The notes beneath the pieces were generated by a model. That model had not been told where the DNA came from. It did not search any database and saw nothing but the letters and a program-made list of their open reading frames with translations. From SAR202 cluster bacterium (GTDB lineage Bacteria; Chloroflexota; Dehalococcoidia; Lucifugimonadales; VGZY01), in assembly GCA_016872355.1 (NCBI GenBank), contig VGZY01000004.1, positions 15,688 to 79,687 on the forward strand: a DNA stretch of 64,000 nucleotides, in the 5' to 3' direction. The stretch's first letter is position 1. Each line of letters opens with the position of its first letter. The position numbers were made by a program, and so were the translations under genes. Below, piece by piece: positions 1 through 64,000 of this stretch.

Positions 1-170
1 GAGATGCGGACTCCGGCGGGCAGTTGAGCGTGCTTCGGCACCCGGTCTGCCGGCGGGAAGAGCGCGGCCTCTTTGTACGGGATGCGCCACGGCTTTACCC
101 AGCCGTCGCCGTGCTCCAGCGATATCGCGCCCTGCCAGGTCAGCCTGGGCGAGTCTGCGGGTATGATCAT
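1..170 (-). CDS. Partial CDS (5' end only, continues past window start); possible SGNH/GDSL-type hydrolase N-terminus
   Basis: Minus-strand ATG at 168-170 opens MIIPADSPRLTWQGAISLEHGDGWVKPWRIPYKEAALFPP..., which runs off the window edge. The family call is from memory of similar N-termini and is weak. Confidence 0.35.
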   Translation of the reverse strand, partial: MIIPADSPRLTWQGAISLEHGDGWVKPWRIPYKEAALFPPADRVPKHAQLPAGVRI

Positions 171-228
171 ATCGGGCTGCTTTCTATTGCTTTCTTATCC
201 GGGACCTGTATGCGTCAGCGCCACAAGC

Positions 229-657
229 TCATCTCACAGTTACCGCACCCTCACGCCCCATCTCCTCACTCGGCCGGTAACGTTTGATGCTGCGGACCAT
301 GTGTATCTTGTCGAAATCTCCATCCAGAGCGTACAAAGGCAAATCGTTCTGGATGGCGAGGGTTGCGATTAACAGGTCTCCCAGAGCGACGCGCAGTCCC
401 CTCCGGTCAAGGGCGTGCGAGATCTCGCCGGCCAGTATCCAGGTCTCTCTATCGGCCTCAACGTACTTGAGAGCGCTCAGGAAGTCCCGGTAGAACCTGT
501 ACGACTTCTCATCCCGGGCGCCGCGAAGAAGTTCTGTCAGAACGGGCGCCACCAGAACAACCTCGTCTGCGGCCAGCAGGGTGTCAAAGGCCATCGCATC
601 CGGCGACTCCGGCAGCCTTTGGAAGTTTATCCATACGGAGGAATCGGCGACGATCAC
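229..657 (-). CDS. vapC: PIN-domain ribonuclease toxin (VapC family)
   Basis: 142-aa ORF with an N-terminal acidic motif (IVADSSVWINF) and PIN-like core (LLIATLAIQNDLPLYALDGDF). Its GTG start directly abuts the TAA of the upstream antitoxin ORF. Confidence 0.85.
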   Translation of the reverse strand: MIVADSSVWINFQRLPESPDAMAFDTLLAADEVVLVAPVLTELLRGARDEKSYRFYRDFLSALKYVEADRETWILAGEISHALDRRGLRVALGDLLIATLAIQNDLPLYALDGDFDKIHMVRSIKRYRPSEEMGREGAVTVR

Positions 658-894
658 TTAACTACCCCTCAGTTTGTCGAGCCGCTTCTGCCTTTCGATG
701 TCCACATCTCGATGCTCTCGCAGATCGTCCTTGAGCGAGTGCTCCTTGGCCAGCCTCCGGAGCGTATCGATCTTTTTGCGCCTCAGATACTCGCGCAGTA
801 TGGCTTCTACGGCTTTGCTCCTGGACTTCTCCCCGGTATCAGCTATGGCTTCATCCAGCAGCTTCTCATCAATATTCAGCGTGGTGCGCATCAA
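658..894 (-). CDS. vapB: VapB-type antitoxin (DUF2191-like, 'TTLNIDEKLLDEA' class)
   Basis: 78-aa ORF MMRTTLNIDEKLLDEAIADTGEKSRSKAVEAILREYL, immediately upstream of and abutting the PIN toxin. Confidence 0.8.
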   Translation of the reverse strand: MMRTTLNIDEKLLDEAIADTGEKSRSKAVEAILREYLRRKKIDTLRRLAKEHSLKDDLREHRDVDIERQKRLDKLRGS

Positions 895-929
895 GTCACC
901 TCATCACAAGTGTGCATCATTATTATACA

Positions 930-2074
<1,145 letters not shown>

Positions 2075-2078
<4 letters not shown>

Positions 2079-2266
2079 CTGTGCGCGGGCGTTTTTCTCT
2101 TTTGACGTTTGGCGATTGCTTCCTCGTGCTCACGCCTGAACTTCTCGTTAAGGTCTTTCCAGTACTTCAGTACTTCGTCCTCCGACAGACCTTCCAGATC
2201 CTTGCGGATGCTTTCGCCGCCTTTGTGCTGGAGTTCTACGGCCTCTATACGCTTAGTCCTTGCCAT
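2075..2266 (-). CDS. Small charged protein downstream of a PIN gene (candidate antitoxin/partner)
   Basis: 63 aa from ATG 2264-2266 (MARTKRIEAVELQHKGGESIRKDLEGLSEDEVLKYWKDL...), preceded by GGAGGTGG. It overlaps the PIN gene's 3' end by 14 nt, and its stop overlaps the carA ATG. Confidence 0.55.
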
Positions 2267-2714
2267 ATACCACCTCCAACGGGGAGAAAATCCCGATATT
2301 GCCATAGCCTTGCAATGTGTTGACTGCGTTATACAGCGGTATTTTGTCGTACTGAACGATATGTTTGAAGTTCCAGCTTACTATCATTCCACATCTTGAA
2401 ACCGTCGCTGCTGCAACATGAATTGCATCTTCCGCCCATTTCGTAGATACGACCCCGGCCCGAATATATGCTTCAGCTAACGCATTAACGCTCGGAGTAA
2501 TCTCGGCGAGCTCGAGCAGCTCACGCACTTCATCGAGTACCCCCTGAACATTCGGAGGGGCCGGCTCAAGTTCTTTGAGAACCAGAGTTGAAATGACTAG
2601 CTGAAACCGGCCGTCCGCTATTTGGGAGAAGAAACGGCTGCTTGCCTCATCAAAGCCCCTATCGTACGCTCCACCGAAGACGGATGTGTCTGCGTACACC
2701 CTTTTCTTCTCCAA
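2253..2714 (-). CDS. PIN-domain protein (VapC-like), toxin-first arrangement
   Basis: 153 aa. N-terminal VYADTSVFGG and C-terminal DAIHVAAATVSRCGMIVSWNFKH are typical of PIN nucleases. There is no antitoxin-sized ORF upstream; only 34 nt separate it from the next gene. Confidence 0.75.
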   Translation of the reverse strand: MEKKRVYADTSVFGGAYDRGFDEASSRFFSQIADGRFQLVISTLVLKELEPAPPNVQGVLDEVRELLELAEITPSVNALAEAYIRAGVVSTKWAEDAIHVAAATVSRCGMIVSWNFKHIVQYDKIPLYNAVNTLQGYGNIGIFSPLEVVYGKD

Positions 2715-2748
2715 AGACCACCTGCACTTTCTTTTAGCCCGGTTAACA

Positions 2749-3462
2749 TCACACCTCGCCCAGTATCTTCGCCAGCTCGGCCGGCGCTGACAGGAACGGC
2801 GAGTGGCCGGTGTTCATTGTATAGACCTTCTTGCACGGAGTGGCGGTGTACATGTTTTTCTGGAAGGACGGCATGATCGCGAAGTCCTGGAGGCATTCTA
2901 TGTACACGCGCGGAACGCGGCCGAAGTTCTGGTCGGTGACGCGCACCCTGTCGCCGCGCGGGCCGGTCGGCTCCGGCTGGAGCAGCTTCTGCGCCCTCGC
3001 GACGTCCTCGTCCGCGCAGTCCTGGTAGAAGACGCCCTTCACCTTCGAGACGTCGATGTTAATCGTCACGCCGTCCGGGTTGGGGGAGACGATCGGCCGC
3101 AGCCTCGAGGGCTCATTCTTCGCCGTGACCTCTGGGACCGACTCGCCGTCCCTGAGCAGGTGCGCGGTCAGGTAGACCAGCGTCTTGATCCTGTCCGGCC
3201 TGGCCTCCGCGACGCCGGAGATCGTGATTCCCGCCAGGCTGTGGCCCACAAGCACTACCTTCTCGGGCAGCGAGTCCAGGGCCTGCACTACCTTGTCGAC
3301 GTTATGCTTGATCAGCAACCCGGCCGGCGGCGTCCTGTCCTTCCCGTGCGCCGGCAGGTCCACGGCGATGGCCTTGTGGCCCGCCTTCTCCAGGTAGGGT
3401 ATGAACTTGTCCCAGCACCACGCGCCGTGAAACGCGCCGTGCACCAGCACGTAAGTAGCCAT
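2749..3462 (-). CDS. Alpha/beta-fold hydrolase (SABP2/esterase-like)
   Basis: 237 aa. YVLVHGAFHGAWCWDK N-terminus and nucleophile elbow VLVGHSLAG. Confidence 0.8.
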   Translation of the reverse strand: MATYVLVHGAFHGAWCWDKFIPYLEKAGHKAIAVDLPAHGKDRTPPAGLLIKHNVDKVVQALDSLPEKVVLVGHSLAGITISGVAEARPDRIKTLVYLTAHLLRDGESVPEVTAKNEPSRLRPIVSPNPDGVTINIDVSKVKGVFYQDCADEDVARAQKLLQPEPTGPRGDRVRVTDQNFGRVPRVYIECLQDFAIMPSFQKNMYTATPCKKVYTMNTGHSPFLSAPAELAKILGEV

Positions 3463-3488
3463 TCAAACGCTCCGCCTTCTAGTCTTCC

Positions 3489-3613
3489 TTCTCTCCCCGA
3501 GGGAGAGGCCTTTGCTGCTCTGAGCAAAGGGTGAGGGCTCAGGCTGTCTGCCCCCTTCTTACCTCTCCCTTGACGGGAGAGGTCTTCGGCGCCCTGGCCG
3601 AAGGGTGAGGGTG
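3489..3613. repeat. Two tandem copies of the double-hairpin repeat module
   Basis: Copy 1 (3489-3539): CTCTCCCC-GA-GGGAGAGG, CCTTTGCTGCTCTGAGCAAAGG, GTGAGGG. Copy 2 (3562-3613): CCTCTCCC-TTGAC-GGGAGAGG, TCTTCGGCGCCCTGGCCGAAGG, GTGAGGGTG. Confidence 0.9.
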
Positions 3614-3631
3614 ACGGCTGCTGCGCCTGTT

Positions 3632-3647
3632 CCCCAGTCCCCAGTCC
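3632..3647. repeat. Heptamer tandem repeat CCCCAGT x2 (+ degenerate unit) abutting the pyrC stop codon
   Basis: tCCCCAGTCCCCAGTCCCTAg; the TAG stop of pyrC (3648-3650, minus strand) is the next triplet. Confidence 0.8.
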
Positions 3648-4970
3648 CTAGCCCCCAAAGACCACCTGCCCGCTGTAAACCGTTGCGGCCACCTTGCCCT
3701 TGAGCGTCGCGCCGTCAAGTGGCGTGTTCTTGCCCTTGGATGCGAACTGCTTTGCGTCCACCTTCCACTCGGCGTCCGGGTCGAAGATGGTCACGTCCGC
3801 GGGCGCCCCTGCCTTCAGCGTGCCGAGGTTCCTGCCCAGGAACTTCGCCGGCGCGACAGTCAGCTTCTCGATAAGCAGCGGCAGCGGCATGCCGCCGGAG
3901 TGCACCAGCGTCATGAGCAGTCCGAGCGTCGTCTCCAGGTTGCTGATGCCGTTAGCGGCCTCGTCGAACGTGCACTGCTTGTCCGTGCGGCTGTGCGGCG
4001 CGTGGTCGGTCGCGATGAAGTCCACAACGCCGTCCTTGAGCGCCTTTACCATCGCGGCAACATCCTCGCGTCCCCGCAGCGGCGGCGAGACGCGCGCGCT
4101 GGTGTCGTACGACGCCGTCGTGAGCGGGTCGAACCGCTTGCCTATGTTCGCGTAGCCCAGCACCGTCTCGTCCGGCAGCGTGAGGTGGTGCGGCGTTACC
4201 TCGCACGTCACGCTCAGGCCGCGCTCCTTCGCGCGCTTCACTATCTCCACGGTGCCCGACGTGCTTGCGTGGGCGACGTGCAGCCTGCCGCCGGTGATTT
4301 CCGCCAGCGAGACGTCGCGCGCCGCCATCGCCTCCTCTGACGAGCGGGGTATTCCGCGCAGGCCGAGGCGCGTGGCCACCCACCCTTCGTTCATGACGCC
4401 CGCGCCTGACAGCTCCTTCACTTCGCAGTGGTTGATGATCGGCAGCCCCAGGCCGGAGGCGTAGCTGAGCGCCTGGCGCATCACGTTGGCGTCGCCCACA
4501 GGGTGGCCGTCGTCGCTGAAGCCGATGACGCCGGACTTCGCCATCTCGCCCATCTCGGCCAGCTCGGCGCCCTTGCTACCCTTCGTCACCGCGCCGATGG
4601 GCAGGACGCGCACGACGCCCTCTTCCTTCGCGCGGCGGTTGACGAAGTCCACTATCGAGCTGTTGTCCATGACCGGGTTGGTGTTCGGCATCGCGCAAAG
4701 GGTGGTGAAGCCGCCGCGTGCCGCCGCCAGCGTGCCGCTCGCGATCGTCTCCTTGTACTCCAGCCCCGGCTCGCGGAGATGGCAGTGGAGGTCAATGAAG
4801 CCCGGGCACACGATCAGCCTCTGCGCGTCGATTACCTTTGCGCCCGCAGGCGGGTTGATCCGCGCGTCGATGCCGGTGATGACGCCGTTCTCGATGAGCA
4901 GGTCCGCGATCTTGTCGATGTTCTGCGACGGGTCGACGATGCGCCCGCCGGAGATGAGAATGGGGGTCAT
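3648..4970 (-). CDS. pyrC: Dihydroorotase
   Basis: 440 aa. Cyclic amidohydrolase motifs PGFIDLHCHLREPG and IATDHAPH. Located in the pyr operon context. Confidence 0.92.
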   Translation of the reverse strand: MTPILISGGRIVDPSQNIDKIADLLIENGVITGIDARINPPAGAKVIDAQRLIVCPGFIDLHCHLREPGLEYKETIASGTLAAARGGFTTLCAMPNTNPVMDNSSIVDFVNRRAKEEGVVRVLPIGAVTKGSKGAELAEMGEMAKSGVIGFSDDGHPVGDANVMRQALSYASGLGLPIINHCEVKELSGAGVMNEGWVATRLGLRGIPRSSEEAMAARDVSLAEITGGRLHVAHASTSGTVEIVKRAKERGLSVTCEVTPHHLTLPDETVLGYANIGKRFDPLTTASYDTSARVSPPLRGREDVAAMVKALKDGVVDFIATDHAPHSRTDKQCTFDEAANGISNLETTLGLLMTLVHSGGMPLPLLIEKLTVAPAKFLGRNLGTLKAGAPADVTIFDPDAEWKVDAKQFASKGKNTPLDGATLKGKVAATVYSGQVVFGG

Positions 4971-4974
4971 GTGG

Positions 4975-6024
4975 CTACTTTCCTCCGTGGGCCGGGGTGA
5001 CCAGCGTGTAGAGTATCGCCATGCGCACGGCGACGCCGTTCGTGACCTGCTCCTCGATCACCGAGGCCGCGCCGTGCGCTACCTCCGGGTCGATCTCCAC
5101 GCCCTCGTTTATGGGGCCCGGGTGCATGACAAGCGCATTCGGCTTTGCCAGCTTCATCCGGCGCGGGTTGATGCCCCAGATCCGCGAGTACTCGCGCAGC
5201 GTGGGCAGGTGGCCGGCCTTCATGCGCTCAAGCTGCAGGCGCAGCGCCATGACCACGTCCGCGCCCTCCAGCGCCTTTTCGACGTTGTTCTCGATCTTCA
5301 CGCCGGCGAAGGGGTGCCCCTTCTGCCTTTTGGCGCCGTTCAGGAAGTCCGGCGGCAGGAGCGTCGGCGGCGCGCACAGCGTCACGTCCGCGCCCATCTT
5401 CGTCAGCCCCCACAGGTTGGACCGCGCCACCCTGCTGTACAGGATATCGCCGACGATGACCACCTTCACGCCCTTGATCTTGCCCAGGTGCTGCTGGATG
5501 GTGAACATGTCCAGCAGCGCCTGCGTGGGGTGCGCGTGCGCGCCGTCGCCGGCGTTGATGACGCTGGCGTCCAGGTGCCTGGCCAGGAAGTGCGGCGCGC
5601 CCGAGTGCGGGTGGCGGATGACGATCATGTCCGCGTTCATCGCCTGCAGCGTCAGCGCCGTATCGTAGAGCGTCTCGCCCTTCTCCACGCTGCTCCCGCT
5701 GGAGGAGACGTTGATGACGTCCGCGCTGAGAATCTTCCCCGCTTGCTCGAACGATGCGCGGGTGCGTGTGCTGGCCTCGTAGAAGAGCGTGAAGATGCTC
5801 TTGCCGCGCAGCGTGGGCACCTTGCGGATGGCCCGCTGCTGAACCTCGCGCATTGCGACGGCGTTCTGAAGAACGTCGTCGACCTCCTGCGGCGTAAAGT
5901 CGTCCAGGTCCAGCACGTGGCGCCTGCCCGCCTGGGGCCGCGCGTTCGGGTTGATCGTCTGCACGCCGGCCACCCGGCTTGCTGCGGCTTGCGATGATGT
6001 CCCTTGAAGGGTCATGCCTCTCAT
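4975..6024 (-). CDS. pyrB: Aspartate carbamoyltransferase catalytic subunit
   Basis: 349 aa. Motifs [13 protein letters not shown] and [10 protein letters not shown]. Its ATG overlaps the pyrR TGA (ATGA), which supports the long N-terminus, but a later start cannot be excluded. Confidence 0.9.
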
Positions 6025-6566
6025 CTCCTTTGGATCAGGACCTCGTCCACGCCGTCGAGCTCCTGCACGCGGACCTTCACTTCCTCTTCCATCGAGGTCG
6101 GCACGTTCTTGCCCACGTAGTCCGCCCTTATGGGCAGCTCCCGGTGGCCGCGGTCTATCAGCACCGCTAGCTGGATACGGCGTGGCCTGCCGAAGTCGTT
6201 CAGCGCGTCCATCGCGGCGCGGATGGAGCGGCCGGTGAACAGCACGTCGTCCACCAGCACCACCAGCCTTCCCTCGATGGCCACCGGTATGTGCGTGGGC
6301 CGCATGATGGGCCTGCCGCCGGTGGAAAGGTCGTCGCGGTAAAGGCCGATATCCAGCGACCCCACCGGCGGGTCCGCGTCCTCGAACTCGCTGATCAGAG
6401 TCGCCAGCCTGCGCGCGATGGGCACGCCGCGCGAGTGCAGCCCCACCAGGACGATATCCTTCGCCCCGCCGGTGCGCTCCAGCACCTCGTGCGCGATGCG
6501 CGTCATCGCCCGCCGCACCTGGTCGGCGTCCATAATCTGCCGTGTTTCAACCGCCTGCTCGGTCAT
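6021..6566 (-). CDS. pyrR: Bifunctional pyr operon regulator / uracil phosphoribosyltransferase PyrR
   Basis: 181 aa from ATG 6564-6566 ([28 protein letters not shown]...), with PRTase motif [17 protein letters not shown]. The longer 249-aa ORF in the track would read through a terminator and a repeat, so it is rejected. Confidence 0.9.
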
Positions 6567-6570
6567 AACC

Positions 6571-6616
6571 TCTCTCCCTAACCCTCTCCCCTGAGAGGGG
6601 AGAGGGGATAAGAGGG
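6571..6616. repeat. Short-form hairpin repeat (CTCTCCCC-TGAG-AGGGGAGAG flanked by CCCTAACC)
   Basis: Lies between the pyr attenuator terminator and the pyrR start codon. Same subfamily as 32296-32345; both translate as [10 protein letters not shown] in one frame. Confidence 0.8.
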
Positions 6617-6619
6617 CAC

Positions 6620-6745
6620 AAAAAAACCTCTCGCCGTTGAGGTTGTGGCAAGAGGCTACTGCGGCCCGCGCCGCGCATGGCAACGCCGGTAAGTACCCGC
6701 GCGCCCGCTTCGTATTAGCCTTGCCAGCCTCTCGGGACTGACTTA
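6620..6745 (-). promoter_or_regulatory. PyrR-dependent transcription attenuator (binding loop + intrinsic terminator)
   Basis: The minus-strand RNA contains CAGUCCCGAGAGGCUGG (6726-6739 region), matching the PyrR binding-loop consensus remembered as AGUCCAGAGAGGCU. Downstream is the hairpin CCUCUUGCC-N11-GGCGAGAGG followed by U7 (6620-6657). Confidence 0.8.
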
Positions 6746-6773
6746 AAGGACCGTTGTCAGAGTCACTCACTCA

Positions 6774-6803
6774 AGTATACGCGGTCCCACCCCCACCCTT
6801 CAA
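6774..6803 (-). promoter_or_regulatory. Sigma70-like promoter of the pyr operon
   Basis: Minus strand: TTGAAG (6798-6803), 18-nt spacer, TATACT (6774-6779), about 30 nt upstream of the PyrR binding loop. Confidence 0.6.
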
Positions 6804-6829
6804 GGCGGGCGGGCGGCCGATTCGCCCGA

Positions 6830-6870
6830 GAACAGACATAGCGGACCAACCGGTCCGCCCTGTCTGTTCT
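6830..6870 (-). terminator. Long hairpin downstream of the DUF1761 gene (possible terminator, no U-tract)
   Basis: GAACAGACAGGGCGGACC-GGTT-GGTCCGCTATGTCTGTTC on the minus strand, preceded by a CAACTAC-type heptamer array (6878-6905). Confidence 0.4.
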
Positions 6871-6905
6871 TGCCAACTACCAACTTCTAACTACCAACTG
6901 CCCTC

Positions 6906-7328
6906 TTATTGCCAGAGCGTCAGCAGCACCGTCACGATGATTATCATCACGACGGAGTAGCCGGCCGTTATCACCCAGTGGGGCGGAGTCTTGTACTCGA
7001 ACGCGTAGTTCGTCGCGATGCTCGTCGCCACCAGGCCGATGCCGGTCACCGCGCCGATCTTGATGCCGCCCATTAGTTTGGAGGCGTCCAGGGCCTCCAC
7101 CAGCGAGGCCAGCGACAGCGTGATAACGGTCGCGCACACCACCGCGACCACGTAGGGCATCCACGACTTCGTCGTCCCTTTGTACGTGCCGATCTGCTCC
7201 TTCGTAATCCCCGTCTCCGCCATCCAGGGCTTTGCCCACACGCCGTACCAGGCCATGCCGCCCACCATGAACAAAACAATTCCCGCCGCTATTGCCAGAA
7301 AGTTCAGGTCCGAGATCTCAAACGGCAT
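6906..7328 (-). CDS. DUF1761-like small membrane protein
   Basis: 140 aa from MPFEISDLNFLAIAAGIVLFMVGGMAWYG..., with four hydrophobic segments. The start is chosen at the second ATG. Confidence 0.6.
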   Translation of the reverse strand: MPFEISDLNFLAIAAGIVLFMVGGMAWYGVWAKPWMAETGITKEQIGTYKGTTKSWMPYVVAVVCATVITLSLASLVEALDASKLMGGIKIGAVTGIGLVATSIATNYAFEYKTPPHWVITAGYSVVMIIIVTVLLTLWQ

Positions 7329-7448
7329 ACAGAGCTCCTTTGCTTCACTTCCTTTGACATCCACGCCGAGCGTCGACACCGATAACGGAAGTGGATTCTA
7401 CAGTCGAATCGCTGCAAAATCTAGGGGGCCTGCGGCGTATCGGGGAAT

Positions 7449-8114
7449 CTATAGGGGGCCGAACAGTGTATTCAGTAAAGAACTGTCGACGATCTCCATC
7501 GACTCGATCCGGAGGTCGGCGCGGGAGAGGTCCATGTACGCCGTCGACTGGCTCGGCACGGCGATGCAGTACATCCCCGCCCGCTTCGCGGACCGCGCCC
7601 CCGTGGGCGAGTCCTCCAGCGCCAGGCACAGCGACGGCGCCACGCCAAGGGCGGCTGCCGCCTTCAGGTACGGCTCGGGGTCCGGCTTGTGGCGCGCAAC
7701 GTCCTCCGCGGCAACCACCGCCGCAAAGTACCCCCGCAGGCCAAGCTGCGCCGAGGCTGTCTCAACGTACGACCGCGTGCCGGATGTGACCAGCGCGCAA
7801 GGCACGCGCCGCTCCGCCAGCCTGTCCAAAAGGCGGCGGACGCCTGGGCGTGGCTGGAGCTGCGTCCGGACAAGCTCGTCGAAATACCGGTCCCGGGCGG
7901 AGAGCAGCGCACGCCCGTCGGGTATGCCGTAGTCCCGTGCGATGGCCAGCATCGTCGCCTCCACCGTCCCCCCGATATACCGCTCGCCGTCCGCCTGCGT
8001 GTACGCGATGCCGTGGCCAGCCATTGCAAGCCGCGTCGACTCGAAGTGCAGCGGCTCGGAGTCAACCGTTAGCCCGTCGAAGTCGAAGCACGCCGCGCGA
8101 AGATAGTTGGCCAT
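7449..8114 (-). CDS. HAD-IA family hydrolase (beta-phosphoglucomutase/phosphatase-like)
   Basis: 221 aa from MANYLRAACFDFDGLTVDSE (DxDG motif I), with later VTSG and EDSPTGARSAKRAGM motifs. Confidence 0.8.
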   Translation of the reverse strand: MANYLRAACFDFDGLTVDSEPLHFESTRLAMAGHGIAYTQADGERYIGGTVEATMLAIARDYGIPDGRALLSARDRYFDELVRTQLQPRPGVRRLLDRLAERRVPCALVTSGTRSYVETASAQLGLRGYFAAVVAAEDVARHKPDPEPYLKAAAALGVAPSLCLALEDSPTGARSAKRAGMYCIAVPSQSTAYMDLSRADLRIESMEIVDSSLLNTLFGPL

Positions 8115-8196
8115 TGGTTCTCGCAATTGCAGGGATCTCGATGACAGGAAGCGGTGGACGCTTCTTTCGACGCGCAAATGTCTCAGCCCACCGATG

Positions 8197-8535
8197 TCAC
8201 ACCAGTCCGAGACTTCTGCGCAGAGCCTCGTCAACCTCCAGCATCTTCTCAAAAGGAAGATTGCCGATCTGTGCGCCTAATTCTGTCTGGTTTACTGTTT
8301 GTATTTGTTCGCACAAGACGAGGCCGTCCAATCGCAACCCGCTTTCAAGTGCGGTAAACGGCACATGAAATGGGTATGGCCGAGATTTCGACTGAGACGT
8401 TATGGCGGCGACGATAGTAGTTCTACTTGTCCTGTTGCCAGCATCGTTTTGAATAATGAGCACCGGCCGTCTACCGCCTTGCACAGTGCCGCTCGTCCGG
8501 CGTTCGAGCCAGTTAATGTCACCGCGTCTTATCAA
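8197..8535 (-). CDS. mazF: MazF/PemK-family endoribonuclease toxin
   Basis: 112 aa. RRGDINWL..GRRPVLIIQND...AAITSQ is typical of PemK/MazF. It overlaps the upstream RHH antitoxin by 17 nt. Confidence 0.85.
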   Translation of the reverse strand: MIRRGDINWLERRTSGTVQGGRRPVLIIQNDAGNRTSRTTIVAAITSQSKSRPYPFHVPFTALESGLRLDGLVLCEQIQTVNQTELGAQIGNLPFEKMLEVDEALRRSLGLV

Positions 8536-8800
8536 CTGGCCCTTCTTCCCACACAGTATTGTTGAAGATCATGTCCTGGGCGTAAGGGAACGATTCCGCA
8601 GCCAAACGCTGATTTTCCTCCGCCATTTCTTTATAGCCTTCCTCCATCAGCGCATAGATACGGGCCTTCTCCTCCTTCTCCAACAGGTCTGCGATAACCC
8701 CGCTGCGTGTAGTGTCTCGCTCCCTGGCAAGCCTATCAGCTACCTCCAACAGCTCTTTCCGAAGACTGATAGTAACCTTTGCCGTTGTGCTTTGCGCCAT
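8519..8800 (-). CDS. Ribbon-helix-helix (CopG/MazE-like) antitoxin
   Basis: 93 aa. AKVTISLRKELLEVADRLARERDTTRSGVIADLL is an RHH N-terminus. Positioned upstream of mazF. Confidence 0.75.
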   Translation of the reverse strand: MAQSTTAKVTISLRKELLEVADRLARERDTTRSGVIADLLEKEEKARIYALMEEGYKEMAEENQRLAAESFPYAQDMIFNNTVWEEGPVDKTR

Positions 8801-8867
8801 TTCACACCTCCACCGTAAATCTTGTCATACCAATAGTATGAACGCAAGTATGGCCAAGCAGGAATAC

Positions 8868-9335
8868 TCAGACAAGAATGAGTTCAGGAAAGTACGTGCG
8901 GTAGTACCCGCGATCCCTGGTGAGTAAACGGTCGGCGTGGACAATAGCGTGGGCGCCTATCTGGAAATCGGCCAGCACGTGTTGCCGCTGGGCCAGCGGC
9001 GAATTGCAGCTGACGCAACTGACGGCGGCCATTGCTCCGCAGGAGGCACAAATCATCCTGGAAGGCCGGCGCTGCCTGTAGGACTGCCACGCCTTGCCGG
9101 CCAGGAAGAGTGCTTCCGCGCCCGATCGATGTACCCGTATGCTGGCCTCTGAAAGGAACTCCTCCAGGTCGTTCACCTGAGAAAAGTTCGCGGCGAGCTC
9201 TGAATAGACCGGTTCGGAAATAATCGTCGCGCCAGAGCGCGCGGCATCTTCGAGAAGTTGCTCGGAGGAGTCTCCGTGAGGTGCGCCGGAAATCAGTACA
9301 TCCAGCACGATATTGGTGTCGATCGCGGTGATCAT
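8868..9335 (-). CDS. vapC: PIN-domain toxin with an inserted CxxC...CxxC zinc-ribbon-like segment
   Basis: 155 aa. PIN N-terminus ITAIDTNIVLDVL and C-terminus DFQIGAHAIVHADRLLTRD. The internal MICASCGAMAAVSCVSCNS carries four Cys. Its start overlaps the antitoxin stop (TAATG). Confidence 0.8.
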   Translation of the reverse strand: MITAIDTNIVLDVLISGAPHGDSSEQLLEDAARSGATIISEPVYSELAANFSQVNDLEEFLSEASIRVHRSGAEALFLAGKAWQSYRQRRPSRMICASCGAMAAVSCVSCNSPLAQRQHVLADFQIGAHAIVHADRLLTRDRGYYRTYFPELILV

Positions 9336-9559
9336 TACCCGCGCATCTCCCTGACAAGCTCATCCGGGTCCTGCCCGGCCAGGTGCTTCAGGTAACCACG
9401 GTACTTCTTGAGGTGCCCGGGTGGCACTTTCTTCCGGACCATCATATTGCCGCGCTCAGAAATGAACTCGAGCTCATCGCCCTCACGCAGGCCCAAAGCC
9501 TCACGGACTTCCTTGGGAACGGTAATCTGCCCCTTCGTGGTAAGTTTTGCGCTTGTCAC
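9335..9559 (-). CDS. AbrB/MazE/SpoVT-type antitoxin
   Basis: 74 aa. KLTTKGQITVPKEVREALGLREGDELEF is the swapped-hairpin AbrB fold signature. Confidence 0.85.
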   Translation of the reverse strand: MTSAKLTTKGQITVPKEVREALGLREGDELEFISERGNMMVRKKVPPGHLKKYRGYLKHLAGQDPDELVREMRG

Positions 9560-9645
9560 GTCTGCTTCTCCGGAAGGAATATGCTCCGTGACACATTGTA
9601 AGGCAAATATGTAAGGAAATCCATTCCGTCAATTCGTGCGATCCC

Positions 9646-10980
9646 CTACTCCCCGTAGAACCACCGCGGGTCCAGCACCCGGACCCTGTTTCCGCGGTCG
9701 TGCGGCGCAAGGCCCAGCTTCTCCATGAGGGCGGTGTACTCGATCCCAAACTGCTCCCTGATCGCCGCCTTGTCGCCGAAGACGCAAATGCCATAGGTGA
9801 TCACCGCCTTGCCGTCCACGAACGTCAGCGCGGGCTCGTTCTGGCGGAGCGGGCCGGGCGCGCGGTGGTAGCGCTTGCGGTCGGTGGGCTGGCGGAACTT
9901 GCCGATGAGGAGGCGCTCGATCGGCGGCGTCTCGATGTACGCGACGTCGTCCAGGGACTCCAGGTTGCGGTGGTGCTGCCACGTCTCGCCATCGTCCTTG
10001 CTGATGGCGCAGGTGAGGCGGTGGCGGTAGTAGCCTTGCATAAGCTCCCACGGCGATGTCTGGTTCCAGATGACGAGCAGGTCCGTGTCGGCGTGATCCC
10101 TACCGTGTTCTCCTCTCCCGGCTCCGCGGGAGAGGACGTCCGGCTCCGCGGACAGGTGAGGGCGCGGTATCCTCTTGATGTTGCACGGCGCAGCCCCGGA
10201 CGCGAGGCCGGTCGGCACAGCCTCCGACCACGTCTCGCAGCCGTCGTCCGAGTACGCCTTGAAGTACTGGCCGAGCTGCGTGCGGCCGACCATCATCACG
10301 CGGCCGTCCTTCATCTCCACGACGGCGGGCTCCTCGATCGAGAACGAGCCGCCCACGCCGTTGCCCAGGATGACCCACGACTCATTCTTGCTCCGTTGCC
10401 ACGTCCGGCCTTCGTCGTCGGAGTAGTACGCGAAGCCGAACGCGAGCACGCCGCCCGCGCCGCCTGCGAAGTCCTCTCCGAAGCGCCGGAGCTTCTTCGG
10501 GTCGCCGCCCAGGTACTTTGTCCTGAGGGTCGCAAAGGAGGGCATCACAACGCGACCCGTCCGCAGAACGATGAGGTTGTCGTGGTTCGTGTGGATGTCC
10601 GTCCCCGGCGGGCTCACGTCCACGCCGTCCGACCACGTCGCCCCCTCGTCCGTCGACCTGTGGAATGTGTTGACGCTGGAGCCGTCCGCCGGTCGGTAAC
10701 GGGTCACGGAGAGCCCGATAGCGCCGCTGGTCAAACGCACGAGCTGCGTCTCGAAGGAGCCCGTGAGGGCGCCGCCGCCCGCCAGCTTCATAGACACGGG
10801 CGCGGTCCACATCTTTCCCATGTCCGACGAGTAGTTGACCTTGATCGGCCTGTCGTCCTTCGCGCCCTCGCCCCATACCCACATCAGCCGCCCGTCCTTC
10901 AGCCCAATGATGCTCGAATACGACGGGCTGAGCCCGACGGTATCCATCTTGATCGTAACGTTGGTAATTTCAGTGGACAC
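9646..10980 (-). CDS. BNR/sialidase-fold beta-propeller protein, paralogue 1 (no signal peptide)
   Basis: 444 aa with repeated SxDxGxTW (Asp-box) motifs: SSDMGKMWT, STDEGATWS, SDDEGRTWQ, SDDGCETWS, SKDDGETWQ. Contains a repeat-derived insert at 10095-10170. Confidence 0.8.
   Translation of the reverse strand: MSTEITNVTIKMDTVGLSPSYSSIIGLKDGRLMWVWGEGAKDDRPIKVNYSSDMGKMWTAPVSMKLAGGGALTGSFETQLVRLTSGAIGLSVTRYRPADGSSVNTFHRSTDEGATWSDGVDVSPPGTDIHTNHDNLIVLRTGRVVMPSFATLRTKYLGGDPKKLRRFGEDFAGGAGGVLAFGFAYYSDDEGRTWQRSKNESWVILGNGVGGSFSIEEPAVVEMKDGRVMMVGRTQLGQYFKAYSDDGCETWSEAVPTGLASGAAPCNIKRIPRPHLSAEPDVLSRGAGRGEHGRDHADTDLLVIWNQTSPWELMQGYYRHRLTCAISKDDGETWQHHRNLESLDDVAYIETPPIERLLIGKFRQPTDRKRYHRAPGPLRQNEPALTFVDGKAVITYGICVFGDKAAIREQFGIEYTALMEKLGLAPHDRGNRVRVLDPRWFYGE
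10095..10170. repeat. Hairpin repeat module embedded in frame in BNR paralogue 1
   Basis: CCTCTCCCGGCTCCGCGGGAGAGG ... GTCCGGCTCCGCGGAC AGGTGAGGG. It encodes RPHLSAEPDVLSRGAGRGEHGRDHAD, which is absent from paralogue 3. Confidence 0.8.
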
Positions 10981-11006
10981 TGGATTCTCCCGGCTCTTTG
11001 TATTGT

Positions 11007-11098
11007 CCCTCTCCCGGTTCGCGCGGCGGAACGGGAGAAGGAGGCTGTTAGCTCACTGCCGACTGCCGACTGCCGACTGCTCACTGCCCACTGCCATT
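11007..11098. repeat. Intergenic composite: hairpin (CCCTCTCCCG-N14-CGGGAGAAGG) + CTGCCGA-type heptamer array
   Basis: Hairpin at 11007-11043; heptamers CTGCCGA x3, CTGCTCA, CTGCCCA, CTGCCAT at 11050-11098. Fills the gap between BNR paralogues 2 and 1. Confidence 0.9.
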
Positions 11099-11102
11099 CC
11101 CC

Positions 11103-12461
11103 CTACTCCCCATAAAACCAGGCCGTCTTCAGCACGCGGACCCGGTTGCCGCTGTCGAAGGGGGCGAGCCCCAGCTTCTCCATAAGCGCCTGGTAGGACA
11201 CTCCGAAGCGCTGCGGGTTCTCCGCCTTGTCGCCGAAGGCGCGCACGCCGTAGGTGATAATGGCGGTGTCGCCAACGAAGGTGATCGATGGCTGGTTGCA
11301 CCTGAGCGGCCCCGGAGCGCGGTGTTAGCGCTTGCGGTCCACCGGCTGGGCCGTCTTGCCGATCAGGTCCGCCTCTACCGGCCCAGGTTCGATATACGCA
11401 ACGTCGTCCAGCGACTCCAGGTTGCGGTGGCGTTGCCACGTCTTGCCCTCGTCTTTGCTGACGGCGCAGGTCAGCCGGTGCCGGAAGAGGCCGTTCATCG
11501 TCTCCCACTGCGACGCCTGGTTCCAGATAACGAGGAGGTCGGCATCGGCGAGGTCGCTACCGTTTTCTCTTCTCCCGGCCCCGCGGGAGAGGATGTCGCG
11601 CTCCGGCGACAGGTGAGGGAGGTGAGGGCGCGGGATGCGAGTGACCGTCGCGGGTGAGGGGTAGCAGGCTAGGCCGGTAGGCTCGGGCATCGACCATGTC
11701 TCGCCGAGGTCGTCGGAATAGCACTGGAAGTGGCGGCCCAGGTTCGTTCGGCCGAGCATCATCACCCGCCCGTCAACGAGCTCCACCACAGCCGGCTCCC
11801 CCATCGAATAGCAGCCCAGCGCGCCGGTGTCCAGGACGACGAATGCCTCGTTGTTGCTGCGCTTCCAGGTGGCGCCCTCGTCGTCGGAGTAGTACGCGCT
11901 GGAGTACGCAAGCGCGCAGCGAGAGGCGCCGTCGAACGACTCTCCCAGTCGCTTGATGGCCCTTACGTCGCCCGTCGGCATCGGCCCCATCATGTCGTAG
12001 AAGGGGACAACTATCCGTCCATCCCTCAGGACTATCGAGCTCTCATTGGCGCATACGGCGTCCGCCCCCGGAGGGTTGATGCGCACCGGCGGCGACCACG
12101 TCGCGCCCTCGTCCTTCGAGGAGGTGAATATCAGCCCGGCGTGGTAGTCCGCCTCGTACGCGCCCGTGTGGGCATAGGCCCGCATCACGAGGCCGATGCC
12201 GCCGGACTTGAGCCTGAAGATGTTCGTTTCCATGATGGCCGGCAGCGGCCCGCCGGTCGTCAGCTTGAGGTGCACCGGCGCGGACCACGTCGCGCCACCG
12301 TCCTCGGAGAAGTTCGCCCGCACGGGCTTCACGGGGTCCGCGCTGCCGGAGCCGTACACCCACATGAGCCGGCCGTCGCGCAGCGGCAGCACAGCGCCGT
12401 AGGATGGGCTGAGGTCTACCGTGTCCAGCTTGATCGTCGCATTAACGAGATCCGACGCCAT
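11103..12461 (-). pseudogene. BNR/sialidase-fold paralogue 2, interrupted by one in-frame TAA
   Basis: The frame from MASDLVNATIKLDTVDLSPSYG (ATG 12459-12461) reads to ...QPVDRKR, then TAA at 11325-11327. It then continues in the same frame as HRAPGPLRCNQPSITFVGDTAIITYG...KTAWFYGE to TAG at 11103-11105. Paralogues 1 and 3 have Tyr at the stop position (RKRYHRAPGPL / LKRYHRSPGPL). Confidence 0.85.
11545..11640. repeat. Hairpin repeat module embedded in frame in BNR paralogue 2
   Basis: CTTCTCCCGGCCCCGCGGGAGAGG ... CAGGTGAGGGAGGTGAGGG. It encodes RPHLPHLSPERDILSRGAGRRENGSDLAD at the same site as in paralogue 1. Confidence 0.8.
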
Positions 12462-12480
12462 AGGCCTCCCTCCGGCTGTT

Positions 12481-12528
12481 ACCGACAGCTCACTGTTGCT
12501 CCGAACCCCGATTCCATCGGGGCCTACC
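12481..12528. repeat. Degenerate heptamers + CCCCGAT-TCC-ATCGGGG hairpin
   Basis: Intergenic between BNR paralogues 3 and 2. The hairpin core is shared with the 33089-33174 element. Confidence 0.6.
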
Positions 12529-13803
12529 CTACTCACCGTAGAACCAGCTCGACGACACTACCCGGACTTTGTTCCCCCGGTCGTACGGGGCGAGGCCCAG
12601 CTTCTCCATGAGCGCCTCGTACGATAAGCCGAACCGCTCCGGGATCTCCGCCTTGTCGCCGAAGACGCACATTCCGTAGGTAATGACCGCCTTGTCGCCA
12701 ACGAAGACACACGAGGGCTGGTTGAAGCGCAGCGGGCCGGGAGATCGGTGGTAGCGCTTGAGGTCCGCCGGCTGTTTGAACTTGCCTACGAGGTCGATCT
12801 GGATCGGCCCCGGCTCGATGTAGGACACGTCGTCCATCGATTCCAGGTTGCGGTGGTGCTGCCACGTCTTCCCCTCGTCCTTGCTCACAGCAGTGCTAAG
12901 GCGGTGGCGGTAGAGGCCGTTCATAGTTTCCCACTGTGATATCTGGTTCCAGATGACGACCAGATCGCCGGTGGTCGTGATGCGCTTGATCGTCGCCGGA
13001 GAGGGGTAGCATGCGAGCTGCGTCGGCTCCGGCTGCATCCACGTCTCGCCCGCGTCGTCGGATACGCTCTGGAAGAAGCGGCCAACGTTTGTGCGCGCCA
13101 GCATCAGCACCTTGCCGCCCTTCAGCTCCACCACGGCCGGCTCGCCCATGGAGTAGCTGCCTCCCGCGCCGTGTTCAAGGTTCACGAAGGCCTCATTGTT
13201 GCTCCGCCTCCACGTCGCGCCCTCGTCGTCGGAAAGGAACGCGCTGCAGTAGTAGAGCGTCGCGCGCTCGGGATTGCTGAAGCTCGCGCCGTACCTCTGC
13301 ACCGCCCGCACTTCGCCATACGGCTTCGCGCCGATGCCGATGTAGTACGGCACGATGATGCGGCCGCTGCTGTGGACGATCGACTTCTCGTTCGTAATGA
13401 CGGCGTTCGTTCCGGGCGGGTTGATAGTCACTGGCGGCGACCACGTCGCGCCCTCGTCTTGCGAGGCTGAGAAGATGATGCTCGCCTGGTAGTCGGCCTC
13501 GTATGCTCCGGCCTTCGCGGACCCCCGCAGCACAAGGCCGATGCCGCCGGACTTCAGTCTGAAGAGGTTCGTATCGAGGACGGCAACGAAGGGCTCGCCG
13601 GTCGTGAGTTTGAGGTGCACGGGCGCGGACCACGTCGCGCCTCCATCGCTGGAAAAGTTCGCCCGAACGGGGAGTGCGGGGTTGGCCCTGCCGGAGGTGT
13701 ATATCCACATCAGCCGCCCGTCGTTGAGCGGGATCACCGCCCCATAAGACGGGCTCTGGTCTACCTTGCCCATCTTCACGATGGTGTTTACGTATTCAGG
13801 CAT
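12529..13803 (-). CDS. BNR/sialidase-fold beta-propeller protein, paralogue 3
   Basis: 424 aa from MPEYVNTIVKMGKVDQSPSYG, with Asp-boxes SSDGGATWS, SQDEGATWS, SDDEGATWR, SDDAGETWM, SKDEGKTWQ. Lacks the repeat-derived insert (..IKRITTTGDLVVIWNQ..). Confidence 0.8.
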   Translation of the reverse strand: MPEYVNTIVKMGKVDQSPSYGAVIPLNDGRLMWIYTSGRANPALPVRANFSSDGGATWSAPVHLKLTTGEPFVAVLDTNLFRLKSGGIGLVLRGSAKAGAYEADYQASIIFSASQDEGATWSPPVTINPPGTNAVITNEKSIVHSSGRIIVPYYIGIGAKPYGEVRAVQRYGASFSNPERATLYYCSAFLSDDEGATWRRSNNEAFVNLEHGAGGSYSMGEPAVVELKGGKVLMLARTNVGRFFQSVSDDAGETWMQPEPTQLACYPSPATIKRITTTGDLVVIWNQISQWETMNGLYRHRLSTAVSKDEGKTWQHHRNLESMDDVSYIEPGPIQIDLVGKFKQPADLKRYHRSPGPLRFNQPSCVFVGDKAVITYGMCVFGDKAEIPERFGLSYEALMEKLGLAPYDRGNKVRVVSSSWFYGE

Positions 13804-13882
13804 GGCATGCTCCCGCGAGTTTAGCCGGTGGCGGCTCCGGTGTAGCGGAGCCGTCCGTGGGGAGCATAGTAGAGTCACAGGC

Positions 13883-14209
13883 CTATTCTGGCAATAGCCT
13901 CAGGGCGTCAACGTGCCGGGGGCGGAGAATGCGAAAATGCCGCTGGTCAAGAGTGGCAAGCTTTGGCTCGCGAAGGCGTTCGACTATAGCAAGGACGGAA
14001 GCATCTACGAAGCCGATGTCGGAGTCCGCGTACCGTACGCAGAGCTCATGGACACGGAGATAGTCAGCTGGCGTAAGGTCTTCAACCAAGTACGCGCCGG
14101 AGAGGACGTCCTCAAGTAAAACAAGAAAAGCCTGAGTCTGGCCACGGCTAGTGAGAAGGTACTCAGTTTCTGCACTAGCGCCATGACCTGGGCACCGTCT
14201 TAATATCAC
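13883..14209 (-). CDS. VapC-family PIN toxin, apparently lacking the N-terminal catalytic segment (remnant?)
   Basis: The C-terminal two thirds (GAYLVEDLTPADYLRVHELCVRYADSDIGFVDASVLAIVERLREPKLATLDQRHFRILRP) look like a VapC. No N-terminal ..LDTS.. acidic motif can be found, and the longer ORF runs out of frame across the antitoxin gene. The start is uncertain (GTG 14207-14209 is possible). Confidence 0.5.
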   Translation of the reverse strand: MILRRCPGHGASAETEYLLTSRGQTQAFLVLLEDVLSGAYLVEDLTPADYLRVHELCVRYADSDIGFVDASVLAIVERLREPKLATLDQRHFRILRPRHVDALRLLPE

Positions 14210-14399
14210 CTGCGCTCCTGGCGGTGTCCGAATGGCCGGAGGCAAACATCCCGATGCTCTTGGGCCGAGGTCTATGGCTTTTCGTTTTTTCTTCGAGTGC
14301 TTCACGCACAATAGCAGCTACGGATGTGCCTCGCTCGGAGGCAATTGTCCGAAGTCGTTCCAGCAATTCCTCAGGTATAGATATCGTTGTGCGTTCCAT
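14175..14399 (-). CDS. Ribbon-helix-helix (CopG-type) antitoxin
   Basis: 74 aa. MERTTISIPEELLERLRTIASERGTSVAAIVREALEE. Confidence 0.8.
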   Translation of the reverse strand: MERTTISIPEELLERLRTIASERGTSVAAIVREALEEKTKSHRPRPKSIGMFASGHSDTARSAGDIKTVPRSWR

Positions 14400-14567
14400 G
14401 TCATGATCATACCATCGCAGGCCCTTACGTACAATTCAGCTATACATTTCCCTCCGGCGGCTTCCGCCACCCGAGCGCCTCGCGCACTTTCTTGCTCTCT
14501 TCCCGCGGGTTTCCTCCAGCTTTTCGCAATGTTACACTCAGTTTGGAAATGCTGCCTTCCCGGTTTT

Positions 14568-14618
14568 CCTAACACCTAACACCTAACACCTAACACCCAA
14601 TCCCTGACACCTAACACC
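14568..14618. repeat. Heptamer tandem array (CCTAACA)4-CCCAATC-CCTGACA-CCTAACA
   Basis: Seven consecutive 7-nt units end 2 nt before the ATG at 14619. They lie in the divergent region between 14399 (-) and 14619 (+). Confidence 0.9.
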
Positions 14619-14987
14619 ATGCCTGACACCAACGTCAAAATTCACGACTATGCCGACGAGCTGATATCCACGCCGCGCGCGCACCTGGCGCTTGATCTGT
14701 CGCAGGACGAGCAGGGGCTGAAGCTCAGCCACGACGGGAAGATGCTCGTGGAGTGCTACATCACGCGGGATGGGATGGCTGCGGGCGGGTTCATGGCGAA
14801 GGCGCTGGGGGTAAAACTTCCACCGCTGGGAAAGGCCGTGAAGGCGCGCGTCTCCACAGGGGTCCTCTTCCGAGCGGTATCTATAGCGTCGCTGGACTTC
14901 AACGTCGAGGAGTCGTTCGAGCTTCTGGAGCGGTGGCTGGAGGAGGCAGAGCTTCAGCGCGGCGGTGAGGATGTGTCGGCGTCGTAG
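14619..14987 (+). CDS. Hypothetical protein (no family recognised)
   Basis: 122-aa ORF MPDTNVKIHDYADELISTPRAHLALDLSQDEQ.... No Shine-Dalgarno is visible because the heptamer array reaches the start codon. Confidence 0.45.
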   Translation: MPDTNVKIHDYADELISTPRAHLALDLSQDEQGLKLSHDGKMLVECYITRDGMAAGGFMAKALGVKLPPLGKAVKARVSTGVLFRAVSIASLDFNVEESFELLERWLEEAELQRGGEDVSAS

Positions 14988-15004
14988 CCCCAGGCAATAG
15001 CAGA

Positions 15005-15406
15005 TTAGTTCGGCGTGCCGCCTGGACCCAGGTACTTGTCTGCGGCCGTGCGAAGTTTGTCGTCGAAGGTTACCAGGGGCGCGCCTAGCTTTTTCGAAAG
15101 GTATAGATAAGACGCATCGTAAATTGAGAGCTTCGTCTGAAGGGCTATATCCAGAACTTCAGAATGGTCTACCGGCACCCAATGGATCTTCATTGCCAAA
15201 GCGAAGCTCAGTTGCGATGCAATTGATTGGTATCGGTATATATCGGCCAGAATCTTCTTTTTCGCTACGTTACACAACTCATAGGCAAGCAAATGAGGCT
15301 CGAAAAACTCATCAACCCCCTCAAGTAGGGTCTTGGCTTGGACCGCGGAAGGCTCCTCGAAGGCAATGGCGGCGAAGATAGAGGCGTCCACCACCTTACC
15401 TGGCAT
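15005..15406 (-). CDS. vapC: PIN-domain toxin (VapC family)
   Basis: 133 aa. KVVDASIFAAIAF... and IYDASYLYLSKKLGAPLVTFDDKL motifs. Overlaps the upstream antitoxin by 11 nt. Lower GC than the flanks. Confidence 0.85.
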   Translation of the reverse strand: MPGKVVDASIFAAIAFEEPSAVQAKTLLEGVDEFFEPHLLAYELCNVAKKKILADIYRYQSIASQLSFALAMKIHWVPVDHSEVLDIALQTKLSIYDASYLYLSKKLGAPLVTFDDKLRTAADKYLGPGGTPN

Positions 15407-15629
15407 CCCGGTCCTCTCTTATCCATCGCGTTGATTCGTTGGGCGTTTGTACGCCCAGCGCTTTAGCTCGTTCGCTTAACTCACGGACTGTCACGTATTG
15501 AGGCTTGACCGCGGCTTCAAGGATCGCCAAGAGTTCACCATTGACTGATCGATGGTTCTGTTTAGCTCGTTCGCGAAGCAGCTCGGCAATATCGTCAGGT
15601 ACATTCTTTAAGGTCCAGCTGACTGACAT
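15396..15629 (-). CDS. Arc/FitA-type RHH antitoxin
   Basis: 77 aa. WTLKNVPDDIAELLRERAKQNHRSVNGELLAILE. Confidence 0.75.
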   Translation of the reverse strand: MSVSWTLKNVPDDIAELLRERAKQNHRSVNGELLAILEAAVKPQYVTVRELSERAKALGVQTPNESTRWIREDRDAR

Positions 15630-15693
15630 AGCGGTGCTCCTTGGTTGTATATAGGAACCATTCTACCTTCAAAACAGCACCATTGCAACCTCT

Positions 15694-16944
15694 TTACTCC
15701 ACGAACCGCCGTATCACGAGGCAGGCGTTCTGGCCGCCGAAGCCGAAGCTGTTGGAGAGGACCGTGTCCACCTTCTTCTGCCGCGCGACGTTCGGGACGT
15801 AGTCCAGGTCGCACTCCGGGTCCGGCGTCTCGTAGTTGATCGTCGGGTGTATGGTGCCCGTCTGTATCGTCTTAACGGAAACGACCGCCTCGATCGCGCC
15901 CGCGCCGCCGAGGGCGTGGCCGATCATCGATTTCGTGGAGCTCATTGGCACCTTGTACGCCTGCTCGCCGAACGCCTTCTTCACCGCCAGCGTCTCCGCG
16001 TGGTCGTTCTTCGGTGTGGACGTGCCGTGAGCGTTGATGTAGTCCACGTCCCGCGGGCCGATGCCGGCGTCCTCCAGCGCCCACCGGATAGCGCGCGCCG
16101 CGCCCAGGCCCTCGTCGTCCGGCTGCACCTGGTGGAACGCGTCCGACGAGACGCCCTGCCCAATGACCTCCGCCAGGATATTCGCGCCGCGCTTCACTGC
16201 GTGCTCCAGGCGCTCGAGAACGAGTATGGCCGCCCCCTCCGACGGCACAAAGCCGTCGCGCCCCGCCTCGAACGGCCGGCTCGCCTTCGTGGGGTCGCCC
16301 TCCCGGCGGGACAGCGCCTTGATCACGTTGAAGCCGCCCAGGCCGAGCTGGCTGATGCCCGCCTCGCAGCCGCCCGCCAGGATCAGGTCCGCCGCGCCGC
16401 GCCTTATCGCCTCCGTTGCCTCGCCAACGCCCTGCGTGCCGGCAGCGCAGGCGGTGATGATCGTCGAGGTGTAGCCCTTCAGGCCGAACAGGCGGCTCAC
16501 GTTGGACGCGGCCATGTTCGGGAGGATCATCGTGATGAAGAAAGGGCTCATCCGCATGCCGCCCTTGTCCACCAGCACGCGGGCGTTCTCCTCGGTCGTC
16601 GGGAAGCCGCCGTTGCCGTTGCCCATTACGACTCCCAGGCGCTCGCTGTCCAGCTTGCTGAAGTCCAGGCCCGCGTCCTTCACGGCCATCGCCGCCGCCG
16701 CCACCGAGAGCTGCGAGAAGCGCGCCTGCCGCTTCGCCTCCTTCCCGTCGAAGTAGCTCGCGGGGTCGAAGTTCTTCACCTCTCCCGCAATCTTGCACGG
16801 GAACGGCGATGCGTCGCACAGCGTGATCGGCGCGATGCCGGAGACGCCCTTCACCAGGTTGCCCCAGAACTCATCGACGGTCTGGCCCAGCGGCGTCATC
16901 GCCCCCATGCCGGTGATTACGACGCGCTTCCTGTTTTCTCTCAT
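15694..16944 (-). CDS. fabF: 3-oxoacyl-ACP synthase II
   Basis: 416 aa. Active-site ITACAAG (Cys), NAHGTSTP and GHALGGAG His motifs, C-terminal NSFGFGGQNA. Confidence 0.95.
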   Translation of the reverse strand: MRENRKRVVITGMGAMTPLGQTVDEFWGNLVKGVSGIAPITLCDASPFPCKIAGEVKNFDPASYFDGKEAKRQARFSQLSVAAAAMAVKDAGLDFSKLDSERLGVVMGNGNGGFPTTEENARVLVDKGGMRMSPFFITMILPNMAASNVSRLFGLKGYTSTIITACAAGTQGVGEATEAIRRGAADLILAGGCEAGISQLGLGGFNVIKALSRREGDPTKASRPFEAGRDGFVPSEGAAILVLERLEHAVKRGANILAEVIGQGVSSDAFHQVQPDDEGLGAARAIRWALEDAGIGPRDVDYINAHGTSTPKNDHAETLAVKKAFGEQAYKVPMSSTKSMIGHALGGAGAIEAVVSVKTIQTGTIHPTINYETPDPECDLDYVPNVARQKKVDTVLSNSFGFGGQNACLVIRRFVE

Positions 16945-16977
16945 ATAGACCTCACGAATTCGACCGATATTCCCAAT

Positions 16978-17062
16978 GTAGAGACGCCCCGCTGGGGCGT
17001 CTCATGCGTTGCCGCAACACGTTTGCCCAAACCACCGAGACGACCCGGAGGGTCGTCTCTAC
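16978..17062. repeat. 85-bp nested-palindrome element (two inverted GTAGAGACG-hairpins around a 33-nt core)
   Basis: + strand: GTAGAGACGCCCC-GCT-GGGGCGTCTC (16978-17003). - strand: GTAGAGACGACCC-TCC-GGGTCGTCTC (17062-17037). The right arm overlaps the folC stop codon. Confidence 0.8.
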
Positions 17063-18462
17063 GGGGGGCCCGCCGGCCCCTTCAGCGTCGGGTACAGCTC
17101 CGGCGGTATCCCCTGTATCTCCTCGATCACCTCTGCAACGACCGATAGTGACCCCGTGGCCAGCACCAGGTCGCCCTTCGATGCGGCCGCCATCGCCAGC
17201 CGCACTCCCGCGCCAACATCGCCCGTCTCCCGCGCCACCGGCAGCCCTGCACCGGCCGCCGCCGCGGCGATGCTGTCCGCCGCGCCCGCCTTCGGGTGCC
17301 GCGAGCGCACAGCGTACACCTGCGCGGGCTCAAGCGCCGCCAGCTCAGCCAGCATGCCATCAAGGCTGTGCCCGGAGATAGCGCCGAAGACGACGTGCAC
17401 CTGCCTGTACTTGAACAGGCCCTTCACCGCCCTGACGAGACGGGCGATCGAGTCCGGGTTGTGCGCGCCGTCCACGACTATCTGGACGGGTCCTTTGGAT
17501 AGAATCTGAAGTCGGCCCGGCCAGTTTACTGTCCGCAATCCCTCCAGGATTGCATCCTTGCTGATGGCATAGCCCTTGTCCGCCAGCGTCTCGGCCACCG
17601 CAATCGCCGTCGCGGCGTTCTCCATCTGGTGCTCGCCCAGGAGCGGCGTGCGCACCTGATAAGTCTCGCGAGCGCTCCTCACTTCGAAGTGCTGGCCGCC
17701 CGCGTCCGATCCTCGCGGCGTCCACGACATCCCGCGCGATACGCTCACCAGCGGCGCGCCGCGCCCGGCCGCCACCTCTTCGAACACGGCCATCGCCTCA
17801 TCAACCTGAGGCGCTACGACCGCCGGCGAGCCCGGCTTGATGATCCCGGCCTTCTCCCGAGCGATCTTCGCAAACGTGTCGCCAAGCACCTGCACGTGGT
17901 CCAGGCTTATCCGCGTTATCGCGCTCACCTCCGGCGACACCACGTTAGTCGCGTCCAGCCGTCCGCCGAGCCCGACCTCTATGACCTGGAAGCCGCAGCC
18001 GGCCTGCTTGAAGTGGAGGAACGACATCAGCGTAAGGATCTCAAAAAAGGATACCCCGCCATAGCCTTGCCGGCCCGCCCATTCGATGTCCGGCCATATC
18101 GCAGCGACCAGGTCGGCGAAGTCCTGCTTCGCGATACTATCGTTGCCGATGCGGATGCGCTCGGTGACGCTGTGCAGGTGGGGTGACGTGTACAGCCCCG
18201 TTTTGTACCCGGCCGCGGTCAGGATGGCCGTCACCATCGCCGACGTGCTGCCCTTCCCTTTCGTCCCCGCGACGTGAACGGTTGGAATTCCCTGGTGAGG
18301 GTTGCCGAGCCTCTCCAGGAGCAGACCCATCCTCTCCAGGTGGAACGTCGAATGGCCCGGGCTGTGCTTCGCCCGCTCAAAGTCCGGCAGGCCCATTATC
18401 AGCCTGAGGGCGCCTTCGTAGTCCAGCAGCGGCCCCGCTCCCGGGGTGTCGGCCGGCATCAA
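17059..18462 (-). CDS. folC: Bifunctional folylpolyglutamate synthase / dihydrofolate synthase
   Basis: 467 aa. Mur-ligase P-loop HVAGTKGKGST and the IVVDGAHNPDS motif. Confidence 0.9.
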   Translation of the reverse strand: MMPADTPGAGPLLDYEGALRLIMGLPDFERAKHSPGHSTFHLERMGLLLERLGNPHQGIPTVHVAGTKGKGSTSAMVTAILTAAGYKTGLYTSPHLHSVTERIRIGNDSIAKQDFADLVAAIWPDIEWAGRQGYGGVSFFEILTLMSFLHFKQAGCGFQVIEVGLGGRLDATNVVSPEVSAITRISLDHVQVLGDTFAKIAREKAGIIKPGSPAVVAPQVDEAMAVFEEVAAGRGAPLVSVSRGMSWTPRGSDAGGQHFEVRSARETYQVRTPLLGEHQMENAATAIAVAETLADKGYAISKDAILEGLRTVNWPGRLQILSKGPVQIVVDGAHNPDSIARLVRAVKGLFKYRQVHVVFGAISGHSLDGMLAELAALEPAQVYAVRSRHPKAGAADSIAAAAAGAGLPVARETGDVGAGVRLAMAAASKGDLVLATGSLSVVAEVIEEIQGIPPELYPTLKGPAGPP

Positions 18463-18540
18463 ATCGTCACCGTCCTGTGTGATAGGCAGGCCTCACGCAA
18501 CCGTACCTTGAAAAGACAAAACATTATCGCACAAGCCGCG

Positions 18541-19494
18541 CTAGTGGTCTCGAATGTGCGCCGGCATGAACCCAAGGTTGATCGAGAGGGCGTCTATTAT
18601 GCCTATCTTGCGGAGGTAGTCGATGTTCCCCTGTATGGGCCGGGGCGTGAATCCGAAGGCCTTTTGCACGGAATCGGGCTCCGCGATGCTGTCCAGATGC
18701 AGCATTTTGAGCTGCTCCGGCGTGACCGGCGGGCTGGGCGTCAGCGCCTCCATCACCGCGGCCGCCGGCTTCATCGCGGCGACGGGCACCCTGACCTTCG
18801 CGTACTTTGCGCCCAGCGTGCGGGCTATGACGTCGACAAGCTCGGCGTACGTGTACCGCTCAGGCCCGCCGATATCGTAGGTCTTCCCTTCGTGGCCCTC
18901 CTGCCGGTATGCCTCCACGAGGCACCTCGCCGCGTCATCCACCGCGATAGGCTGGAATTTCGACTGTCCGTCTCCCACGATCGGCACCACCGGCATCAGC
19001 TTCACCAGCGCCGCGAGCACGTTGAAGAACTCATCGCCCTCCCCGAAGCCGACGGAAAATCTGACAATTGTGTAAGGGACGCCGGAGCGCGCTATCTCCT
19101 GCTCCGCCATCCAGCGGGAATACAGGTACGGGATGGAGGCGTCGGACGTCGCCCCGATTGTGCTTGCATAGATGAACCGCTTCACGCCCGCCGCCTTCGC
19201 GGCCGCCAGCAGGTTGCGGGCACCGCCGTAGTTGACAGACTGGAAGCTCAGCTTCCCCTTCTGCCTGATCACCGCCGCCAGGTGGATCACCGCGTCCGCG
19301 CCCACGCACGCTTTGGCAAGCGACTCCGCGTCTAGCACGTCGCCCTGCGCAAGCTCGATGCCCTCCCGGGGCAGCGCCGCCGTCCTGGATGTGGACCGCA
19401 CCAGCGCGCGCGTAGGAATCCCCAGGGCGTGCAGCTGGCCCACAACGCGCCGCCCCACAAAGCCGGTTGGGCCTGTGACGAGAATCATTTGCAC
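18541..19494 (-). CDS. NAD(P)H-binding atypical SDR (NmrA/NDUFA9-like)
   Basis: 317 aa. ILVTGPTGFVGRRVV Rossmann motif; no classical YxxxK assignment attempted. Confidence 0.7.
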   Translation of the reverse strand: MQMILVTGPTGFVGRRVVGQLHALGIPTRALVRSTSRTAALPREGIELAQGDVLDAESLAKACVGADAVIHLAAVIRQKGKLSFQSVNYGGARNLLAAAKAAGVKRFIYASTIGATSDASIPYLYSRWMAEQEIARSGVPYTIVRFSVGFGEGDEFFNVLAALVKLMPVVPIVGDGQSKFQPIAVDDAARCLVEAYRQEGHEGKTYDIGGPERYTYAELVDVIARTLGAKYAKVRVPVAAMKPAAAVMEALTPSPPVTPEQLKMLHLDSIAEPDSVQKAFGFTPRPIQGNIDYLRKIGIIDALSINLGFMPAHIRDH

Positions 19495-19624
19495 CCTCCG
19501 TTGACCCGCCTGCGATTGAGCGTAACAACACGCGAATATGGTGTCAATTCAGCCCGCGGTTGCGCCACGGGAAACCTGGTGCTACCTTATCGCTCAACCG
19601 CGAGTTATCGGAGGCGAGGTCAAA

Positions 19625-20489
19625 ATGCGCAACGTGCTGGCGCTACTTGTGATTCTGGTCTTGCTCACCGGGTGCGAGCCCAAAGACAAGACGCTGGTCC
19701 TCGCCACGACCACGAGCACCGCCGATTCGGGACTGCTGGACGCCATCATTCCGGCGTTTGAGAAGGCGGAGTGCGTCACTGTCCAGGTGCTGGCCGTCGG
19801 CACAGGGGAGGCCATATCCATTGGCGAGCGCGGCGACGCCGATGTCCTTCTGGTCCACGACCGCGCCCGCGAGGACAAGTTCATGGCGGATGGCTTCGGC
19901 TCGGAGCGGCGCGATGTGATGTACAACGACTTTGTGCTGGTGGGCCCGCTGGACGACCCCGCCGGCGTGGCTTCCCTGGCGAGCGCGCCGGAGGCGTTTG
20001 CGCAGCTTACCCGCTCTGCCCGGCCGAGTATCAGGTTCGTTTCCAGGGGAGACCGCTCCGGCACCCACAGCAAGGACGCTGCGCATCTGGGCGGCCGCGG
20101 GCGTCAAGCCTGAGGACCTGCCCGGCAGCCTGTACCAGACAAGCGGCCAGGGCATGGGCGAAACGCTGATCATGGCGGGAGAGATGCAGGCCTACACCCT
20201 CGCGGACCGCGGCACCTTTCTCTCAATGTCCGAGCGCTTGCCCCTGAAGGTCCTCTCCCAGGGCGACCCTTCGCTGCTCAACCCGTACGGCGTCATCACT
20301 GTCAGCAAGGAGCGCCACCCGCACGTGAATGCCGACCTCGCGAAACCGTTCGTTGAATACCTCACCCGCTACGACACCCAGCATGTCATCGGCGGGTTCG
20401 GCGTGGACAGGTTCGGGGAGCCGCTGTTCTTCCCGGACAGCGAGGCATGGAGGGTCCGCAATCCGGCGCCGTCGGGCGCATCGAGATGA
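19625..20489 (+). pseudogene. tupA: TupA-like tungstate/oxyanion ABC substrate-binding lipoprotein, frameshifted
   Basis: From ATG 19625 (GGAGG upstream): MRNVLALLVILVLLTGC lipobox, LATTTSTADSGLLD, ..RFVSRGDRSGTHSKDAA. The frame then breaks near 20081-20087 (gct gcg C atc tgg). The rest (IWAAAGVKPE..QTSGQGMGETL..NPYGVITV..) continues in the +1 frame to 20489. Confidence 0.8.
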
Positions 20490-21148
20490 GCGATATCGAC
20501 GGCGCCGAGCTGGCGCGCATTGTCGCCCTCTCGCTCACGGTGTCCGGCTTCGCGCTCGCCATCAGCAGCCTGATCGGCATCCCCCTGGGCGTATGGCTCG
20601 CCATGCGGCGCTTCTGGGGCAAGCGGCTCATAGTCGCCAGCCTGTACGCCGGTATGGGCTTCCCGCCGGTGGTCATCGGCCTCCTCGTCTACCTCCTCCT
20701 CTCGCGCCAAGGGCCGCTCGGCGGCCTAGGCTGGCTCTACGCTCCTAAAGCGATGGTCGCGGCCCAGGTGATCATCTCCCTCCCCGTCGTTGCCAGCTTT
20801 ACGATGGTCGCCGTCTCTGGGGTCAGCGCCGGGGTACGCAGGCAGGCGCTCACGCTGGGCGCAACCGAGATGCAAGCCGCGCTGGCTGTCCTCCGGGAGG
20901 CCAGGCTGGGGGTGGTTGTGGCGGTCGTCGGCGGCTTCGGCAGCATCATCTCGGAGGTCGGGGCGGTCATGATCGTCGGCGGCAACCTGAAGGGCTCCAC
21001 GCAGGTGCTCACGACGGCCATCGTCCAGTTCACCCGCATGGGCCTGTTCGCCGAGGCGCTCCTGCTGGGCGGAGTCCTTCTCGGGATGGCCTTTCTCATT
21101 AACGTCGCCTGGCTCTTCCTCCAGGGCAGGAGACTGGCGGGCGAATGA
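20486..21148 (+). CDS. tupB: ABC transporter permease (TupB-like)
   Basis: 220 aa from MSDIDGAELARIVALSLTVSG.... Its ATG overlaps the tupA stop (ATGA). Motifs MGFPPVVIGLLVYLLLSRQGPLG. Confidence 0.8.
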   Translation: MSDIDGAELARIVALSLTVSGFALAISSLIGIPLGVWLAMRRFWGKRLIVASLYAGMGFPPVVIGLLVYLLLSRQGPLGGLGWLYAPKAMVAAQVIISLPVVASFTMVAVSGVSAGVRRQALTLGATEMQAALAVLREARLGVVVAVVGGFGSIISEVGAVMIVGGNLKGSTQVLTTAIVQFTRMGLFAEALLLGGVLLGMAFLINVAWLFLQGRRLAGE

Positions 21149-21876
21149 GTGAGCCGGCGTACGTCCTCCAGGGTATTTCAAAACAGTTCCATGGCAGGGA
21201 GGTCTGCCGGGTGCCGGAGCTGGTCGTGCCCTCCGGCTCTCTCACTGTAATCATGGGACACAACGGCGCCGGCAAGAGCACCTTGCTGCGGATGCTGGGC
21301 TTCCTGGAAAGGCCTGACGAAGGGGCGCTGAGCTTCTGCGGCAGCCCGGTGGACTATCGACGAAGCGTGGACATCCATCACCGCCGCGCAGTCACGATGG
21401 TCTTCCAGAGCCCGATCTTCTTCTCCGGGACTGCGCTTTCCAACGTGGAGTACGGGCTGAAGCTGCGCGGGCAGAACGCTGCTTCAGCCGAGGCAATGCG
21501 CGCGCTGGAGGCGGCTGGACTGGCGGGCATGGCTTCCGCCCGCGCCGCAACAATGTCCGCCGGTGAGCAGCAGCGGGTGGCTCTCGCCAGGGCGCTGGCC
21601 ATACTGCCTGCCGTGCTTCTGCTGGACGAGCCCACGGCAAACCTGGACCCGCAAAACACCGCCATGGTCGAGCGCATTGTGGCGCGGCTGAACCGGGAGG
21701 ACGGCACGACGGTGGTGCTGGTCACGCAGAACGTCTTCCAGGCGCGGCGGCTGGCGACTCACGCCGGCGTGATGCTATACGGCGCGCTGGCCGAGTCCGG
21801 GCCGGCCCAGGAGGTGCTGAACGCCCCTCGCGACGGCAGGGTACGGGCGTTCCTCGCCGGCGAGGCGGAGTTCTAG
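21145..21876 (+). CDS. tupC: ABC transporter ATP-binding protein (TupC-like)
   Basis: 243 aa. Walker A GHNGAGKST, signature MSAGEQQRVALARAL, Walker B LLLDEPT. The start overlaps the tupB stop. Confidence 0.9.
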   Translation: MSEPAYVLQGISKQFHGREVCRVPELVVPSGSLTVIMGHNGAGKSTLLRMLGFLERPDEGALSFCGSPVDYRRSVDIHHRRAVTMVFQSPIFFSGTALSNVEYGLKLRGQNAASAEAMRALEAAGLAGMASARAATMSAGEQQRVALARALAILPAVLLLDEPTANLDPQNTAMVERIVARLNREDGTTVVLVTQNVFQARRLATHAGVMLYGALAESGPAQEVLNAPRDGRVRAFLAGEAEF

Positions 21877-21878
21877 CC

Positions 21879-23339
21879 TCACTCCCACCACATTGAGAAG
21901 ATCTCGGCGTTCGTCATCTTGATGCGTACCTCCACCGGCGTGCCCGCCAGCCCCGCCAGCGGCCACCCGCCCTCCCACACCACCGTGTGGTCCAGCGAGC
22001 TCTGCCTCAGCGGCACGCAGTGCCCGGCCTCGAAGCCGCCTATCGGAGCGCCGCGCTCGCCCGCGAGCTCCACCACAACCTCGCCCCCCGTTGCGTCCGC
22101 ATTGATGTGAAAGGTCTTCCCCTGGATGGGCTGCCGGACGACGACCTCCCCGCCCGGGTTGCCGGCGCGTAGCCCCACCATGCGGTCGCGCGGCCACGTC
22201 GCCATGCCGATCGCCTGCCACGTTTCGTTATTGCGCTTCCCCTTGTCGCCGTGCCGGTATCGCGAGTCGGTGAAGTAGATGCGGACCACGTCGCCGTCCA
22301 CCACCAGCGAGTTGCCGGTCTGGATAATGCCGCCGTCCCAATCGCCCTCTTTGCCAAGCTGGATAGCCGCCGTGCGGTCCCCCACGCGCTGCCATTTGCC
22401 GCCTTCTCGCATCACCGCAAGCTGCACGTCCAGGAAGCCGTCCGTGGACTTTGCACCGTCGTAGCACCGGAATATCTCCAGCAGGCCGAGCACAACGGAC
22501 TCGTACCTAACCATCGGCATGCCTTAGAACTGCGTGAACCGGTCCGGGTGGCCCTCCGTCCACGCGGCGTCTTCAGCATCGTGAAGGAACGGCGGCCTGG
22601 GCAGGGTCCAGTTGTAGAGGTCGGCGCCGACGGTGTACATCGGCGTCCGGCGCGACCTGCCTCTCACGTGGAGGAAGGTCTTGACCGTGCCGCGGAACTT
22701 GTTGGCAACGTCGTCGTACATGAACCACGTGACGTCTCCCCATCCGGGGATGACCGGCTCATCAGGGCCGTCCACCCAGTCGGTGCCGTCGCGGGAGAAT
22801 GCGACGCTCGATCCCTCGCAAGTGTTCACGCCGCGGCCGTAGGTGCGGGACATCATCGTGAACCGGCGGTCTTCGCCCAGGAGCGGCGTGTACATCACGC
22901 TCTGGTTGTGGTCCCAGCGCCCGCCCATCGGCCCCCGAAAGCCGGACCGCCGGGCGAACATGTTGGCGTACAGGTTGTTCGCCGCGCTGCCATTGAACTC
23001 CCACTGCCCCAGCTCAGGGCGCGTCCAGTGAACGCCGTCCTTGCTCTCCGCGTACAGGTTCACAATTCCGCCGGTGTCGCGCGCGCCTTCGGGCGCCTTG
23101 ATCTGCCCCTGGTACCACATCCGCAGCCCCTCCGGCCCCTTGAGAACGGAGCCGCCCAGCAGCACGCGCTGGTCCTCCCACGGCATCTCAGCGCTCAGCA
23201 CAGGGTTCCCCTCGTGCTTCGTCGCCGGGTGTATCGCGCGGATGATCCCGAGACTGGAGGAGATATCTCCGTCATCGACAAAAAGCGTGGGGATAGGGAG
23301 GTCGAAGCGGTCGTAGTTGTTGGACGTGGCGGACGGCAC
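21879..23339 (-). pseudogene. Beta-propeller glycoside-hydrolase-like protein with C-terminal beta-sandwich, split by one in-frame TAA
   Basis: The 271-aa ORF (..HEGNPVLSAEMPWEDQRVLLGGSVLKGPEGLRMWYQG..) ends ..HPDRFTQF with TAA at 22524-22526. One codon later the 213-aa ORF (GMPMVRYESVVLGLLEIF...) continues in the same frame. The family assignment (GH43/32/130-clan-like) is approximate. Confidence 0.65.
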
Positions 23340-23421
23340 GGCGCGCCTCCTGGGGTCCGGATGCGCCTATGATACTACCGGGGTTGCACAGGGGCGAGTG
23401 GTGGATGGAGCGTCCCGGCCG

Positions 23422-24090
23422 CTAGGTGCCCACCTTCGGTCCCGCCGGCGCGCCGTTCTGCGCCGAGGAGCTTCCCTGCCCGGCCTGCCCGTCCCGCAGC
23501 TTCTCCCACTCCCAGCGGAAAATCTCCATCTTGATGAAGTCGAACCCGCTCCGGTGTACCGCCTGTATCTCCTTGAAGCCGGACTTGGCGAAGGAGCGCC
23601 GCGCCCTGTGGTTCCACTCCAGCGTGTGAAGGTAGACGCGGTTCAGCGGCGTGGTGGTGAAGATGTAGTCCAGGAGCAGGTCGACCGCCTCCGTTCCGTA
23701 GCCCCGGCCCTGGTAATCGCGGTCCCCGATCATGATCCCGAGCTCAACTTCGCCACGCTTGAGGCTGATGTCGTAGTACATGCAGTTGCCGATGTGCTTG
23801 CCTTCCACCGTGTCGATCGCAAACCGGCGCGAGGACTGGCTGGCATACATCATCTCTTCCTTCGTGTAACGAAGGAAGGCGGCGTACGACATACTTATCG
23901 GCTGCGTGGCGTCCAGCCGGGAGATCTCCTCGTCGGTGCGCCAGGCGTAGTCCTCCACGGCGTCCCTGAGCGCCTTCTCCCTGAGAAGCACCCGCTCGCC
24001 CCTTATAGCCAAAGCGCCATTGGCCTCTCCGGGCTCATCGGACCTATTTCGCAACCATGGAAAGGCCTTTTTCAGCAATCCGGGCCTCAT
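23422..24090 (-). CDS. GNAT-family N-acetyltransferase (RimJ/RimL-like)
   Basis: 222-aa ORF with the acetyl-CoA binding region [16 protein letters not shown] and [13 protein letters not shown]. The 5' end overlaps the NUDIX gene by 47 nt, so the true start may be later. Confidence 0.7.
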
Positions 24091-24481
24091 TTCCGTAAGT
24101 CAACAGCTTGAGCGCCTCGTCGACGGGGAACCAGCGGACATCATCGAACTCGTGGTCGTGCAGGGACACGTCGCCCCCGGTCGGCGACATCAGGTAAAAG
24201 AGCACGGTCTTGTGGCAACGGGCCTTGTCGAAGGGGCGGACGAACCAGTACTCCACCTTATCGATAAAGCATTCCAGGTGGACGTCCAGCCCGGTCTCCT
24301 CCCGGACCTCGCGCACCGCCGTCTGCTCGCGGGTCTCACCCGCATCCGGCGTGCCCTTCGGCAGCGCCCACAGCACCGGCGATTTTCGCCCGCAAAGTAC
24401 TATTTCCCTTTCATTGCCTCCATCTCTGTATACAACTCCACCGGCAGACAAAAGGTGTTCAACGGGTTGGTCTTGGCTCAT
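24044..24481 (-). CDS. NUDIX hydrolase
   Basis: 145 aa. Nudix box [23 protein letters not shown]. Confidence 0.85.
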
Positions 24482-24604
24482 TTTTCAGTTCGTTAGGGTA
24501 TTAGCCCCATTCTATTTCCAGCAACGAAGAGCGTCAACCGGAGAGCATGCGCTGTTGCCGGCTGTTCCGGGCCCCCCCGCCGGCGAAATTGCACAAATCG
24601 AGAA

Positions 24605-24632
24605 TTGACGCGCCCGCGGCGATCGTTATGAT
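24605..24632 (+). promoter_or_regulatory. Sigma70-like promoter
   Basis: TTGACG (24605-24610), 16-nt spacer, TATGAT (24627-24632). AGGAGGAG precedes the GTG start at 24675. Confidence 0.5.
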
Positions 24633-24674
24633 TGGCAGTGACAGAAGTCAGAGAACGACCCCCAGGAGGAGACC

Positions 24675-25007
24675 GTGTACGGCACAATCTTCAAGATGAA
24701 GGTCAAGAAGGGCCACGAGCAGCAGGTCATGGATATTACGAAGCAATGGGACGAGCAGAGGACCCCGAAGGCGAAGGGCGTCATTGGCGAGTACGTTATG
24801 AAGCCCGATAGCGGCCCGGCCAACGAGTATATTGTCGTAGTCATATTCTCGGACCAGGCAGCCTACCGCGCGCTCGCCGCGGATCCGGAGCAGGACCGCT
24901 GGTACCGCAAGCTCCGCGAGCACCTGGAAACCGACCCGGAGTGGCAGGACGGCGAGTACATCGCCGCCAGCCTGCCGAAGCAGGCCGCGGGAGCGAAGGG
25001 CAAGTAG
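24675..25007 (+). CDS. Small ABM/Dabb-like (ferredoxin-fold monooxygenase-like) protein
   Basis: 110 aa with a GTG start and strong RBS. The pattern ..YIVVVIFSDQAAYRALAADPEQDRWY.. resembles ABM domains; weak call. Confidence 0.45.
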   Translation: MYGTIFKMKVKKGHEQQVMDITKQWDEQRTPKAKGVIGEYVMKPDSGPANEYIVVVIFSDQAAYRALAADPEQDRWYRKLREHLETDPEWQDGEYIAASLPKQAAGAKGK

Positions 25008-25058
25008 CTGCGTTTGGCCGGGCCGGATGCCATGTCATTCATCCGGCCCGGCCGGCAT

Positions 25059-26063
25059 CTACTTCCCTCGCCAGATCCTGTCCCCCTCCTCCGCAATCGC
25101 CGCGCCCTTTGCGCGCTCCTCCGCCGTCAGCGGTGGAACACTCGCCGCGCCCGCGTTCTCCTCAAGCTCGGCCACTCGGAGCGCGCCGGGGATAACCGCC
25201 GTCACGCCCGGCGTATCGATGATGAACCGCAGCGCGGCCTGCGCCACGGTACGCTTGCCGCCGGTAGCCAGGAAGTGCAGCTCGCTGAACTTCCTGAACG
25301 CCGTCTCGGTCCTGGCGCGGTCGCCGTAGAAGGCGCGGTAGCGCGTGTCCAGGGGGTCCAGCTCCGGCAGCTTGTCGAACCAGTGGCCGGAGAGCACGCC
25401 GGAGGCGAGCGGCGACGCTATCATCGTGCCGATGTTGTTATCCCTGGCGAACTGCAGCATCGCCTCCGAGCCCCGGTGCACCATGTTGTAGCCAACCACC
25501 ATGCCGGCCACCTCGCCGAAGTTCATCGCCTTCTTGAGGCCTTCAATGCCGTCGATGGCTGTGGTGGAGACCCCTGACCAGCGTATCTTCCCCTCGCGCT
25601 TGAGCTGGGTGAGGGTCTCCATCGCCGCCTGCAGCGTCTCCGGGTGCGGCCGCGAGTGGAGCATGTAAAGGTCGATGTAGTCGGACTGCAGCCGCCGCAG
25701 TGAGCCTTCGCACGCCTCAATGATGCGCTTGCGGGTGTGGGGGATGTCGGCCTCATCCGTATAGAACCCGCGCACCTTCGTTGAGATCACCCATTTATCG
25801 CGTCGGCCCCGCGTCGCCAGGCCGACTATCGACTCCGCATGGCCGCCGCCGTAGATTTTCGAGCTATGCAGCAGGTTGACTCCCAGCTCCTCGGCGCGGC
25901 GTATCGTCCTGATCGACTCCTCGTCCACCGCCCCCGCCCACCCCTTGGGGATGCGCTTCACACTCTCGCCGATCACCCCGCCGATTAGCTCCCCGATGGG
26001 CCAGCTCCCTAGCCCTATCGCCGAGACCTTGATGCCGGTCTTGCCCAGTATTCGGTACTCCAT
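25059..26063 (-). CDS. Aldo/keto reductase
   Basis: 334 aa from MEYRILGKTGIKVSAIGLGSW, with later YIDLYMLHSRP and GVSTT motifs. Confidence 0.85.
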   Translation of the reverse strand: MEYRILGKTGIKVSAIGLGSWPIGELIGGVIGESVKRIPKGWAGAVDEESIRTIRRAEELGVNLLHSSKIYGGGHAESIVGLATRGRRDKWVISTKVRGFYTDEADIPHTRKRIIEACEGSLRRLQSDYIDLYMLHSRPHPETLQAAMETLTQLKREGKIRWSGVSTTAIDGIEGLKKAMNFGEVAGMVVGYNMVHRGSEAMLQFARDNNIGTMIASPLASGVLSGHWFDKLPELDPLDTRYRAFYGDRARTETAFRKFSELHFLATGGKRTVAQAALRFIIDTPGVTAVIPGALRVAELEENAGAASVPPLTAEERAKGAAIAEEGDRIWRGK

Positions 26064-26146
26064 GCGGCCTCCGTAACGACTTCCGAATCGCATCCCCTCC
26101 CGACCGGCTGCAATCATGGCACAGTCGGCACCGATTGTGAAGTCGC

Positions 26147-26614
26147 ATGTGTGTAGTTCCGGGCATCCTCGACCACTACGTCCAAAATGGTCGCTTTGTG
26201 CAACGTGGCACGTCGGACCGGCACGATACGCTCTACGTAAACATCGCAGCCAGATTAGCGCGGACGGTAGAGGGGGTGGAAGTAATTTCCCCAGGGGCCA
26301 GGGTGACCCCAGGCTCGCTCGGCTTCAACGACAGGTTCGCCGTGCATGACCCGATGATCGTCGGCAACTACCTGTACAGCATCTGGACGAACGGCCTGCA
26401 GGTGTTCGAGATATCCGACCCGTCCAGACCGGTGCTCGCAGGCTCTCACGTCACAGACCTGTCGGTAACTGACTATAAGCTCATGGGCGGCTGGGGCGTC
26501 TACGTCCTGGACGGCCCCGACAAGGCGGTGGTGAGCGACTGGAATAAGGGCCTCTTCGTATTCGACACCACGCCCTCCAGCGCGCGCAGCAGCAAGAGCA
26601 CGGTAGCGCCGTAA
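26147..26614 (+). CDS. LVIVD-repeat-like fragment (possible remnant of a larger beta-propeller gene)
   Basis: 155-aa ORF. GNYLYSIWTNGLQVFEISDPSRPVLAG and WNKGLFVFDTTP resemble LVIVD repeats. Only about 2 blades are present, and there is no room upstream for the rest. Confidence 0.35.
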   Translation: MCVVPGILDHYVQNGRFVQRGTSDRHDTLYVNIAARLARTVEGVEVISPGARVTPGSLGFNDRFAVHDPMIVGNYLYSIWTNGLQVFEISDPSRPVLAGSHVTDLSVTDYKLMGGWGVYVLDGPDKAVVSDWNKGLFVFDTTPSSARSSKSTVAP

Positions 26615-26691
26615 AGTGGTATACGGGCGCATGCGCCGGCTCGTAGTTTGAGAAGGCAGTTGCGGTGGTATTGTCACGCGTGGGCGAGGCC

Positions 26692-26743
26692 CACCCTCAC
26701 CCTTTGCCCAGAGCGGCAAAGGCCTCTCCCTCAATGGAGAGGA
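26692..26743. repeat. Double-hairpin repeat module, reverse orientation
   Basis: CCCTCAC, CCTTTGCCCAGAGCGGCAAAGG, CCTCTCCC-TCAAT-GGAGAGG is the reverse complement of the module at 3489-3613 and 54572-54623. Confidence 0.9.
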
Positions 26744-26917
26744 GGTATGCGGCGCCATCCCGTAACCATTGTGCCCGGTTTGCACCCTCTTGTTTTCTCC
26801 CCCTCGACTCGGGAGATGTCGCAGCTCCGGGCGACAGAGAGGGTGGCCGGGGTGGCGCGGCGCCGGGATCCTCGCCCTGTGCCCTCGTAGTGGCGGGCTC
26901 TGCCCGCCTCCGATGGT

Positions 26918-27781
26918 CTAGAAAAACTCGTCCATCAAAATGTAAAACTCCACTTTCTCCGTCTCCGGCTTGCCGATGCCGTACTCCTCGCAAAACGCCA
27001 GCTCCGTCGCTTCACGATGGCCGAGATTATCCCGCAGGCTCCGTATCGCCAGCGCGATGTCCTGGTAGCGGTCCGCCACGCCGGCGCGGCCCAGGTCTAT
27101 GAAGCCGGACACGGACTCACCTTCCAGAATCACGTTAGGGAGGCAATAGTCGCCATGCGTGAATACAAGGTCCTCGGTCGGCGGGCGCTTCGCCATGAGC
27201 TCATCGAATAGCGCAGATGCGCTCCTCCCAAGATACTCAGCCTCGAAATTGCTCTCATCCACCCTGCCCGCCATCACGTTGGCCCGGGCCGCCTCCATCC
27301 TGACGGCCAGCGTCATATCGAAGGGGCATGCGGCTATCGGCACCGAATGCACCTGCCGCAGCCCGGCCGCGAGCAGCCGCGCCAGTCGCACAGCATCCCC
27401 TTCTGACGACACGTGTACCGACGATGCTGCGACTCCCGGGATGGCCGAAGTGAGGAGATACGCGCCCTCCGGCGTCTCCACGTATGCTTCCACGCGCGGG
27501 GCCGCCAGCCTGCCCTCCAGCCACATTATCCGCTCCTTCTCGGCGCAAAGCTCTTCCGGGTCATCGCCCTTCACAAGCTTCAAAAACAGGCTCGGCCTGT
27601 GCTTGCCCTCGAAACGGAAGACGTCCGCCGTTGACCACCCGCCGGTGAAGTCCGAGCGCCTGTCATATCCGGACAGTCGCGACTTGATAGCCTCAGGCAG
27701 GGATGTTAGGTCAAAGGGCGATGCTCTTCTTCTGGCCAAAGCGGCAACCTTTTCCGGGGAATATGCCATTATGGCGGACAA
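26918..27781 (-). CDS. Aminoglycoside 3'-phosphotransferase-like kinase, APH(3') family
   Basis: 287 aa. GGWSTADVFRF, Brenner motif FTHGDYCLPNV, IDLGRAGVADRYQDIA, and C-terminal FYILMDEFF typical of APH(3'). Confidence 0.85.
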   Translation of the reverse strand: MSAIMAYSPEKVAALARRRASPFDLTSLPEAIKSRLSGYDRRSDFTGGWSTADVFRFEGKHRPSLFLKLVKGDDPEELCAEKERIMWLEGRLAAPRVEAYVETPEGAYLLTSAIPGVAASSVHVSSEGDAVRLARLLAAGLRQVHSVPIAACPFDMTLAVRMEAARANVMAGRVDESNFEAEYLGRSASALFDELMAKRPPTEDLVFTHGDYCLPNVILEGESVSGFIDLGRAGVADRYQDIALAIRSLRDNLGHREATELAFCEEYGIGKPETEKVEFYILMDEFF

Positions 27782-27838
27782 GCCGCTCCCGGGTCAACTG
27801 GGGAGGTTGTTGCACAGTCGAACCTCTCGAACATTCCT

Positions 27839-29164
27839 TTACAGCAGCGCCCCCTGCGCCGCGAGCCGCCGCCGCAGGTCACTGCGGTCGATGTCCGCAG
27901 GCGCGACCGCCCCCGCGGCCGCCATGGCCGCGCCCACGCCAGCGCCCTCGCCGAGCGCCATCGCGGTCATGTTCACGCGGCTGGAGGCGAGCGCCTCCTG
28001 GTCCGCCGAGTGGCACCGTCCGGCCACTAGCAGGTTCTCCACCTTGCGGGGCAGCAGAGTGCCATACGAGATGTCGTACGCAGGCACGATCGTGTGCTTG
28101 TGGAAGCCGGAGGTGTCCGACGGGTGCCTATCCATGTACCACGAGCCCTTGGCCACGGCGTCCTCGTAGCGACGGGTGTGGAACACATCGTCCGCCGTCA
28201 GCGTGCGCTCGCCGACGATGCGCCGCGACTCCCGCGCGCCGATCACCGGGCCGCTCGTGACGAAGTAAGCGTTCGCGAACTCCGGAAGCCGCTCCTTCCA
28301 GATCGAGTACATCGTCCAGGCGTCCTCGCGCCCCTTGATCTCCGCGTCGCTCGTCTGCTGCGCTGAGGTGCTGTCGAACGCGACGCGCACCGCGTTGAAC
28401 ATTACCTCGCCCGGCCCCATCGGCGCGATCCCCGGCCCGGCGTACACACCCATCTCCCCGGCACGGTGCGCCTCTTCGATGACCTCGGCGCATCTCTTCG
28501 TCAGCGCGTACAGTTTGTCGGACGTGTTCGCGTTGTCGACGTTTCCCACCCGGAAGTGCAGGCTCCCCGGCTGGCGGACCGCCGCCATCTCGTACGGTGC
28601 GCCCGCCCAGGCTGCCACGTCTGCGTCGCCGGTGCAGTCTACAACCACCTTCGGGCGCACGGCCGTCAGCCCGTCTTTGTTCCCAAGGACGACGTGGTGA
28701 ATGCGGCCGCCTCGCGAGACCACATCCACGACCTTTGTGTGGTAGAGCACGCGCGCGCCGGACTCCCTGATGAGCCTGTCTGCGACCAGCTTGAACCGGT
28801 CCACGTTCCCGGTGCGTATCGGCAGCTTGCCGGGGTGCTTGTCCAGCTTCTCCTGGTCGGTCAGCGGCTCAAAGATTTTGCGCGACTTCAGCGGCAGTGT
28901 GATTTTCCCCAGGCGCTCCAGTATCTCAAGCACAACGCCGCCAACAACCACCTCGCCCGTCGTCATGTCGCACAGGCCGTCGGTCGCGTTGGAGGTGATC
29001 GCCGTCATGAACCCGCCGGCGAATCCGCATTGCTCGACCGCCAGCACGCTCGCGCCCAGGCGCGCCGCACCCACCGCCGCACCGGTCCCTGCGCACCCCA
29101 CCCCGCAGACAAGCACGTCCACATCGGCAATGACGTTGAGTGAGCGGGAGTAGGAGATTTGCAT
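27839..29164 (-). CDS. FAD-dependent oxidoreductase (FAD_oxidored/pfam12831-like)
   Basis: 441 aa. N-terminal dinucleotide-binding DVLVCGVGCAGTGAAVGAARLGASVLAVE. Confidence 0.65.
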   Translation of the reverse strand: MQISYSRSLNVIADVDVLVCGVGCAGTGAAVGAARLGASVLAVEQCGFAGGFMTAITSNATDGLCDMTTGEVVVGGVVLEILERLGKITLPLKSRKIFEPLTDQEKLDKHPGKLPIRTGNVDRFKLVADRLIRESGARVLYHTKVVDVVSRGGRIHHVVLGNKDGLTAVRPKVVVDCTGDADVAAWAGAPYEMAAVRQPGSLHFRVGNVDNANTSDKLYALTKRCAEVIEEAHRAGEMGVYAGPGIAPMGPGEVMFNAVRVAFDSTSAQQTSDAEIKGREDAWTMYSIWKERLPEFANAYFVTSGPVIGARESRRIVGERTLTADDVFHTRRYEDAVAKGSWYMDRHPSDTSGFHKHTIVPAYDISYGTLLPRKVENLLVAGRCHSADQEALASSRVNMTAMALGEGAGVGAAMAAAGAVAPADIDRSDLRRRLAAQGALL

Positions 29165-29320
29165 GGGTATGGCACCAGCATGAGTTTGTGGCGAATGATA
29201 TCAGGCGCGCGGCGAGGCGACGAGCATCGGGGTCCCCAGGAGGCGACTTCTCGCGCTCTATGCGTCTCATGCCCGCCTTCTGCTACGATGGCGCCCAGAC
29301 CTGCCCCAGGAGTGGCCACC

Positions 29321-32300
29321 ATGGTCTCCGTGAACATCGGCCGCATAGAAGAGCGCACGCAGGAGATCGGGCGGCGGCTGTACGGGCTCCTCCGGGAGCA
29401 AAGGTCCGCGCCGAGCGACCGCGTGCAGGACTGGCTCATGGTGCGTCTTATGGAGCAGCCCGAGCTGCGAACGCGTATGCTCCGTTTCGTGGACGTGATG
29501 GCCGGCCTGCCGGAGGGGGCACGGCGCGCCAGGTGGCCGCCCTGCTGCGGGAGTACTTCGCGGACGAGGCGGACCGGCTACCGGAGCTCTTGAAGCTCCC
29601 CATCGCCGCGGTAAGGTCGGACTTCCTGCCCGAAGAGGTCCGCGCGACCCTTGTGCGCCGCTCGATGCTGATGATCGCATACCGCTTCATCGTTGACCCG
29701 AGCGAGCGCAGCATCGATAACGTCCTCCGCAGACTGGAGCACTTCAACCGCTACCCCAGCTTCGACCTCCTTGGCGAGGCGGTCCTGAGCGCGCCGGAGG
29801 CGGACGCTTACCGCAAGGGATCCCTGGAGCTGCTGGACCGGCTTGGCCGCCACCGCATGGCGCGGCAGCGCACGCCCGGCGGCAGGCCCGCGCTCGAGGT
29901 ATCCATCAAGCTCACCGCGCTGACCGCACAGTTCAACCCGGAGGCGCCGGAAGCCACAATAGACCGCGTTCGCGGCCCGTTCGCCCAGATCTGTGACGCT
30001 GCCCGCTCGCGGGGCATCGGCGTAACCGTGGACGCCGAGCAATTCATGTACCGTGAGCTCATCTGGGAGATCATCCGGGACGCGGCCGGTCCCGGCGGGC
30101 CCTTCGCTGAATGGCCGGACCTGGGGATGGTTGTGCAGGCGTACCTCCGCCACTCCGAGGCCCACGCGCAGGACATCATCGAGTTCGGCCGCCGGCGCGG
30201 GACGCCGCTGCGAGTGCGGCTCGTGAAGGGCGCGTACTGGGACTACGAGTACATAGTCGCCGAGCAGCACTCATGGCCCGTGCCGGTCTACCTGGACAAA
30301 GCGGAGACGGACAGGAGCTTCGAGCGGATTGTCCGTCGCGTTCTCGAGGCCCACACCGCCGTTTCGCTCGCCGCGGGCAGCCACAACGTCCGCAGTCACG
30401 CGTACGCGGAGGCCGTCCGTGAAGCCCTCGGCCTGCCGGAACACACCGTGGAGCACCAGACGCTCTACCGCACGCTCGAGCACCTGAGCCGCGCCCTGCC
30501 CCTGATGGGCTGGAGCGCGCGCGACTACATCCCTTCCGGCGAGCGTATCCCCGGTATGGCGTACCTGGTGCGCCGCATCCTGGAGAACACGTCGCAGGCC
30601 GGCTTCCTGACTCAGCAGCGGCGCAGCGAAGACCCGGCGAAGCTCCTCAGCCCGCCGGCGCCTGCCGGGGAAGACGAGACCTACCGCCGCCCGCAGTACG
30701 CGACCGGTTTCCTTAACGACCCCGAGCCCCGCCTCTTCGACCACGACGAGCGGGCGCAGATGGACGAGGCGCTGGAGAGTACACGTGAACGGTGGGGGGC
30801 CGAGTATCCCCTGGTCTTCGGCGGCGAGTCCGTATCCGGGCATGAGTCGGTTGCCTCGCATAGCCCGTCGCACCCGGCGGAAGTGGTTGGACGGGTCCAC
30901 TTCGCCGGCGCGCAGCAGGCCGACGCGGCGATAGCGATGGCAAACAAGGGCGCGCGTAAGTGGGCGGAGACCGCCCCATCCGAGCGCGCGAGCATCGGCC
31001 TGCGCGCCGCCGCCATCCTGCGTGAGCGCAGGCACGAGATCGCCGCCTGGGTCGTGCACGAGGGCGGCAGGACGCGATCGGAGGCGCTGGCGGATGTGGG
31101 CGAGGCGATCGACCATATCGAATGGAATGCGCGGGAGCTGTTACGCCAGGAAAAGACCGTTCGTGACGACTACCGCCCGCGCGGGGTCGTGGGCGTAATA
31201 TCGCCCTGGAACTTCCCGATCGCCCTCCCGGCCAGGATGGTAAGCGCGGCGCTGATGGCCGGCAACGCCGTCATCCTCAAGCCATCCGAGCAGACGCCCA
31301 TTGTCACGCAGAAGCTCGTGGAGGCGCTCCACCAGGCGGGGGCGCCCCGTGACGCCCTCATCCACCTGCCGGGCCGAGGGGAGACGGTGGGCAGGCGACT
31401 CGTGGACAGCCCGGACGTGGACATGATCGCTTTCACCGGCTCGAAAGCGGTGGGGGTGTCCATCTACAAGTCCGAGTCGGAGGTAAGCCTCGCCAGGGGC
31501 GGCATCAAGCGCACGATCACTGAGATGGGCGGCAAGAACCCGATCATCGTTTTCCCGGATGCGGACATGGACGAGGCGGTGGCGAGCATTTTGACATCCG
31601 CCTTCGGCCACGCCGGCCAGAAGTGCTCAGCCTGCTCGCGCGTAATCGTCCACCACACCGCCTACGGCAGGCTGGTCCTGCGCCTCATCCAGGCCGCGCG
31701 CAGCCTCGTGGTCGGCCCGGCGGACGACCCGGACACGTTCATTAACCCAATGATAGACGAGGAGGCGAAGGCCCGCGTCCTGCGCTACGGCGATATCGCG
31801 CGGCAGGAAGGCAATGTCCTTCTGGACATGCAGGCTGCGGGCCCCTCGGGGTCGCTGTGCGTCGGCCCGATGATCGTCCACATCGCCCCGGAGAAGGCGA
31901 GCACGTCGCGCATCATGCAGGAGGAGATCTTCGGGCCGGTGCTGGCCGTAACGCAGTTCAGCACAGAGCGCGACGCCACAGACCTTGCCAACAGCGTCCC
32001 GTATTCCCTCACGGCAGGCATCTTCTCCCGCAGCCCGGCCACGGTGAGACGGGTGACGCAGGAGCTTAACGCGGGCAACATCTACGTCAACCGGAAGATA
32101 ACCGGCGCCAGGGTTGGCATAGAGCCATTCGGCGGCTTCAACTTCTCCGGCACCGGCCCCAAAGCCGGCGGCGAGGACTACCTGCTCGCCTTCATGACGC
32201 GCTCCGAATCCCTCAGGACCGGAGCTTCAACGTCTATCGACAGCTCCCACTCAGGCCAGGTGGGAAGCTCCGAAAACCGCCGGAACGGCGATTCCGCCTC

Positions 32301-32343
32301 TCTCTCCCCCCTTCCCTCTCAGGGAAGGGGGCCAGGGGGTTAG
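29321..32343 (+). pseudogene. putA: Bifunctional proline dehydrogenase / P5C dehydrogenase (PutA), frame broken at a G5 run
   Basis: The N-terminus MVSVNIGRIEERTQEIGRRLYGLL...RMLRFVDVMAGLPEG is read from ATG 29321 in one frame. The remainder, from (G)TARQVAALLREYFADE... through the PRODH and ALDH domains (..EMGGKNP.., FGHAGQKCSA, EEIFGPV, PFGGFNFSGTGPKAGGEDYL), is in the -1 frame. The switch is at GAGGGGGC (29513-29520), and one extra G would restore a single frame. The 3' end runs into a repeat (32296-32345). Confidence 0.85.
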
Positions 32344-32345
32344 GT
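32296..32345. repeat. Short-form hairpin repeat (CCCCCTTCCC-TCTCA-GGGAAGGGGG..GGTTAGG) at the putA ALDH/CTD junction
   Basis: Same subfamily as 6571-6616. It supplies the last 13 codons ([13 protein letters not shown]) and the TAG of the putA main frame. Confidence 0.8.
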
Positions 32346-32501
32346 CTCTCCGCACCCTGGTCTCCCATAGGGCCGCAGGAGCGGGTCCGCGTCCTTCGAG
32401 AGGCCCTGGAACTGCTCAAGCGCCGTGAAGAAGACCTCAATGGCGCCATAAGTGCATGGCATCCCGGGAGACTGATCGACAGGCGCCGGACCAGGGAGGC
32501 C

Positions 32502-33056
32502 ATGGAAGCCCTCGCCGCTAGCGTTACCGGCCAGTGGAAAGAGGTCGGCGAGGCCCGGCCCACCGTTAACGTACCCGGCCAGGACAACTTCATTGTCTGG
32601 ACGCCGCGCGGGGGCGGGATAGTGATGGTCGACGAGGGGGCTTCCCCCGAGGCCCTTGCCGGTATGCTGTTCGGCACAATCGTCGCCGGCAATGGGGCCG
32701 TCGTTTGCGTCCCATCGCATCTACGCGCGCTCGCCGGGCTCCTGGTTGACGCCCTCCATGAGGCAGGCGTGTCGCAGTACGCCCTTTTCCTTGCGGAGGC
32801 CGACGCCACGCCGGATTCCCTCGCCGCCCTGCCCGTGCACTTCGCGGTCGCCGACCTGGGCGCGGAGGGCACGGCATCCCTTCACCGCGCCCTGAGCGTT
32901 ACATCTGAAGACGGCGGCCAGCGCTGGCTCAAGGCGCTGGTCTCGATGTCCGACGGCACCCGCCCCGGCGAGCCCTGCTTCCTGTGGCGGCTGTGCCATG
33001 CGAAGACCGTCGCCGTCAGCACCCTCCGCCACGGCGCTGACCTGGATTTACTGTAG
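32502..33056 (+). CDS. PutA C-terminal (ALDH-superfamily-like) domain, encoded in a different frame from the upstream putA body
   Basis: 184-aa ORF. VNVPGQDNFIVWTPRGGGIVMV...GTIVAGNGAVVCVP resembles the CTD of long PutAs. The frame is open from 32070 but has no ATG/GTG/TTG before 32502. Confidence 0.5.
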   Translation: MEALAASVTGQWKEVGEARPTVNVPGQDNFIVWTPRGGGIVMVDEGASPEALAGMLFGTIVAGNGAVVCVPSHLRALAGLLVDALHEAGVSQYALFLAEADATPDSLAALPVHFAVADLGAEGTASLHRALSVTSEDGGQRWLKALVSMSDGTRPGEPCFLWRLCHAKTVAVSTLRHGADLDLL

Positions 33057-33088
33057 TCGGCTACCGGCTTTTTTGGAACGCCTTCCCG

Positions 33089-33174
33089 GTAGCCCGCCCC
33101 GATGCATCGGGGCCTGTCTTGCTCGCCGGTGATGCCTGCATGCAACGCGGGCCCCGATGCATCGGGGCGGCTAC
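33089..33174. repeat. 86-bp nested-palindrome element (two GTAGCC-GCCCCGATGCATCGGGGC arms around a 36-nt core)
   Basis: Left arm: GTAGCCCGCCCCGATGCATCGGGGC (33089-33113). Right arm: GCCCCGATGCATCGGGGCGGCTAC (33151-33174). Same architecture and length as 16978-17062. Confidence 0.8.
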
Positions 33175-33225
33175 GTGAAGTCAAATCGCCCCGATACAAC
33201 CGGGCCGCTGTCTTGCCGACGGCTC

Positions 33226-33270
33226 TCTGCTCACTGCCGACTGCCATCTGCTGACTGCCATCTGCCATCC
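33226..33270. repeat. Heptamer array (..CTG-ending units: CTCACTG CCGACTG CCATCTG CTGACTG CCATCTG CCATCCT)
   Basis: Reverse complement is GGATGGCAGATGGCAGTCAGCAGATGGCAGTCGGCAGTGAG, the same GGCAGTC family as in ileS and 11050-11098. Confidence 0.8.
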
Positions 33271-33302
33271 TGCTATAATCGTCCGATAGAACTTCAAGCC
33301 GC

Positions 33303-33716
33303 GTGGAAGCCATGGCCGTCGACTACGCTGCCCTCAAAGTGGGCGACAGGATATCCGACCGCACGTACAGAATGGATGCCGCGTCCGTGGCGAAGTACGT
33401 GGATGCGGTCATGGACCGCTCGGGCATATTCGACCCGGGCGCGCAGGGCGCCGTTGTGCCTGCCATGGCTATCGCGGCGCTCAGCATGCGGGGCGTCGTG
33501 AACGACCTGGGCATCCCGGGCGGCACCGTGCACGTGGCGCAGGAGCTGGAGTTCCACATAGTCGCGCGCGTCGGCGAGACACTGGAGTGCAAGGCCAAGA
33601 TCTTCCAGAACTCCACGCGCGTCGGCTGGCGCTTCCTCGTCGTTCGCCTCAGCGTGGAGGACGGCAGTGGCGAGCCGGTGATGACCGGCAAGAGCACGAT
33701 AATGCTGCCGGTGTGA
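33303..33716 (+). CDS. Hotdog-fold protein, MaoC-like, non-catalytic type (HadA-like)
   Basis: 137 aa. Hotdog-like length and pattern, but no hydratase-2 D-x4-H motif. Paired with the catalytic MaoC gene downstream. Confidence 0.6.
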   Translation: MEAMAVDYAALKVGDRISDRTYRMDAASVAKYVDAVMDRSGIFDPGAQGAVVPAMAIAALSMRGVVNDLGIPGGTVHVAQELEFHIVARVGETLECKAKIFQNSTRVGWRFLVVRLSVEDGSGEPVMTGKSTIMLPV

Positions 33717-33810
33717 CGGTCAACGGCCGCAGTGAGCAGCGGGTCCCGATTCACTAAGTTCATGCGGGGTCTTCGACAGTGAGCAGTCGGCCAGGCAAAC
33801 AATCGAGTCC

Positions 33811-34224
33811 ATGAACGAAGGCGATTCCCTCCCTACAATCGAAAAGCTGATTACCCAGGCGCAAATTCAGAAGTACGCCGAGGCTTCCGGCGACTTCAAT
33901 CCCGTGCACATTGACATGGAGTTCGCGAAGACGACGCAGTTCGGCGGGACTATCGCGCACGGGATGATGATCGCTGCCGGCGTCTCCGAGATGATGTCTG
34001 TCGCCTTTGCGAAGAGCTGGCTGGAGAATGGCAGGCTCAAGCTCCGCTTCAAGGCCCCCGTGAGGCCCGGCGATAGCATCGCTACCTTCGGGACGGTAAA
34101 GGGCGTTAAGGTTAAGGTTACGGAGGGCGCGCGGGAGCTCACCTGTGCGGTCGGGATTCGCAAGCAGGACGGCGAGGAAGTAATAACCGGCGACGCGGTT
34201 GTGACGCTGCCGCAGGGCCGGTAA
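33811..34224 (+). CDS. MaoC-family (R)-specific dehydratase (HadB-like)
   Basis: 137 aa. Hydratase-2 motif YAEASGDFNPVHIDMEFA. Confidence 0.8.
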   Translation: MNEGDSLPTIEKLITQAQIQKYAEASGDFNPVHIDMEFAKTTQFGGTIAHGMMIAAGVSEMMSVAFAKSWLENGRLKLRFKAPVRPGDSIATFGTVKGVKVKVTEGARELTCAVGIRKQDGEEVITGDAVVTLPQGR

Positions 34225-34236
34225 CAGGAGTATTTC

Positions 34237-35250
34237 ATGACGACGCCTCCAGGCATGGTGCGCATAGCTGTAGACGCGATGGGCGGCGACCACGGCCCCG
34301 CGGAGATCATCAAAGGTGCCGCACTGGCCGCCAAACAGGGCGGCGTGGCGGTCCTGCTAGTCGGCGACCCCGATAAGGTGCAGCCCGAGCTGCCCAAGTA
34401 CGGCAAGCTGCCTATTATGCCGGTGCCTTCGGAGGGGATGATCGTCGAGGGCGAGCACCCTGCCCTTGCGCTGCGGCAGAAGCCGAAGGCGTCCATCCTT
34501 GTCGCCACCGGCGCCGTCAAGAAGGGCATGGCCGACGCCTGCGTCACGATGGGCTCCACGGGAGGCGCCATGGCCGCCGCGGCGGTCGTGCTCGGCATGT
34601 TCGAAGGCATAGAGCGGCCCGCCCTCGGCGGCCCGGTCATCGGCTTCGCGAACAAACAGGTGATCATAGACCTCGGCACCAACGTTGACTGCAAGCCCCA
34701 GCAGCTCCTCAGCTTCGCAGTCATCGGCAATGTCTTCGCCCGCACCTTCTGGGGCGTGGAGAAGCCTCGCATCGCCCTCCTTACGGTCGGCTCGGAGTCC
34801 GGCAAGGGCAACAAGCAGGTCAAGGAGACGGCAGAGCTCTTCCAGAAGAGCGGCCTGAACTTCACCGGCAACGTGGAGGGCAACGACCTCCCGTTCGGCA
34901 GGGCCGACGTTGTGGTCTGCGACGGCTTCGTCGGCAACATCGTCATGAAGTTGACCGAGGGCCTCGGCGAGGCTACCTCACACCTGCTCAAGGAGCGGCT
35001 GAAGGGCAAGATGGCGGAGGCGGACGCTGAGGCGATTGCCAAGGAGGTCTTCGACCTCCACAACGTTGTCGAGGTCAATGGCGGCGGCCCCCTGCTGGGC
35101 GTCAACGGCGTCAGCGTCGTCGGCCACGGCCGGGGCCGCGCAGACGCGGTCGCACGCGCCATCGGCATGGCGAAGAAGGCTGTGGATGTCGGCTTCGTCG
35201 CCAAGCTCAACACGGAGCTCGCCCAGGTGCGGGCGAACGTAGGGGTGTAA
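34237..35250 (+). CDS. plsX: Phosphate acyltransferase PlsX
   Basis: 337 aa. RIAVDAMGGDHGP N-terminus and DGFVGNIVMKLTEG. Confidence 0.95.
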   Translation: MTTPPGMVRIAVDAMGGDHGPAEIIKGAALAAKQGGVAVLLVGDPDKVQPELPKYGKLPIMPVPSEGMIVEGEHPALALRQKPKASILVATGAVKKGMADACVTMGSTGGAMAAAAVVLGMFEGIERPALGGPVIGFANKQVIIDLGTNVDCKPQQLLSFAVIGNVFARTFWGVEKPRIALLTVGSESGKGNKQVKETAELFQKSGLNFTGNVEGNDLPFGRADVVVCDGFVGNIVMKLTEGLGEATSHLLKERLKGKMAEADAEAIAKEVFDLHNVVEVNGGGPLLGVNGVSVVGHGRGRADAVARAIGMAKKAVDVGFVAKLNTELAQVRANVGV

Positions 35251-35252
35251 TC

Positions 35253-36005
35253 TTGGTCAAGTCTGCTATCGAAGGAAAGGTAGCCCTTGTCACCGGGGCG
35301 TCCAAGGGCATCGGCCGCGGCTGCGCCATCCGGCTGGCGGAGATGGGCGTGAAGGTCGCCGTGAACTACAACTCCTCGCCGAAAGCGGCCGAAGAGGCAG
35401 TGGAGACGATCAAGGGCATCGGCGGCGAGGCATTCGCCGTCCAGGCCGACGTTTCGAAGGTCGAGCAGGTCAACGCAATGGTGGACCGCGTGCAGAAGGA
35501 CTGGGGCGCTGTCGATATCCTCGTAAACAACGCGGGCATCATCGACGACGGCCTCCTCATCCGCATGACGGACGAGCAGTGGCGGCGCGTCATTGGCACC
35601 AACCTGGACGGCACCTTCTACTGCTCCCGCGCAGTCATCCGCAAGATGCTCAGCAAGCGCTGGGGCCGCATAATCAACATCGCCTCTGTGGTGGGCCTCC
35701 GCGGCAACCCGGGCCAGACTAACTACACCGCCTCCAAGGCAGGTATCATCGGCTTCACGAAGGCGCTCGCCAAAGAGGTCGCCACCCGCAACATCACGGT
35801 CAACTGCGTTACCCCCGGTTACCTTGAGACCGAGACCACCTCTGTGCTTACGGAGGCCCAGCGAAGCCACTGGCTTAGCGTCATCCCTCAGTGCCACTTC
35901 GGCGAGATCGACGATATAGCCTACCTGGTGTGCTACCTGGCCGATGAGAAGGCCAAGTATATGACCGGGCAGATCATCAGCGTCGACGGCGGCATGGCGG
36001 TATAG
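35253..36005 (+). CDS. fabG: 3-oxoacyl-ACP reductase
   Basis: 250 aa. TGASKGIG, NNAG and YTASKAG catalytic motifs. Confidence 0.9.
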   Translation: MVKSAIEGKVALVTGASKGIGRGCAIRLAEMGVKVAVNYNSSPKAAEEAVETIKGIGGEAFAVQADVSKVEQVNAMVDRVQKDWGAVDILVNNAGIIDDGLLIRMTDEQWRRVIGTNLDGTFYCSRAVIRKMLSKRWGRIINIASVVGLRGNPGQTNYTASKAGIIGFTKALAKEVATRNITVNCVTPGYLETETTSVLTEAQRSHWLSVIPQCHFGEIDDIAYLVCYLADEKAKYMTGQIISVDGGMAV

Positions 36006-36010
36006 CTGTC

Positions 36011-36745
36011 GTGACGACCGACAAGAGCCTCCAGATTATCGATTCCTTCTGGGCCGAGACCTTTGGCTGCTCGATTGAGGTCCTGCGCCGCAGCGGCGTG
36101 GATGTTGTGCCCCGCACGAAAATCAGGGACCGTCGCGACGTCTTTGTCCTGGGGGCGGGCCAGGCGTACGTGGTAACTGCGCGCGAGGATGTGTTTGATG
36201 ACGTGCGCAGCGCGGTGACTGCCCCTGGCCTTGCGCAGGCAACCCTGCTGGAGGTCTCCTTCTGGGAAGGGGTGCTTGGTAGCAGGATCGACCAGGCGGT
36301 AGGTCCCACGTGGCTTGCCTATGCGGACACCAGCGACTTTTACCCGGCAGACACGTCGTCAGTGGCGCAGCTCCGCCCGTCGGACGGCTACGCGCTTGGG
36401 GCCCTCAAAAACGCGTGCTCGAAAGTGGACTGGGAGAGCGGCAACATCGATCTTGTGAAGCAGCCGACGTTCGGCTACTACCTGGGCGACAGCCTCGTCG
36501 CCGTGGCGGGCTACGAGGTGTGGGCCGGCAAGATTGGCCACATCGGCGTAGTCACCCATCCGCAGCTCCGTGGGAAGGGCTTTGGGAAGACGACCGTCAG
36601 CGCGGCCGCGGAGCACGGCCTCAAGGCCGGCCTTGTGATGCAGTACCAGACGATGGGCTCCAACCAGCCGTCGAAGGGCATCGCCCGGTCCCTCGGGTTC
36701 CGCAGGTACGGCCGGACCGTCTCGGTGAGGCTCAAGGGGCGGTAA
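36011..36745 (+). CDS. GNAT-family acetyltransferase
   Basis: 244 aa. C-terminal IGVVTHPQLRGKGFGKTTV acetyl-CoA pocket. Confidence 0.7.
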   Translation: MTTDKSLQIIDSFWAETFGCSIEVLRRSGVDVVPRTKIRDRRDVFVLGAGQAYVVTAREDVFDDVRSAVTAPGLAQATLLEVSFWEGVLGSRIDQAVGPTWLAYADTSDFYPADTSSVAQLRPSDGYALGALKNACSKVDWESGNIDLVKQPTFGYYLGDSLVAVAGYEVWAGKIGHIGVVTHPQLRGKGFGKTTVSAAAEHGLKAGLVMQYQTMGSNQPSKGIARSLGFRRYGRTVSVRLKGR

Positions 36746-37576
36746 GGTTACCCCTATCAACAGGCGGCAACTCTCTGTGTTCGAGCGTCTTTTCTTAGCC
36801 GCTATCTTCTTGACAGACTCTTCGGCGGGTAGGTTCTCCGGCATGGTTCCGCCGAGCTTGCCAATAGTTTTCCGGACCTCTTCTCCAACTCTGCGATGGG
36901 TTTCGCGGGCCTCAATCTCACCCTGCACATTCTTCCTTGCGATCTGTGCTTCGGCCTGGGTTATCCGGAACTCGTTTGCTGCTAACTCCGCTCGTCCCGC
37001 GCGGTCTAGCAAGTCCTCCTTGGGCGCAATTCCCTTCTTAGCCTTAATGTCGCCGAGCCCCATTCCGTACAACCCGCGATATCCGGCGTCATGGAACATG
37101 GCATAATTCTGCACTCCGGCTTTCTTCGCTGCGCTGTTTAGATACTTGTTCGCGTCTTTGACACGGTCTCTCAAAGCCATGCGGCGGTCCTCGTCGGACT
37201 GCTGGTCAGCAATTTCCTGTCTCCGGGTTTGCACAGCAAAATAGGTCTGGGCTATGGAAATCTGAGGCTTACTGGGGTCTCCATTCATTGCAATCAAGTA
37301 ACATGCATAGCGCGAAAGGAAGACGTCACGAAGAGGCCTTTTCGCTCCGCTGCCTATCTCGACCATTTTGGTAGTGTCAACAAAATGGTGTTTGGCATCC
37401 ACGCCCGAGCTTTCGCACGCCATGCGCGCCTTCGCGAGAACGTCTTCAAAGTTACGCCACTCGCCATAGCCGAGCAGAAGCTGAAGATCGCGAGCTCTCC
37501 AGAACTCCGCACCGCCCTCAGAAACTTGCCTGGTCTCTTCGATCCTCGCTATTGTGTGTGGCGCATCCATTAGCAT
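36359..37576 (-). CDS. dinD: DNA-damage-inducible protein D (DinD-like); 3' end uncertain
   Basis: The first ~268 aa (..FWRARDLQLLLGYGEWRNFEDVLAKA..ACYLIAMNGDPSKPQI..AQTYFAVQTRRQE..) match DinD. The ORF then continues ~130 codons antisense through the GNAT gene with no stop. Lower GC than the flanks. Confidence 0.7.
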   Translation of the reverse strand: MLMDAPHTIARIEETRQVSEGGAEFWRARDLQLLLGYGEWRNFEDVLAKARMACESSGVDAKHHFVDTTKMVEIGSGAKRPLRDVFLSRYACYLIAMNGDPSKPQISIAQTYFAVQTRRQEIADQQSDEDRRMALRDRVKDANKYLNSAAKKAGVQNYAMFHDAGYRGLYGMGLGDIKAKKGIAPKEDLLDRAGRAELAANEFRITQAEAQIARKNVQGEIEARETHRRVGEEVRKTIGKLGGTMPENLPAEESVKKIAAKKRRSNTESCRLLIGVTLPPLEPHRDGPAVPAEPEGPGDALRRLVGAHRLVLHHKAGLEAVLRGRADGRLPKALPTELRMGDYADVANLAGPHLVARHGDEAVAQVVAERRLLHKIDVAALPVHFRARVFEGPKRVAVRRAELRH

Positions 37577-37603
37577 GCTCCTCGTGCGGCAGAGGCTTAT
37601 CTC

Positions 37604-38773
37604 CTACGTCTCGTCGATGAAGCCCGGAGGCGCGTCTACCTGGTGGGTCATCGTCGGCTTGGGCTGGTACTTGGGGCCCTCGTACACCTTGCCGGCGTAG
37701 ATGATCACCTGCGGCAGGATGCGCTCCTTGCCTACCCTCTTCTCGTGCAGCACGTCCAGGTACGTGAACTTGCCCTTTGCCACTTCGCTGATAGTCACGT
37801 CCGCTATGGTGCCGGGATTGAGGGTGCCGAAGACGCCCTCCTTGCGGATTGCCCTCGCGGGTGTGGAGGTGGACATCTCGATCACCTCTTCCAGCGAGAG
37901 GCCGAGGGCCAGGAACTTGGACATGGTGGTCGGCATGTCGAAGGTGGGGCCGTCCAGGTTGCGGGCGTGGATGTCCGTGCTGATCGTGGAGGGCTTGAGG
38001 CCGGCCTCAAGGCACTTCTCCATAGCCCTGAATGCGAAGCCGCGCGCGCCGTGGCCGACGTCCAGGTACACTCCCCGCTCAACTGCGTCCCAGACGGCGG
38101 GCCATATCTCGCCCTTGTGGTTCCACAGCGGATACCGGAACGACGCGTGGAAGGTGTGGGTCAGGATGTCGCCGGGATTCATGTAGTCCAGCAGGTGCGG
38201 GATCGGCGCGCCGTACGCCTCCGCCATCAGGATGCCGCCGCCGAAGTCCGCCGACTCGCGGGCGAGGGGAAGGGTCAAAAGGTGCTGCGAGTGGTGGTAC
38301 TTCATGCCGATGAGCACGTCGCTGTACCTCTTGATCATCGCGGAGGCCTCGGCTACCGTGGACGGGTTCGGGCCGTGCGGGTCCGGCATACGCGTCAGGG
38401 CGAAAATGCGCGTCTTGGCGGACGCCATATCCGTCTCCCAGTACTGCGGGAACTCCTTCGGCGTGGCGGTGCCGGCGTCCAGCACCGTCGTGCAGCCGTA
38501 GGCCATGCTGGTGGCGTCGGCGGGCACGCTCAGCTTGATTGCCTGGTTCTCGGTGTCCTTCGGACCGGTGGTGTAGTTGTGGGTGTGAAGGTCGATAAAG
38601 CCGGCCGTAACGATCTTCGTCGCGGCGCCTATGACGGTCTTTGCCTCAAGTACAGGCAGGTTGGGCCCGACCGCCGCGATCTTATCGCCCACGATCGCCA
38701 CGTCCGTGATGCCGTTGATATTCTGGGTGGAGTCTATGACTCTACCGCCCTTGATGAGCAGGTCCCACTTCAT
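37604..38773 (-). CDS. Metal-dependent amidohydrolase/deacetylase-family protein
   Basis: 389 aa from MKWDLLIKGGRVIDS...GFIDLHTHNY (HxH metal site), with later DVGHG and STDIH motifs. Confidence 0.75.
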   Translation of the reverse strand: MKWDLLIKGGRVIDSTQNINGITDVAIVGDKIAAVGPNLPVLEAKTVIGAATKIVTAGFIDLHTHNYTTGPKDTENQAIKLSVPADATSMAYGCTTVLDAGTATPKEFPQYWETDMASAKTRIFALTRMPDPHGPNPSTVAEASAMIKRYSDVLIGMKYHHSQHLLTLPLARESADFGGGILMAEAYGAPIPHLLDYMNPGDILTHTFHASFRYPLWNHKGEIWPAVWDAVERGVYLDVGHGARGFAFRAMEKCLEAGLKPSTISTDIHARNLDGPTFDMPTTMSKFLALGLSLEEVIEMSTSTPARAIRKEGVFGTLNPGTIADVTISEVAKGKFTYLDVLHEKRVGKERILPQVIIYAGKVYEGPKYQPKPTMTHQVDAPPGFIDET

Positions 38774-38835
38774 GTAAAGCTCTCCAAATGGTAGTTCTAG
38801 TAGGCAGCATTTTAGCATAAATCATGCGACTATTA

Positions 38836-39246
38836 TTATGTCACCTTCTTGCGGTAAAACGGCAGAAGTGACATTGAATTTACGCCCCTCGCGTAGGTAA
38901 GCCACAATTCGCAAGCGTCCACCGATACTATACGCAGCCCGGAGTTGTGCCTATCGGGATATCCGTTGGGGTGTTCATAGACTTGCCGTAGAGTTGCTAT
39001 CGGTATTAGAAAGTAGTCTTCGGGGTCGCCGCAAATCCACAACTCGAAGTCCGCGGATAGGCTGTTACTGTTGATATTGGATTTAAGCCGACAACTATTT
39101 TTGTATGGTGAACAAAATCGAACATGCACTCTGTAAGTCCCAACTTGATAGTTGGATCTTCCTGCGGGACTGAAGTCTCTGCCATCCGCAATCCACTCGA
39201 TGACACTTTCTTTTGCGCCTATGTTGTTAAGCTGAAAGGCAGACAT
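38836..39246 (-). CDS. Orphan low-GC hypothetical protein (possible small PD-(D/E)XK/AHJR-like nuclease fold)
   Basis: 136-aa ORF in a clearly AT-richer ~430-bp islet. The pattern YRVHVRF...ADFELWICGDPEDYFLIPIATL recalls AHJR-like endonuclease folds; the functional call is weak. Confidence 0.5.
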   Translation of the reverse strand: MSAFQLNNIGAKESVIEWIADGRDFSPAGRSNYQVGTYRVHVRFCSPYKNSCRLKSNINSNSLSADFELWICGDPEDYFLIPIATLRQVYEHPNGYPDRHNSGLRIVSVDACELWLTYARGVNSMSLLPFYRKKVT

Positions 39247-39267
39247 GACAATCTCCCTCCTTAGTAT

Positions 39268-39969
39268 TCAATCCAGCGCATCCGCCAATGTGATGAAGTC
39301 CGTGGTCTCTATGTCCGGCTGGTACGGCGACTCCTCGTACGGCAGTCTGTACCGGTTGACGTACGCCCATCGATAGCCGCAAGCCCGCGCGCCTATGATA
39401 TCGAAAGCGTGCGCGGCGACCATCATGATCTCATGCGGCTCCTTGCCAATCACCATCGCGCCGGTGCGGTAGACGGCCGGGTGCGGCTTGAACACTCCCG
39501 CTTTCTGCACAGAGATGAGCGCGTCCAGCTCACACGGAATCCTGTTCGCCGCGAGGTGCTCCAGGTACGCTTGCTCCCCATTGGACAGCGCGACGAGCTT
39601 GTAGCGCTTCTTGAGCCGCCGCATCCCCTCGGAAACGTCCTTATAAGGCGATAGCCGCTGCCATGCCTGCATAAGCTCTCGTACCTCGTCGTCCGTGAAA
39701 GCGATGCCGTTCAGCCGCAGGGTATAAACCAGCGCTTTCCGGCACGTCTCTAAATAGCCGCTGTGGCCGAGCTGCATCATAGAGTCCTGGTACTGCTCAA
39801 TGCGTTGCCGCCCGCGCCACTGGTCGAAGAAGGTCTCCGCGCTCACGGCGGCCTTCTTCGCCTATAGGAACTGCCGCGTAGGCGGCGTCATGCTGCCGGT
39901 AAGGTCCAGCACTGTGCCGAAAATGTCAAAGGCGAGCGTGTTAACGCGGGACAGATCGGATGTTGTCAT
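39268..39969 (-). pseudogene. HAD-family haloacid-dehalogenase-type II hydrolase, interrupted by one in-frame TAG
   Basis: ATG 39967-39969: MTTSDLSRVNTLAFDIFGTVLDL (DxxGT motif) ...RQFL, then TAG at 39862-39864. It continues in the same frame: AKKAAVSAETFFDQWRGRQRIEQ...LVALSNG...VFKPHPAVY...AAHAFDIIGA. Confidence 0.75.
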
Positions 39970-40013
39970 GCGGTTACCTGAGAGGATCGTGAATTGTTAT
40001 GTCCATTTTACGG

Positions 40014-40883
40014 TCACAATCCCCGCACCCACTCGATCTGCCTTTCCAATCCCTCCACCGGCCCGAACGTCTCCAGCAATATCGTTGCGTCCATGCCACG
40101 GATTGAGCGGTGGAATGGGCGGGGCAATGTGCCGGTGCCGAGGTCTCCGTGGGTGTCTGCACGGCCGCGGGGGTCGTACAGGAAGTTGTCGCTCCAGTGG
40201 ACGTGGCGGACTTTGGGGGCGAGGTCTAGGAATTTCATCAGCTCCCGTTCGCGGTGCTCTGTCGGGAAGCGCTGAACGTATGTGCAGGCGTGGCTGGCGT
40301 CCAGCGTGAGGCCAACGTTGGATTTCCCGATGTCGTCGTACGCCTGCGAGAGATCGTCAGGTGTGACGCCGAAGAACTGGTACGCCTGCTTTGACCAGTC
40401 TACCTGGTCGCCGGTGGTCTCCGGCGCGATGCCGGTCCACTCCAGCCCCTGATTTTCGATCACTATCTCCACGGCGTACTTCGCCGCGTAGTCTGCGATC
40501 TGCCGGTAGCCGTCTATCATGCGGGCGTAGTCGCCGTAGGTGACGCGCGGCGGGTCCGCGTCGCGCCACACCATCGCGTTGAAGTGGATGCTTACCTGTT
40601 TCAGCTTCGGGAAGTCGCGCACCATGTCTATGTAGTCCATGACCGCCCGGATGCATAGCTTCCGGTAGGCGTCGTCCGTTGCGCCGACGTTGAGGCCCAG
40701 GCCATCGATGGACGTAGGGCCGTGGGCGCTGATCATGATGTCGCGATACGGGAGCATCCGGTCGCGGGTGCTGTGTATCTCGCCCTCGACAGCTAGGCCG
40801 AGGCGCTGGAGTGCTTCGAGGGGGTAGTGCATCATGCCGGAGAGCGGCGGACGGCGGAGATTCTGAAAGGTTGCCTGGCGCAT
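40014..40883 (-). CDS. Xylose-isomerase-like TIM-barrel protein (sugar phosphate isomerase/epimerase family), paralogue 1
   Basis: 289 aa. VRHVHWSDNFLYDPRGRADTHGDLGTGTLP and LTLDASHA motifs are shared by all four tandem paralogues. Confidence 0.75.
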   Translation of the reverse strand: MRQATFQNLRRPPLSGMMHYPLEALQRLGLAVEGEIHSTRDRMLPYRDIMISAHGPTSIDGLGLNVGATDDAYRKLCIRAVMDYIDMVRDFPKLKQVSIHFNAMVWRDADPPRVTYGDYARMIDGYRQIADYAAKYAVEIVIENQGLEWTGIAPETTGDQVDWSKQAYQFFGVTPDDLSQAYDDIGKSNVGLTLDASHACTYVQRFPTEHRERELMKFLDLAPKVRHVHWSDNFLYDPRGRADTHGDLGTGTLPRPFHRSIRGMDATILLETFGPVEGLERQIEWVRGL

Positions 40884-40928
40884 CTCACCCTCTCTGTCGC
40901 GACATCTCTCCCATCAAGGGAGAGACAA
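40884..40928. repeat. Degenerate hairpin repeat (CTCACCCTC ... TCTCTCCC-ATCA-AGGGAGAGA)
   Basis: Intergenic between TIM-barrel paralogues 2 and 1, followed by CGACAGC-type heptamer-like units. Confidence 0.6.
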
Positions 40929-40995
40929 AGCAATGAACAGCCGACAGCCGCCCTCACCGGTCCGCAAGCCCGGAGCCGGGAGAGGAACACAGCCG

Positions 40996-41889
40996 CTAAA
41001 GCCCTGCGATGAACTCCATCTGCTTTTCGGTTTCTTCGACGGTGCCGAAGGTCTCCATCAAGACGGTGGCGTCCAGCGCCTTAACGGCTTTGTGGAACGC
41101 GCGGGGCAGCTCGCCTACCCCGAGGAGCTGGTGGGCGTCAGTGAGGCCCGCCGGGCCGGTCAGAGAGCTATCGCTCCAGTGGACGTGGCGGATTAGGTCT
41201 GGCCGCGCAAGGAAGGAGAAGAGGACCTTCTCACGCTCGGCCGCCGGGAAGGTGCGGGCGTAGGTCGTCGCGTGGCTGGTGTCCAGGCAAAGCCCGACGT
41301 TGGGCATGTTGATATCCAGGGCGATCTTGACCCACTCCTCAGGCGATGTGCCGAAGTAGCGGTTCTGCTTGCTCCAGTCCACCTTCATGCCGTCCGTGTT
41401 CGGCGGCAGGAGAGCCCAGTAGCGCGCGTGGTTCTCAAGCGTAAGCTCCAGCTTGCGCTTCGCGGCGTGGGCACCTATTTCCTTGAGCGCGTCGATAAGG
41501 CGGCTATACTCGCCGCGGTTGCCGCGAGTCTGCTCCTTCATCTCTCGCTTACCGATCAGCGAGGGGTGCGGCACGCCGTTCCACTGCTCCGGGCTGAAGT
41601 GGATGTTGACCTTCTTCACATGCGGGAAGTCGCGCATCATATCCAGGTAGTCGGTCGTATCCTTGATCGACATGCGACGCCACTCGTCGTCGGTGGCGGC
41701 GTAGTTCATCCGCAGCTCCTGCATCTCGGTCGGCCCGTGGGCGCTGACCATGACCTCCTTGTACGCGAGCATCTCCTCGCGCGGGCTGTGCATGTAGCCT
41801 TCCACGCCGGCCAGGCCAAGGCGCTTTACGTCTGCAACAGGGAGCTGTTGCATGCCGATTAGAGGGTGCCTTGTAGTTGTCTTGGGCAT
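40996..41889 (-). CDS. Xylose-isomerase-like TIM-barrel protein, paralogue 2
   Basis: 297 aa. IRHVHWSDSSLTGPAGLTDAHQLLGVGELP. Confidence 0.75.
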   Translation of the reverse strand: MPKTTTRHPLIGMQQLPVADVKRLGLAGVEGYMHSPREEMLAYKEVMVSAHGPTEMQELRMNYAATDDEWRRMSIKDTTDYLDMMRDFPHVKKVNIHFSPEQWNGVPHPSLIGKREMKEQTRGNRGEYSRLIDALKEIGAHAAKRKLELTLENHARYWALLPPNTDGMKVDWSKQNRYFGTSPEEWVKIALDINMPNVGLCLDTSHATTYARTFPAAEREKVLFSFLARPDLIRHVHWSDSSLTGPAGLTDAHQLLGVGELPRAFHKAVKALDATVLMETFGTVEETEKQMEFIAGL

Positions 41890-41900
41890 TGGAGATTCCT

Positions 41901-42758
41901 CTACAGTTTGGAAATGTAATCGAGCTCTTCTTCCAGCGACTCCACCGATTCGAAGTGCTCCAGGAGGAGCGTGGCGTTGAGCGACTTAACCTTCTTGTGA
42001 AACTCTCTTGGCAAGCTGCCTTTGCCGAGGAGGACGTGGTGGCCCTTACGGCCGCGCTTATCCATGAGGTAGTTATCGTTCCAGTGCACGTGCGTGATGA
42101 GGTGCGATTGGGCCATGTACGCCATTGCGATCGCGGGGCGCTTCTCGGCGTCGAACAGGGCGGCGTAGGTGCACAGGTGGCTGCCGTCCAGGCACAGGCG
42201 CACGTTGGGGCGGTTGACGTCCTCGCATACCTTGATCCAGGCCTCCGGCGCGACCCCGAATACGTGGTTGCGCTGCGTCCAGTCCACCTCCCACGCCTCC
42301 GTCGTCTCCGGGATGTCCGTCCACTTCAGCGTATCGTTCTCCAGCACCACCTCGATCCCGAACTTCACGGCGAACGCTCCCACCTGCCGGATGCCGTCGA
42401 TAAGCAGCCCGTACTCGCCGACGTGACCGCGCGGCTGCTCGACGTGGAAGTACCGCTGCGTATGGCAGTGGAGGACGACCTGACGGAGGTTAGGGAAATG
42501 CCGCACCTTGTCGATGTAGGCGGTGATTGCGTCGATGGAGAACTGGCGGAACTCGCTGTCCGCTGCGGAGATGTTGTACCGGTACTCGCCGCTGGGCCCG
42601 TTGGGGATGTGGGCGCTGATGATCAGGTCTTGGAAAGCGGTCGTCTTCTCCGGGCTCAGGTCGGTCTTCACCTCGGTCTTGAGGCCGAGGCGGCGGAGGG
42701 TATCGGCTCCGGCCGTCATCGGAGCGGATATGGCGTACTTAGTGCCGACGTTTCTCAC
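41901..42758 (-). CDS. Xylose-isomerase-like TIM-barrel protein, paralogue 3
   Basis: 285 aa. ITHVHWNDNYLMDKRGRKGHHVLLGKGSLP. Confidence 0.75.
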   Translation of the reverse strand: MRNVGTKYAISAPMTAGADTLRRLGLKTEVKTDLSPEKTTAFQDLIISAHIPNGPSGEYRYNISAADSEFRQFSIDAITAYIDKVRHFPNLRQVVLHCHTQRYFHVEQPRGHVGEYGLLIDGIRQVGAFAVKFGIEVVLENDTLKWTDIPETTEAWEVDWTQRNHVFGVAPEAWIKVCEDVNRPNVRLCLDGSHLCTYAALFDAEKRPAIAMAYMAQSHLITHVHWNDNYLMDKRGRKGHHVLLGKGSLPREFHKKVKSLNATLLLEHFESVESLEEELDYISKL

Positions 42759-42768
42759 AGAGGCGCCT

Positions 42769-43629
42769 TTAAAGGCTATTTATGAATTCCAGCTCCCCTT
42801 CGAGCTCTTCAATGGAGTAGAAGTGCTCTATGAGCAGCCACGCGTCCAGGCTCTTGATCGTGCGGTGGAGCTCAATGGGCGTCGTCCCATTGTTGAGGAC
42901 GGTGTGGTTGTCCACCCTGCCCTTCGGGTCGTACAGATAGTTATCGTTCCAGTGGACGTGGCGGATCAGGTCCGGCCGCTTCACGAACTCTAGAATTTTA
43001 TCCTTGCGCTGCTCGGCCGGGAACATGTGCGAGTAGGTGCAGGCGTGGCTGGAGTCCAGGCAGAGCCCCACGTTCGAAAGGTTAATGTCCAGCGCCGCCT
43101 GTATCCACTCGTCCGGCGAGTTGCCGAAACAGGCGTTGCGGTACGTCCAGTCGAACTTGTGCGCCTCCTCTGCGTCGGGGATTCCGACGTAGTACGAGTT
43201 GTTATTCTCCAGCACCATTTCGAGGCCGTGCTTTGCACAGTGGCGGCCGATCTGGCGGAAGCCGTCCACAAGGCGGTCGTATGTCCCTTGCTTGCCGCGC
43301 GTTTGCGTGGCGTCGCTCCACTGGCGGGGCGAGAAGTGGACGTTGATCATCCGCACCTTCGGGAACTGCCGGGCGCGTTCTACGTAGTCGATGATGTGCT
43401 CGATGGACTCCTTGCGGTAATGGTCGTCCACGGCGGCGATGTTCAGGCGCAGGCCGCCCTTCGTGCCGGGCGCGTGGGCGCTGTACATCACCTCGGAGAG
43501 GTGGGCGACGTCCTTGAGATCATCGGACATCGCGGCCTCGGTGATTAGGCCGAGCCGCCTGAGGTTGTCCAGCCCGGCCTTGGTCGTGACGCCGAGCGGG
43601 TGCTTGAGCTGGTTGTATTTCTTCGAAAT
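42769..43629 (-). CDS. Xylose-isomerase-like TIM-barrel protein, paralogue 4 (conserved N-terminus only reachable from an ATT codon)
   Basis: The track ORF starts at ATG 43528-43530. However, 33 upstream in-frame codons (ISKKYNQLKHPLGVTTKAGLDNLRRLGLITEAA) align with the paralogue N-termini (..HPL.G....L.RLGL..). ATT at 43627-43629 lies 8 nt after AGGAG. Confidence 0.65.
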   Translation of the reverse strand: MSKKYNQLKHPLGVTTKAGLDNLRRLGLITEAAMSDDLKDVAHLSEVMYSAHAPGTKGGLRLNIAAVDDHYRKESIEHIIDYVERARQFPKVRMINVHFSPRQWSDATQTRGKQGTYDRLVDGFRQIGRHCAKHGLEMVLENNNSYYVGIPDAEEAHKFDWTYRNACFGNSPDEWIQAALDINLSNVGLCLDSSHACTYSHMFPAEQRKDKILEFVKRPDLIRHVHWNDNYLYDPKGRVDNHTVLNNGTTPIELHRTIKSLDAWLLIEHFYSIEELEGELEFINSL

Positions 43630-43649
43630 GGCTGGTGCTCCTGAAAACG

Positions 43650-44546
43650 TTATCGCTTCGTCGCCTTCCCCAACCCTAACTGCTCCACTGCCTTCTTTAT
43701 GACCTCGCGCTGGCCGGGCCTGAGCGGCGCGAGCGGTGGGCGCGGGTCTCCGCAGTCCATGCCTATGAGATCGCTCACCATCGCCTTCATCCCCGCCAGG
43801 TACTCCACCTGCAAGAGGATGTCAAACGTCTCGGTCGCCTTCTTCTGTGCCGCGACCGCGCGGGCGATGTCGCCTGCCTCGTATGCCCTCTTTATCTCCA
43901 CCCACATCTGCGGCGCGATACCGAGCGGCCCGTCCACACATCCCGTTCCGCCTATCGTGAGCGAGGGGAGGTAGAGGCGGAAGTCGCCGATCAGCGTGGA
44001 GAGGCCCATTTTCGCCTAGTCGACCATCGCGCCGTAGTCCATGGAGGCGTGCTTAAGGCCTACGAGCTGCGGGACCTTCTCCTTTATCTTCGCCATCAGC
44101 GCGGGCGTAATCTCGATGCCCGTCGCGATGGGAAGGTTGTACACGAAGAGCGGCAGGTTTGCGGCCGCGCCGACGACGCGGTAGTACTCGACGACGGCGT
44201 CGTGGCCGGGGTTGAAGAAGTGCGGCGGGAGCGCGCAGATGGCCTCCACGCCCGCCTTCGCGGCGTTCTCCGCGTTCTTCGCCGCGCGCGCCGTCGTGGC
44301 CGCGCCTACCTGCATGATGACCGTGGTGCGGCCCTTGTTCTGGTCCGCGGAAATCTCCGCAATGCGCCTGTTCTCCTCGTCCGTCAGGTATACGCTCTCG
44401 CCGGTGCCGCCGGCCGTCCAGAAGCCGTCGACTCCCGCGCGGATGTTCATCTCCATAACGGCGCGGAAAGCCTCTTCGTTGACCTTGCCGTCCTTCCTGC
44501 TCATCGGCGTGATGGCCGCCGGGAAGACACCCTTGTAATGCTTCAC
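43650..44546 (-). pseudogene. DapA/N-acetylneuraminate-lyase-family (DHDPS-like) lyase, paralogue 1, interrupted by one in-frame TAG
   Basis: GGTGES, YNLP and the catalytic-Lys region VGLKHAS are present. ...MDYGAMVD is followed by TAG at 44016-44018, then AKMGLSTLIGDF... in the same frame. In paralogue 2 the aligned residue is Phe (MIWFSEMGL). The start is uncertain (GTG 44544-44546 proposed). Confidence 0.8.
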
Positions 44547-44682
44547 GTCATGCCTCACATTCCGGCGCGGGTCTCCCGCGCCGCCGACATTGTACCACCG
44601 GGAATTGCCGTTCGCCCTGTCTAAAAACATGTAGCCGCACAGCATTCTGTGCGGCTACATAGTCACGACCTGGCGGTCCAGT

Positions 44683-45627
44683 CTACTTCTTGGCCGCGGC
44701 GGCCGTCTTGAGGGTGCGCTTGAAGTCGTGCTTGCCTGCGCCGGTGATGCCCCACTCCTCGCAGACCTTGTTGATGGCCTTGCGGTTCTCAGCCGACATG
44801 GGGAGGACCGGCCGGCGCGGGTTGCCGCACTCGATGCCGGTGCGCTCGCTGATCATCGCCTTCATCGAGCCCATGTATCCGTACTTGAGGATGAGGTTGA
44901 ACAGGTCGTTGGCCTTACGCTGGGCGGCGACGCCGCGCTTCAGATCGCCGGCCTTCCAGGCGTTCCAGATCTCCATCCACAACTCCGGCGCGACGGACGG
45001 GGGGCCGTCCACGGTGCCGGACGCGCCCACGGTCAGCGCCGGGAAGAGGAGCATGCCGGAGCCGGTCAGGACCTTCAGCCCCATCTCCGAGAACCAGATC
45101 ATGTTGTTGAAGTTCAGGGCTGAGTGCTTGAGGCCGACCATCTGCGGGACCTTGTCCTGCAGCTTCTTCATGAGGTCGACGGTGATCTCGATCTGGGTGG
45201 CCTGAGGCAGGTTGTAGACCATGAGGGGCAGGTTGGTCGCCGCGCCGATCGCGCGGTAGTGCTCGACGACCGCATCGTCGCCCGGGCGGACGAAGAAAGG
45301 CGGTACAGCGCAGAGCGCCTCCACGCCGGCCTTGGCCGCGTTCTCGGCATTCTTGACTGCTCTGTCGGTCGTTATCGCCCCCACGTGCATGATGATGGTG
45401 GAGCGGCCCTTGTTCTGGTCCGCCGCAATCTTCGCGATGCGCGTGTTCTCCTCGTCCGTGAGCATCACGCTCTCGCCGGTGCCGCCTGCAGTCCAGAATC
45501 CGTGGATGCCGCAGCGGATGTTGTCCTCCAGCATCGCGCGGAACGCCTCTTCGTGGACCTCACCCTTCTCCGTCATGGGGGTGATGATCGCCGGATAAAT
45601 GCCTTCAAATGTGGGCTTGTTGGCCAT
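44683..45627 (-). CDS. DapA/N-acetylneuraminate-lyase-family lyase, paralogue 2 (intact)
   Basis: 314 aa. YPAIITPM, GGTGES, VYNLP, VGLKHSA. Confidence 0.85.
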   Translation of the reverse strand: MANKPTFEGIYPAIITPMTEKGEVHEEAFRAMLEDNIRCGIHGFWTAGGTGESVMLTDEENTRIAKIAADQNKGRSTIIMHVGAITTDRAVKNAENAAKAGVEALCAVPPFFVRPGDDAVVEHYRAIGAATNLPLMVYNLPQATQIEITVDLMKKLQDKVPQMVGLKHSALNFNNMIWFSEMGLKVLTGSGMLLFPALTVGASGTVDGPPSVAPELWMEIWNAWKAGDLKRGVAAQRKANDLFNLILKYGYMGSMKAMISERTGIECGNPRRPVLPMSAENRKAINKVCEEWGITGAGKHDFKRTLKTAAAAKK

Positions 45628-45701
45628 CGAGATATCTCCTGAATGTTGAACTATTTGTGTTCGATGGCCATTGTATCACGGAGGGGTAAGGGGCTCGCCC
45701 A

Positions 45702-47269
45702 CTACCGTTTCGAGGGGCCGGAGACTCTTGCGCGGCGTGTCGTCCACACGAACGTCAACACGAGCGCCATTGCCAGAGCGGCCAACGACGGCAGAGTTGC
45801 GGCCGGCACCGACGGCATCGGTGCGAATGTCGCCGTCGCCGTGAGCGGGCCGTCGATTACAAGGTTGCACGGGCCGGTCCCGCTGCCCGCGCACGCGCCC
45901 CCCATCCTACAAAACTGTAGCCTGGCGCAGGAGTGGCGACCAGCGTGACGGGTGTTGTCGTTGCATATTCCTCGTAGCAGTCGCCCAGGCAGAATATCCC
46001 GTCCGGCGTGCTGATAACATCGCCGTAGCCGGTCCCCAGGACCTGAACGGTCAGGCTAAAAACTCGAGACCTCGCAGTCAGAATGCTCTGTACGCCGGGA
46101 ATCGAGGTCTGTACCGGCGGATTCATTGCGGGGCCAAGGGCCGGAACCAGGACTTGCTCAACCTCACGAATTGACGCTTCCGACGGCGCCAGAGCCAACC
46201 CGTAAAGAGTCGGCGTTAACGGCGAATCCGCGTAGTCGATGTTCGCGACGCCCGGCGCAACAGCTCCCTGCGACAGGCGAGCGACGGTTAGCGTGTGCGT
46301 AGGGACAAGGTAACTTCCTGGGCCGGTAGACTGGGATATCGGGCTGGAGGTGATCGACCGGGACCGCAGGACGTTCTCCATCCTGTCGGTGACGCTCACC
46401 AGCGCCGGGGCGGGCTTGGTTTGCGCCAGGCCGGACACACTCCTAGCGGCCAGTTGCTGCGTCAGAATTTCCAGGCTGCCGAGATGCGGGACTGCAGGCC
46501 GGCCGCTATAGCTTACACGCCTTGATACCGATTTCGTGAACGGATGGGCGGCCTGCTGGACAATCGCGGGACGGCCGTCGGCCTCTGTATGCAGGTATCG
46601 CTGCTTGGCCAGCTCGGCCACTGCGGGCTTGATTGGGAGGCCCCTTACGTTGAATGGGAGCAGCGCTCTGCCCTCTACCAGGGCCGCCGTCCGAGGCGTC
46701 ATGCTCTCACCCCGTACAACGTGGGGGACTATTGCCCGGGAGGGCGCTATGTCCGTGATGGCGGTCGCCATTGCGGCAGGGGTGGAAGATGCGACAACCG
46801 TGGAGGCAGGGGTAACGGCGGTCGACGCCGTTGTCGCGCCGGACGATGTCGGTACTGAGCCGCTTGGCTCGACCCTCACCGTATTGTAGTGAGGCCCCAC
46901 TGTGGCTATTGCCGGGGACACGGCGTTCGACTGAGTACCCGTGACGCTTGAGGCCGGAACAGAAGAGGTCCCAAGCCGCCCTACCGTATTCAGGACTCGC
47001 CCGGTCGTTGAACCGGCGGGCGATACATTTACGGAGGCCGCCCCTGTGCTCGACGATGGCGACGCGGACGATACATCGGGCGCAGGCATGGTGAACGCCG
47101 GCCCGCTGATAGGCCCGCTGATAGGGCTCAACACGGTCTTCCACGGGAGGTAGGATGCGAGCACAAGTCCCGCGCCGGAGACCAGCGCTATGAGGGAAAG
47201 CGCACCCGCCGCCGCTCGCGCGAAACGGGACGTTCGCACTCTTTTGTTACCGTCCGAGTATCTGTTCAT
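45702..47269 (-). pseudogene. Ser/Thr/Pro-rich membrane-anchored surface protein with InlB-B-repeat-like C-terminal domain; frameshift in a G6/C6 run (or phase-variable)
   Basis: The 470-aa ORF ends ..PAPGYSFVGWG + ARARAAGPARATL*. The next frame reads (M)GGACAGSGTGPCNLVIDGPLTATATF..LAALAMALVLTFVWTTRRAR, the expected continuation of the domain plus a hydrophobic helix and basic tail. The switch is at CCCCCC 45898-45903. Confidence 0.6.
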
Positions 47270-47341
47270 CGTTCCCCGGCCGCCCTTAATTCAAGCTATA
47301 GCCCAATTACAGAGCCTTCACGGAAGCGCTCAAATTAATGG

Positions 47342-49060
47342 CTAGAAAATCCAGGGCCAGGGTACGTCAATTCGCTGGATCTTGCTCTTGCCGGAGTTGC
47401 CCTGGGCCGAGACCGGTATCCAGATCTCCGTCTCCGAGACTCTCAGGAACCCGGTGGTATAGTTCCCCCCAGTGTCGAACGCGGTCTTGGAGTTCGTCTT
47501 TGTGTTGAAATAAACAATGGTTGGGACGTCTCTAGGCGTCCAGGCGATGGAGCTGATAACGTCTGAGGCGGTGATATCAAGAAGTTTGTATCCGCTGTAA
47601 CTGTACTCAAGGAGCTGGTTGGTGAGGGGGTCCAGGCGCATCAATCTGGTAGCACCATTACTCTCTCCCGGCAGGCCATAGTTCTGTTCACCCGTAGGGT
47701 GGCGCGTCCAAACTGACAGGAACCAGGGCCGCCCGTCGGAGTCAACCACCGCGATCTTTCTGTAATGGCCTTTGGCAACATCGATCTCATGCATTCCGTA
47801 CCCGTACAAATCCTCGTAGTAGCCGATCGGTTGCACCTTGATGTTCGGGTTGGTAGTGGGCGCCACGGTCCAGCGGGTAACCTTATTCGATGTGGTATCG
47901 AGGCTGGCAACGTGCAGTGTCGTGTCTCTCACGTGACCGGAGAACCAGACGGTTGTGCCGTTTACAACAATAACGGCCGCGTTCGCGGTGGTTGCATTGG
48001 GGACAGGCCACAGGGTCAGGTTATTGGTCCAGCGGTTCAGCCTCCCGATCTGAGAGTCCACCCCATCGATAGCGGAGGGCAAGGAGAACCAGATGTTCCC
48101 GTAGCTGTCGCGACCGTAGAACTTGATCAGGTGGGGCTCACCGGCGCAGCACATGGTAGTGGCAAGTGTCCACTCGGTAATGGCGTTCGTATCCGGGTTC
48201 AACCGGCCTACCTTTGCGCCGGCCAGCGTCACATACCAGGGGTTGCCCGAGCCGTCAACCCAGAAGAGATTCGCGTCACCGCCTGCTGTGGGGATCTGCC
48301 ATCGGGTGAAGGTGTCTTTCTCCGGGTCCAGGGCGCCGATTATGTTGAGAAAAGGCTCGGTGAAGTAGAGTTTCCCACCGAAGCCAATGGCCATTGAACC
48401 GCCGAGGGTGTCGTTGGTCGGCCATTCGACGAGGTTGTTTGTCGCCAGGTCAAGCTGCCCTATTCTGCCCCGGTCCACTGACGGGTCCGATATAATTATG
48501 GACTCCGCGAAACACAGCTTCTGATTGGGCGCGTCCTTCACGAGGGCGTATGGGGTGTAGCTGAAGGAGTGAGGCAAGTTCCACTCAGTTGCGGTAGCGG
48601 AGCCTGCCAGGGCCTGGTAAGCGGGAAATGCGGAAAGGGCGACTGCCGAGACAACTGCAAGAGGCAGCAGGGCGTTGCGCCGCCGCGTTGCCAGAGCTAC
48701 CACCATCAGCGCGCCGCCAATGGCGACGATGACTGCAACCGGTAACGCAGGACCATCGGAGCTCTCCGGCAGGCCGAAGGAAATCGGCGCCATGCCCGTG
48801 CTACGGGACGCCGTGGTGACTGCAGGCTCGACATTGAGGTACACAGGGGGCGCCCCGGCATCGATGGGGCTGATTGAAACGTCGATGTGGGCGGCAGTCT
48901 CTGCCGGCTGACCGGAGGCTGCGCCTTGCTGCAGGGCGTCAGCGGGGACGGCGTTCGCCGTCCACGCAAACATGCCGGCCACTGCTATCGCAATCAACGC
49001 CACCGCCGCCCCCAGCCACCCCGCCACCCGCGTGCTCGCCGGGAACCTGACGTACCTCAT
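47342..49060 (-). CDS. Membrane-associated beta-propeller protein with Vgb/streptogramin-lyase-like repeats
   Basis: 572 aa with three N-terminal hydrophobic segments. Repeats include GKLYFTEPFLNIIGALDPEKDTFTRWQIP, GNPWYVTLAGAKVGRLNPDTNAITEWTL and GNIWFSL..QIGRLNRWTNNLTLWPVP. GC is lower than average. Confidence 0.6.
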   Translation of the reverse strand: MRYVRFPASTRVAGWLGAAVALIAIAVAGMFAWTANAVPADALQQGAASGQPAETAAHIDVSISPIDAGAPPVYLNVEPAVTTASRSTGMAPISFGLPESSDGPALPVAVIVAIGGALMVVALATRRRNALLPLAVVSAVALSAFPAYQALAGSATATEWNLPHSFSYTPYALVKDAPNQKLCFAESIIISDPSVDRGRIGQLDLATNNLVEWPTNDTLGGSMAIGFGGKLYFTEPFLNIIGALDPEKDTFTRWQIPTAGGDANLFWVDGSGNPWYVTLAGAKVGRLNPDTNAITEWTLATTMCCAGEPHLIKFYGRDSYGNIWFSLPSAIDGVDSQIGRLNRWTNNLTLWPVPNATTANAAVIVVNGTTVWFSGHVRDTTLHVASLDTTSNKVTRWTVAPTTNPNIKVQPIGYYEDLYGYGMHEIDVAKGHYRKIAVVDSDGRPWFLSVWTRHPTGEQNYGLPGESNGATRLMRLDPLTNQLLEYSYSGYKLLDITASDVISSIAWTPRDVPTIVYFNTKTNSKTAFDTGGNYTTGFLRVSETEIWIPVSAQGNSGKSKIQRIDVPWPWIF

Positions 49061-49097
49061 TTGTCGAACTCCTTCGGAATTTTATCCGCTTGACTAT

Positions 49098-49505
49098 CTA
49101 TTTCCTGGACCTGTGTGAGAATACGAGCAGCGTCAGCGACAGGCCGCCGATGCCTGCCAGAGATGCGCCCAATAGAAACATCGCCCACCGCGACCGGGCG
49201 GAGGCCGTCTCGTCCGACGGAGAAACGGTGGAGGAGACAGGGCGGATGCTGCTCTCTGCCTGGTCAGCGGTCGTCTCGAGCGGGGCCAGCGTGATTGTCT
49301 GGCCCTGGATCGTATTCTGCCCTACCGCAGGTTGCGGGCTGTTAGGCGGCGACTGCGCTGCTGCAGAGCCCGTCATGACGGCCGCGAATATCAAAGCCAA
49401 AAAGGGTGCTGCCAGATTTAGCCGGGCTCTAATGCGGCGAACTGATCGAGCACTCGTCTTTTTAAGGAAATGATTCGGCATGCGGGCTTGGGAAATCGTC
49501 ATCAC
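49098..49505 (-). CDS. Small secreted/anchored protein (signal peptide, Pro/Ser/Thr linker, C-terminal TM + basic tail)
   Basis: 135-aa ORF. ..LNLAAPFLALIFAAVMTGSAAAQ.. at the N-terminus and ..WAMFLLGASLAGIGGLSLTLLVFSHRSRK at the C-terminus. The start may be the MPNHF codon at 49481. Confidence 0.5.
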   Translation of the reverse strand: MMTISQARMPNHFLKKTSARSVRRIRARLNLAAPFLALIFAAVMTGSAAAQSPPNSPQPAVGQNTIQGQTITLAPLETTADQAESSIRPVSSTVSPSDETASARSRWAMFLLGASLAGIGGLSLTLLVFSHRSRK

Positions 49506-49591
49506 AACCGAGATTACGAGGTGTTGTTACCGAATTCGTCAATGCCTGTAGGTGCGCCATGCGCGATCTAGTGAGGGCCGGAGCGCCGTAG

Positions 49592-49783
49592 ATGAAGACG
49601 CCATACAAGATACTTGCGGTGGTGCTGGGCGCGGTTGTGATCTATTTCCTGACGCTCAACCTGTGCGACAGCCAGCGTACGATGCGCGCGTCGGCGTGCC
49701 TTGAGATGGGGCTGTGCGACTACGACCCGAATGCGCCCTGCTGGTCCATCTTCAAGCACAATTTCGACCGGGTGGCGGACTGA
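49592..49783 (+). CDS. Small membrane protein with four Cys (hypothetical)
   Basis: 63 aa with GGAG 8 nt upstream. One TM (ILAVVLGAVVIYFLTL), then C..C..C..C. Confidence 0.4.
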   Translation: MKTPYKILAVVLGAVVIYFLTLNLCDSQRTMRASACLEMGLCDYDPNAPCWSIFKHNFDRVAD

Positions 49784-49804
49784 GAAGTGTAGATCCGACC
49801 CGCC

Positions 49805-50272
49805 CTAGCCGAGGAGAACCCACGCGGCGGCAAGGATGATGGCGCCGATGGCGAAGGCCACGGCGAACTGCCTCTTGAGCGGGCTTCCGACGTGGGGAGG
49901 AAACTCCTCGGCGAACGAGAGGACTGCAAGGACGAGGACAATTGCCGGCACGGCGATAAGGAGCAGGACGCCGGCAACTACCCAGGCGCTCTCAGCGCCT
50001 TCCCCGCCGAACAGCAGCATATAGTGCGCCAGCATCGCGAAGAACATCCAGAGGGCGGCCAGGATTGAGGGCCACCCGGCAACGCGCCAAAGAAGGCCGG
50101 CGATAGCGAGCGCCGGGGCCGCAAAGAACAGGCCGGCAATCCACCCTTCCATGCTGCTTTCGCCCTTGAGCATCGGCAGCACGGCATCCCCGAGGATAAA
50201 CATGGCAGAGAAGAGTGCCAGGCCCGCGACCGTGGCGCGACGAGGGGCGGTGAAAACGGCCACGCGTTGCAT
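49805..50272 (-). CDS. Polytopic membrane protein downstream of the sigma factor (anti-sigma candidate, unproven)
   Basis: 155 aa with 4-5 hydrophobic helices, 80 nt downstream of the sigma gene on the same strand. Confidence 0.5.
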   Translation of the reverse strand: MQRVAVFTAPRRATVAGLALFSAMFILGDAVLPMLKGESSMEGWIAGLFFAAPALAIAGLLWRVAGWPSILAALWMFFAMLAHYMLLFGGEGAESAWVVAGVLLLIAVPAIVLVLAVLSFAEEFPPHVGSPLKRQFAVAFAIGAIILAAAWVLLG

Positions 50273-50352
50273 CCGGGCCTCTTTCTTGCGGGAGAAGTGC
50301 AGGCGAGACGGTCCATCGCACTATACTGCCGGAAGGCAGGCGGAGTCCAGCG

Positions 50353-51174
50353 TCACGCGGCAGCGGTGTCCAGGCTATCGGACCGCACCCCCGGGTGCGT
50401 ACTATGCGCCGGCGCATAGCCCAGCTCCGTCAGCCTTGCCCGCAGCATTTCCAGCGCCTTGCGCTGGAGGCGCGAGACGTGCACCTGCGACATGCCCATC
50501 CGCTCGGCGATCTCCGCCTGCGTCAGGCCGCGGTAGAACTTGAGACGGATGATGGTCTGCTCCCGCGGGCCAAGCGACTTGAGGGTGTTGGCGATGTCTA
50601 TGCGGTCGATAATTCCGTCGTGGACGGGATCTTCGACAGACAGAGGGGCTACAGAAGGCAGGTAGCCGGAATTTTCGAGGAGGGAGAGCACGTTTTCAAG
50701 CGGTACCACTGAGCCGGCCCCGTTTAGCTCCATGGCATCGTTTATGGCGTCTGTATCGAGCCCCGTCCACGCGGCCACCTCCGCCGCTGTCGGCAGGCGG
50801 CCGTGGGCCTGTGCGAGGTATTCGATCGCCTGCCCCACCATCTGCCTGTGCCGCTGCACGTCCCTGGGCACCCGAACGGAAAGGCCGTAGTCGCGCAAGT
50901 AGTTCTTTACCAGCCCCAGCACAACGGGCACGGCGAATGCGAGGAACTTCGTCCCGCGCCCCGGCTCGAAGCGGTCTATCGCATGTAGGAGGCCGATGGC
51001 GCCCACCTGAATAAGGTCTTCCATGGGCACGCCGGCGCGGCGGTACCGCTCGCACAGCCGCCGCACCAGCGGCATGTGCTGCAGCAGCAGGCGGTCCCTC
51101 TCCTCCGTGACCTCGGGAGAGGCAACAGGCCTTACCAGATCGATGTCGTCCCAGACTTCCAGCGCCAGCACCAT
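50353..51174 (-). CDS. Group-3 sigma-70 family factor (SigB/SigF/FliA-like)
   Basis: 273 aa. Region 2 (DLIQVGAIGLLHAIDRFEP..FLAFAVP), region 3, and region 4 HTH (LTQAEIAERMGMSQVHVSRLQRKAL). Confidence 0.85.
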   Translation of the reverse strand: MVLALEVWDDIDLVRPVASPEVTEERDRLLLQHMPLVRRLCERYRRAGVPMEDLIQVGAIGLLHAIDRFEPGRGTKFLAFAVPVVLGLVKNYLRDYGLSVRVPRDVQRHRQMVGQAIEYLAQAHGRLPTAAEVAAWTGLDTDAINDAMELNGAGSVVPLENVLSLLENSGYLPSVAPLSVEDPVHDGIIDRIDIANTLKSLGPREQTIIRLKFYRGLTQAEIAERMGMSQVHVSRLQRKALEMLRARLTELGYAPAHSTHPGVRSDSLDTAAA

Positions 51175-51256
51175 ACACTCACCTTGAACGGTCCCCTTAA
51201 TAGTTAAACGCCACGAGAAGCCCGAAACGTTACAAATTTTCCCCGGACACTCTTTG

Positions 51257-51285
51257 TTGACACCCGTTTCTCCCAGGTTTACACT
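51257..51285 (+). promoter_or_regulatory. Near-consensus sigma70 promoter for the Udh-like array
   Basis: TTGACA (51257-51262), 17-nt spacer, TACACT (51280-51285). AGGAG lies 7 nt before ATG 51315. Confidence 0.65.
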
Positions 51286-51314
51286 CGCACCCTAAATACA
51301 TCAGGAGTACCGAA

Positions 51315-52028
51315 ATGCGCGTGCTCGTAACCGGCGCGGCCGGTCGAATCGGCTCAACTGTCATAAATGGCCTCAAGCACAAGTACGAATTCCGCGGTCT
51401 GGACGTCGCTCCCATGCCCAATCTCAAGGACTCCATCGTCGGCAGCTCCAACGACTGGGCGACGGTCGAAAAGGCTATGCCGGGCGTGGATACGGTCATC
51501 CACCTGAGCAACAACGGCCCCGAGTGGGAGCAGGCGAAGCAGTCGATGATCGCTACGTACAACGTGTACGAGCTTGCCGCGCGCAATGGCGTAAAGCACA
51601 TCGCATTCGCCAGCCGCGCCGGCCTCCTCCCTCGCTCCTACTACCCCCGCACCATGACGCGCACCGCCGACCTGCTCCCCAGGCCGGATAGCTACTACTC
51701 GATCACGAAGTCTTTCGGCGAGGCAATGGGCGACATGTACTCCGCGAAGCACGGGATCAGCATCGTCTCCGTTCGCATCGGCAACTTCAGCCTGGAGCGG
51801 GACAAGCCTGCCGACCCTCACCACCTGAGCCATGGCGACTGCGTACGGCTGTGGGACGCCGCGATCAGCTACAACGGCGGCAAGCACGTCCGCGTCTTCG
51901 GCGTGTCCGACAGCAACTGGCCGGTCTATGACCTGGACCACGGCCGCAAGACGATCGGCTACTACCCGCAGGACAAGTCCATCGTGCCGAAGGAGCTCCA
52001 GGTGGACGACCCGCCGAAGAAGAAGTAG
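51315..52028 (+). CDS. Short NAD-dependent epimerase/dehydratase-family enzyme (uronate-dehydrogenase-like), paralogue 1
   Basis: 237 aa. VLVTGAAGRIGS, PDSYYSITK (YxxxK), VSVRIGN. Confidence 0.7.
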   Translation: MRVLVTGAAGRIGSTVINGLKHKYEFRGLDVAPMPNLKDSIVGSSNDWATVEKAMPGVDTVIHLSNNGPEWEQAKQSMIATYNVYELAARNGVKHIAFASRAGLLPRSYYPRTMTRTADLLPRPDSYYSITKSFGEAMGDMYSAKHGISIVSVRIGNFSLERDKPADPHHLSHGDCVRLWDAAISYNGGKHVRVFGVSDSNWPVYDLDHGRKTIGYYPQDKSIVPKELQVDDPPKKK

Positions 52029-52108
52029 GCGGCGCCGGTCGAGCATTCGCCTTCCGGCGGGAGATAGCGTCTCCGGCGCCGGCAGTAGCAAAAACCTGGG
52101 AGATTCCA

Positions 52109-52807
52109 ATGAAAGTCCTGATCACCGGGGCGGCGGGCAATATCGGCACCGCCCTCATAAAAGCGTTCGACAAGAGCAAGTACCAGATCCGCGGCCTGGA
52201 CATCCGGCCCATGCCCCTGCTGACCGACACGATCGTCGGCGACGTCACTGACTTCGCGACCGTGTCGCGCGCGACGAAAGACATGGACGCGGTGATTCAC
52301 CTTACGAACGTGGGCGGCGAATGGCAGCAGGCCCTGCAGTCGATCACCGGCACCTACAACGTCTTCGAGTCCGCGCACCAGAACGGCGTGAAGACAATCG
52401 CGTTCGCCAGCCGAGGCGGCCTGTTCCCCCAGGCCCGCATACCCCGCAAGGTCCAGCGCACGGCAGACCTGCTCTGGTTCCCGGACTCCTACTACACGAT
52501 CACCAAGGTTGTGGGCGAGGGCTTCGGCGATATGTACTCAGCGCGCTACGGGATGAACGTCGTCTCGGTGCGAATAGGCGGCTACGAGCCGTCCGGCAAT
52601 CCGCTGATCGACCCTCACCAGCTCAGCGAGCGAGACTGCGTGGCGGCGTTCGAGGCGGCGATCAACTACAAGGGCGGCAAGCACGAGCGCGTCTTTGGGG
52701 TGTCCGACAGCAACTGGCAGCTCTACGACGTGGAGCACGGCCGGAAGGCAATCGGCTATTACCCGAAGGACAAGTCGGTAGTCCCCGAAGAAAAAATCCA
52801 GCGGTAG
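52109..52807 (+). CDS. Uronate-dehydrogenase-like NAD enzyme, paralogue 2
   Basis: 232 aa. VLITGAAGNIGT, PDSYYTITK, VSVRIGG. Confidence 0.7.
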   Translation: MKVLITGAAGNIGTALIKAFDKSKYQIRGLDIRPMPLLTDTIVGDVTDFATVSRATKDMDAVIHLTNVGGEWQQALQSITGTYNVFESAHQNGVKTIAFASRGGLFPQARIPRKVQRTADLLWFPDSYYTITKVVGEGFGDMYSARYGMNVVSVRIGGYEPSGNPLIDPHQLSERDCVAAFEAAINYKGGKHERVFGVSDSNWQLYDVEHGRKAIGYYPKDKSVVPEEKIQR

Positions 52808-52817
52808 GAAGTTTTCA

Positions 52818-53519
52818 ATGCGAGTTCTCATTGCCGGCGCGGCCGGCACAATCGGCACCGTACTTACAAAAGGGCTGAAGGACCGGCACCACGTCCGCGG
52901 GCTGGACCTGCGGCCCATGCCCCTGCTGGAAGACACCGTAGTCGGCAGCATCACGGACTGGGACACTGTTTCGAAGGCCACGCAGGGGATGGACGCCGTC
53001 ATCCACCTTACGACCCTCGGCTACGAGTTCGAGCAGGCTATGGGGTCGATCACGGGCTCCTACAACGTGTTTGAGTCCGGGCGCCTGAACGGCGTGAAGG
53101 CGATTGCCTTCGCCAGCCGCGCGGGCCTTTTCCCCGGCAGCCGCATACCCAAGACCATCCAGCGCACCGCCGATACGCTCTGGTCGCCGGACTCCTTCTA
53201 CACTATCTCGAAGGTTGTGGGAGAGGGCTTCGGCGACATGTACGCCTCGCGCTACGGCATCAGCGTGGACTCCGTCCGCATCGGCGGCATCGACCCCGTG
53301 GAGCCGGAGACGCCCAACCATCCGCATCGCCTGACGCACGGCGATTGCGTCCGCGTCTTTGAGGCGGCGATCAACCACCGCAAGGGTACACACGAGCGAT
53401 CCTTCGGCGTGTCGGACGGCGGGAACTGGCAGCTTTACGACATGGAGCATGGGCGGAAGGCCATCGGGTACCATCCTCAGTCTGTGGCGGTTGTCCCGCC
53501 GGACAAGATCGGGAAGTAG
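52818..53519 (+). CDS. Uronate-dehydrogenase-like NAD enzyme, paralogue 3
   Basis: 233 aa. VLIAGAAGTIGT, PDSFYTISK, DSVRIGG. Confidence 0.7.
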   Translation: MRVLIAGAAGTIGTVLTKGLKDRHHVRGLDLRPMPLLEDTVVGSITDWDTVSKATQGMDAVIHLTTLGYEFEQAMGSITGSYNVFESGRLNGVKAIAFASRAGLFPGSRIPKTIQRTADTLWSPDSFYTISKVVGEGFGDMYASRYGISVDSVRIGGIDPVEPETPNHPHRLTHGDCVRVFEAAINHRKGTHERSFGVSDGGNWQLYDMEHGRKAIGYHPQSVAVVPPDKIGK

Positions 53520-53624
53520 GGTTCCGGTCGCTTCGGGCGCGTTGAGAGCCAGGCGTCCTCTTCGTTGCGGCCGGTGCCCGGCCTCTTCCCCGCTTGACTT
53601 GCTGCGTGTGCTAAAATACGCTTA

Positions 53625-53860
53625 TCGAAATCTTAATCGGTATCGGCGACGACGGAGACGAGTAGCGGGAAGCGGCCGCACAGCGAGTCTGGCGGCCCGA
53701 TGCAGATCGGGCCAAGGTGTGAGCAGACGCGACGCGCCCCGGCGAATATCACTCCCGAGCCGAGCTTAACGAAGGTGTCCTGAGGCCCGCCGCTCAGGAA
53801 ACTAGGGTGGTACCGCGGGTAGATCATGCCCGTCCCTTGCGCAGGGACGGGCATTTTTGT
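53625..53860 (+). promoter_or_regulatory. T-box riboswitch leader, Ile specifier (AUC)
   Basis: Canonical T-box sequence AGGGTGGTACCGCG (53803-53816). Specifier-loop-like GAATATCA with ATC at 53748-53750 followed by a purine. Terminator ATGCCCGTCCC-TTGCGCA-GGGACGGGCAT + TTTTT (53826-53858), directly upstream of ileS. TGcTAAAAT extended -10-like box at 53609-53617. Confidence 0.85.
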
Positions 53861-53875
53861 TTGAGGTGGTCTCAT

Positions 53876-56800
53876 ATGTTCAAGCCGGTCAGCTCTAAAG
53901 TGGACTTTGTAGCCGTCGAGCATGCGATGCAGGAGTTCTGGGACAAGAACCAGGTCCGGCAAAAGTACCTCGAGCGCAACGACGGCGCGGAGAAAAGGTA
54001 CTCCTTCATCGATGGCCCCATCACGGCTAATAACCCCATGGGTGTCCACCACGGCTGGGGCCGCACCTATAAGGACCTCTTCCAGCGCTTCAAGGCCATG
54101 CAGGGCTACGACCAGCGCTTTCAAAACGGCTTCGACGGCCAGGGCCTGTGGATTGAGGTCGAGGTGGAGAAGCAGCTCGGACTGAACTCCAAGCGCGACA
54201 TCGAGAAGTACGGAATCGACAAGTTCATCGAGCTCTGCAAAGAGCGCGTCAGGAAGTTCGCCGCTATCCAGACCAACCAGTCGATCCGCCTCGGCTATTG
54301 GATGGACTGGGAGAACTCGTACCACACGATGTCGGACGAGAACAATTACTCGATCTGGCACTTCCTCAAGGTGTGCTTCGAGCGCGGCTGGGTCTACGAG
54401 GGCACGGACGTCATGCCGTGGTGTCCCCGCTGCGGAACCGGCCTGTCGCAGCACGAGATTGTGACCGAGGGCTACAAGGAGATCACCCACCCCGGCCTGT
54501 TCGTCCGCTTCCCGCTGGTGCAGAATGGCAGTCAGCAGTCGGCAGTCGGCAGTCAGCCGGAGGGGTCTGTTCCTCTCCCTCAGGGAGAGGCCTTTGGGCG
54601 CTTTGGCCCAAAGGGTGAGGGTGTTCCCCTGCCCGAGTCTCTCCTCATCTGGACGACCACTCCGTGGACGCTCACCGCCAACGCCGGCGCTGCCGTCCAC
54701 CCGGACCTCACCTACGTGAAGGTGAAGGTAAAGGGCACCGCGCCCGACAAGGGCGACGAGGTGCTGTACCTCCTGAAGGAGCGCCTGTCCGTCCTCAAGG
54801 CGGAGCACGAGATCCTGCGCGAGATGCCGGGCAAGATGCTTGGGGGCCTCGTCTACCGCGCGCCGTTCGAGGAGCTGAAAGCCCAGGAGGGCGTCAAGCA
54901 CCGAGTCGTCGTGTGGGATGAGGTCAGCCAGAGCGAGGGCACCGGCATCGTGCACAACGCGCCCGGCGCGGGCCAGGAGGACTTCGCTCTCGGCAAGAAG
55001 GAGGGGCTGTCCGTAATCGCGCCGCTGGACGAGTTCGGCAGCTTCGTCGAGGGGTTCGGTTCGTTCACCGGCAAGAGCGTCTTCGAGGTCAACAAGCCGA
55101 TCTATGACAGCCTGCGCGAGAAGGGCGTCTTCTACCGGCTGGACCAGTACAAGCACCGCTACCCCGTATGCTGGCGCTGCAACACAGAGCTCGTCTTCAG
55201 GCTCGTGGACGAGTGGTTCATCTCCATGGACGAGCTGCGGCACATGATCGCCAACGTTGCCAAACAGGCGCGGTGGATACCGGAGTTCGGACTCCAGCGC
55301 GAGCTGGACTGGCTCAACAACATGCACGACTGGATGATCTCAAAAAAGCGCTACTGGGGCCTTGCGCTGCCCATCTACAAGTGCTCCTGCGGCCACTTCG
55401 AGGTCATCGGCAGCGAGACCGAGCTGGGCCTGCGGGCGATCGAGGGGTGGGACAAGTTCCAGGGACACTCCCCTCACCGCCCGTGGATAGACCACGTCAA
55501 GATCGAGTGCCCGCGGTGCGGCGGCAAGGTGTCGCGCATCAAGGACGTCGGCAACCCGTGGCTGGACGCCGGCATCGTGCCGTTCTCGACACTCCAGTAC
55601 CGCCACGACAAGGAGTACTGGAAGAAGTGGTTCCCGGCGGACCTCGTCTCCGAGAGCTTCCCGGGCCAGTTCCGCAACTGGTTCTACTCCCTGCTGACCA
55701 TGAGCACGGCTCTCGAGAACGCCACGCCGTTCAAGAACATCTTCACCTACGCCCTCATGCGCGACGAGAAGGGCGAGGAGATGCACAAGAGCAAGGGCAA
55801 CGCAATCTGGTTCGAGGACGCCGCCGAGAAGATGGGCGCGGACTCCATGCGCTGGCTCTACAGCCGCCAGAACCCGCCGCAGAACCTGAACTTCGGCTTC
55901 AACGTCGCGGACGAGGTGCGCCGCCAGTTCATAATCCCGCTGCGGAACGTTTACAGCTTCTTCGTCACCTACGCGAATATCGACAACTTCGACCCCACGT
56001 CGCCCGCGCCCGCGTTGAAGGACCGTGCCGAGCTCGACCGCTGGATCATCTCGGAGCTCAACAAGCTCGTCGCGGACGTTACGAACGCCCTCGAGAACTA
56101 CAGCCCGGACGGCGCGGCCAAGGCGTGCGAAGAGTTCGTGGAGTACCTGTCGAACTGGTACGTCCGCCGCAGTCGCCGCCGCTTCTGGAAGAGCGACGTC
56201 GACCAGGACAAGCAGTCCGCGTACTTGACGCTGTACGAGTGCCTGACGACGCTCACGAGGCTGCTCGCCCCGTTCATGCCGTTCCTGATGGAGGAGATGT
56301 ACCAGAATCTGGTAGTCGGCAGTCAGCAGTCAGCAGTCGGCAAAGCCAAAGAGAGCGTCCACCTGGACGACTTCCCCGTCTCAGACCCATCGAAGATCGA
56401 CACACGCCTGTCGGACGCTACCCGACTGGCGATGAAGCTCTCCAGCCTGGGCCGCTCCGCGCGCGCCAGGACCTCCATCAAGGTGCGCCAGCCGGTCGAG
56501 AAGCTCCTCGTGAAGCTGCGTGCGACGGAGGAGGCGGCCCTGCTGGAGCAGGTGGCCCCACAGGTGCGCGATGAGCTGAACGTCAAGCAGGTAGAAGTGC
56601 TCAAGGACGAGACGCAGGTCATGACCATCGACATCAAGCCGAACCTGGCGCTCCTGGGTCCCGAGTACGGCGCAAACATGCGCAAGGTCGTCGCCGCGCT
56701 CCAGGCGCTGCCGCCGATGGAGGTCTACGCGCAGGCGTCGTCCGGCAAGCAGGTCAAGGCGGGCGAGTTCACGCTGGAGCCTCAGGAAGTCCTCGTGAAC

Positions 56801-57142
56801 ATGTCCGACAAGCCGGGCTACTCGTTTGTCACAGAGGGCGGCTATGGCGCGGCGGTCACGACGGCCATCTCCCCGGAGCTGGCCCTTGAGGGCCACGCGC
56901 GGGAGCTGGTCCACCTCATCCAGAACATGCGCCGCACCGCGGACTTCGACATCGCCGACTACATAGTCACCTACTACCAGGGCGACGCCGAGCTGGACAG
57001 GGTGGTCGCCACCCACGGCGACTACATCCGCCAGGAGACGCTGTCGCGCGACATCGTCAAGGGCGCGGCCCCGTCCGGCGCCCACGCCGAGCAGCACAAG
57101 GTCAACGGCATGGCCGCGACCATCGGGGTGAAGCGGGCGTAG
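53876..57142 (+). CDS. ileS: Isoleucine--tRNA ligase (type 2), carrying two repeat-derived in-frame inserts
   Basis: 1088 aa from ATG 53876 (GAGGTGG upstream). Motifs PITANNPMGVHHGWGRTYKD (HIGH-class), WTTTPWTL (CP1), KMHKSKGN (KMSKS). Confidence 0.95.
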   Translation: MFKPVSSKVDFVAVEHAMQEFWDKNQVRQKYLERNDGAEKRYSFIDGPITANNPMGVHHGWGRTYKDLFQRFKAMQGYDQRFQNGFDGQGLWIEVEVEKQLGLNSKRDIEKYGIDKFIELCKERVRKFAAIQTNQSIRLGYWMDWENSYHTMSDENNYSIWHFLKVCFERGWVYEGTDVMPWCPRCGTGLSQHEIVTEGYKEITHPGLFVRFPLVQNGSQQSAVGSQPEGSVPLPQGEAFGRFGPKGEGVPLPESLLIWTTTPWTLTANAGAAVHPDLTYVKVKVKGTAPDKGDEVLYLLKERLSVLKAEHEILREMPGKMLGGLVYRAPFEELKAQEGVKHRVVVWDEVSQSEGTGIVHNAPGAGQEDFALGKKEGLSVIAPLDEFGSFVEGFGSFTGKSVFEVNKPIYDSLREKGVFYRLDQYKHRYPVCWRCNTELVFRLVDEWFISMDELRHMIANVAKQARWIPEFGLQRELDWLNNMHDWMISKKRYWGLALPIYKCSCGHFEVIGSETELGLRAIEGWDKFQGHSPHRPWIDHVKIECPRCGGKVSRIKDVGNPWLDAGIVPFSTLQYRHDKEYWKKWFPADLVSESFPGQFRNWFYSLLTMSTALENATPFKNIFTYALMRDEKGEEMHKSKGNAIWFEDAAEKMGADSMRWLYSRQNPPQNLNFGFNVADEVRRQFIIPLRNVYSFFVTYANIDNFDPTSPAPALKDRAELDRWIISELNKLVADVTNALENYSPDGAAKACEEFVEYLSNWYVRRSRRRFWKSDVDQDKQSAYLTLYECLTTLTRLLAPFMPFLMEEMYQNLVVGSQQSAVGKAKESVHLDDFPVSDPSKIDTRLSDATRLAMKLSSLGRSARARTSIKVRQPVEKLLVKLRATEEAALLEQVAPQVRDELNVKQVEVLKDETQVMTIDIKPNLALLGPEYGANMRKVVAALQALPPMEVYAQASSGKQVKAGEFTLEPQEVLVNMSDKPGYSFVTEGGYGAAVTTAISPELALEGHARELVHLIQNMRRTADFDIADYIVTYYQGDAELDRVVATHGDYIRQETLSRDIVKGAAPSGAHAEQHKVNGMAATIGVKRA
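54521..54636. repeat. Heptamer array + full double-hairpin module embedded in frame in ileS
   Basis: AATGGCAGTCAGCAGTCGGCAGTCGGCAGTCAG, then CCTCTCCC-TCA-GGGAGAGG, CCTTTGGGCGCTTTGGCCCAAAGG, GTGAGGGTG. Encodes QNGSQQSAVGSQPEGSVPLPQGEAFGRFGPKGEGVPLPE. Confidence 0.9.
56312..56343. repeat. Heptamer array embedded in frame in ileS
   Basis: GTAGTCGGCAGTCAGCAGTCAGCAGTCGGCAA encodes VVGSQQSAVGK between ..EEMYQNL and AKESVHLDDFP. Confidence 0.85.
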
Positions 57143-57185
57143 CAGAAACTATTGCACAGGTGCTATAGTATTTCGAGCGGACTGT

Positions 57186-57476
57186 ATGATGGTCCAGTAC
57201 ATCGATCACACCGGCTCCGTTATTGTCCTCACCAACGAGGCGACGGCCCACATCTTGACCAGGCATCGAGAGATGGCCGGGGAGATGCATAAGATCGCAT
57301 CGGTGCTGCTGGAGCCTGATAGAGTCCTGCCCGACAGCCGGTTTGCGGGCACCTACAGGTATTACCGGGCGTTTGACAGCATGGCGATGGGCCGGAAGTT
57401 CATCTGCGTGGTAGTGAAGAAGCTGCCGAACGAAGCGTTCGTGAAGACGGCGTTTCTTACTGGCAGGATCAGGTAG
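57186..57476 (+). CDS. Small conserved-looking protein, candidate toxin of a two-gene module (family not firmly recognised)
   Basis: 96 aa. ..VLTNEATAHILTRHREM... and ..FICVVVKKLPNEAFVKTAFLT.. Lies 9 nt upstream of a DUF2283-like gene. Confidence 0.5.
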   Translation: MMVQYIDHTGSVIVLTNEATAHILTRHREMAGEMHKIASVLLEPDRVLPDSRFAGTYRYYRAFDSMAMGRKFICVVVKKLPNEAFVKTAFLTGRIR

Positions 57477-57485
57477 AGGTGGCAA

Positions 57486-57956
57486 TTGGACAAGAAGATC
57501 AGCCTGTGGTACGACCCGGATGTGGACATACTTGAGGTCCTTTGGGATGAAGCCCCAGGTACTTTTGAGCCCATCGAGTCCGATGAGCGCATCCTCGAAC
57601 GAATTGACGAAAACGGTGAAGCCCTCGGTTTCATGATCCAGGAATTCAGTACGCTCAAGGCGGAATCCTGGATCGACTTTCATGTCGGGGGGCGTCCTCG
57701 ACCCGGCCTGGAGAACATGACCGTTGAAATGGCCGCCCGGGAGATCGGTGTTTCGGGCAGTCGCATGCGCCAGTTGCTGGCCGCCGGGAGAATTCAGGGC
57801 GCCCGAAAGCTCGGACGTGATTGGATAGTGCCGACGCCCGTGCGGATGGTCCCAGGCGAGCGTGGGCCGATCGGTGTTGCAGGCTCAAGGCCGGCGAAGT
57901 CCGCCCGTTCGTCAAAAAAGCCCTCTCCCGCCCCATCTGCAACATCGCAAATCTAA
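57486..57956 (+). CDS. DUF2283-like domain fused to a helix-turn-helix domain (candidate antitoxin/regulator)
   Basis: 156 aa. N-terminus ISLWYDPDVDILEVLWDE...DENGEALGFMIQEFS (DUF2283 pattern). C-terminus MTVEMAAREIGVSGSRMRQLLAAGRIQGARKLGRDWIVP (excisionase/MerR-type HTH). Confidence 0.6.
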   Translation: MDKKISLWYDPDVDILEVLWDEAPGTFEPIESDERILERIDENGEALGFMIQEFSTLKAESWIDFHVGGRPRPGLENMTVEMAAREIGVSGSRMRQLLAAGRIQGARKLGRDWIVPTPVRMVPGERGPIGVAGSRPAKSARSSKKPSPAPSATSQI

Positions 57957-58082
57957 AACGCTTCCGCACCATAGGGGCGGCCCAGTGTGGCCGCCCTTAA
58001 CCTTTCTGCGAAGATTGACGCCCGGAGCGTATTATCGGCCAATATGGTATACTTCCTGCCCCGCACACCAGGAAGGAGTACC

Positions 58083-58638
58083 ATGAATCGCATCGTCGTC
58101 CTGGGCTCGACCGGCTCCGGCAAGACCACAATGGCGAAGCAGCTTTCACAGCGGCTCGGCATCCCGCACATCGAGCTCGACGCCTTTCGCTGGGACCCGA
58201 ACTGGACAGAGACGACCAACGAGGTCTTCCGCCCCCGCGTCGCCGAGGCGGTGAAGGCCGACGCGTGGATCATGGACGGCAACTACGGGTTCGCGCGCGA
58301 CCTTAGCTGGCCGATCGCGGATACGGCAGTGTGGCTGGACTACTCCTTCCCCCTGGTATTTATGCGACTCACTCGCCGCATCTTCAGGCGCAGCATCTTC
58401 CGCGAGAAGCTGTGGAACGGAAACGTGGAGAGCGGCTGGAAGCACTTCGTGACGAAGGACTCGCTTTACCTGTGGCTCGTCCGCAGCCACTGGCGCAGGC
58501 GCCGTCAATTGGCCCAGCTCATGGTTGATCCCCGCTACGCCCACATCCACTTTAACCCGCCTCAAGTCTGCCCGCCAGGCGCGCAAGTGGCTGTCTTCCG
58601 TTTCACCCCAGCCCGGCCCCCGGCCTACTCCACCGTGA
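58083..58638 (+). pseudogene. P-loop kinase (adenylate-kinase/FlaR-like), frameshifted near its 3' end
   Basis: ATG 58083 (GGAAGGAG upstream): MNRIVVLGSTGSGKTTMAKQLSQRLGIPHIELD.... After ..DPRYAHIHF (TTTAACCC, 58551-58558) the expected tail TRLKSARQARKWLSSV...* is in the +1 frame, ending at TGA 58636-58638. The track's 449-aa ORF is an artefact of the shift. Confidence 0.7.
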
Positions 58639-59089
58639 ACGGCAAGTTTCTAACCAGCTTGTCCCCTACCCATACGCGGATAACATATGTCCCCCCGCTG
58701 TCAATCGCGCCGAGATCGGTCCTGTTGACGCCGGCCACCAGAGTAGCGGAGTTGTTTGACTTCACCGTCCCCGACCTGCCGCGCTCCTGCAGGCAGAACC
58801 GCGTCACGACCTCCGACTTTGCGTCCGTCTCCACTACAACCGCGTCAGTCTTCCCAAACCTCTGCCCGTTCTCACCAATCGGAGGCGAGCCGCTCCCGAA
58901 CTCCATGCTGGTGAAGAATTGGTCGAAGGCGGCGGTATCCGCGCTACCGGGCCCGCTGCACTCCTGTCTGGTAGGCAGCGGTGTGCCGTTAACGGATTGC
59001 GGTGCGCTCTCGCCACACGCGGCTATGGCAAGAAGGGCCAGAAACGTCAGTACCATCGTGGCAGCCGACGGCCGGAGCGACGCGATCAT
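58625..59089 (-). CDS. Lipoprotein (hypothetical)
   Basis: 154 aa from MIASLRPSAATMVLTFLALLAIAAC (lipobox LAIAAC). Confidence 0.6.
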   Translation of the reverse strand: MIASLRPSAATMVLTFLALLAIAACGESAPQSVNGTPLPTRQECSGPGSADTAAFDQFFTSMEFGSGSPPIGENGQRFGKTDAVVVETDAKSEVVTRFCLQERGRSGTVKSNNSATLVAGVNRTDLGAIDSGGTYVIRVWVGDKLVRNLPFTVE

Positions 59090-59268
59090 CTTGACCTCCA
59101 TCGGGCGATATTTGGCCGGAGGGACGCCCAAGTCCCGCGTATCATGCGCCCGGGCGACTCTGGGGTGTAAAGGCGGAACGGCAGCAAGAAACTCGCACAT
59201 CGCACAAATCCGACCGGATGTCGTATCATCCACTCGCGCGCATTCTGAGACACCGCACGGAGGGACTC

Positions 59269-60231
59269 ATGGCTACTATCGGCAGCGGGAAGTATACCTA
59301 CGAGATTACCGGCCAGGACTGGGGCAAGCTTCTTGAGGGGTGGTCCTACAAGGAGGCGACGGCCGTAGCCGTGGACGCGAAGGACAATGTATTCGTGTTT
59401 GGCCGCGGCAAGCCGTCAGTCATCGTCATGAACAGGGACGGCGAAGTCCTCCGCTCATGGGGCGACGGCCTCTTCACTAACCCCCACGGAATAACCATCG
59501 GCCCGGACGGCGCCGTCTACTGCGTGGATGTCGGCGACCATACCGTGCGCAAGTTCACGCCCGAGGGCAAGCTGCTGATGACCCTCGGCACGCCGGGCAA
59601 GGCGACGATGGACAAACCCTTCAACCGCCCTTCCCACGCGGCCGTAGACCCGCGCGATGGCAGCCTCTACGTATCGGACGGCTACAACAACGCCCGTGTC
59701 CACAAGTTCTCGCCGGACGGCAAGCTGCTGCACTCCTGGGGCCGGTCCGGTACCGACCCCGGCGAGTTCAACATTGTCCACAACGTTGCGGTGGACAGGG
59801 AAGGCTGGGTCTACGTCGCGGACCGGGAGAACCATCGCGTACAGGTCTTCGACTCAAAGGGCAAGTTCGAGTCCCAGTGGGTGAATCTTGCGCCAGCGTC
59901 GTGTATCTACGTGGATACGCGCGCCGAGCCGGTAGTATACGTGGGCGAGTTCTATGCCGGCCTGCCGGAGTCACCGAGCGGCTACGGCAACTGGACGCAA
60001 TCTCGCCTTGGCCCGCGCCTTACGGTCCTGGACCGCAAGGGCAAGGTTCTGGCGCGCGTGGGCGACCGGCCCATGGGCCTGGAGACGGGCCAGTTCGTCG
60101 CGCCTCACGGCATCGCCGTGGACTCGAAGGGGGACGTGTACGTCGCGGAGGTATCGTTCTCGATCTACGGCTCAAAACAGACGCCGCCGCGCACCGTTCG
60201 GTCATTCCAGAAGCTCGTGAGGAAGGGATAG
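59269..60231 (+). CDS. NHL-repeat six-bladed beta-propeller protein (peptidylamidoglycolate-lyase-like)
   Basis: 320 aa from MATIGSGKYTYE. Repeats include PHGITIGPDGAVYCVDVGDHTVRKF, PSHAAVDPRDGSLYVSDGYNNARVHKF, VHNVAVDREGWVYVADRENHRVQVF and PHGIAVDSKGDVYVAE. Confidence 0.7.
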   Translation: MATIGSGKYTYEITGQDWGKLLEGWSYKEATAVAVDAKDNVFVFGRGKPSVIVMNRDGEVLRSWGDGLFTNPHGITIGPDGAVYCVDVGDHTVRKFTPEGKLLMTLGTPGKATMDKPFNRPSHAAVDPRDGSLYVSDGYNNARVHKFSPDGKLLHSWGRSGTDPGEFNIVHNVAVDREGWVYVADRENHRVQVFDSKGKFESQWVNLAPASCIYVDTRAEPVVYVGEFYAGLPESPSGYGNWTQSRLGPRLTVLDRKGKVLARVGDRPMGLETGQFVAPHGIAVDSKGDVYVAEVSFSIYGSKQTPPRTVRSFQKLVRKG

Positions 60232-62055
60232 GGTCACCTGCCCCCATGGCTCAAAGAGCAGCGTTGCCCCGGGCTCGGGCAGGTCCACAACCGCCACCTC
60301 GCTCCCATCCGCTATGGTGTGCAGGTAACCTGTGATCCGCGGGTCCAGCCTGTCGTAGACCTCAAAATCGGGGATTATCACGCGCGTCACGCGGCTCCCG
60401 AGTTGCAGCTCTCCGGAACCGCGTTCCAGGTTCTGCAGGTTGTAGTCCGTGCGCCCGCCGGAGGCCGCGTAAAGGTGGCCCCACTGCCCTTGCAGGTCCC
60501 ATCCCACGCCATAGACGCCGTACCGCGGCAGGTAGTAGGACGCCTGCCTGAAGCTCCCGCTGAGGGTCGGCATCGTCAGGACTACCGTCGACTCGGCGGG
60601 GTACCGACCGATGAACTCGGTCATCGATTTCCAGTGGAGATCGCTGGCGCGCGCGTTGTACTGGCGGAGCCGCCAGTCCTCCACAAACCCGTCCCCCGCG
60701 GCGACGTAGACGGCCTCTTTTATCGCCTCGTCGTTCCCGGGAAGAGACATTGCCTGGAGCCTGCCGAAGCTGACGATGTTCGCAACGACAAGCAGGGCGA
60801 TCGCCCCGGCGCCCGCGTTCGATAGCCTGGGGATGGGGGCGAGAACGCCGAGTGTGGCGCTATTGGGGATGAGCCGGCGCGCGGCGACAGGCTGGAGCCG
60901 TTCGCCCGCCAGCATTCGGCCGAGCCAGATGAAGCCGATCGGTAGCACCATGAGCACGTAACCAACCTGCCCTGTATGCACGAGCAGGTACGTGGCCAGG
61001 CTGGGGATCGCCCAGAGCAGGAAGAAGCGACTGTCTTCCCGGGACAGCGGCGCAGGCCTCACCCCCGCGATCAGGCAGATCACCCAAACGACCAGCCCAA
61101 CATTCATCCCGATCGCCAGGCCCACAGCCACCAGGCCCATGTTCTGTATGAGACCTGTCGGGTCCATGGTGAAGATGTATGTCCTGAACCCGACCAGAGA
61201 CGCGAGGGCCATCGACTCCCTCACATACGCGTCGAGGCCGCCCGACGATACCAGCAGCGGGACCAGCCACGCAGTGTTCAGTGCGACAAACGCCGCGAAG
61301 ATGCGCGCCCTCGTCTGCCACGGGAAGGCCCAGAGCGTGTACAGCCAGATGGGGACCAGCAGCACCAGACCGCTCTGCCTCAGCGCGCCCAGTAGCGCCA
61401 GCAGGAACGTCGCCACAGCCAGGTGTCCCAGTGAAACGCGCTTGCGGGCCACGTAGCACGCCCACAGCGCCGGGATGGCCACCGCGGCTTCGACGGCATA
61501 CGTCAGCGCCACGGATGAGTAGTACCAGAGCACGGGCGACGTGCCGAAGAGCACGGCCACGGCGAGGGCGTGCCACCGGGGAAGGAAGCTCCTCGCGAGC
61601 CCGTAGAGCGCCGCCGTCGCTATGCCCCCGCTGAGGGTGCTCAGGAGCGTGAGCGCTGCATTTGCGTCGCCGGTAAAGGCCATCAGGGCCCGGCCCAGTC
61701 CAACATAGCCGATGTATCCGGGCGGGTGCGGCTGGTGGTGGAGAACGTCGAAGTGCTGCAACGCAAGCGCGAAGTTGACCGAGTCCCAGTTGATCAGGTA
61801 CCCGGCCCGGAAGGGCGCCCTGAGTGCCACAAACGCCAGAGCTATGAGCGCCGCGATCTGCCAGTCCCGTATCTCTGCCCGGCCTGCGAGGCGACGCAAC
61901 CTGCCCTGGGTGGCTGGTATCTCTGTCTTCTCCGGCGCGGGGGCAATCTCCAGGGTTTTGGCAGTCCATTGCTGAGGTTGGTCCATCAAACGTGACTCAT
62001 ACTCCAGGAAACGGGTTGAGGTGGGCGCGAGCGCGCCATATTTGAACCGTAACAT
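60202..62055 (-). CDS. Polytopic membrane glycosyltransferase-like protein (GT39/ArnT/PMT-type, DUF2723-like)
   Basis: 617-aa ORF with more than 10 TM helices. The loop motif NWDSVNFALALQHFDVLHHQPHPPGYIGY recalls PMT/DUF2723 families. The true start may be MDQPQQW at 61986. Confidence 0.55.
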   Translation of the reverse strand: MLRFKYGALAPTSTRFLEYESRLMDQPQQWTAKTLEIAPAPEKTEIPATQGRLRRLAGRAEIRDWQIAALIALAFVALRAPFRAGYLINWDSVNFALALQHFDVLHHQPHPPGYIGYVGLGRALMAFTGDANAALTLLSTLSGGIATAALYGLARSFLPRWHALAVAVLFGTSPVLWYYSSVALTYAVEAAVAIPALWACYVARKRVSLGHLAVATFLLALLGALRQSGLVLLVPIWLYTLWAFPWQTRARIFAAFVALNTAWLVPLLVSSGGLDAYVRESMALASLVGFRTYIFTMDPTGLIQNMGLVAVGLAIGMNVGLVVWVICLIAGVRPAPLSREDSRFFLLWAIPSLATYLLVHTGQVGYVLMVLPIGFIWLGRMLAGERLQPVAARRLIPNSATLGVLAPIPRLSNAGAGAIALLVVANIVSFGRLQAMSLPGNDEAIKEAVYVAAGDGFVEDWRLRQYNARASDLHWKSMTEFIGRYPAESTVVLTMPTLSGSFRQASYYLPRYGVYGVGWDLQGQWGHLYAASGGRTDYNLQNLERGSGELQLGSRVTRVIIPDFEVYDRLDPRITGYLHTIADGSEVAVVDLPEPGATLLFEPWGQVTLSLPHELLE

Positions 62056-62142
62056 ATATGTTAACTACGACTAATCACACGAATCGGCGATTGAGCGCCG
62101 GGCAAGGTGTTACCGTTCAATAAGCCGTTGGTGGTATCGACT

Positions 62143-63579
62143 TCACGGAACAGTTGTGGTGGCGGGTTCAAGCGTTAGCTTCATGATGAAGACGTTATAG
62201 TCGCCATAGAATGTGGACATGGCAAAATACACGTCGGACCCTTCGATATGGGGAAGCATGAGCGGGCCGTACAGGGAATGGTAGTCATCGGAGTGAACGA
62301 CAGGGCGCTCGTCGCCCCACGGTCCGGTGAGCGAGTCCGCAGTCCGCAGAACAATGTTGTGCGTAACCTCGTTCAGGTACATCATCAGCCACTTTTCGTG
62401 GTATTCGCTCCAGCGGACCGAGAGCTCCCCGACCGGCCAACCGACCACCTCCGCGGCTTCAGCCGGCTCGCGCGTCCAGGCGGCGCCGTTCCAGTACTCA
62501 TACCGGTCATACTCCAGGAGCTGCTCCCCGGGCACGCGAAACAGCTTCAGCGGCCCGAAACGGCTTGCGCCGGTGCCGAAGACGTAGATGTTCCCCTCAT
62601 GCTCCACCATTGAGACCATGGCGTAGGGCGAGTTCCCTATCCACCTGGCAGTCTCGTGCTTGGTCCACGTGTTGCCCATGTCATCAGAGAACGCAAAGCC
62701 CGACCCGTTCACGACGGGTATCTTGTATCCCCACCATTGCTCTTCCCAGTCCTTTACCAACATGTAGTGGATGTACATCCGGCCCCCGAACGCGATGGCC
62801 GAAGTGGGCACGGCCGTGTACTCTTCCTTTGGCTTTTTGAGCGCTGAGATAAGCTCCTTCGCGTTGCCGTCCGCCCCTTTCAGCATGTCGGTCACGATGT
62901 AGCCTGCTTCCGGGTGGCGCTCCACTATCCCCAGCGTGCTGGTGCGCCATTGCGCGCCTTCTACGCCGTCCCGCCCCCACGTATCCCCGAAGACCATATT
63001 AATGCGGCCGTCCATCTCAAAACTGATGCCGAGGTCCGTTCCGACAACGTTCCACCGCTCGTCGGTCTTCCCGGCCGAGCCGCGGCCCGTAAGTTTCGAC
63101 ACTAGCCTCGGATTCTTTACCACGAGGCCGGGAGTAAGCAGGGCAAGAGTGCTGGTTGTGCTGGTGGAGGCAGTGGCGGGCGCCATTGGAGCGGGGCTCG
63201 GAGTCGGGGGAGCGGCGGTCGGGCCGGCTGAGGGAATGAGGGGCCCCGGCGTTGCGGCATCAACCGGCGCGGGCCCAGGTGTGGCTGTCGGAGGGGGCTC
63301 TGTTGGAGTCGGGACAGTCTGCGTTGCCTCGGGCGATGGGCGTGACGACACCGGAATAAAGGCGGGATATCGGGTCGGTGTGATGGGGATGGGCGCGGAG
63401 ACGGAGCTCCTGCCCATGGGGGCGTGCGAAGGTATAGTCTTGGCTGTCAGGCCTATCTCGTTGCTGACGGCTATCGCTGCCCCCACCCCGATAGAAAGCA
63501 TCCCCGCCGCAAGCAGACCCAGCCGCCTCCGCATCAACCGCCACCTCACAACAAAGCGATCACATATCCACTTTAGCAA
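62143..63579 (-). CDS. Membrane-anchored DUF4185-like (glycoside-hydrolase-like) protein with Pro/Thr-rich linker
   Basis: 478-aa ORF with an N-terminal TM and a PT-rich region. The rest (GTDLGISFE...MVFGDTWG...WRTSTL...FSDDMGNTW) is typical of DUF4185. Confidence 0.6.
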   Translation of the reverse strand: MLKWICDRFVVRWRLMRRRLGLLAAGMLSIGVGAAIAVSNEIGLTAKTIPSHAPMGRSSVSAPIPITPTRYPAFIPVSSRPSPEATQTVPTPTEPPPTATPGPAPVDAATPGPLIPSAGPTAAPPTPSPAPMAPATASTSTTSTLALLTPGLVVKNPRLVSKLTGRGSAGKTDERWNVVGTDLGISFEMDGRINMVFGDTWGRDGVEGAQWRTSTLGIVERHPEAGYIVTDMLKGADGNAKELISALKKPKEEYTAVPTSAIAFGGRMYIHYMLVKDWEEQWWGYKIPVVNGSGFAFSDDMGNTWTKHETARWIGNSPYAMVSMVEHEGNIYVFGTGASRFGPLKLFRVPGEQLLEYDRYEYWNGAAWTREPAEAAEVVGWPVGELSVRWSEYHEKWLMMYLNEVTHNIVLRTADSLTGPWGDERPVVHSDDYHSLYGPLMLPHIEGSDVYFAMSTFYGDYNVFIMKLTLEPATTTVP

Positions 63580-63627
63580 AGAAATGGGCGCACTGGGTTA
63601 GACTACAAGGGCAGGCCATGGGGGTGT

Positions 63628-64000
63628 TTACCCGGTGCGTTCAGCGAGGGTGACTACGGCGGTGTTGATCTGGCCGGCGCGGATGTACTCCACCTGCACA
63701 TGGTCTCCTACCTTGTAAGACCAGAGCACGTGCAGCCACGTCTCCACGTCCGGCGTCTGGAAGCCGTCTATCCGCGTGATGACGTCGCCTATGCGGATAC
63801 CGGCAGTGTAGGCCGGCCCCGTGCGGGAGATCTGCGTCACAATCACGCCCTCGCGCACAGGCAGCCGCAGCTCATTTGCGATGGCGCTCGTGACGTCCTG
63901 GCCGTCGAAGCCTATCGACGGGCGCACCACGCGCCCGAAGTTGATGAGGCTCTCTATCACGGGCACGGCGGTATCCGCGCTGACTGCAAAGCCCAGACCG
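63628..64000 (-). CDS. HtrA/DegP-family serine protease, C-terminal PDZ part only (5' end beyond window)
   Basis: PDZ-like ..RPSIGFDGQDVTSAIANELRLPVREGVIVTQISRTGPAYTAGIRIGDVITRIDG... The frame stays open to the window edge. Confidence 0.7.
   Translation of the reverse strand, partial: GLGFAVSADTAVPVIESLINFGRVVRPSIGFDGQDVTSAIANELRLPVREGVIVTQISRTGPAYTAGIRIGDVITRIDGFQTPDVETWLHVLWSYKVGDHVQVEYIRAGQINTAVVTLAERTG

Follow-up and report, generated by a model that had tools for sequence, protein, structure and literature searches.

The spacer that separates pyrC from the next gene in this SAR202 genome is probably (we would put the probability at roughly 70%) composed of two unrelated classes of genome-wide repeats, triplex-type modules and a heptamer array, neither of which would be a dedicated signal of the pyr operon. 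It lies in a stretch of 64,000 nucleotides, hereafter the window, whose encoded proteins are annotated as those of a SAR202 cluster bacterium of the Chloroflexota; this annotation ruled out a cyanobacterial origin, and the cyanobacterial context evoked in the initial annotation has to be given up. Upstream of the spacer is pyrC (dihydroorotase, 3648–4970, minus strand), identified by Pfam, by PDB 3d6n (E = 3e-120) and by NCBI MBM3933009.1 from SAR202, whose C-terminus has native length when aligned with PDB dihydroorotases. Downstream, the next co-directional ORF (2749–3462, minus strand) is a non-pyr gene, coding for an alpha/beta-fold hydrolase according to Pfam. The resulting gap of 185 bp (3463–3647) contains two direct double-hairpin modules of about 52 nt and a CCCCAGT array reaching into the pyrC stop codon. 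This anatomy, with module copies and heptamers touching the stop codon, had been described before and was seen again in the sequence; that the gap is made almost entirely of repeats is slightly too strong, as they are indeed there but cover only about two-thirds of it. In an independent assembly, the Logan contig SRR7990526 is 100% identical over 3563–5556 and ends inside the second module.

Read 5′ to 3′, each module is made of a pyrimidine arm CCTCTCCC, a loop, a purine arm GGGAGAGG, a linker and a mirror-repeat third strand GGGTGAGGG. Copy A (3491–3537, plus strand, antisense to the pyr transcript) has two hairpins and a tail: the pyrimidine arm CTCTCCC (3491–3497), the loop CGA and the purine arm GGGAGAGG (3501–3508), the arms pairing as CTCTCCC/GGGAGAG, are followed by the linker hairpin CCTTTGCT/AGCAAAGG (3509–3530) and by the third-strand tail GGGTGAGGG (3529–3537). 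Copy B (3562–3611, plus strand) repeats copy A in the same direction, 25 nt further downstream, with the arms CCTCTCCC (3562–3569) and GGGAGAGG (3575–3582), the linker hairpin CTTCGGC/GCCGAAG (3584–3603) and the tail GGGTGAGGG (3603–3611). As single-stranded DNA, copy A was predicted to fold into two hairpins and a free tail at −13.5 kcal/mol (z −2.15), and copy B folded at −16.9 kcal/mol (z −4.49). The linkers of the gap copies, 21–23 nt long, form stem-loops, and the pair is direct (++), not an inverted doublet. The arms are far from a chance occurrence, CTCTCCC-N3-8-GGGAGAG being found 6 times in the window against 0.00 in shuffles.

The two modules are not peculiar to the pyr operon, and the earlier claim that several heptamer types and a hairpin module constitute genome-wide small repeats was borne out by the arrays and copies of the window. 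Seven long-loop copies were found in it, in both orientations, three of which lie in the reading frame of a gene (IleRS or one of two sialidase-like paralogs). Copy C (54572–54621, plus strand) is in sense orientation inside IleRS, with a heptamer array 14 nt upstream and the arms CCTCTCCC/GGGAGAGG, as in copy B. Copy E (10111–10161, plus strand) is antisense inside a BNR/sialidase-like gene (9646–10980, minus strand) and is part of an in-frame insertion; copy E2 (11570–11627, plus strand) occupies the equivalent position in the tandem paralog, with a duplicated tail (AGGTGAGGG x2). Copy D (26695–26742, minus strand) lies between two convergent genes, and the short copy F (40883–40925, minus strand) lies in sense between two co-directional genes, its purine tail adjoining the ATG of the gene at 40014–40883. 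In addition, a canonical short-loop copy of the BoxC/TMECO type (6572–6606, minus strand; CCCTCTCCCC - TCTCA - GGGGAGAGGG - TTA - GGGAGAGAGG) is placed between the terminator of the PyrR attenuator and the ATG of pyrR, where its third strand also serves as the Shine-Dalgarno region. The position of the purine tail in this copy and in copy F hints at an occasional co-option as a Shine-Dalgarno element. A triplex-motif finder that ignores the sequence itself returned 8–9 sites in the window against 0 in 10 shuffles, with 0 mismatches in the third strand; all the window copies obey its triad rule and all of them fold as single-stranded DNA into two hairpins and a free tail. Its sites include a motif of unrelated sequence at 32307–32341 (plus strand; CCCCCTT / AAGGGGG / GGGGGTT), whose second loop, CCA, is with the TTA of 6572–6606 the only 3-nt second loop in the window.

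By this pattern, the module is best classed as a long-loop variant of the BoxC/PIT/TMECO-type class II purine-motif intrastrand-triplex repeats, known in E. coli from the work of Bachellier in the 1990s, of Hoyne & Maher 2000 and of Holder et al. 2015 (PMC4666352); the last of these (NAR 43:10126) gives the TMECO pattern and describes its properties. A, B, C and the remaining copies all have a homopyrimidine arm and, after it, its homopurine complement (at least 7–9 nt), and the tail GGTGAGGG is the mirror of GGGAGAGG with one A replaced by T. The short-loop copy (6566–6612 region) is 86% identical over 44 nt to repeats present in 5426 of 5426 E. coli genomes, at a median of 13 places per genome, whereas the long-loop copies have only arms and tail in common with the E. 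coli repeats. A short-loop form, GGGAGAGGG-TA-GGGTGAGGG, is also present in loci of Rokubacteria, Methylomirabilia and Dehalococcoidia. The formation of a triplex by single strands of the module is predicted from the sequence rule; nearest-neighbour folding predicts two hairpins only, and for a proposed triplex comparison we name GGGCGCGGG as the tail-mutant counterpart of GGGTGAGGG. For the E. coli elements, triplexes were seen in vitro with single strands and no footprint was seen in vivo (Holder 2015, PMC4666352). A reading as G-quadruplex was dropped, as the SAR202 and whale-fall copies are without four G-tracts.

The module variant also shares the architecture of Whalefall-1 (RF01762), in that a variable stem-loop stands for the second loop. 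This Rfam family was known from whale-fall metagenomes only and has been regarded as a small RNA (Weinberg et al. 2010, PMC2864571). Copies A, B and C align with the model over its full length (positions 1–56) at 18.5, 21.4 and 25.0 bits, respectively, below the gathering threshold of 37; at gathering thresholds, the window and 18 loci gave no Whalefall-1 and nothing but a ZMP riboswitch, so that no known RNA family could be assigned to the module. In the Whalefall-1 seed alignment tail and purine arm change together from one subtype to another (GGGGAGA with AGAGGG; GGAGGGA with AGGGUG), and seed members form inverted doublets within single contigs.

This full-length alignment with a motif rated as a likely RNA from its covariation, together with compensatory changes in hairpin 2, might suggest that the modules, with or without the heptamers, act in the transcript, as a small RNA of the Whalefall-1 type, as a barrier to 3′-exonucleases or as a processing site uncoupling pyrRBC from the downstream genes. 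Moreover, folding of the gap as minus-strand RNA also gives four hairpins (−91.7 kcal/mol), and an effect of the cyanobacterial STRRs on transcript stability has been proposed (PMC2670836). We consider such an RNA-level element improbable: the z-score of the gap fold is only −1.62, the Whalefall-1 scores stay under the threshold, the copies are found sense, antisense, in convergent gaps and inside coding sequences, and the G-rich motif of the pyr gap runs antisense to the mRNA. In E. coli, PIT elements showed neither promoter nor terminator activity, and RNA does not form triplexes of the purine motif (Holder 2015, PMC4666352). No terminator-like site was detected in the gap, and a U-tract terminator is absent from it, so the role of punctuation for termination or stability ascribed to these repeats could not be upheld, all the more since modules occur in both orientations and in-frame within coding sequences and the related E. 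coli elements were reported to lack promoter and terminator activity. The hairpins may still have a passive effect on mRNA decay. The actual cis-regulatory RNA of the operon is the PyrR attenuator upstream of pyrR, with a PyrR binding site and a U-tract terminator at 6618–6753 on the minus strand (full-length match to Rfam RF00515, 47.1 bits against a gathering score of 54, E = 1.4e-5), a terminator-like site at 6644–6625 and a promoter-like site at 6803–6774.

Outside the window, the long-loop form was found in at least 120 genome loci, mainly of Alphaproteobacteria but also of Rokubacteria, Terriglobia, Chloroflexota and Planctomycetota, and in at least 106 metagenome loci; both collection scans demanded conserved arms and tail, and the conservation of those parts among the matches is by design. 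The linker is a structural part of the element. In 156 copies, parsed by a regular expression and with the linkers folded, as a MAFFT alignment had misplaced the variable loops, 146 distinct linker sequences were found, 143 of which form at least 5 bp, with a mean folding energy of −11.0 kcal/mol against −6.0 for shuffles. Modules are rarer in open frames than controls (15% vs 59%), and those that lie within genes are accommodated in-frame: a 72-nt insertion is present in two of the BNR paralogs, while the third (12529–13878) represents the empty site; IleRS has about 34 extra residues with respect to PDB homologues and to relatives of 1042 residues; and in-frame copies are carried by the loci L188 and L158. 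The element thus behaves as inserted DNA: it is found in either orientation, both in spacers and, in-frame, in the surface loops of proteins, and one paralog has the site empty.

How these insertions arose is a different matter. An element of the REP/REPIN or MITE type, moved by a dedicated HUH transposase (RAYT or IS200-IS605-like) or by another transposase recognising hairpins of single-stranded DNA, would fit the filled and empty sites of the BNR paralogs, the imperfect 9-bp inverted repeat formed by the outer ends of the module (CCCTCTCCC...GGGTGAGGG) and the inverted doublets, which are REPIN-like and account for 24 of the 24 close module pairs in other taxa as well as for the Whalefall-1 seed members mentioned above. 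It would also fit the many alphaproteobacterial linker loops that are GNA triloops closed by C:G, which reportedly make unusually stable DNA mini-hairpins. We know of no transposase for the module, and an all-against-all clustering of the 724 ORFs within 1.5 kb of the 156 copies (about 1 Mb sampled) gave no recurrent transposase family; the recurrent families near modules were housekeeping only, such as FabI, and DUF559, in two loci, was not significant. As for a target-site duplication, the BNR filled/empty pair shows only a weak and unconvincing 7/11 direct repeat. With neither a mobilising enzyme nor a clear target-site duplication found, it is therefore only the insertion as such that can be taken as established. 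Further points against such a transposed element, which we regard as unlikely, are that the GTAG/CGTC head is absent, that the window pair is direct and not inverted, that the arms are near-identical across phyla, unlike lineage-specific REP/RAYT pairs, and that no link between TMECO and mobile elements was found (Holder 2015, PMC4666352). In the nearest relatives, only about 70% identical, no module was found in 78 kb of DNA.

The second component of the gap is the heptamer array TCCCCAG/CCCCAGT x3.9 (3631–3657, plus strand, by TRF), which has two perfect CCCCAGT units at 3632–3645; the pyrC stop codon (TAG on the minus strand, 3648–3650) falls in the third, degenerate unit. As a single word, CCCCAGT is not enriched in the window (8 against 8.75 expected), and only its tandem arrangement is unusual. 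The other arrays named earlier (GGCAGTC, CCTAACA and CAACTAC) were found by TRF as well, all reported here on the plus strand: CCAACTA x3.9 at 6873–6899, about 5 nt from the stop codon of a DUF1761 gene (6906–7379, minus strand); ACTGCCG (= GGCAGTC) x5.9 at 11055–11095, starting 10 nt after a stop codon (11106) and adjoining a hairpin CTCTCCCGGTTC...GAACGGGAGAAG (11008–11045); and CCTAACA x7.3 at 14568–14630, with a 21-nt super-period, running into the ATG at 14619. Moreover, TRF reported on the same strand the intergenic array CTGCCGA/CTGCCAT (33214–33274), downstream of three CCCCGATGCATCGGGG palindromes, and two arrays in-frame in IleRS, GCAGTCA/GGCAGTC x4.3 (54528–54557), which encodes GSQQSAVGS, and the GGCAGTC-type AGTCAGC (56314–56342), which encodes VVGSQQSAVGK. 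About 8 dispersed heptanucleotide arrays are present in 64 kb, with GGCAGTC as the dominant unit. In related loci, 44 of 102 tandem arrays have a period of 7, more than have any other.

It had been proposed that arrays and hairpin modules form one composite system punctuating operons at stop codons. In the window, the layout of stop codon, array, hairpin(s) and next start does recur (in the pyrC gap and at 10981–11105, 6830–6905 and 33097–33274), three arrays start 10 nt or less from a stop codon, and array and module are adjacent in IleRS. However, the hairpins beside the arrays come from at least three unrelated families, and arrays are also found over a start codon and in the reading frame of IleRS. 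For 2 of the 8 module sites of the window an array is found within about 15 nt, which gives P ~0.01 under uniform placement but ~0.3 if both classes are confined to spacers; in the 106 metagenomic loci that carry this type of module, an array is found 40 nt or less from only 2 of 116 modules, where 1.27 would be expected (P = 0.37). The 120 module-bearing genome loci of other taxa have almost no arrays and, conversely, close relatives have arrays at the matching IleRS site and no modules in the 78 kb. A single system is largely refuted by these counts and seems to us very improbable; the heptamer arrays are a repeat class separate from the modules, and a local link between the two may exist in this genome.

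On the reading that we prefer, of two independent repeat classes, the two arms of the module would pair as a hairpin in single-stranded DNA and the tail would bind the purine arm in antiparallel orientation by G.G:C, A.A:T and T.A:T triads, with a variable, compensatorily evolving stem-loop standing where the E. coli element has its 3-nt second loop. The module would spread or persist through a single-stranded-DNA stage, in replication or repair, and the heptamer array would be a product of replication slippage, abutting the stop codon because selection would act against its further expansion into pyrC. The gap is most likely read through in transcription, and the only effect to be expected at RNA level would be a passive one, of four stable hairpins in the intercistronic RNA. 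A wider proposal, for which we have only tentative confidence, is that the Whalefall-1 "RNA", the alphaproteobacterial double-hairpin doublets and the SAR202 modules are one pan-bacterial single-stranded-DNA "triplex-hairpin" family of long-loop BoxC relatives, with arms and tail fixed by the needs of the triplex or by a conserved replication or repair factor, capable of in-frame insertion into essential proteins, with local slippage seeding the heptamer arrays and with a mobilising machinery that would be new.

What looked like a special operon gap is thus repetitive DNA of an ordinary kind, and the operon has its real cis-regulator in the PyrR attenuator. E. coli BoxC/PIT/TMECO becomes linked with Whalefall-1, an orphan family of Rfam, and with a double-hairpin repeat that has no annotation, abundant in Alphaproteobacteria and also present in Chloroflexota, Rokubacteria and other phyla, a connection of which we found no earlier mention in the literature examined; if the link holds, Whalefall-1 is to be re-read as a DNA element. 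Triplex-type elements can be in-frame in coding sequence, including that of an aminoacyl-tRNA synthetase, a wider range than known, and such copies are relevant to gene calling and to spurious "hypothetical proteins" in GC-rich MAGs. Finally, the filled and empty sites allow the study of how such repeats spread, and STRR-like heptamers are extended beyond cyanobacteria and Beggiatoaceae.

Compared with known systems, the modules resemble most closely BoxC/PIT/TMECO, with which they share the class II layout of pyrimidine arm, purine arm and mirror-repeat purine third strand, nearly the same words (in E. coli CCCTCNCCC / GGGNGAGGG / GGGNGAGGG), a multi-copy occurrence without strand preference, an arrangement as inverted doublets in many genomes and, in the window copy at 6572–6606, the type-A second loop TTA. 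By contrast, the second loop of E. coli is 3 nt long and in the gap copies is a stem-loop of 21–23 nt, outside the 1–6 nt limit of the ITxF search; the known hosts are Proteobacteria and here a Chloroflexota; the gap copies are in direct tandem; and TMECO are "always intergenic" in E. coli (MG1655), whereas 3 of the 7 long-loop copies lie within coding sequences. With Whalefall-1 the modules have in common a first hairpin of the CUCUCC/GGAGAG type and a variable second one with covariation, but the window copies are independent of orientation and have features fitting a triplex motif at DNA level. The palindromic elements of Rickettsia, reportedly 100–150 bp long, restricted to that genus and in-frame in protein genes, are alike in behaviour, as short structured repeats in permissive surface positions, and differ in that their sequence and structure are unrelated to those of the modules. 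REP/BIME and REPIN-RAYT (Bertels & Rainey 2011, PMC3116915) are likewise short, GC-rich, hairpin-forming, mostly extragenic and often in inverted doublets, but no RAYT was found in the about 1 Mb of sequence sampled around modules, and these have no GTAG head and a sequence conserved across phyla. Heptamer repeats are represented by the TAACTGA repeats of Beggiatoaceae, as cited in bioRxiv 10.1101/2022.06.06.494920, and by the cyanobacterial STRRs. Inverted pairs of arrays can form hairpins in both, as they can here. The arrays of the window and the STRRs both consist of 7-nt units in tandem, come in several sequence types and lie mostly between genes, near start or stop codons. The STRR1 unit of cyanobacteria is said to be CCCCAGT, and the CCCCAGT/CCCCAAC units match what we take to be that unit; the arrays differ from STRRs in their SAR202 (Chloroflexota) host, in GGCAGTC as their dominant unit and in being present also in-frame in an essential gene.

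The 185-bp gap (3463–3647) between pyrC (3648–4970, minus strand) and the alpha/beta hydrolase gene (2749–3462, minus strand) carries modules A and B, two direct repeats of about 50 nt at 3491–3537 and 3562–3611, each composed of a pyrimidine arm, a purine arm, a linker hairpin (hairpin 2) and a purine tail. Hairpin 1 is CTCTCCC/GGGAGAG and the tail, GGGTGAGGG, is invariant between both, whereas the hairpin 2 stems differ by compensatory changes (CCTTTGC/GCAAAGG in one copy, CTTCGGC/GCCGAAG in the other). TRF found an array of TCCCCAG (3.9 copies) at 3631–3657, and the stop codon of pyrC (3648–3650) falls within its third, degenerate unit; pyrC keeps its native C-terminal position, aligning end to end with solved dihydroorotases. 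The hairpin-1 pattern occurs six times in the window and never in shuffles, while CCCCAGT as a single word is not enriched in the window. An independent Logan assembly is identical across 3563–5556 and breaks inside module B. The modules and the array touching the pyrC stop codon described in the initial annotation are confirmed, and the further heptamers it listed (GGCAGTC, CCTAACA and CAACTAC, the last as CCAACTA) are all present.

By Pfam, the neighbouring genes, all on the minus strand, are a pyrR-like gene (6021–6770, true start near 6567), pyrB (4975–6024) and carA (930–2078). The window, with a G+C content of about 63%, encodes proteins identical in sequence to NCBI MBM3933005-09; their annotation, 'SAR202 cluster bacterium', i.e., Chloroflexota, ruled out a cyanobacterial host. 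At 2100–2714 (minus strand), a lower-GC stretch holds a small basic ORF and a gene for a PIN-domain protein (sub-threshold match to PF13470), which together may form a toxin-antitoxin-like cassette; since they sit between the hydrolase and carA, the string of pyr genes is broken by non-pyr genes.

Seven long-loop copies, in which the linker is a stem-loop, start at 3491+, 3563+, 10113+, 11570+, 26695−, 40883− and 54573+; with respect to the local transcript, two copies are in sense and four in antisense orientation, and one is in a convergent gap. Three of the seven are inside genes; of all features of the module, this insertion in frame is the most unusual. In IleRS (53807–57142) a heptamer array plus module adds about 34 residues (QNGSQQSAVGSQPEGSVPLPQGEAFGRFGPKGEGVPLPE) directly before the conserved WTTTPWT motif; they are absent from PDB IleRS and from relatives of 1042 residues, in which DRPDE alone stands at this point. 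Different low-complexity inserts, e.g., TPNPQPL-type peptides (CCCYAAC heptamers) and GVRGEG-type peptides, occupy this site in about 25–30 of 120 homologues. The position is a repeat-insertion hot spot across SAR202-like relatives. Near residue 815, a further heptamer array lengthens IleRS by about 5 residues. The copies at 10113 and 11570 are in-frame insertions of 72–81 nt at the identical position of two tandem BNR/sialidase-like paralogs, where a third paralog (12529–13878) has a clean 24-codon gap. The three paralogs span 9646–13878; the middle one (about 11106–12461) is interrupted by an in-frame stop (DRKR*HRAPG), which could be due to pseudogene formation, recoding or an error in sequencing. 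Elsewhere, modules are rarer in open frames than controls (15% vs 59%; 33% vs 82%), although convincing in-frame modules occur in two comparison loci, L188 (8087–11617) and L158 (2–3235), in large multidomain ORFs that look ATPase-regulator- and cyclase-like; in L158 another peptide encoded by repeats, TPHPNLPPQGGKE, comes after the module. No recurrent transposase was found near module copies. Four SAR202-relative loci of 14–23 kb (L122, L123, L124 and L125) each hold one or two DDE_Tnp_1_4 or DDE_Tnp_1 transposase genes, and L123 also a group II intron reverse transcriptase.

About eight heptamer arrays were found in the window, of the GGCAGTC (×4–5), CCCCAGT, CCTAACA and CCAACTA types: three start no more than 10 nt beyond the stop codons of pyrC, DUF1761 and BNR paralog 2, one extends into the start codon at 14619, another is intergenic and two are in frame in IleRS. 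Relatives with 68–70% IleRS identity and 62–63% G+C have arrays at the same hot spot, often a G-rich array with a C-rich one after it, built of CCCCAAC, CCCCAGT or CCCTAAC; a scan of 78 kb from these relatives yielded no modules. Conversely, arrays are nearly absent from the 120 listed module-bearing genome loci of other taxa. In a metagenome census of 106 loci (569 kb) chosen for the SAR202-type module, 44 of the 102 tandem arrays of 3 or more copies had a period of 7, more than had any other period; an array lay within 40 nt of only 2 of 116 modules (1.27 expected, P = 0.37). The excess within 120 nt (6 vs 2.28 expected, P = 0.017) is expected if modules and arrays are both confined to spacers. 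Each class occurs without the other and their proximity within 40 nt is close to chance; therefore, modules and arrays are independent repeat classes sharing permissive sites, which does not support the composite system previously proposed.

Other small repeats were also observed. Inverted array pairs, (unit)n, short spacer, (reverse-complement unit)n, are frequent in related metagenomic and genomic loci (L183 938–1045; L192 10329–10393; L215 1271–1371; L168 630–712; L122 10646–10707; L125 1235–1303) and could form long hairpins. Three copies of another palindrome (CCCCGATGCATCGGGG and a variant) at 33097–33210, just upstream of the array at 33214–33274, are a separate hairpin repeat family. 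Beside the CCAACTA array, a nested hairpin at 6830–6870 (GAACAGACA...TGTCTGTTC, inner GCGGACC/GGTCCGC) was flagged as terminator-like on both strands.

Elements of this kind had also been suggested to act as termination or stability punctuation inside operons. No terminator-like site was detected in the pyrC gap, and its minus-strand RNA, with four predicted hairpins, has a z-score of only −1.62. The regulatory RNA of the pyr operon is instead the PyrR binding site and attenuator at 6618–6753 (minus strand), upstream of pyrR (47.1 bits, full length, E = 1.4e-5; threshold 54), which has a U-tract terminator; in E. coli, moreover, PIT elements lack promoter or terminator activity (Holder et al. 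2015, PMC4666352). From these data we conclude that the gap is a repeat-filled spacer with passive RNA effects at most, and a 'composite punctuation system' is not supported. The purine tails of the copies at 6572–6606 and 40883–40925 lie where the Shine-Dalgarno sequence of the following gene is expected, which may represent occasional co-option.

In the Rfam search of the window no match reached the gathering threshold for the modules; three copies aligned over the full length (model positions 1–56) of RF01762 Whalefall-1, with 18.5, 21.4 and 25.0 bits (threshold 37). Scanning GTDB species genomes for CTCTCC-N3-10-GGAGAGG-N18-32-AGGGTGAGGG gave at least 120 loci, the listed matches being chiefly in Sphingomonas, Caulobacter, Azospirillum and other Alphaproteobacteria, and also in Rokubacteria, Methylomirabilia, Terriglobia, SAR202, Dehalococcoidia, Anaerolineae and Planctomycetota. 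The 156 copies include 146 different hairpin 2 sequences, 143 of which pair over 5 bp or more, with a mean energy of −11.0 kcal/mol vs −6.0 for shuffles. All 24 close pairs outside the window taxon are inverted, the sole direct pair being that of the window. A FabI-like gene adjoins the module in eight loci (L030 and seven others), which suggests a site conserved across species.

A literature search with the arm sequences led to the E. coli BoxC, PIT or TMECO element, 5'-CCCTCNCCC N3-6 GGGNGAGGG N3 GGGNGAGGG-3', a class II purine-motif intrastrand triplex whose third strand, antiparallel to the purine arm, uses G.G:C, A.A:T and T.A:T triads (Holder et al. 2015, PMC4666352). The window modules satisfy this triad rule: the mirror image of GGGAGAGG reads GGAGAGGG, and that of the tail sequence to compare is GGTGAGGG. 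A finder with just three requirements (a pyrimidine arm, an arm complementary to it and a mirrored third strand) gave 8–9 window sites and none in ten shuffles. Among the sites are a short-loop copy at 6572–6606 (minus strand), CCCTCTCCCC-TCTCA-GGGGAGAGGG-TTA-GGGAGAGAGG, whose TTA loop is that of TMECO type A, and a short-loop site of unrelated sequence at 32307–32341 (plus strand), CCCCCTT/AAGGGGG/GGGGGTT. The 6572–6606 copy, a canonical BoxC-like motif, is wedged between the PyrR attenuator terminator and the pyrR ATG; matches to the segment 6566–6612, at 86% identity over 44 nt, occur in every one of the 5426 complete E. coli genomes, the median being 13 places in a genome. Since RNA is stated not to form purine-motif triplexes (Holder et al. 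2015, PMC4666352), a DNA-level element is favoured.

In the Whalefall-1 seed (PMC2864571, supplementary file 175) tail and purine arm co-vary between two main subtypes (GGGGAGA with AGAGGG..., GGAGGGA with AGGGUG...), and same-contig members of the two are inverted doublets 30–50 nt apart, resembling both the type A/B doublets of TMECO and the alphaproteobacterial module doublets; we infer that Whalefall-1 belongs to the same group. Judged by its sequence, the module is a BoxC/PIT/TMECO variant with a long loop, in which a stem-loop stands where the E. coli element has a 3-nt second loop: a known kind of repeat in a new, hairpin-linked form, and in a phylum new for it.

Follow-up and report, generated by a model that had tools for sequence, protein, structure and literature searches.

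Two of three neighbouring genes in the genome of a SAR202 cluster bacterium (Chloroflexota) carry the same double-hairpin sequence, in frame and at the same site, which raises the question of where this sequence came from, how it reached two genes and whether it serves the proteins that contain it. The locus lies on contig VGZY01000004.1 (GCA_016872355.1, positions 15,688 to 79,687), and the window referred to below is the whole stretch of 64,000 nt that was analysed. Here, we describe the insert and its host genes, compare it with related copies in this and other genomes, and weigh the explanations for its presence. On the evidence presented below, the insert is quite likely a real and tolerated in-frame insertion of a dispersed repeat, resembling the palindromic elements of Rickettsia and carried as a passenger rather than as an adaptation of the enzyme.

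A Double Hairpin in Two of Three Tandem BNR Genes

The ORF list and Pfam reveal three tandem BNR_2 (PF13088) genes, all on the minus strand: P1 (9646-10980; 444 aa, BNR_2 E=9.7e-21), P2 (11103-12536) and P3 (12529-13878), with PF13088 scoring above threshold in the array (74.8 and 101.2 bits). P1 contains five Asp-boxes (SxDxGxxW) and its AF2 model (pLDDT 93.7, pTM 0.92) is a sialidase-like six-bladed propeller, for which Foldseek returns the bacterial sialidases 1wcq and 1eus at E about 1e-15. By Pfam, Asp-boxes and modelled fold, the products of the host genes are predicted to be BNR_2/GH33-like sialidase propellers. P1 and P2 are 67% identical over the genes as a whole. Translation of P2 is interrupted by a TAA in frame (11325-11327) at a position that Tyr occupies in P1 and P3; the stop is also present on a separately recorded JGI contig (L128) that is 100% identical, and P2 may be a pseudogene. 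The C-terminus of P1 is of the P2/P3 type, which indicates that gene conversion does happen within the array.

The extra codons of P1 and P2 are situated between ..RIP and DLLVIWNQ. The first-pass annotation had described a hairpin module in frame at the same site in two of the three paralogues, and both the encoding DNA and the peptides that it quoted (RPHLSAEPDVLSRGAGRGEHGRDHAD, residues 273-298 of P1, and RPHLPHLSPERDILSRGAGRRENGSDLAD in P2) are exact, as is its reading of P3 straight through the site without an insert (IKRITTTGDLVVIWNQ). Its count of about 26-30 extra codons is too high, as the net gain over the segment length in homologues is 24 in P1 and 27 in P2. The P1 patch spans 10087-10164 (78 nt in common with P2, residues 273-298, delimited by codon alignment, blastn and homologue alignment), with the repeat on the plus strand, antisense to the gene, and the P2 patch spans 11544-11630 (87 nt, residues 303-331, codon alignment and blastn). 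At the empty site of P3 (12964-12984, minus strand) the codons are CGC ATC ACG ACC ACC GGC GAT (R I T T T G D). On the plus strand, both patches read CCTCTCCC-GGCYCCGC-GGGAGAGG, followed by a second hairpin and then AGGTGAGGG. In P1, hairpin 1 (10112-10135, plus strand) is made up of CCTCTCCC, the loop GGCTCCGC and GGGAGAGG, while hairpin 2 and its tail (10138-10162, plus strand) are GTCCG-GCTCCG-CGGAC and AGGTGAGGG. In P2, hairpin 1 (11569-11592, plus strand) has arms of the family type and hairpin 2 is GTCGC..GCGAC with AGGTGAGGG; the repeat core (11571-11628, plus strand) includes a 9-nt tandem duplication of AGGTGAGGG (twice, 11611-11628) that preserves the frame. One end of the P2 patch also shows a GCCGAY/GCCGAC tandem. 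The core motif has two matches in the window compared with none in 100 shuffles.

The two patches are 85% identical (66/78). Four of their 12 differences are synonymous and eight non-synonymous, and from the sequence no constraint on the insert at the protein level is evident. Within the hairpin-2 stem the four differences amount to two pair swaps, all compensatory. On the 5' side of hairpin 1, the patch contains about 27 nt that have no counterpart in the family consensus; this extension is 78% identical between P1 and P2 and stands beside no other copy, and a CTAC 14-17 nt upstream is likewise confined to these two genes. Comparison of the filled P1 and P2 sites with six empty ones, including P3, P0015, P0005 and P0006, disclosed no target-site duplication, and the patch is not bordered by terminal inverted repeats. 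Across both inserts, GC3 periodicity agrees with the reading frames. Between P2 and P1, at 11010-11095, a stem-loop resembling hairpin 1 (11010-11038, z = -3.85) is followed by an array of the heptamer (ACTGCCG)n.

Gain of the Insert and Descent of the Paralogues

None of the 119 non-self homologues of P1 contains the insert, nor do 12 further ones found with P2 as query; in these 131 homologues, all of which cover the site, the insert-free sequence is RIP-xTGD-LLVIWNQ. A second organism has three tandem BNR_2 genes, and the insert is missing from all three. The first-pass annotation had proposed an acquisition, and had named an insert in most homologues as the sign that P3 had instead lost it. 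With 131 of 131 homologues lacking the insert, it was acquired in P1 and P2 and not deleted in P3.

The annotation had further left a choice between inheritance through a later duplication and spread by gene conversion. In the NJ tree, P1 groups with the insert-free P0002-P0006 and P2 with the insert-free P3 and P0015 (100/100 bootstraps each), and P1 and P2 are sisters in 0/100 bootstraps. Since the two genes belong to different insert-free clades, the shared patch was not inherited by duplication. Conversion may be the route, but the tract would have to be nearly equal to the patch itself, because clade-specific residues restart at once on both sides of it. Upstream of the patch, homology extends over ~6 nt only, and a copied tract would stop a few bases from the patch at either end, which is unusual for RecA-type conversion. 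To these options independent insertion, which the annotation did not mention, has to be added, so that two routes are left, copying of the patch from one paralogue to the other or two separate insertions.

A Repeat Family Found in Many Phyla

The patches share their architecture with a family of repeats that consist of TCTCCC-loop-GGGAGAGG, a variable self-complementary hairpin 2 and a GGTGAGGG tail; the arms of hairpin 1 are (CC)TCTCCC and GGGAGA(GG), and the P1 and P2 copies fit these. The exact pattern TCTCCC N3-10 GGGAGAGG N15-30 GGTGAGGG occurs five times in the window vs. zero times in shuffles. At least 120 genome stretches, drawn from many phyla, contain it, and the same conserved motifs are present in Proteobacteria, Planctomycetota, Acidobacteriota, Verrucomicrobiota, and Chloroflexota. 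Because variable loop lengths made the left arm of hairpin 1 slide in a 56-copy MAFFT alignment, pairing was counted per copy with shuffled controls instead of through a covariance model. Hairpin 2 forms at least five Watson-Crick pairs in 125 of 159 copies compared with 44 of 159 shuffled ones, with 122 distinct stems, and covariation is also seen at the ninth pair of hairpin 1 (CG 81, AT 34, GC 10, TA 6). Counted as a pointer to the functional strand, mismatches in hairpin-2 stems are G-T in 14 cases and A-C in 9, which favours neither strand decisively. The make-up of the family is mosaic, one frame of hairpin 1 and spacer being combined with differing hairpin-2 cassettes, and at many loci copies form inverted plus/minus pairs 20-35 nt apart. 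Flank logos contain only (C)CC upstream and G downstream, no GTAG or CGTC tag is visible beside the hairpins in the family logo, and pairing of the outer ends (CCCTCACC...GGTGAGGG) is limited to 21 of 148 copies. Orientation relative to flanking genes is not strict (45/26/26/11). Loops of the type GCG-N-A-GC, which form very stable DNA mini-hairpins, are abundant in the family.

In the window, intergenic copies include a direct tandem pair (3490-3537 and 3564-3611, both plus strand) and an inverted pair formed by a copy detected in a looser scan (26694-26740, minus strand) and a degenerate one with the tail AGAGAGGG (26796-26843, plus strand). The P1 subtype recurs between genes in shortened form (TCTCCCGGCTCCG.., 40951-40985, minus strand, with GTGTTC as 5' flank), immediately behind the stop codon of the gene at 40996-41889. 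Another copy was found at 8435-8487 of contig L129, which overlaps the window at 100% identity, and further ones on contig L121; both contigs come from the same metagenome sample. A scan of the metagenome with the hairpin-2 pattern specific for P1 and P2 returned L121 as the one matching contig, where an intergenic copy has hairpin 2 and tail of the P2 type, identical over 36 nt. Of about nine full copies in roughly 68 kb, four lie inside genes (BNR twice, IleRS, CarB). Scanning of ORFs in these ~68 kb of the SAR202 genome brought no transposase to light, RAYTs included, and no tRNA or tmRNA is encoded in the window. As neither a transposase nor a target-site duplication or terminal inverted repeats around the patch were identified, mobility is deduced from the comparison of filled with empty sites only.

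In-Frame Copies in IleRS, CarB, and Other Genes

The gene for IleRS (about 53876-57142) contains an insert at 54521-54631 (plus strand) that comprises a heptamer array and a repeat copy (54574-54621), in frame and in the sense orientation. It is located inside the tRNA-synt_1 domain and adds 34 aa relative to 92 of 119 homologues; in 27 of the 119 Chloroflexota homologues the same loop holds differing inserts encoded by repeats. Such repeated insertion suggests that permissive turns are recurrent sinks. CarB, encoded just outside the window, likewise has an in-frame sense copy, with 33 residues in place of the 4 in E. coli 1BXR. The orientation relative to the gene is therefore antisense in the BNR genes and sense in IleRS and CarB, and no common DNA target is visible among the three kinds of site. 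In other genomes, a copy lies inside a PMT_2 domain (L054) and L030 is probably a further in-gene case; the candidates L002, L036, and L096 were rejected, as in these the repeat precedes the portion of the ORF that Pfam supports.

The Encoded Loop

The first-pass annotation had recommended mapping the site onto a blade loop, and in the AF2 model of P1 the insert indeed separates strands 267-270 and 301-306 and occupies the turn from strand 1 to strand 2 in one blade of the propeller. Residues 271-300 are the only low-confidence stretch of the model (pLDDT <50 at 277-291). From propeller topology, this turn would be on the Asp-box face, away from the catalytic face, and the insert would be translated as a disordered surface loop rich in Gly, Arg, Pro, and Glu. 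We infer that it is neutral. That ribosomes bypass the insert, or that it is excised, is unlikely, since all in-gene copies are in frame, free of stops and never read in the GGG-TGA-GGG frame, and since the 9-nt duplication of P2 also leaves the frame intact. For its GC content, the mRNA strand has an ordinary folding energy (z = -1.46 and +0.77).

Comparison With Known Repeats

Rickettsia palindromic elements (RPEs) were reportedly described by Ogata et al. in 2000 and 2002. Like RPEs and intragenic REPs, the repeat studied here is short, palindromic, and dispersed between genes as well as in frame within genes for functional and even essential proteins, where it adds ~20-30 residues at tolerated positions (BNR, IleRS, CarB). 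Di Nocera et al. (2013; PMC3733652), who surveyed classified REPs, found intragenic copies in several species. Judged by tag and architecture, the double hairpin with TCTCCC, GGGAGAGG, and GGTGAGGG and without a CGTC/GTAG tag differs from RPEs, as do its SAR202 host, which is no obligate intracellular bacterium, and its distribution across many phyla. With REPs, BIMEs, and REPINs it has in common GC-rich, mostly intergenic hairpins in a mosaic arrangement, often as inverted pairs 20-35 nt apart (in the window, 26694/26796). Such elements are mobilised by RAYT transposases (IS200/IS605-like, Y1). The repeat differs from them in lacking the GTAG/CGTC tag of REPs and REPINs and in showing the same conserved motifs across phyla, as REPs tend to be lineage-specific. 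MITEs such as Correia/NEMIS and RUP are also small, non-coding, dispersed, and occasionally found in ORFs; in contrast to these, the repeat shows no target-site duplication at filled sites, has a terminal inverted repeat in 21 of 148 copies and measures ~50-80 nt.

In layout, the repeat also resembles Whalefall-1 (Rfam RF01762), a free-standing ncRNA candidate described from whale-fall metagenomes only (Weinberg et al., 2010; PMC2864571), which has the same two hairpins and a conserved CUCUCC-loop-GGAGAG ... AGGGUGAGG. The tandem copies of the window align to the full Whalefall-1 model (3487-3538 and 3559-3612, model positions 1-56), but these copies reach 18.5 bits (sub-threshold) and 21.4 bits (E=0.0017), respectively, compared with a gathering score of 37, and the resemblance is seen in the evalue mode of Rfam only. 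At gathering thresholds, no Rfam family covers the repeat in the window or in 16 loci from genomes of other phyla, and the P1 and P2 copies have no Whalefall-1 match at E<=5. Unlike Whalefall-1 as described, the repeat is dispersed and coding. Full-text searches of the literature for its DNA strings, and for SAR202 together with palindromic repeats, yielded nothing relevant, and the family is apparently uncatalogued.

Weighing the Explanations

According to the explanation that we favor, one of the many copies of the dispersed repeat in this genome would have entered the tight strand 1-2 turn of a BNR propeller blade, antisense and in frame, and would have survived because it is divisible into whole codons, no frame contains a stop in this orientation and the fold tolerates a disordered loop. 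One paralogue would have gained the patch of ~80 nt, and short-patch ectopic conversion or template switching would then have carried it into the neighbour at a distance of 1.46 kb. Of the routes between the paralogues this is the most likely one, at about even odds. That P1 and P2 share codon, orientation, frame, and the 27-nt extension (78%) speaks against two independent insertions, in which sibling copies would have met at the same turn through target preference or for want of other permissive turns, as do the missing common target in BNR, IleRS, and CarB and the differing orientation in these genes. Two insertions would, on the other hand, account for the sharp limits of the patch with the immediate restart of clade-specific residues, and both variants of hairpin 2 recur at other places, that of P2 on L121 and that of P1 at 40951-40985. 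The compensatory stem differences and the L121 match fit two source copies at least as well as one, and the IleRS loop has been struck repeatedly (27/119), so we consider a double insertion possible, if rather unlikely. An ancestral insert precisely deleted from P3 and other lineages is effectively refuted: palindromes can be excised by slippage, and P3 departs from consensus at the site (RIT vs. RIP), but the insert is found in 0/131 homologues, no direct repeats flank it that would allow precise excision, and its insert-free sisters to both P1 and P2 (100% bootstrap) would demand at least three or four exact in-frame deletions.

It is improbable that the patch is a functional element, be it a signal in RNA or DNA (pause, RNase site, terminator, recombination site) or an adaptive surface loop. 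Both hairpins are intact in P1 and P2, the four substitutions in the hairpin-2 stem are compensatory, the family covaries strongly and its intergenic copies resemble the Whalefall-1 ncRNA candidate; yet orientation varies between genes and in the family as a whole, the mRNA strand folds much as its GC content predicts, and the peptide is predicted to be disordered, is unconserved between P1 and P2 and is absent from all homologues. Although the source is a metagenome-assembled genome, an assembly or binning error or a wrong frame call is scarcely conceivable, given that the separately recorded JGI contig L128 matches the locus at 100% identity across 4,083 nt that contain the two inserts as well as the stop of P2, that GC3 periodicity runs through the inserts and that the AF2 model is excellent on either side. 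A wider proposal, which we regard as unlikely, is that the double hairpin represents a single ancient mobile element of many phyla, of which Whalefall-1 would be a narrow glimpse; hairpin 1 and the GGTGAGGG tail would be recognised by an enzyme as single-stranded DNA, at which the abundant GCG-N-A-GC loops hint, copying into homologous turns of paralogues would be homing-like or by template switching, and structure would be selected within coding sequence.

Implications

Rickettsia, with its RPEs, is the best-known source of palindromic repeats in frame within genes, and the present locus, from a member of the SAR202 Chloroflexota, would be a clean case outside this genus of selfish repeats that give proteins extra loops. 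Here a different repeat lies in frame in four genes within ~68 kb, two of which are essential (IleRS, CarB). The three tandem paralogues provide an internal comparison of filled and empty sites that fixes the limits of the insert to a few bases and indicates that the patch moved between, or twice into, genes that are not sisters; such sites are material for working out how the repeat moves. In practice, repeats of this kind lengthen proteins, can give rise to spurious 'hypothetical proteins', and can mislead alignments as well as searches for ncRNAs. The spread of the family across phyla calls for a shared recognition machinery or wide horizontal transfer and, if the mobile-element proposal is true, the family would be a source of new surface loops in proteins, including the essential IleRS and CarB.

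An In-Frame Repeat in Two of Three Tandem BNR Genes

Three tandem sialidase-like paralogues of the BNR_2 family (PF13088) lie on the minus strand of the window: P1 (9646-10980) and P3 (12529-13878), the two ORFs whose Pfam matches are the basis of the BNR_2 call, and P2 (11103-12536), assigned by alignment to both. A codon-aware alignment bears out the first-pass annotation, which had placed one hairpin module in frame at the same site in two of the three genes: P1 and P2 have extra codons between ..KRIP and DLLVIWNQ, where P3 is uninterrupted. The peptides quoted for these inserts were exact, but the net gain relative to homologues comes to 24 codons for P1 and 27 for P2, not the ~26-30 claimed. 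In plus-strand coordinates, DNA comparison delimits the patches at 10087-10164 (P1) and 11544-11630 (P2), each made up of CCTCTCCC-loop-GGGAGAGG, a second short hairpin and AGGTGAGGG, the last doubled in tandem in P2. The patches are 85% identical (66/78), compared with 67% for the whole genes.

P2 has an in-frame TAA (11325-11327; ..DRKR*HRAPGPL..) where P1 and P3 have Tyr, and its frame stays conserved beyond it as far as the normal stop at 11103. Because the TAA is also present in L128, a separately recorded contig, P2 may be a recent pseudogene, or else a strain variant. The C-terminal ~45 residues of P1 (9646-9790; ..ALMEKLGLAP..WFYGE) match P2 and P3 and not its own clade (..ELMVQQGLAP..WFYQ), which indicates gene conversion among the tandem paralogues. 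Toxin-antitoxin genes flank the array on both sides (8197-9335 and 15005-15406), namely a PemK/MazF toxin accompanied by a DUF6364 partner, and two genes of the PIN-domain (VapC-like) type. Further along are four tandem paralogues at 40014-43530, the first of which was scanned and is xylose-isomerase-like (TIM barrel, AP_endonuc_2), and two paralogous genes at 44016-45627, of which the first (209 aa) looks truncated and the second, which was scanned, is DHDPS/NanA-like. Together with the BNR array they suggest a region for sugar-acid or sialic-acid-like catabolism, with paralogue expansions typical of SAR202.

Derived State of the Insert

A homologue search with P1 yielded 119 non-self homologues, which were aligned jointly with the array genes. 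The segment measures 28-30 residues and reads RIP-xTGD-LLVIWNQ in all 119, compared with 53 residues in P1 and 56 in P2. None of 12 further site-covering proteins found with P2 as query carries the insert, nor does any of three tandem BNR_2 genes of another organism (L124). The insert thus holds up as an acquisition; the opposite reading, a deletion in P3, had been tied to most homologues carrying an insert, and they are insert-free. P3 therefore shows the ancestral, empty-site state, and an ancestral insert followed by multiple exact losses is most improbable.

Structural Setting and In-Frame Copies in Other Genes

The insertion site was mapped, as the first-pass annotation had proposed, on an AlphaFold2 model of P1 (97 sequences; mean pLDDT 93.7, pTM 0.92), whose Foldseek matches are bacterial sialidases. 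The sole weak stretch, 271-300 (pLDDT <50 at 277-291), coincides with the insert (273-298), which is flanked by strands 267-270 and 301-306. The two strands after these enclose the next Asp-box (327-334), which puts the insert at the predicted strand 1-2 turn of one propeller blade, and propeller topology would place it on the Asp-box face, opposite the catalytic face.

Another copy (54574-54621) lies in frame and in sense orientation within the tRNA-synt_1 domain of IleRS (gene ~53876-57142); NCBI assigns the identical protein to a SAR202 cluster bacterium. The turn concerned has six residues (FPLx-DRPGE-SLL) in 92 of 119 homologues, and the SAR202 protein has 34 more before LLIWTTTPWTL, the coding DNA being a heptamer array, (GCAGTCR)n, plus a full repeat copy (54521-54631); relative to Thermus thermophilus IleRS (1ILE) the alignment gap falls between residues 213 and 222. 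The other 27 of the 119 Chloroflexota homologues have different inserts at this turn, and heptamer arrays encode all three of those examined. A second heptamer array in IleRS (AGTCAGC x4, 56314-56342) encodes ..VVGSQQSAVGKAKE.. at a variable loop, ~5 residues longer than in homologues. In the same genome, ~3.7 kb outside the window on its left side, a copy is in frame in carB, the gene for the large subunit of carbamoyl-phosphate synthase (8435-8487 of contig L129); at this point 33 residues stand against 4 in E. coli CarB (1BXR). Coding insertions occur in more than one genome, since a copy is also in frame within the PMT_2 domain of a glycosyltransferase in a Chloroflexota MAG (L054, 2252-3832) and probably within a ~1000-aa Sortilin/BNR protein in a Thermoanaerobaculia MAG (L030, 1884-4877). 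At these loci, genes were called from GC3 periodicity and Pfam. The frames used avoid GGG-TGA-GGG, and orientation varies among in-gene copies.

The Repeat Family

In the window TCTCCC N3-25 GGGAGA occurs 10 times (0.17 expected), and the full pattern, TCTCCC N3-10 GGGAGAGG N15-30 GGTGAGGG, five times versus none in shuffles, all on the plus strand (3492, 3564, 10114 in P1, 11571 in P2, and 54574). Allowing one mismatch per motif adds a minus-strand copy at 26694-26740, whose partner in an inverted pair is the degenerate copy at 26796-26843; a shortened P1-subtype copy (40951-40985) lies directly 3' of a stop codon. In all, the analysis covered ~68 kb of the genome. L128 and L129, two contigs of one JGI sample, match stretches of the window at 100% identity. 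Intergenic heptanucleotide tandem arrays, reminiscent of cyanobacterial STRR repeats, also occur (TCCCCAG, 3631-3657; CCAACTA, 6873-6899; ACTGCCG, 11055-11095; CCTAACA, 14568-14630; CTGCCAT, 33214-33274), and several of them adjoin copies of the hairpin repeat.

A further contig of that sample, L121, has three more copies. One equals the P2 copy in hairpin 2 and tail over 36 nt and differs in the hairpin-1 loop, while the tandem pair at 3316-3440 has hairpin-1 loops, spacer and frame in common with window 3490-3611 and completely different hairpin-2 stems, each self-complementary. With like frames combined with different stems, the repeat is a mosaic, much as BIMEs are, in which hairpin 1 and tail stay constant and the hairpin-2 cassette varies. 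The hairpin GTCCCGATG..CATCGGGAC turns up again as a cassette of its own.

The exact pattern is found in at least 120 reference-genome stretches; among the matches listed, hosts include Bradyrhizobium, Sphingomonas, Caulobacter, Planctomycetota, Acidobacteriota, Verrucomicrobiota, Myxococcota, Gammaproteobacteria and Chloroflexota, and copies are often in inverted pairs 20-35 nt apart. Because family copies were picked by an exact pattern, the motifs owe part of their conservation to the way the copies were chosen. Hairpin 2 has at least five Watson-Crick pairs in 125 of 159 distinct copies (44 when shuffled), with 122 different stems, and in hairpin 1 covariation is seen at the ninth pair (CG 81, AT 34, GC 10, TA 6). 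G-N-A loops closed by C-G occur in 77 of the 159 and recall d(GCGNAGC), which forms unusually stable DNA mini-hairpins, hinting that the repeat may act as single-stranded DNA. Around family copies no flank conservation was found beyond ~3 nt and no GTAG or CGTC tag, and orientation relative to neighboring genes is not fixed.

No Rfam family was reached at threshold. When hits are listed by E-value, Whalefall-1 (RF01762), an ncRNA candidate described only from whale-fall metagenomes (PMC2864571), is matched over its full length by the intergenic copies, which score 21.4 and 18.5 bits where the gathering score is 37; the P1 and P2 copies give no such alignment. The repeat no more than resembles Whalefall-1. 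In-frame palindromic repeats are a known phenomenon, and the SAR202 repeat works in the way of Rickettsia palindromic elements and intragenic REPs (PMC3733652). It is nevertheless distinct in sequence and architecture from the Rickettsia elements, from REPs, whose GTAG/CGTC tag it lacks, and from MITEs.

Route Into Two Paralogues and Nature of the Insert

Inheritance through a later duplication, one of two routes offered by the first-pass annotation, is not borne out. In a neighbor-joining tree P1 groups with the insert-free homologues P0002-P0006 (bootstrap 100/100) and P2 with P3 and P0015, a protein from a different sample 89% identical to P3 (100/100), and P1 and P2 group together in 0/100 bootstraps. 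On either side of the patch, P1 and P2 each keep the diagnostic residues of their own clade as far as its edge. The patch therefore either moved between non-sister paralogues, in a tract hardly exceeding its own length, or arrived twice. We give roughly even chances to a single origin followed by copying, for which speak the identical codon, orientation and frame, the gene conversion evident elsewhere in the array, and an extension of 27 nt on the 5' side of hairpin 1, in which P1 and P2 show 78% identity, and which lies outside the family consensus and is seen only in these two genes. Two separate insertions at one site are the less likely alternative, favored by sharp boundaries, upstream homology of only ~6 nt, four hairpin-2 stem differences that are all compensatory, the independent occurrence of either hairpin-2 variant elsewhere, and the IleRS turn as a precedent for permissive turns gathering inserts repeatedly.

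A regulatory or adaptive role of hairpins or loop is unlikely, though it keeps some plausibility from the hairpins being intact. Against it stand the 4 synonymous and 8 non-synonymous changes between the P1 and P2 patches, with no sign of protein-level constraint, their unexceptional mRNA-strand folds, and the varying in-gene orientation. The evidence best supports a selfish, structured DNA repeat that would persist in genes only where its length, frame and location do no harm, and would there be translated as a predicted disordered loop.

Follow-up and report, generated by a model that had tools for sequence, protein, structure and literature searches.

We asked why a 64-kb stretch of DNA (the whole stretch analysed, here called the window) from a free-living SAR202 (Chloroflexota) bacterium of Lake Tanganyika carries so many genes that are interrupted by a stop codon or split by a frameshift. 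A sequence-only reading had listed four UAR stops, four frameshifts and one lost start, and had offered four explanations: error-prone or heterogeneous data, recent pseudogenisation of accessory catabolic genes, a transversion-biased mutational process, or tolerated read-through by tRNA-Tyr; it ranked the first two highest. The four stops, the four frameshifts and the lost start are all present, and putA holds a fifth frameshift, giving a tally of ten lesions: four in-frame stops, five frameshifts and one ATT-only start. They are distributed as follows, together with one gene fragment:

11103..12461, minus strand: BNR/exo-alpha-sialidase-like gene, paralogue 2 of 3; in-frame TAA at 11325-11327
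19625..20489, plus strand: tupA, tungstate ABC substrate-binding protein; one extra base within 20075-20078 (GACG)
21879..23339, minus strand: GH-like (distantly GH32-like) hypothetical gene; in-frame TAA at 22524-22526
26147..26614, plus strand: C-terminal fragment of an LVIVD-repeat beta-propeller gene; one LVIVD repeat match in a 155-aa ORF
29321..33056, plus strand: putA in three reading frames; shift 1 at the G5 run 29515-29519, shift 2 between 32248 and 32372
39268..39969, minus strand: Type II HAD (2-haloacid dehalogenase-like) gene; in-frame TAG at 39862-39864
42769..43626, minus strand: xylose-isomerase-like TIM-barrel gene, one of four paralogues; conserved N-terminus starts only at ATT 43624-43626
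43650..44645, minus strand: DapA/NanA-like lyase (DHDPS family); in-frame TAG at 44016-44018
45702..47269, minus strand: Ser/Thr/Pro-rich surface protein; frameshift at the C6 run 45898-45903
58083..58638, plus strand: P-loop kinase ("DNA topology modulation protein"-like) gene; one extra base at 58551-58558

The four stops interrupt recognisable genes at mixed residues. The TAA in BNR paralogue 2 lies 74 codons ahead of the normal end, in a column that is Tyr (TAC) in both other in-window paralogues, and the TAA of the GH-like gene (nearest intact homologue 82-84% identical) replaces a Tyr found in 10 of 12 homologues (FYGMP). The TAG of the DapA-like lyase occupies a column which is Phe in 17 of 18 homologues, Tyr in the remaining one and encoded by TTC in the in-window paralogue. 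The HAD stop sits after the catalytic Asp motif, 3' of the nucleophile, in a column where the closest homologues have Gln and the others Q, E, R, K or S; joined, the two halves cover the Hydrolase HMM over positions 2-191 of 191. The earlier claim that the stops fall at aromatic positions thus holds for the BNR, GH-like and DapA-like genes and fails for HAD. The stops would remove catalytic or structural parts of the proteins, for example the last 117 residues of the DapA-like lyase. Another in-frame TAA, at 34222-34224, was considered and rejected as a lesion, being merely the boundary between the MaoC and PlsX genes.

The frameshifts likewise divide otherwise complete coding sequences. The extra base in tupA lies 6-9 nt from position 20084, where it had first been placed, and once repaired, the protein matches TupA (NF041772) over 2-263 of 266 positions and PBP_like_2 over 5-264 of 267. 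In the surface protein, which combines an InlB-type B-repeat with a C-terminal hydrophobic anchor, a G7 run on the coding strand restores the frame and extends the Flg_new_2 match from 15-46 to 15-71 of 73. The kinase site reads TTTAACCC, and its repaired C-terminus, RLKSARQARKWL, fits the consensus RLxSPRxxxxWL drawn from 14 homologues that are 171-190 aa long. For putA, a 1224-aa Chloroflexi PutA used as tblastn query matches in three successive frames; the repaired N-terminus matches PutA_N over 1-113 of 113, and the second shift, in an interval holding a hairpin with an 11-bp stem (~32307-32331), cuts off a 231-residue C-terminal ALDH-like domain (32373-33056). In the TIM-barrel paralogue no ATG, GTG or TTG occurs between the upstream stop and 43530; the ATT is preceded by AGGAG 8 nt upstream, and the other three paralogues start with ATG or GTG. 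The LVIVD fragment, squeezed between two opposite-strand genes, is an older, truncated gene remnant.

Are these lesions real? The genome, whose proteins are filed at NCBI under MBM39330xx, is a metagenome-assembled genome (MAG) built from Illumina reads with metaSPAdes, which in the Lake Tanganyika study was run sample by sample on HiSeq 2x150 reads. We compared the window with the Logan contigs of sample A (SRR7990526), produced by a second assembler, and with sample B (JGI 3300020193 / SRR7053297); the contig boundaries suggest SRR7990526 as the source of the window and point to independence of the two samples. Sample A Logan contigs matched the window at 100% identity over 5527-11613, 16983-23795, 26703-30244 and 33098-51959. 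Eight of the ten lesions were base-identical in the Logan assembly and seven were found again in the second lake sample, where contigs carried unchanged the BNR TAA (identical in the Logan contigs of both samples), the tupA frameshift and HAD TAG (both as in sample A), the GH-like TAA (a 271 + 211 aa split in three assemblies from two samples), the kinase frameshift and the second putA shift. The ATT start, the DapA-like TAG (209 + 119 aa split) and the surface-protein frameshift were confirmed in one sample only, but by two assemblers, the Logan contigs being identical at each. Over the ~34.5 kb compared, samples A and B differed by one SNP (G/T, with T in the window, causing Gly>Cys in fabG) and one indel, which suggests a near-clonal population.

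An artefact would take the form of consensus errors from error-prone reads or a chimeric mixture of strains. MAG consensus sequences can mix strains, the putA run is G5 in one contig and G6 in another, and the sample B assembly breaks exactly at this run, the only lesion site at which we saw heterogeneity. Illumina HiSeq is not, however, prone to homopolymer errors, G6 restores the putA frame exactly, as a real allele should, and four erroneous stops would imply an estimated ~100 substitution errors where a single SNP was seen. The lesions are not artefacts, because the same ones recur in a second assembler and a second sample, and we regard consensus error as a very improbable source. Most lesions are common to both samples, one is polymorphic, and they exist in the population; the earlier suspicion of heterogeneous data is borne out at the putA G-run and refuted by recurrence at most other sites.

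The putA polymorphism also bears on phase variation, in which the G-tracts of putA and the surface protein would act as on/off contingency loci. Both alleles occur together in sample 3300020193 (contig Ga0194131_10028177 with the broken G5 and Ga0194131_10012910 with the intact G6, overlapping by 145 nt), and the gene with the second tract encodes a surface-anchored protein. Against this, the tracts measure 5-6 nt as observed and 6-7 nt when intact, whereas classic contingency tracts are longer, typically 7-8 nt or more; the surface-protein tract was seen at one length only, and putA is a metabolic gene already carrying a second, fixed lesion. Two lesions in G-runs need no special mechanism, because G/C runs of at least 5 nt occur 91 times in the window, and switching of this kind seems doubtful to us. 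Programmed ribosomal frameshifting was rejected: TupA, PutA, kinase and B-repeat-domain homologues are each read in a single frame, the tupA and kinase sites are neither slippery nor homopolymeric, and an intact G6 allele of putA exists.

The identity of the stops had suggested a pattern of UAR codons at aromatic positions, with no TGA. Given the codon usage of the window, the probability of no TGA among four stops is 0.39-0.55 and that of at least two Tyr among four is 0.09-0.22; a value of 0.008-0.037 for at least three Tyr applies only if the DapA codon was Tyr. With Tyr, Tyr, Phe/Tyr and Gln as the residues replaced, the pattern is weak and within chance. The 44 intact genes of the window end in TAG (26), TGA (10) or TAA (8), and both in-frame TAGs stand in the TAG-G context, which is also the commonest among genuine terminators. 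Recoding is implausible because TAG and TAA end 34 of these 44 genes, and we rejected stop-codon reassignment and programmed read-through on the grounds that neither codon is avoided as a terminator and that the stops fall at mixed residues. The resemblance to reassigned codes (UAR as Tyr in the Mesodinium nuclear code, UAG as pyrrolysine) is confined to UAA/UAG at a conserved Tyr in two or three genes; here, unlike there, these codons are the main terminators, one stop is at a Gln position and accessory genes only are affected. No in-frame stops occur in the housekeeping genes of the window, and no tRNA gene, hence no suppressor tRNA, was seen in its 64 kb.

A milder form of the same idea is that the alleles are leaky, a near-cognate tRNA-Tyr reading UAR and slippage rescuing the G-runs, such that the genes remain partly functional in a low-expression state; leakiness would then account for null alleles persisting at high frequency. 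Two and perhaps three of the stops replace Tyr, the lesion genes show no further decay and, as the sequence reads, slipping by -1 on GGG would restore the exact wild-type protein at each of the two G-runs. The terminator usage, the Gln position of the HAD stop, the location of the tupA and kinase frameshifts away from any slippery site, the non-significant Tyr enrichment, the two lesions in putA and the lack of a tRNA in the window argue against it, and tolerated read-through, as originally proposed, is highly improbable. The products of the disrupted genes are most likely truncated and inactive, though reversion, or partial bypass through slippage, may occur at the G-run frameshifts.

A transversion-biased mutator of the 8-oxoG type (a mutM or mutY defect) had been suggested by TAC to TAA and ATG to ATT changes. 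C>A accounts for two of the four stops, the lone SNP between samples is G/T with T in the window, and ATT could have arisen from ATG by G>T. However, G:C>T:A changes make up 26-44% of the possible one-step nonsense mutations under this codon usage, and because of this two C>A among four stops are as expected. The stop in HAD arose by a C>T transition and that in DapA by C>G or in two steps, and indels form half of the lesions; no repair genes lie in the 64-kb window. An oxidative signature is unlikely, this small sample of changes giving it no support beyond expectation.

What does stand out is density. Disrupted genes make up 8-9 of about 55 gene-like sequences in the window (~17%, about one in six), against a pseudogene background of 1-5% in prokaryote genomes (Liu et al. 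2004, PMC522871). Lesion density is above chance because it exceeds this background, with binomial P = 0.006-0.0015 even at 5%, so that of the unusual density and pattern first reported the density stands and the codon pattern does not. The affected genes are accessory, often paralogous, and catabolic, three lesions lying in members of paralogue arrays (BNR x3, TIM x4, DHDPS x2). The housekeeping genes are intact: carA, pyrB, pyrC, pyrR, fabF, a folC-like gene, plsX, fabG, ileS and sigma-70 show full domain coverage, as do about 35 further genes in the window. Large planktonic populations are expected to purge null alleles, which counts against a reading of dense gene decay, as does a disrupted share so far above that usual in free-living bacteria.

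Alignments and HMM coverage show full-length homology on both sides of every lesion. Unique changes at otherwise invariant columns numbered 10/100 in the DapA-like lyase vs 11/101 in its intact paralogue, 2/73 in the GH-like gene and 0/88 in HAD, and BNR paralogue 2 had the lowest count of the three. This lack of excess would fit very young lesions and would equally fit continued constraint. It agrees with the earlier view that the gene halves are otherwise intact, to which the second frameshift of putA is the exception.

We conclude that the lesions are, in all likelihood, genuine and recent loss-of-function mutations. They would comprise young pseudogenes along with null alleles that still segregate, in catabolic genes that are accessory and for the most part paralogous, much as the pseudogenisation explanation had proposed. 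The gene decay is ordinary in kind and unusually dense, neither a sequencing artefact nor a new genetic code, and the lesions do not imply a new mechanism. Ordinary point mutations (TAC>TAA twice, CAG>TAG once, a Phe/Tyr codon to TAG once) and indels (loss of 1 nt from each of two G-runs, and two 1-nt gains) would be the source, alongside a frame change in the putA linker and the weak ATT start. Selection on the affected genes may be relaxed through functional redundancy or disuse, and null alleles could reach high frequency because the population appears nearly clonal, drifting or hitch-hiking there faster than they are deleted. Less exotic than leaky alleles, though still improbable, is a surge of gene inactivation across the entire lineage, brought on by a mutator state or by a crash in effective population size in an ancient lake.

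Split genes in a short-read MAG can therefore be real population alleles and not assembly noise, and their reality can be demonstrated from public assemblies alone. In this freshwater SAR202 population, very low diversity goes together with recent null alleles that are unusually numerous locally and affect putA, tupA and catabolic paralogues of the sugar-acid and sialic-acid type. Should the rest of the genome be equally burdened, this would be a rare case of ongoing gene loss in a free-living planktonic bacterium, and would call for caution in inferring the metabolism of this MAG from gene presence.

Several known systems share features with the window. Homopolymeric contingency loci of Neisseria, Haemophilus and Campylobacter also switch frame by a 1-nt change in a G/C-run, and of the two tracts here the putA run varies in length within a single sample and the other belongs to a surface protein; unlike theirs, these short tracts span 5-7 nt and show no evidence of recurrent switching, and putA encodes a catabolic enzyme. 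AUU initiation in E. coli infC and pcnB resembles the TIM-barrel ATT, which is correctly spaced after a strong Shine-Dalgarno sequence at the start position of its paralogues; unlike in infC and pcnB, evidence of regulatory use is lacking, and because three paralogues use ATG or GTG the simpler reading of the ATT is a start codon that has weakened. Recently host-restricted bacteria (Mycobacterium leprae, Sodalis, Shigella, Salmonella Typhi) likewise carry one or two point lesions per otherwise intact gene and spare housekeeping genes, whereas this SAR202 bacterium gives no sign of host association, has no IS elements or transposases among the Pfam matches of the window, and keeps a high GC content and strong codon bias. 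The young unitary pseudogenes of prokaryotes (PMC522871) differ in their background frequency of 1-5%, several-fold lower than the local ~17% here, and our host is an uncultured planktonic lineage known only from metagenomes; they are alike in that a single stop or frameshift interrupts full-length homology to intact genes, that accessory genes and expanded families are hit, and that few disablements per gene point to a recent origin.

Each of the four in-frame stops and four frameshifts proposed in a sequence-only reading of this DNA is present in the sequence, as seen from translations, homologue columns and repaired-domain matches, and so is an ATT codon in the start position of a TIM-barrel gene:

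11325-11327: TAA in the second of three BNR/sialidase-like paralogues (BNR2); translation VDRKR-stop-HRAPGP
20075-20078: GACG in tupA, four bases in place of one codon; frame switch between THSK and LRIW
22524-22526: TAA in a GH-like gene; translation DRFTQF-stop-GMPMVRYE
29515-29519: run of five G (G5), the first putA frameshift
39862-39864: TAG in a type II HAD gene, 3' of the catalytic DxxGT motif; PPTRQFL-stop-AKKAAV
43624-43626: ATT start of the fourth TIM-barrel paralogue, where its paralogues begin, 8 nt after AGGAG
44016-44018: TAG in a DapA/NanA-like lyase; translation GAMVD-stop-AKMGL
45898-45903: C6 run in a surface protein; one added G repairs the frame
58551-58558: TTTAACCC in a P-loop kinase; dropping one base yields a 184-aa protein

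The suggestion that the stops fall at aromatic positions holds for BNR2 (Tyr, encoded by TAC, in both neighbouring paralogues), for the GH-like gene (Tyr in 10 of 12 homologues, the nearest intact one being a 486-aa protein at 82–84% identity) and for the lyase (Phe in 17 of 18 homologues, Tyr in the other), but not for the HAD gene. There, a PDB alignment placed the column in a variable region and gave no residue call until closer homologues were aligned; these (78–84% identical) carry Gln, the column otherwise varying between Q, E, R, K and S, so the simplest path to this stop is a classic CAG>TAG transition and not a change from an aromatic codon. The joined HAD protein spans the Hydrolase HMM (2-191/191), and the genomic context of the 84% homologue is not syntenic with the window.

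Repaired TupA matches the TupA equivalog over 2-263/266, and in the repaired kinase the tail, RLKSARQARKWL, lines up with RLxSPRxxxxWL, the consensus of 14 homologues (171–190 aa). The single added G extends the InlB B-repeat match of the surface protein from 15-46/73 to 15-71/73 and also brings back a C-terminal hydrophobic anchor. No ATG, GTG or TTG was found upstream of the conserved LRRLGL N-terminus of the TIM-barrel paralogue. Two further candidate lesions were rejected: an in-frame TAA at 34222 is the boundary between MaoC and PlsX genes, and 51315-53519 is not one frameshifted gene, its three tandem epimerase-like ORFs (232–237 aa) being equal-length paralogues.

The lesions might have come from error-prone or heterogeneous data. 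We compared the window with contigs from two read sets. The first, sample A (SRR7990526, Logan contigs), was 100% identical over 5527-11613, 16983-23795, 26703-30244 and 33098-51959, and thus reproduces the BNR2, GH-like, HAD and DapA-like stops, the tupA and C6 frameshifts, putA G5 and the ATT start. The second, sample B, combines JGI metagenome 3300020193, which holds contigs near-identical to the window, with the Logan assembly of SRR7053297; we infer that these are one sample, since their contig ends nearly coincide. Metagenome 3300020193 is one of 24 Lake Tanganyika metagenomes sequenced on Illumina HiSeq 2500 (2x150) and assembled one sample at a time with metaSPAdes 3.12 (Tran et al. 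2021, PMC8245535). Sample B spans 7622-11439, 16502-21288, 21313-24832, 24856-29640, 29496-39123, 39127-40628, 46890-49520 and 57250-61252, and carries unchanged the BNR2, GH-like and HAD stops, the tupA and kinase frameshifts and a second putA shift. The ATT start, the DapA-like TAG and the C6 frameshift are supported by one sample only, yet by two assemblers. As the lesions recur base for base in a second assembly or a second sample, the artefact explanation fails at most sites; heterogeneity is seen at the putA G-run, where sample B holds both G5 and G6, but not at the other sites compared.

Across ~34.5 kb the samples differ at two positions only, the putA G-run and a single SNP at 35892 (G/T) in fabG, where the codon is TGC (Cys) in the window and GGC (Gly) in the other sample, in the context IPQ[C/G]HFGE; solved FabG structures carry Gly or Ala there, and at both positions the less conservative allele is the window's. 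Ten alleles repaired in silico were looked up by exact match among 15 billion proteins and none was found, so that apart from the partial G6 putA contig no assembly anywhere contains an intact allele. The same kind of look-up traced the window's public proteins to MBM3933018-68 (locus tags FJ319_..., on an 84,693-bp contig of a 'SAR202 cluster bacterium' MAG at NCBI). Scanning JGI metagenome contigs with FabF brought up relatives that were all distant (<=68% identity), none of the contigs being near-identical, and scans of GTDB representative genomes with a Vgb-lyase-like protein and PutA gave nothing closer than 52% identity, the value of the best PutA match.

The claim that the affected ORF halves are otherwise intact breaks down for putA. 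The repaired N-terminus matches PutA_N 1-113/113, and three successive frames of the window align with residues 7-66, 69-976 and 994-1224 of a 1224-aa Chloroflexi PutA. The second frame switch lies between 32248 and 32372, and therefore detaches a 231-residue C-terminal ALDH-like domain (32373-33056) that lacks its own start codon. This linker is ~74 nt longer than in the 52%-identical relative and contains a perfect 11-bp-stem hairpin at ~32307-32331, CCCCCTTCCCT-CTC-AGGGAAGGGGG, followed by CCAGGGGGTTAGG; the fold has -60.6 kcal/mol (z = -3.15), and the motif occurs once in the window. Insertion of this palindrome, perhaps a small repeat element, may have produced the second frameshift. At the G-run, sample B contains one contig with G5 (L176, 24856-29640) and another with G6, which restores the frame (L002, 29496-39123); the metaSPAdes contigs of 3300020193 break, with a 145-nt overlap (29496-29640), exactly around the run, the pattern expected where an assembly bubble at a genuine polymorphism was left unresolved. 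Such overlapping breaks can be used to detect genuine indel polymorphisms in public assemblies. In putA the progression is as expected, the C-terminal lesion being shared and the N-terminal one still polymorphic.

Unique substitutions at otherwise invariant columns are in no excess in the lesion genes relative to equally divergent intact sequences (DapA-like 10/100 vs 11/101 in its intact paralogue; GH-like 2/73; HAD 0/88), BNR2 has the fewest of its three paralogues, and high GC3 is kept in both halves of the lesion genes. Such conservation suggests that most lesions are young, as had been proposed.

The absence of TGA among the four stops is real, and yet it and the Tyr bias are within chance. 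Under a mutation-opportunity model based on codon usage across the window (15,375 codons), Tyr supplies 13–22% and TGA just 15–21% of one-step routes to a stop, giving P = 0.39–0.55 for no TGA in four, 0.09–0.22 for at least two Tyr and 0.008–0.037 for at least three, the third Tyr being doubtful. On an 8-oxoG mutational signature the stops say little: G:C>T:A changes account for 26–44% of the nonsense mutations that are possible, and two C>A in a set of four therefore give no signal. Tolerated Tyr read-through of UAR codons is not supported, since UAR ends 34 of 44 intact genes (TAG 26, TAA 8, TGA 10) and the HAD column is Gln. The commonest genuine terminator context, TAG-G, is also that of both in-frame TAGs, and tRNA and Rfam scans of the 64-kb window found no tRNA and no Rfam family. 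With TAG and TAA as main terminators, a chance-level codon pattern and no tRNA in the window, stop reassignment, pyrrolysine and systematic read-through are very unlikely; pyrrolysine at TAG is rejected on its majority use as terminator. TAG is usually a minor stop codon in bacteria, and its prevalence at 63% G+C is unusual in itself. Programmed frameshifting is excluded, as the tupA and kinase sites are neither slippery nor homopolymeric and homologues are single-frame.

The density of disruptions is unusual, as claimed: 8–9 of ~55 gene-like sequences (~47 of them in the flagged 48 kb), P = 0.006–0.0015 against a 5% background. In this window of 63% G+C, real genes were distinguished by GC3 >0.75. 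Among ~45 other ORFs, Pfam domains where detected (12 ORFs had no hit) were covered essentially end to end, including carA, pyrB, pyrC, pyrR, fabF, a folC-like ligase, fabG, ileS and a sigma-70 factor; for plsX, the call of an intact gene comes from the translation and a precomputed hit.

At 36359-37576 (-), a 405-aa ORF (GC3 0.62), uncalled in the public assemblies, matches DNA damage-inducible protein D (NF008573, 330 bits, HMM 11-277/288) and runs ~125 aa beyond the family end, antisense into a GNAT gene; this is possibly a foreign gene that has lost its stop codon. At 26147-26614 (+), a 155-aa ORF squeezed between two opposite-strand genes retains only the final LVIVD repeats from a beta-propeller protein, and so looks like a truncated, older remnant. 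Several toxin-antitoxin modules (229-657, 8197-9335, 15005-15662) include three PIN-domain toxins, RHH/MazE-like antitoxins and a MazF-like ORF (8197-8535, TTG start, also uncalled). Tandem arrays of BNR/sialidase-like (three), xylose-isomerase-like TIM-barrel (four), DHDPS-family lyase (two) and epimerase-like (three) paralogues, at 9646-13878, 40014-43626, 43650-45627 and 51315-53519, together with a DUF4185 protein (62143-63579), suggest that this is an expanded island for sugar-acid catabolism.

The account with the best support is that accessory genes in a near-clonal population of the lake recently lost their function, in keeping with the pseudogenisation first proposed. Those affected are catabolic paralogues of the sugar-acid and sialic-acid type, along with putA, tupA, a surface protein and a small kinase. 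Relaxed selection, plus drift or hitch-hiking, would be the cause. Nothing in the lesions requires a new mechanism, and the frameshifts at the two G-runs may act as simple slippage polymorphisms.
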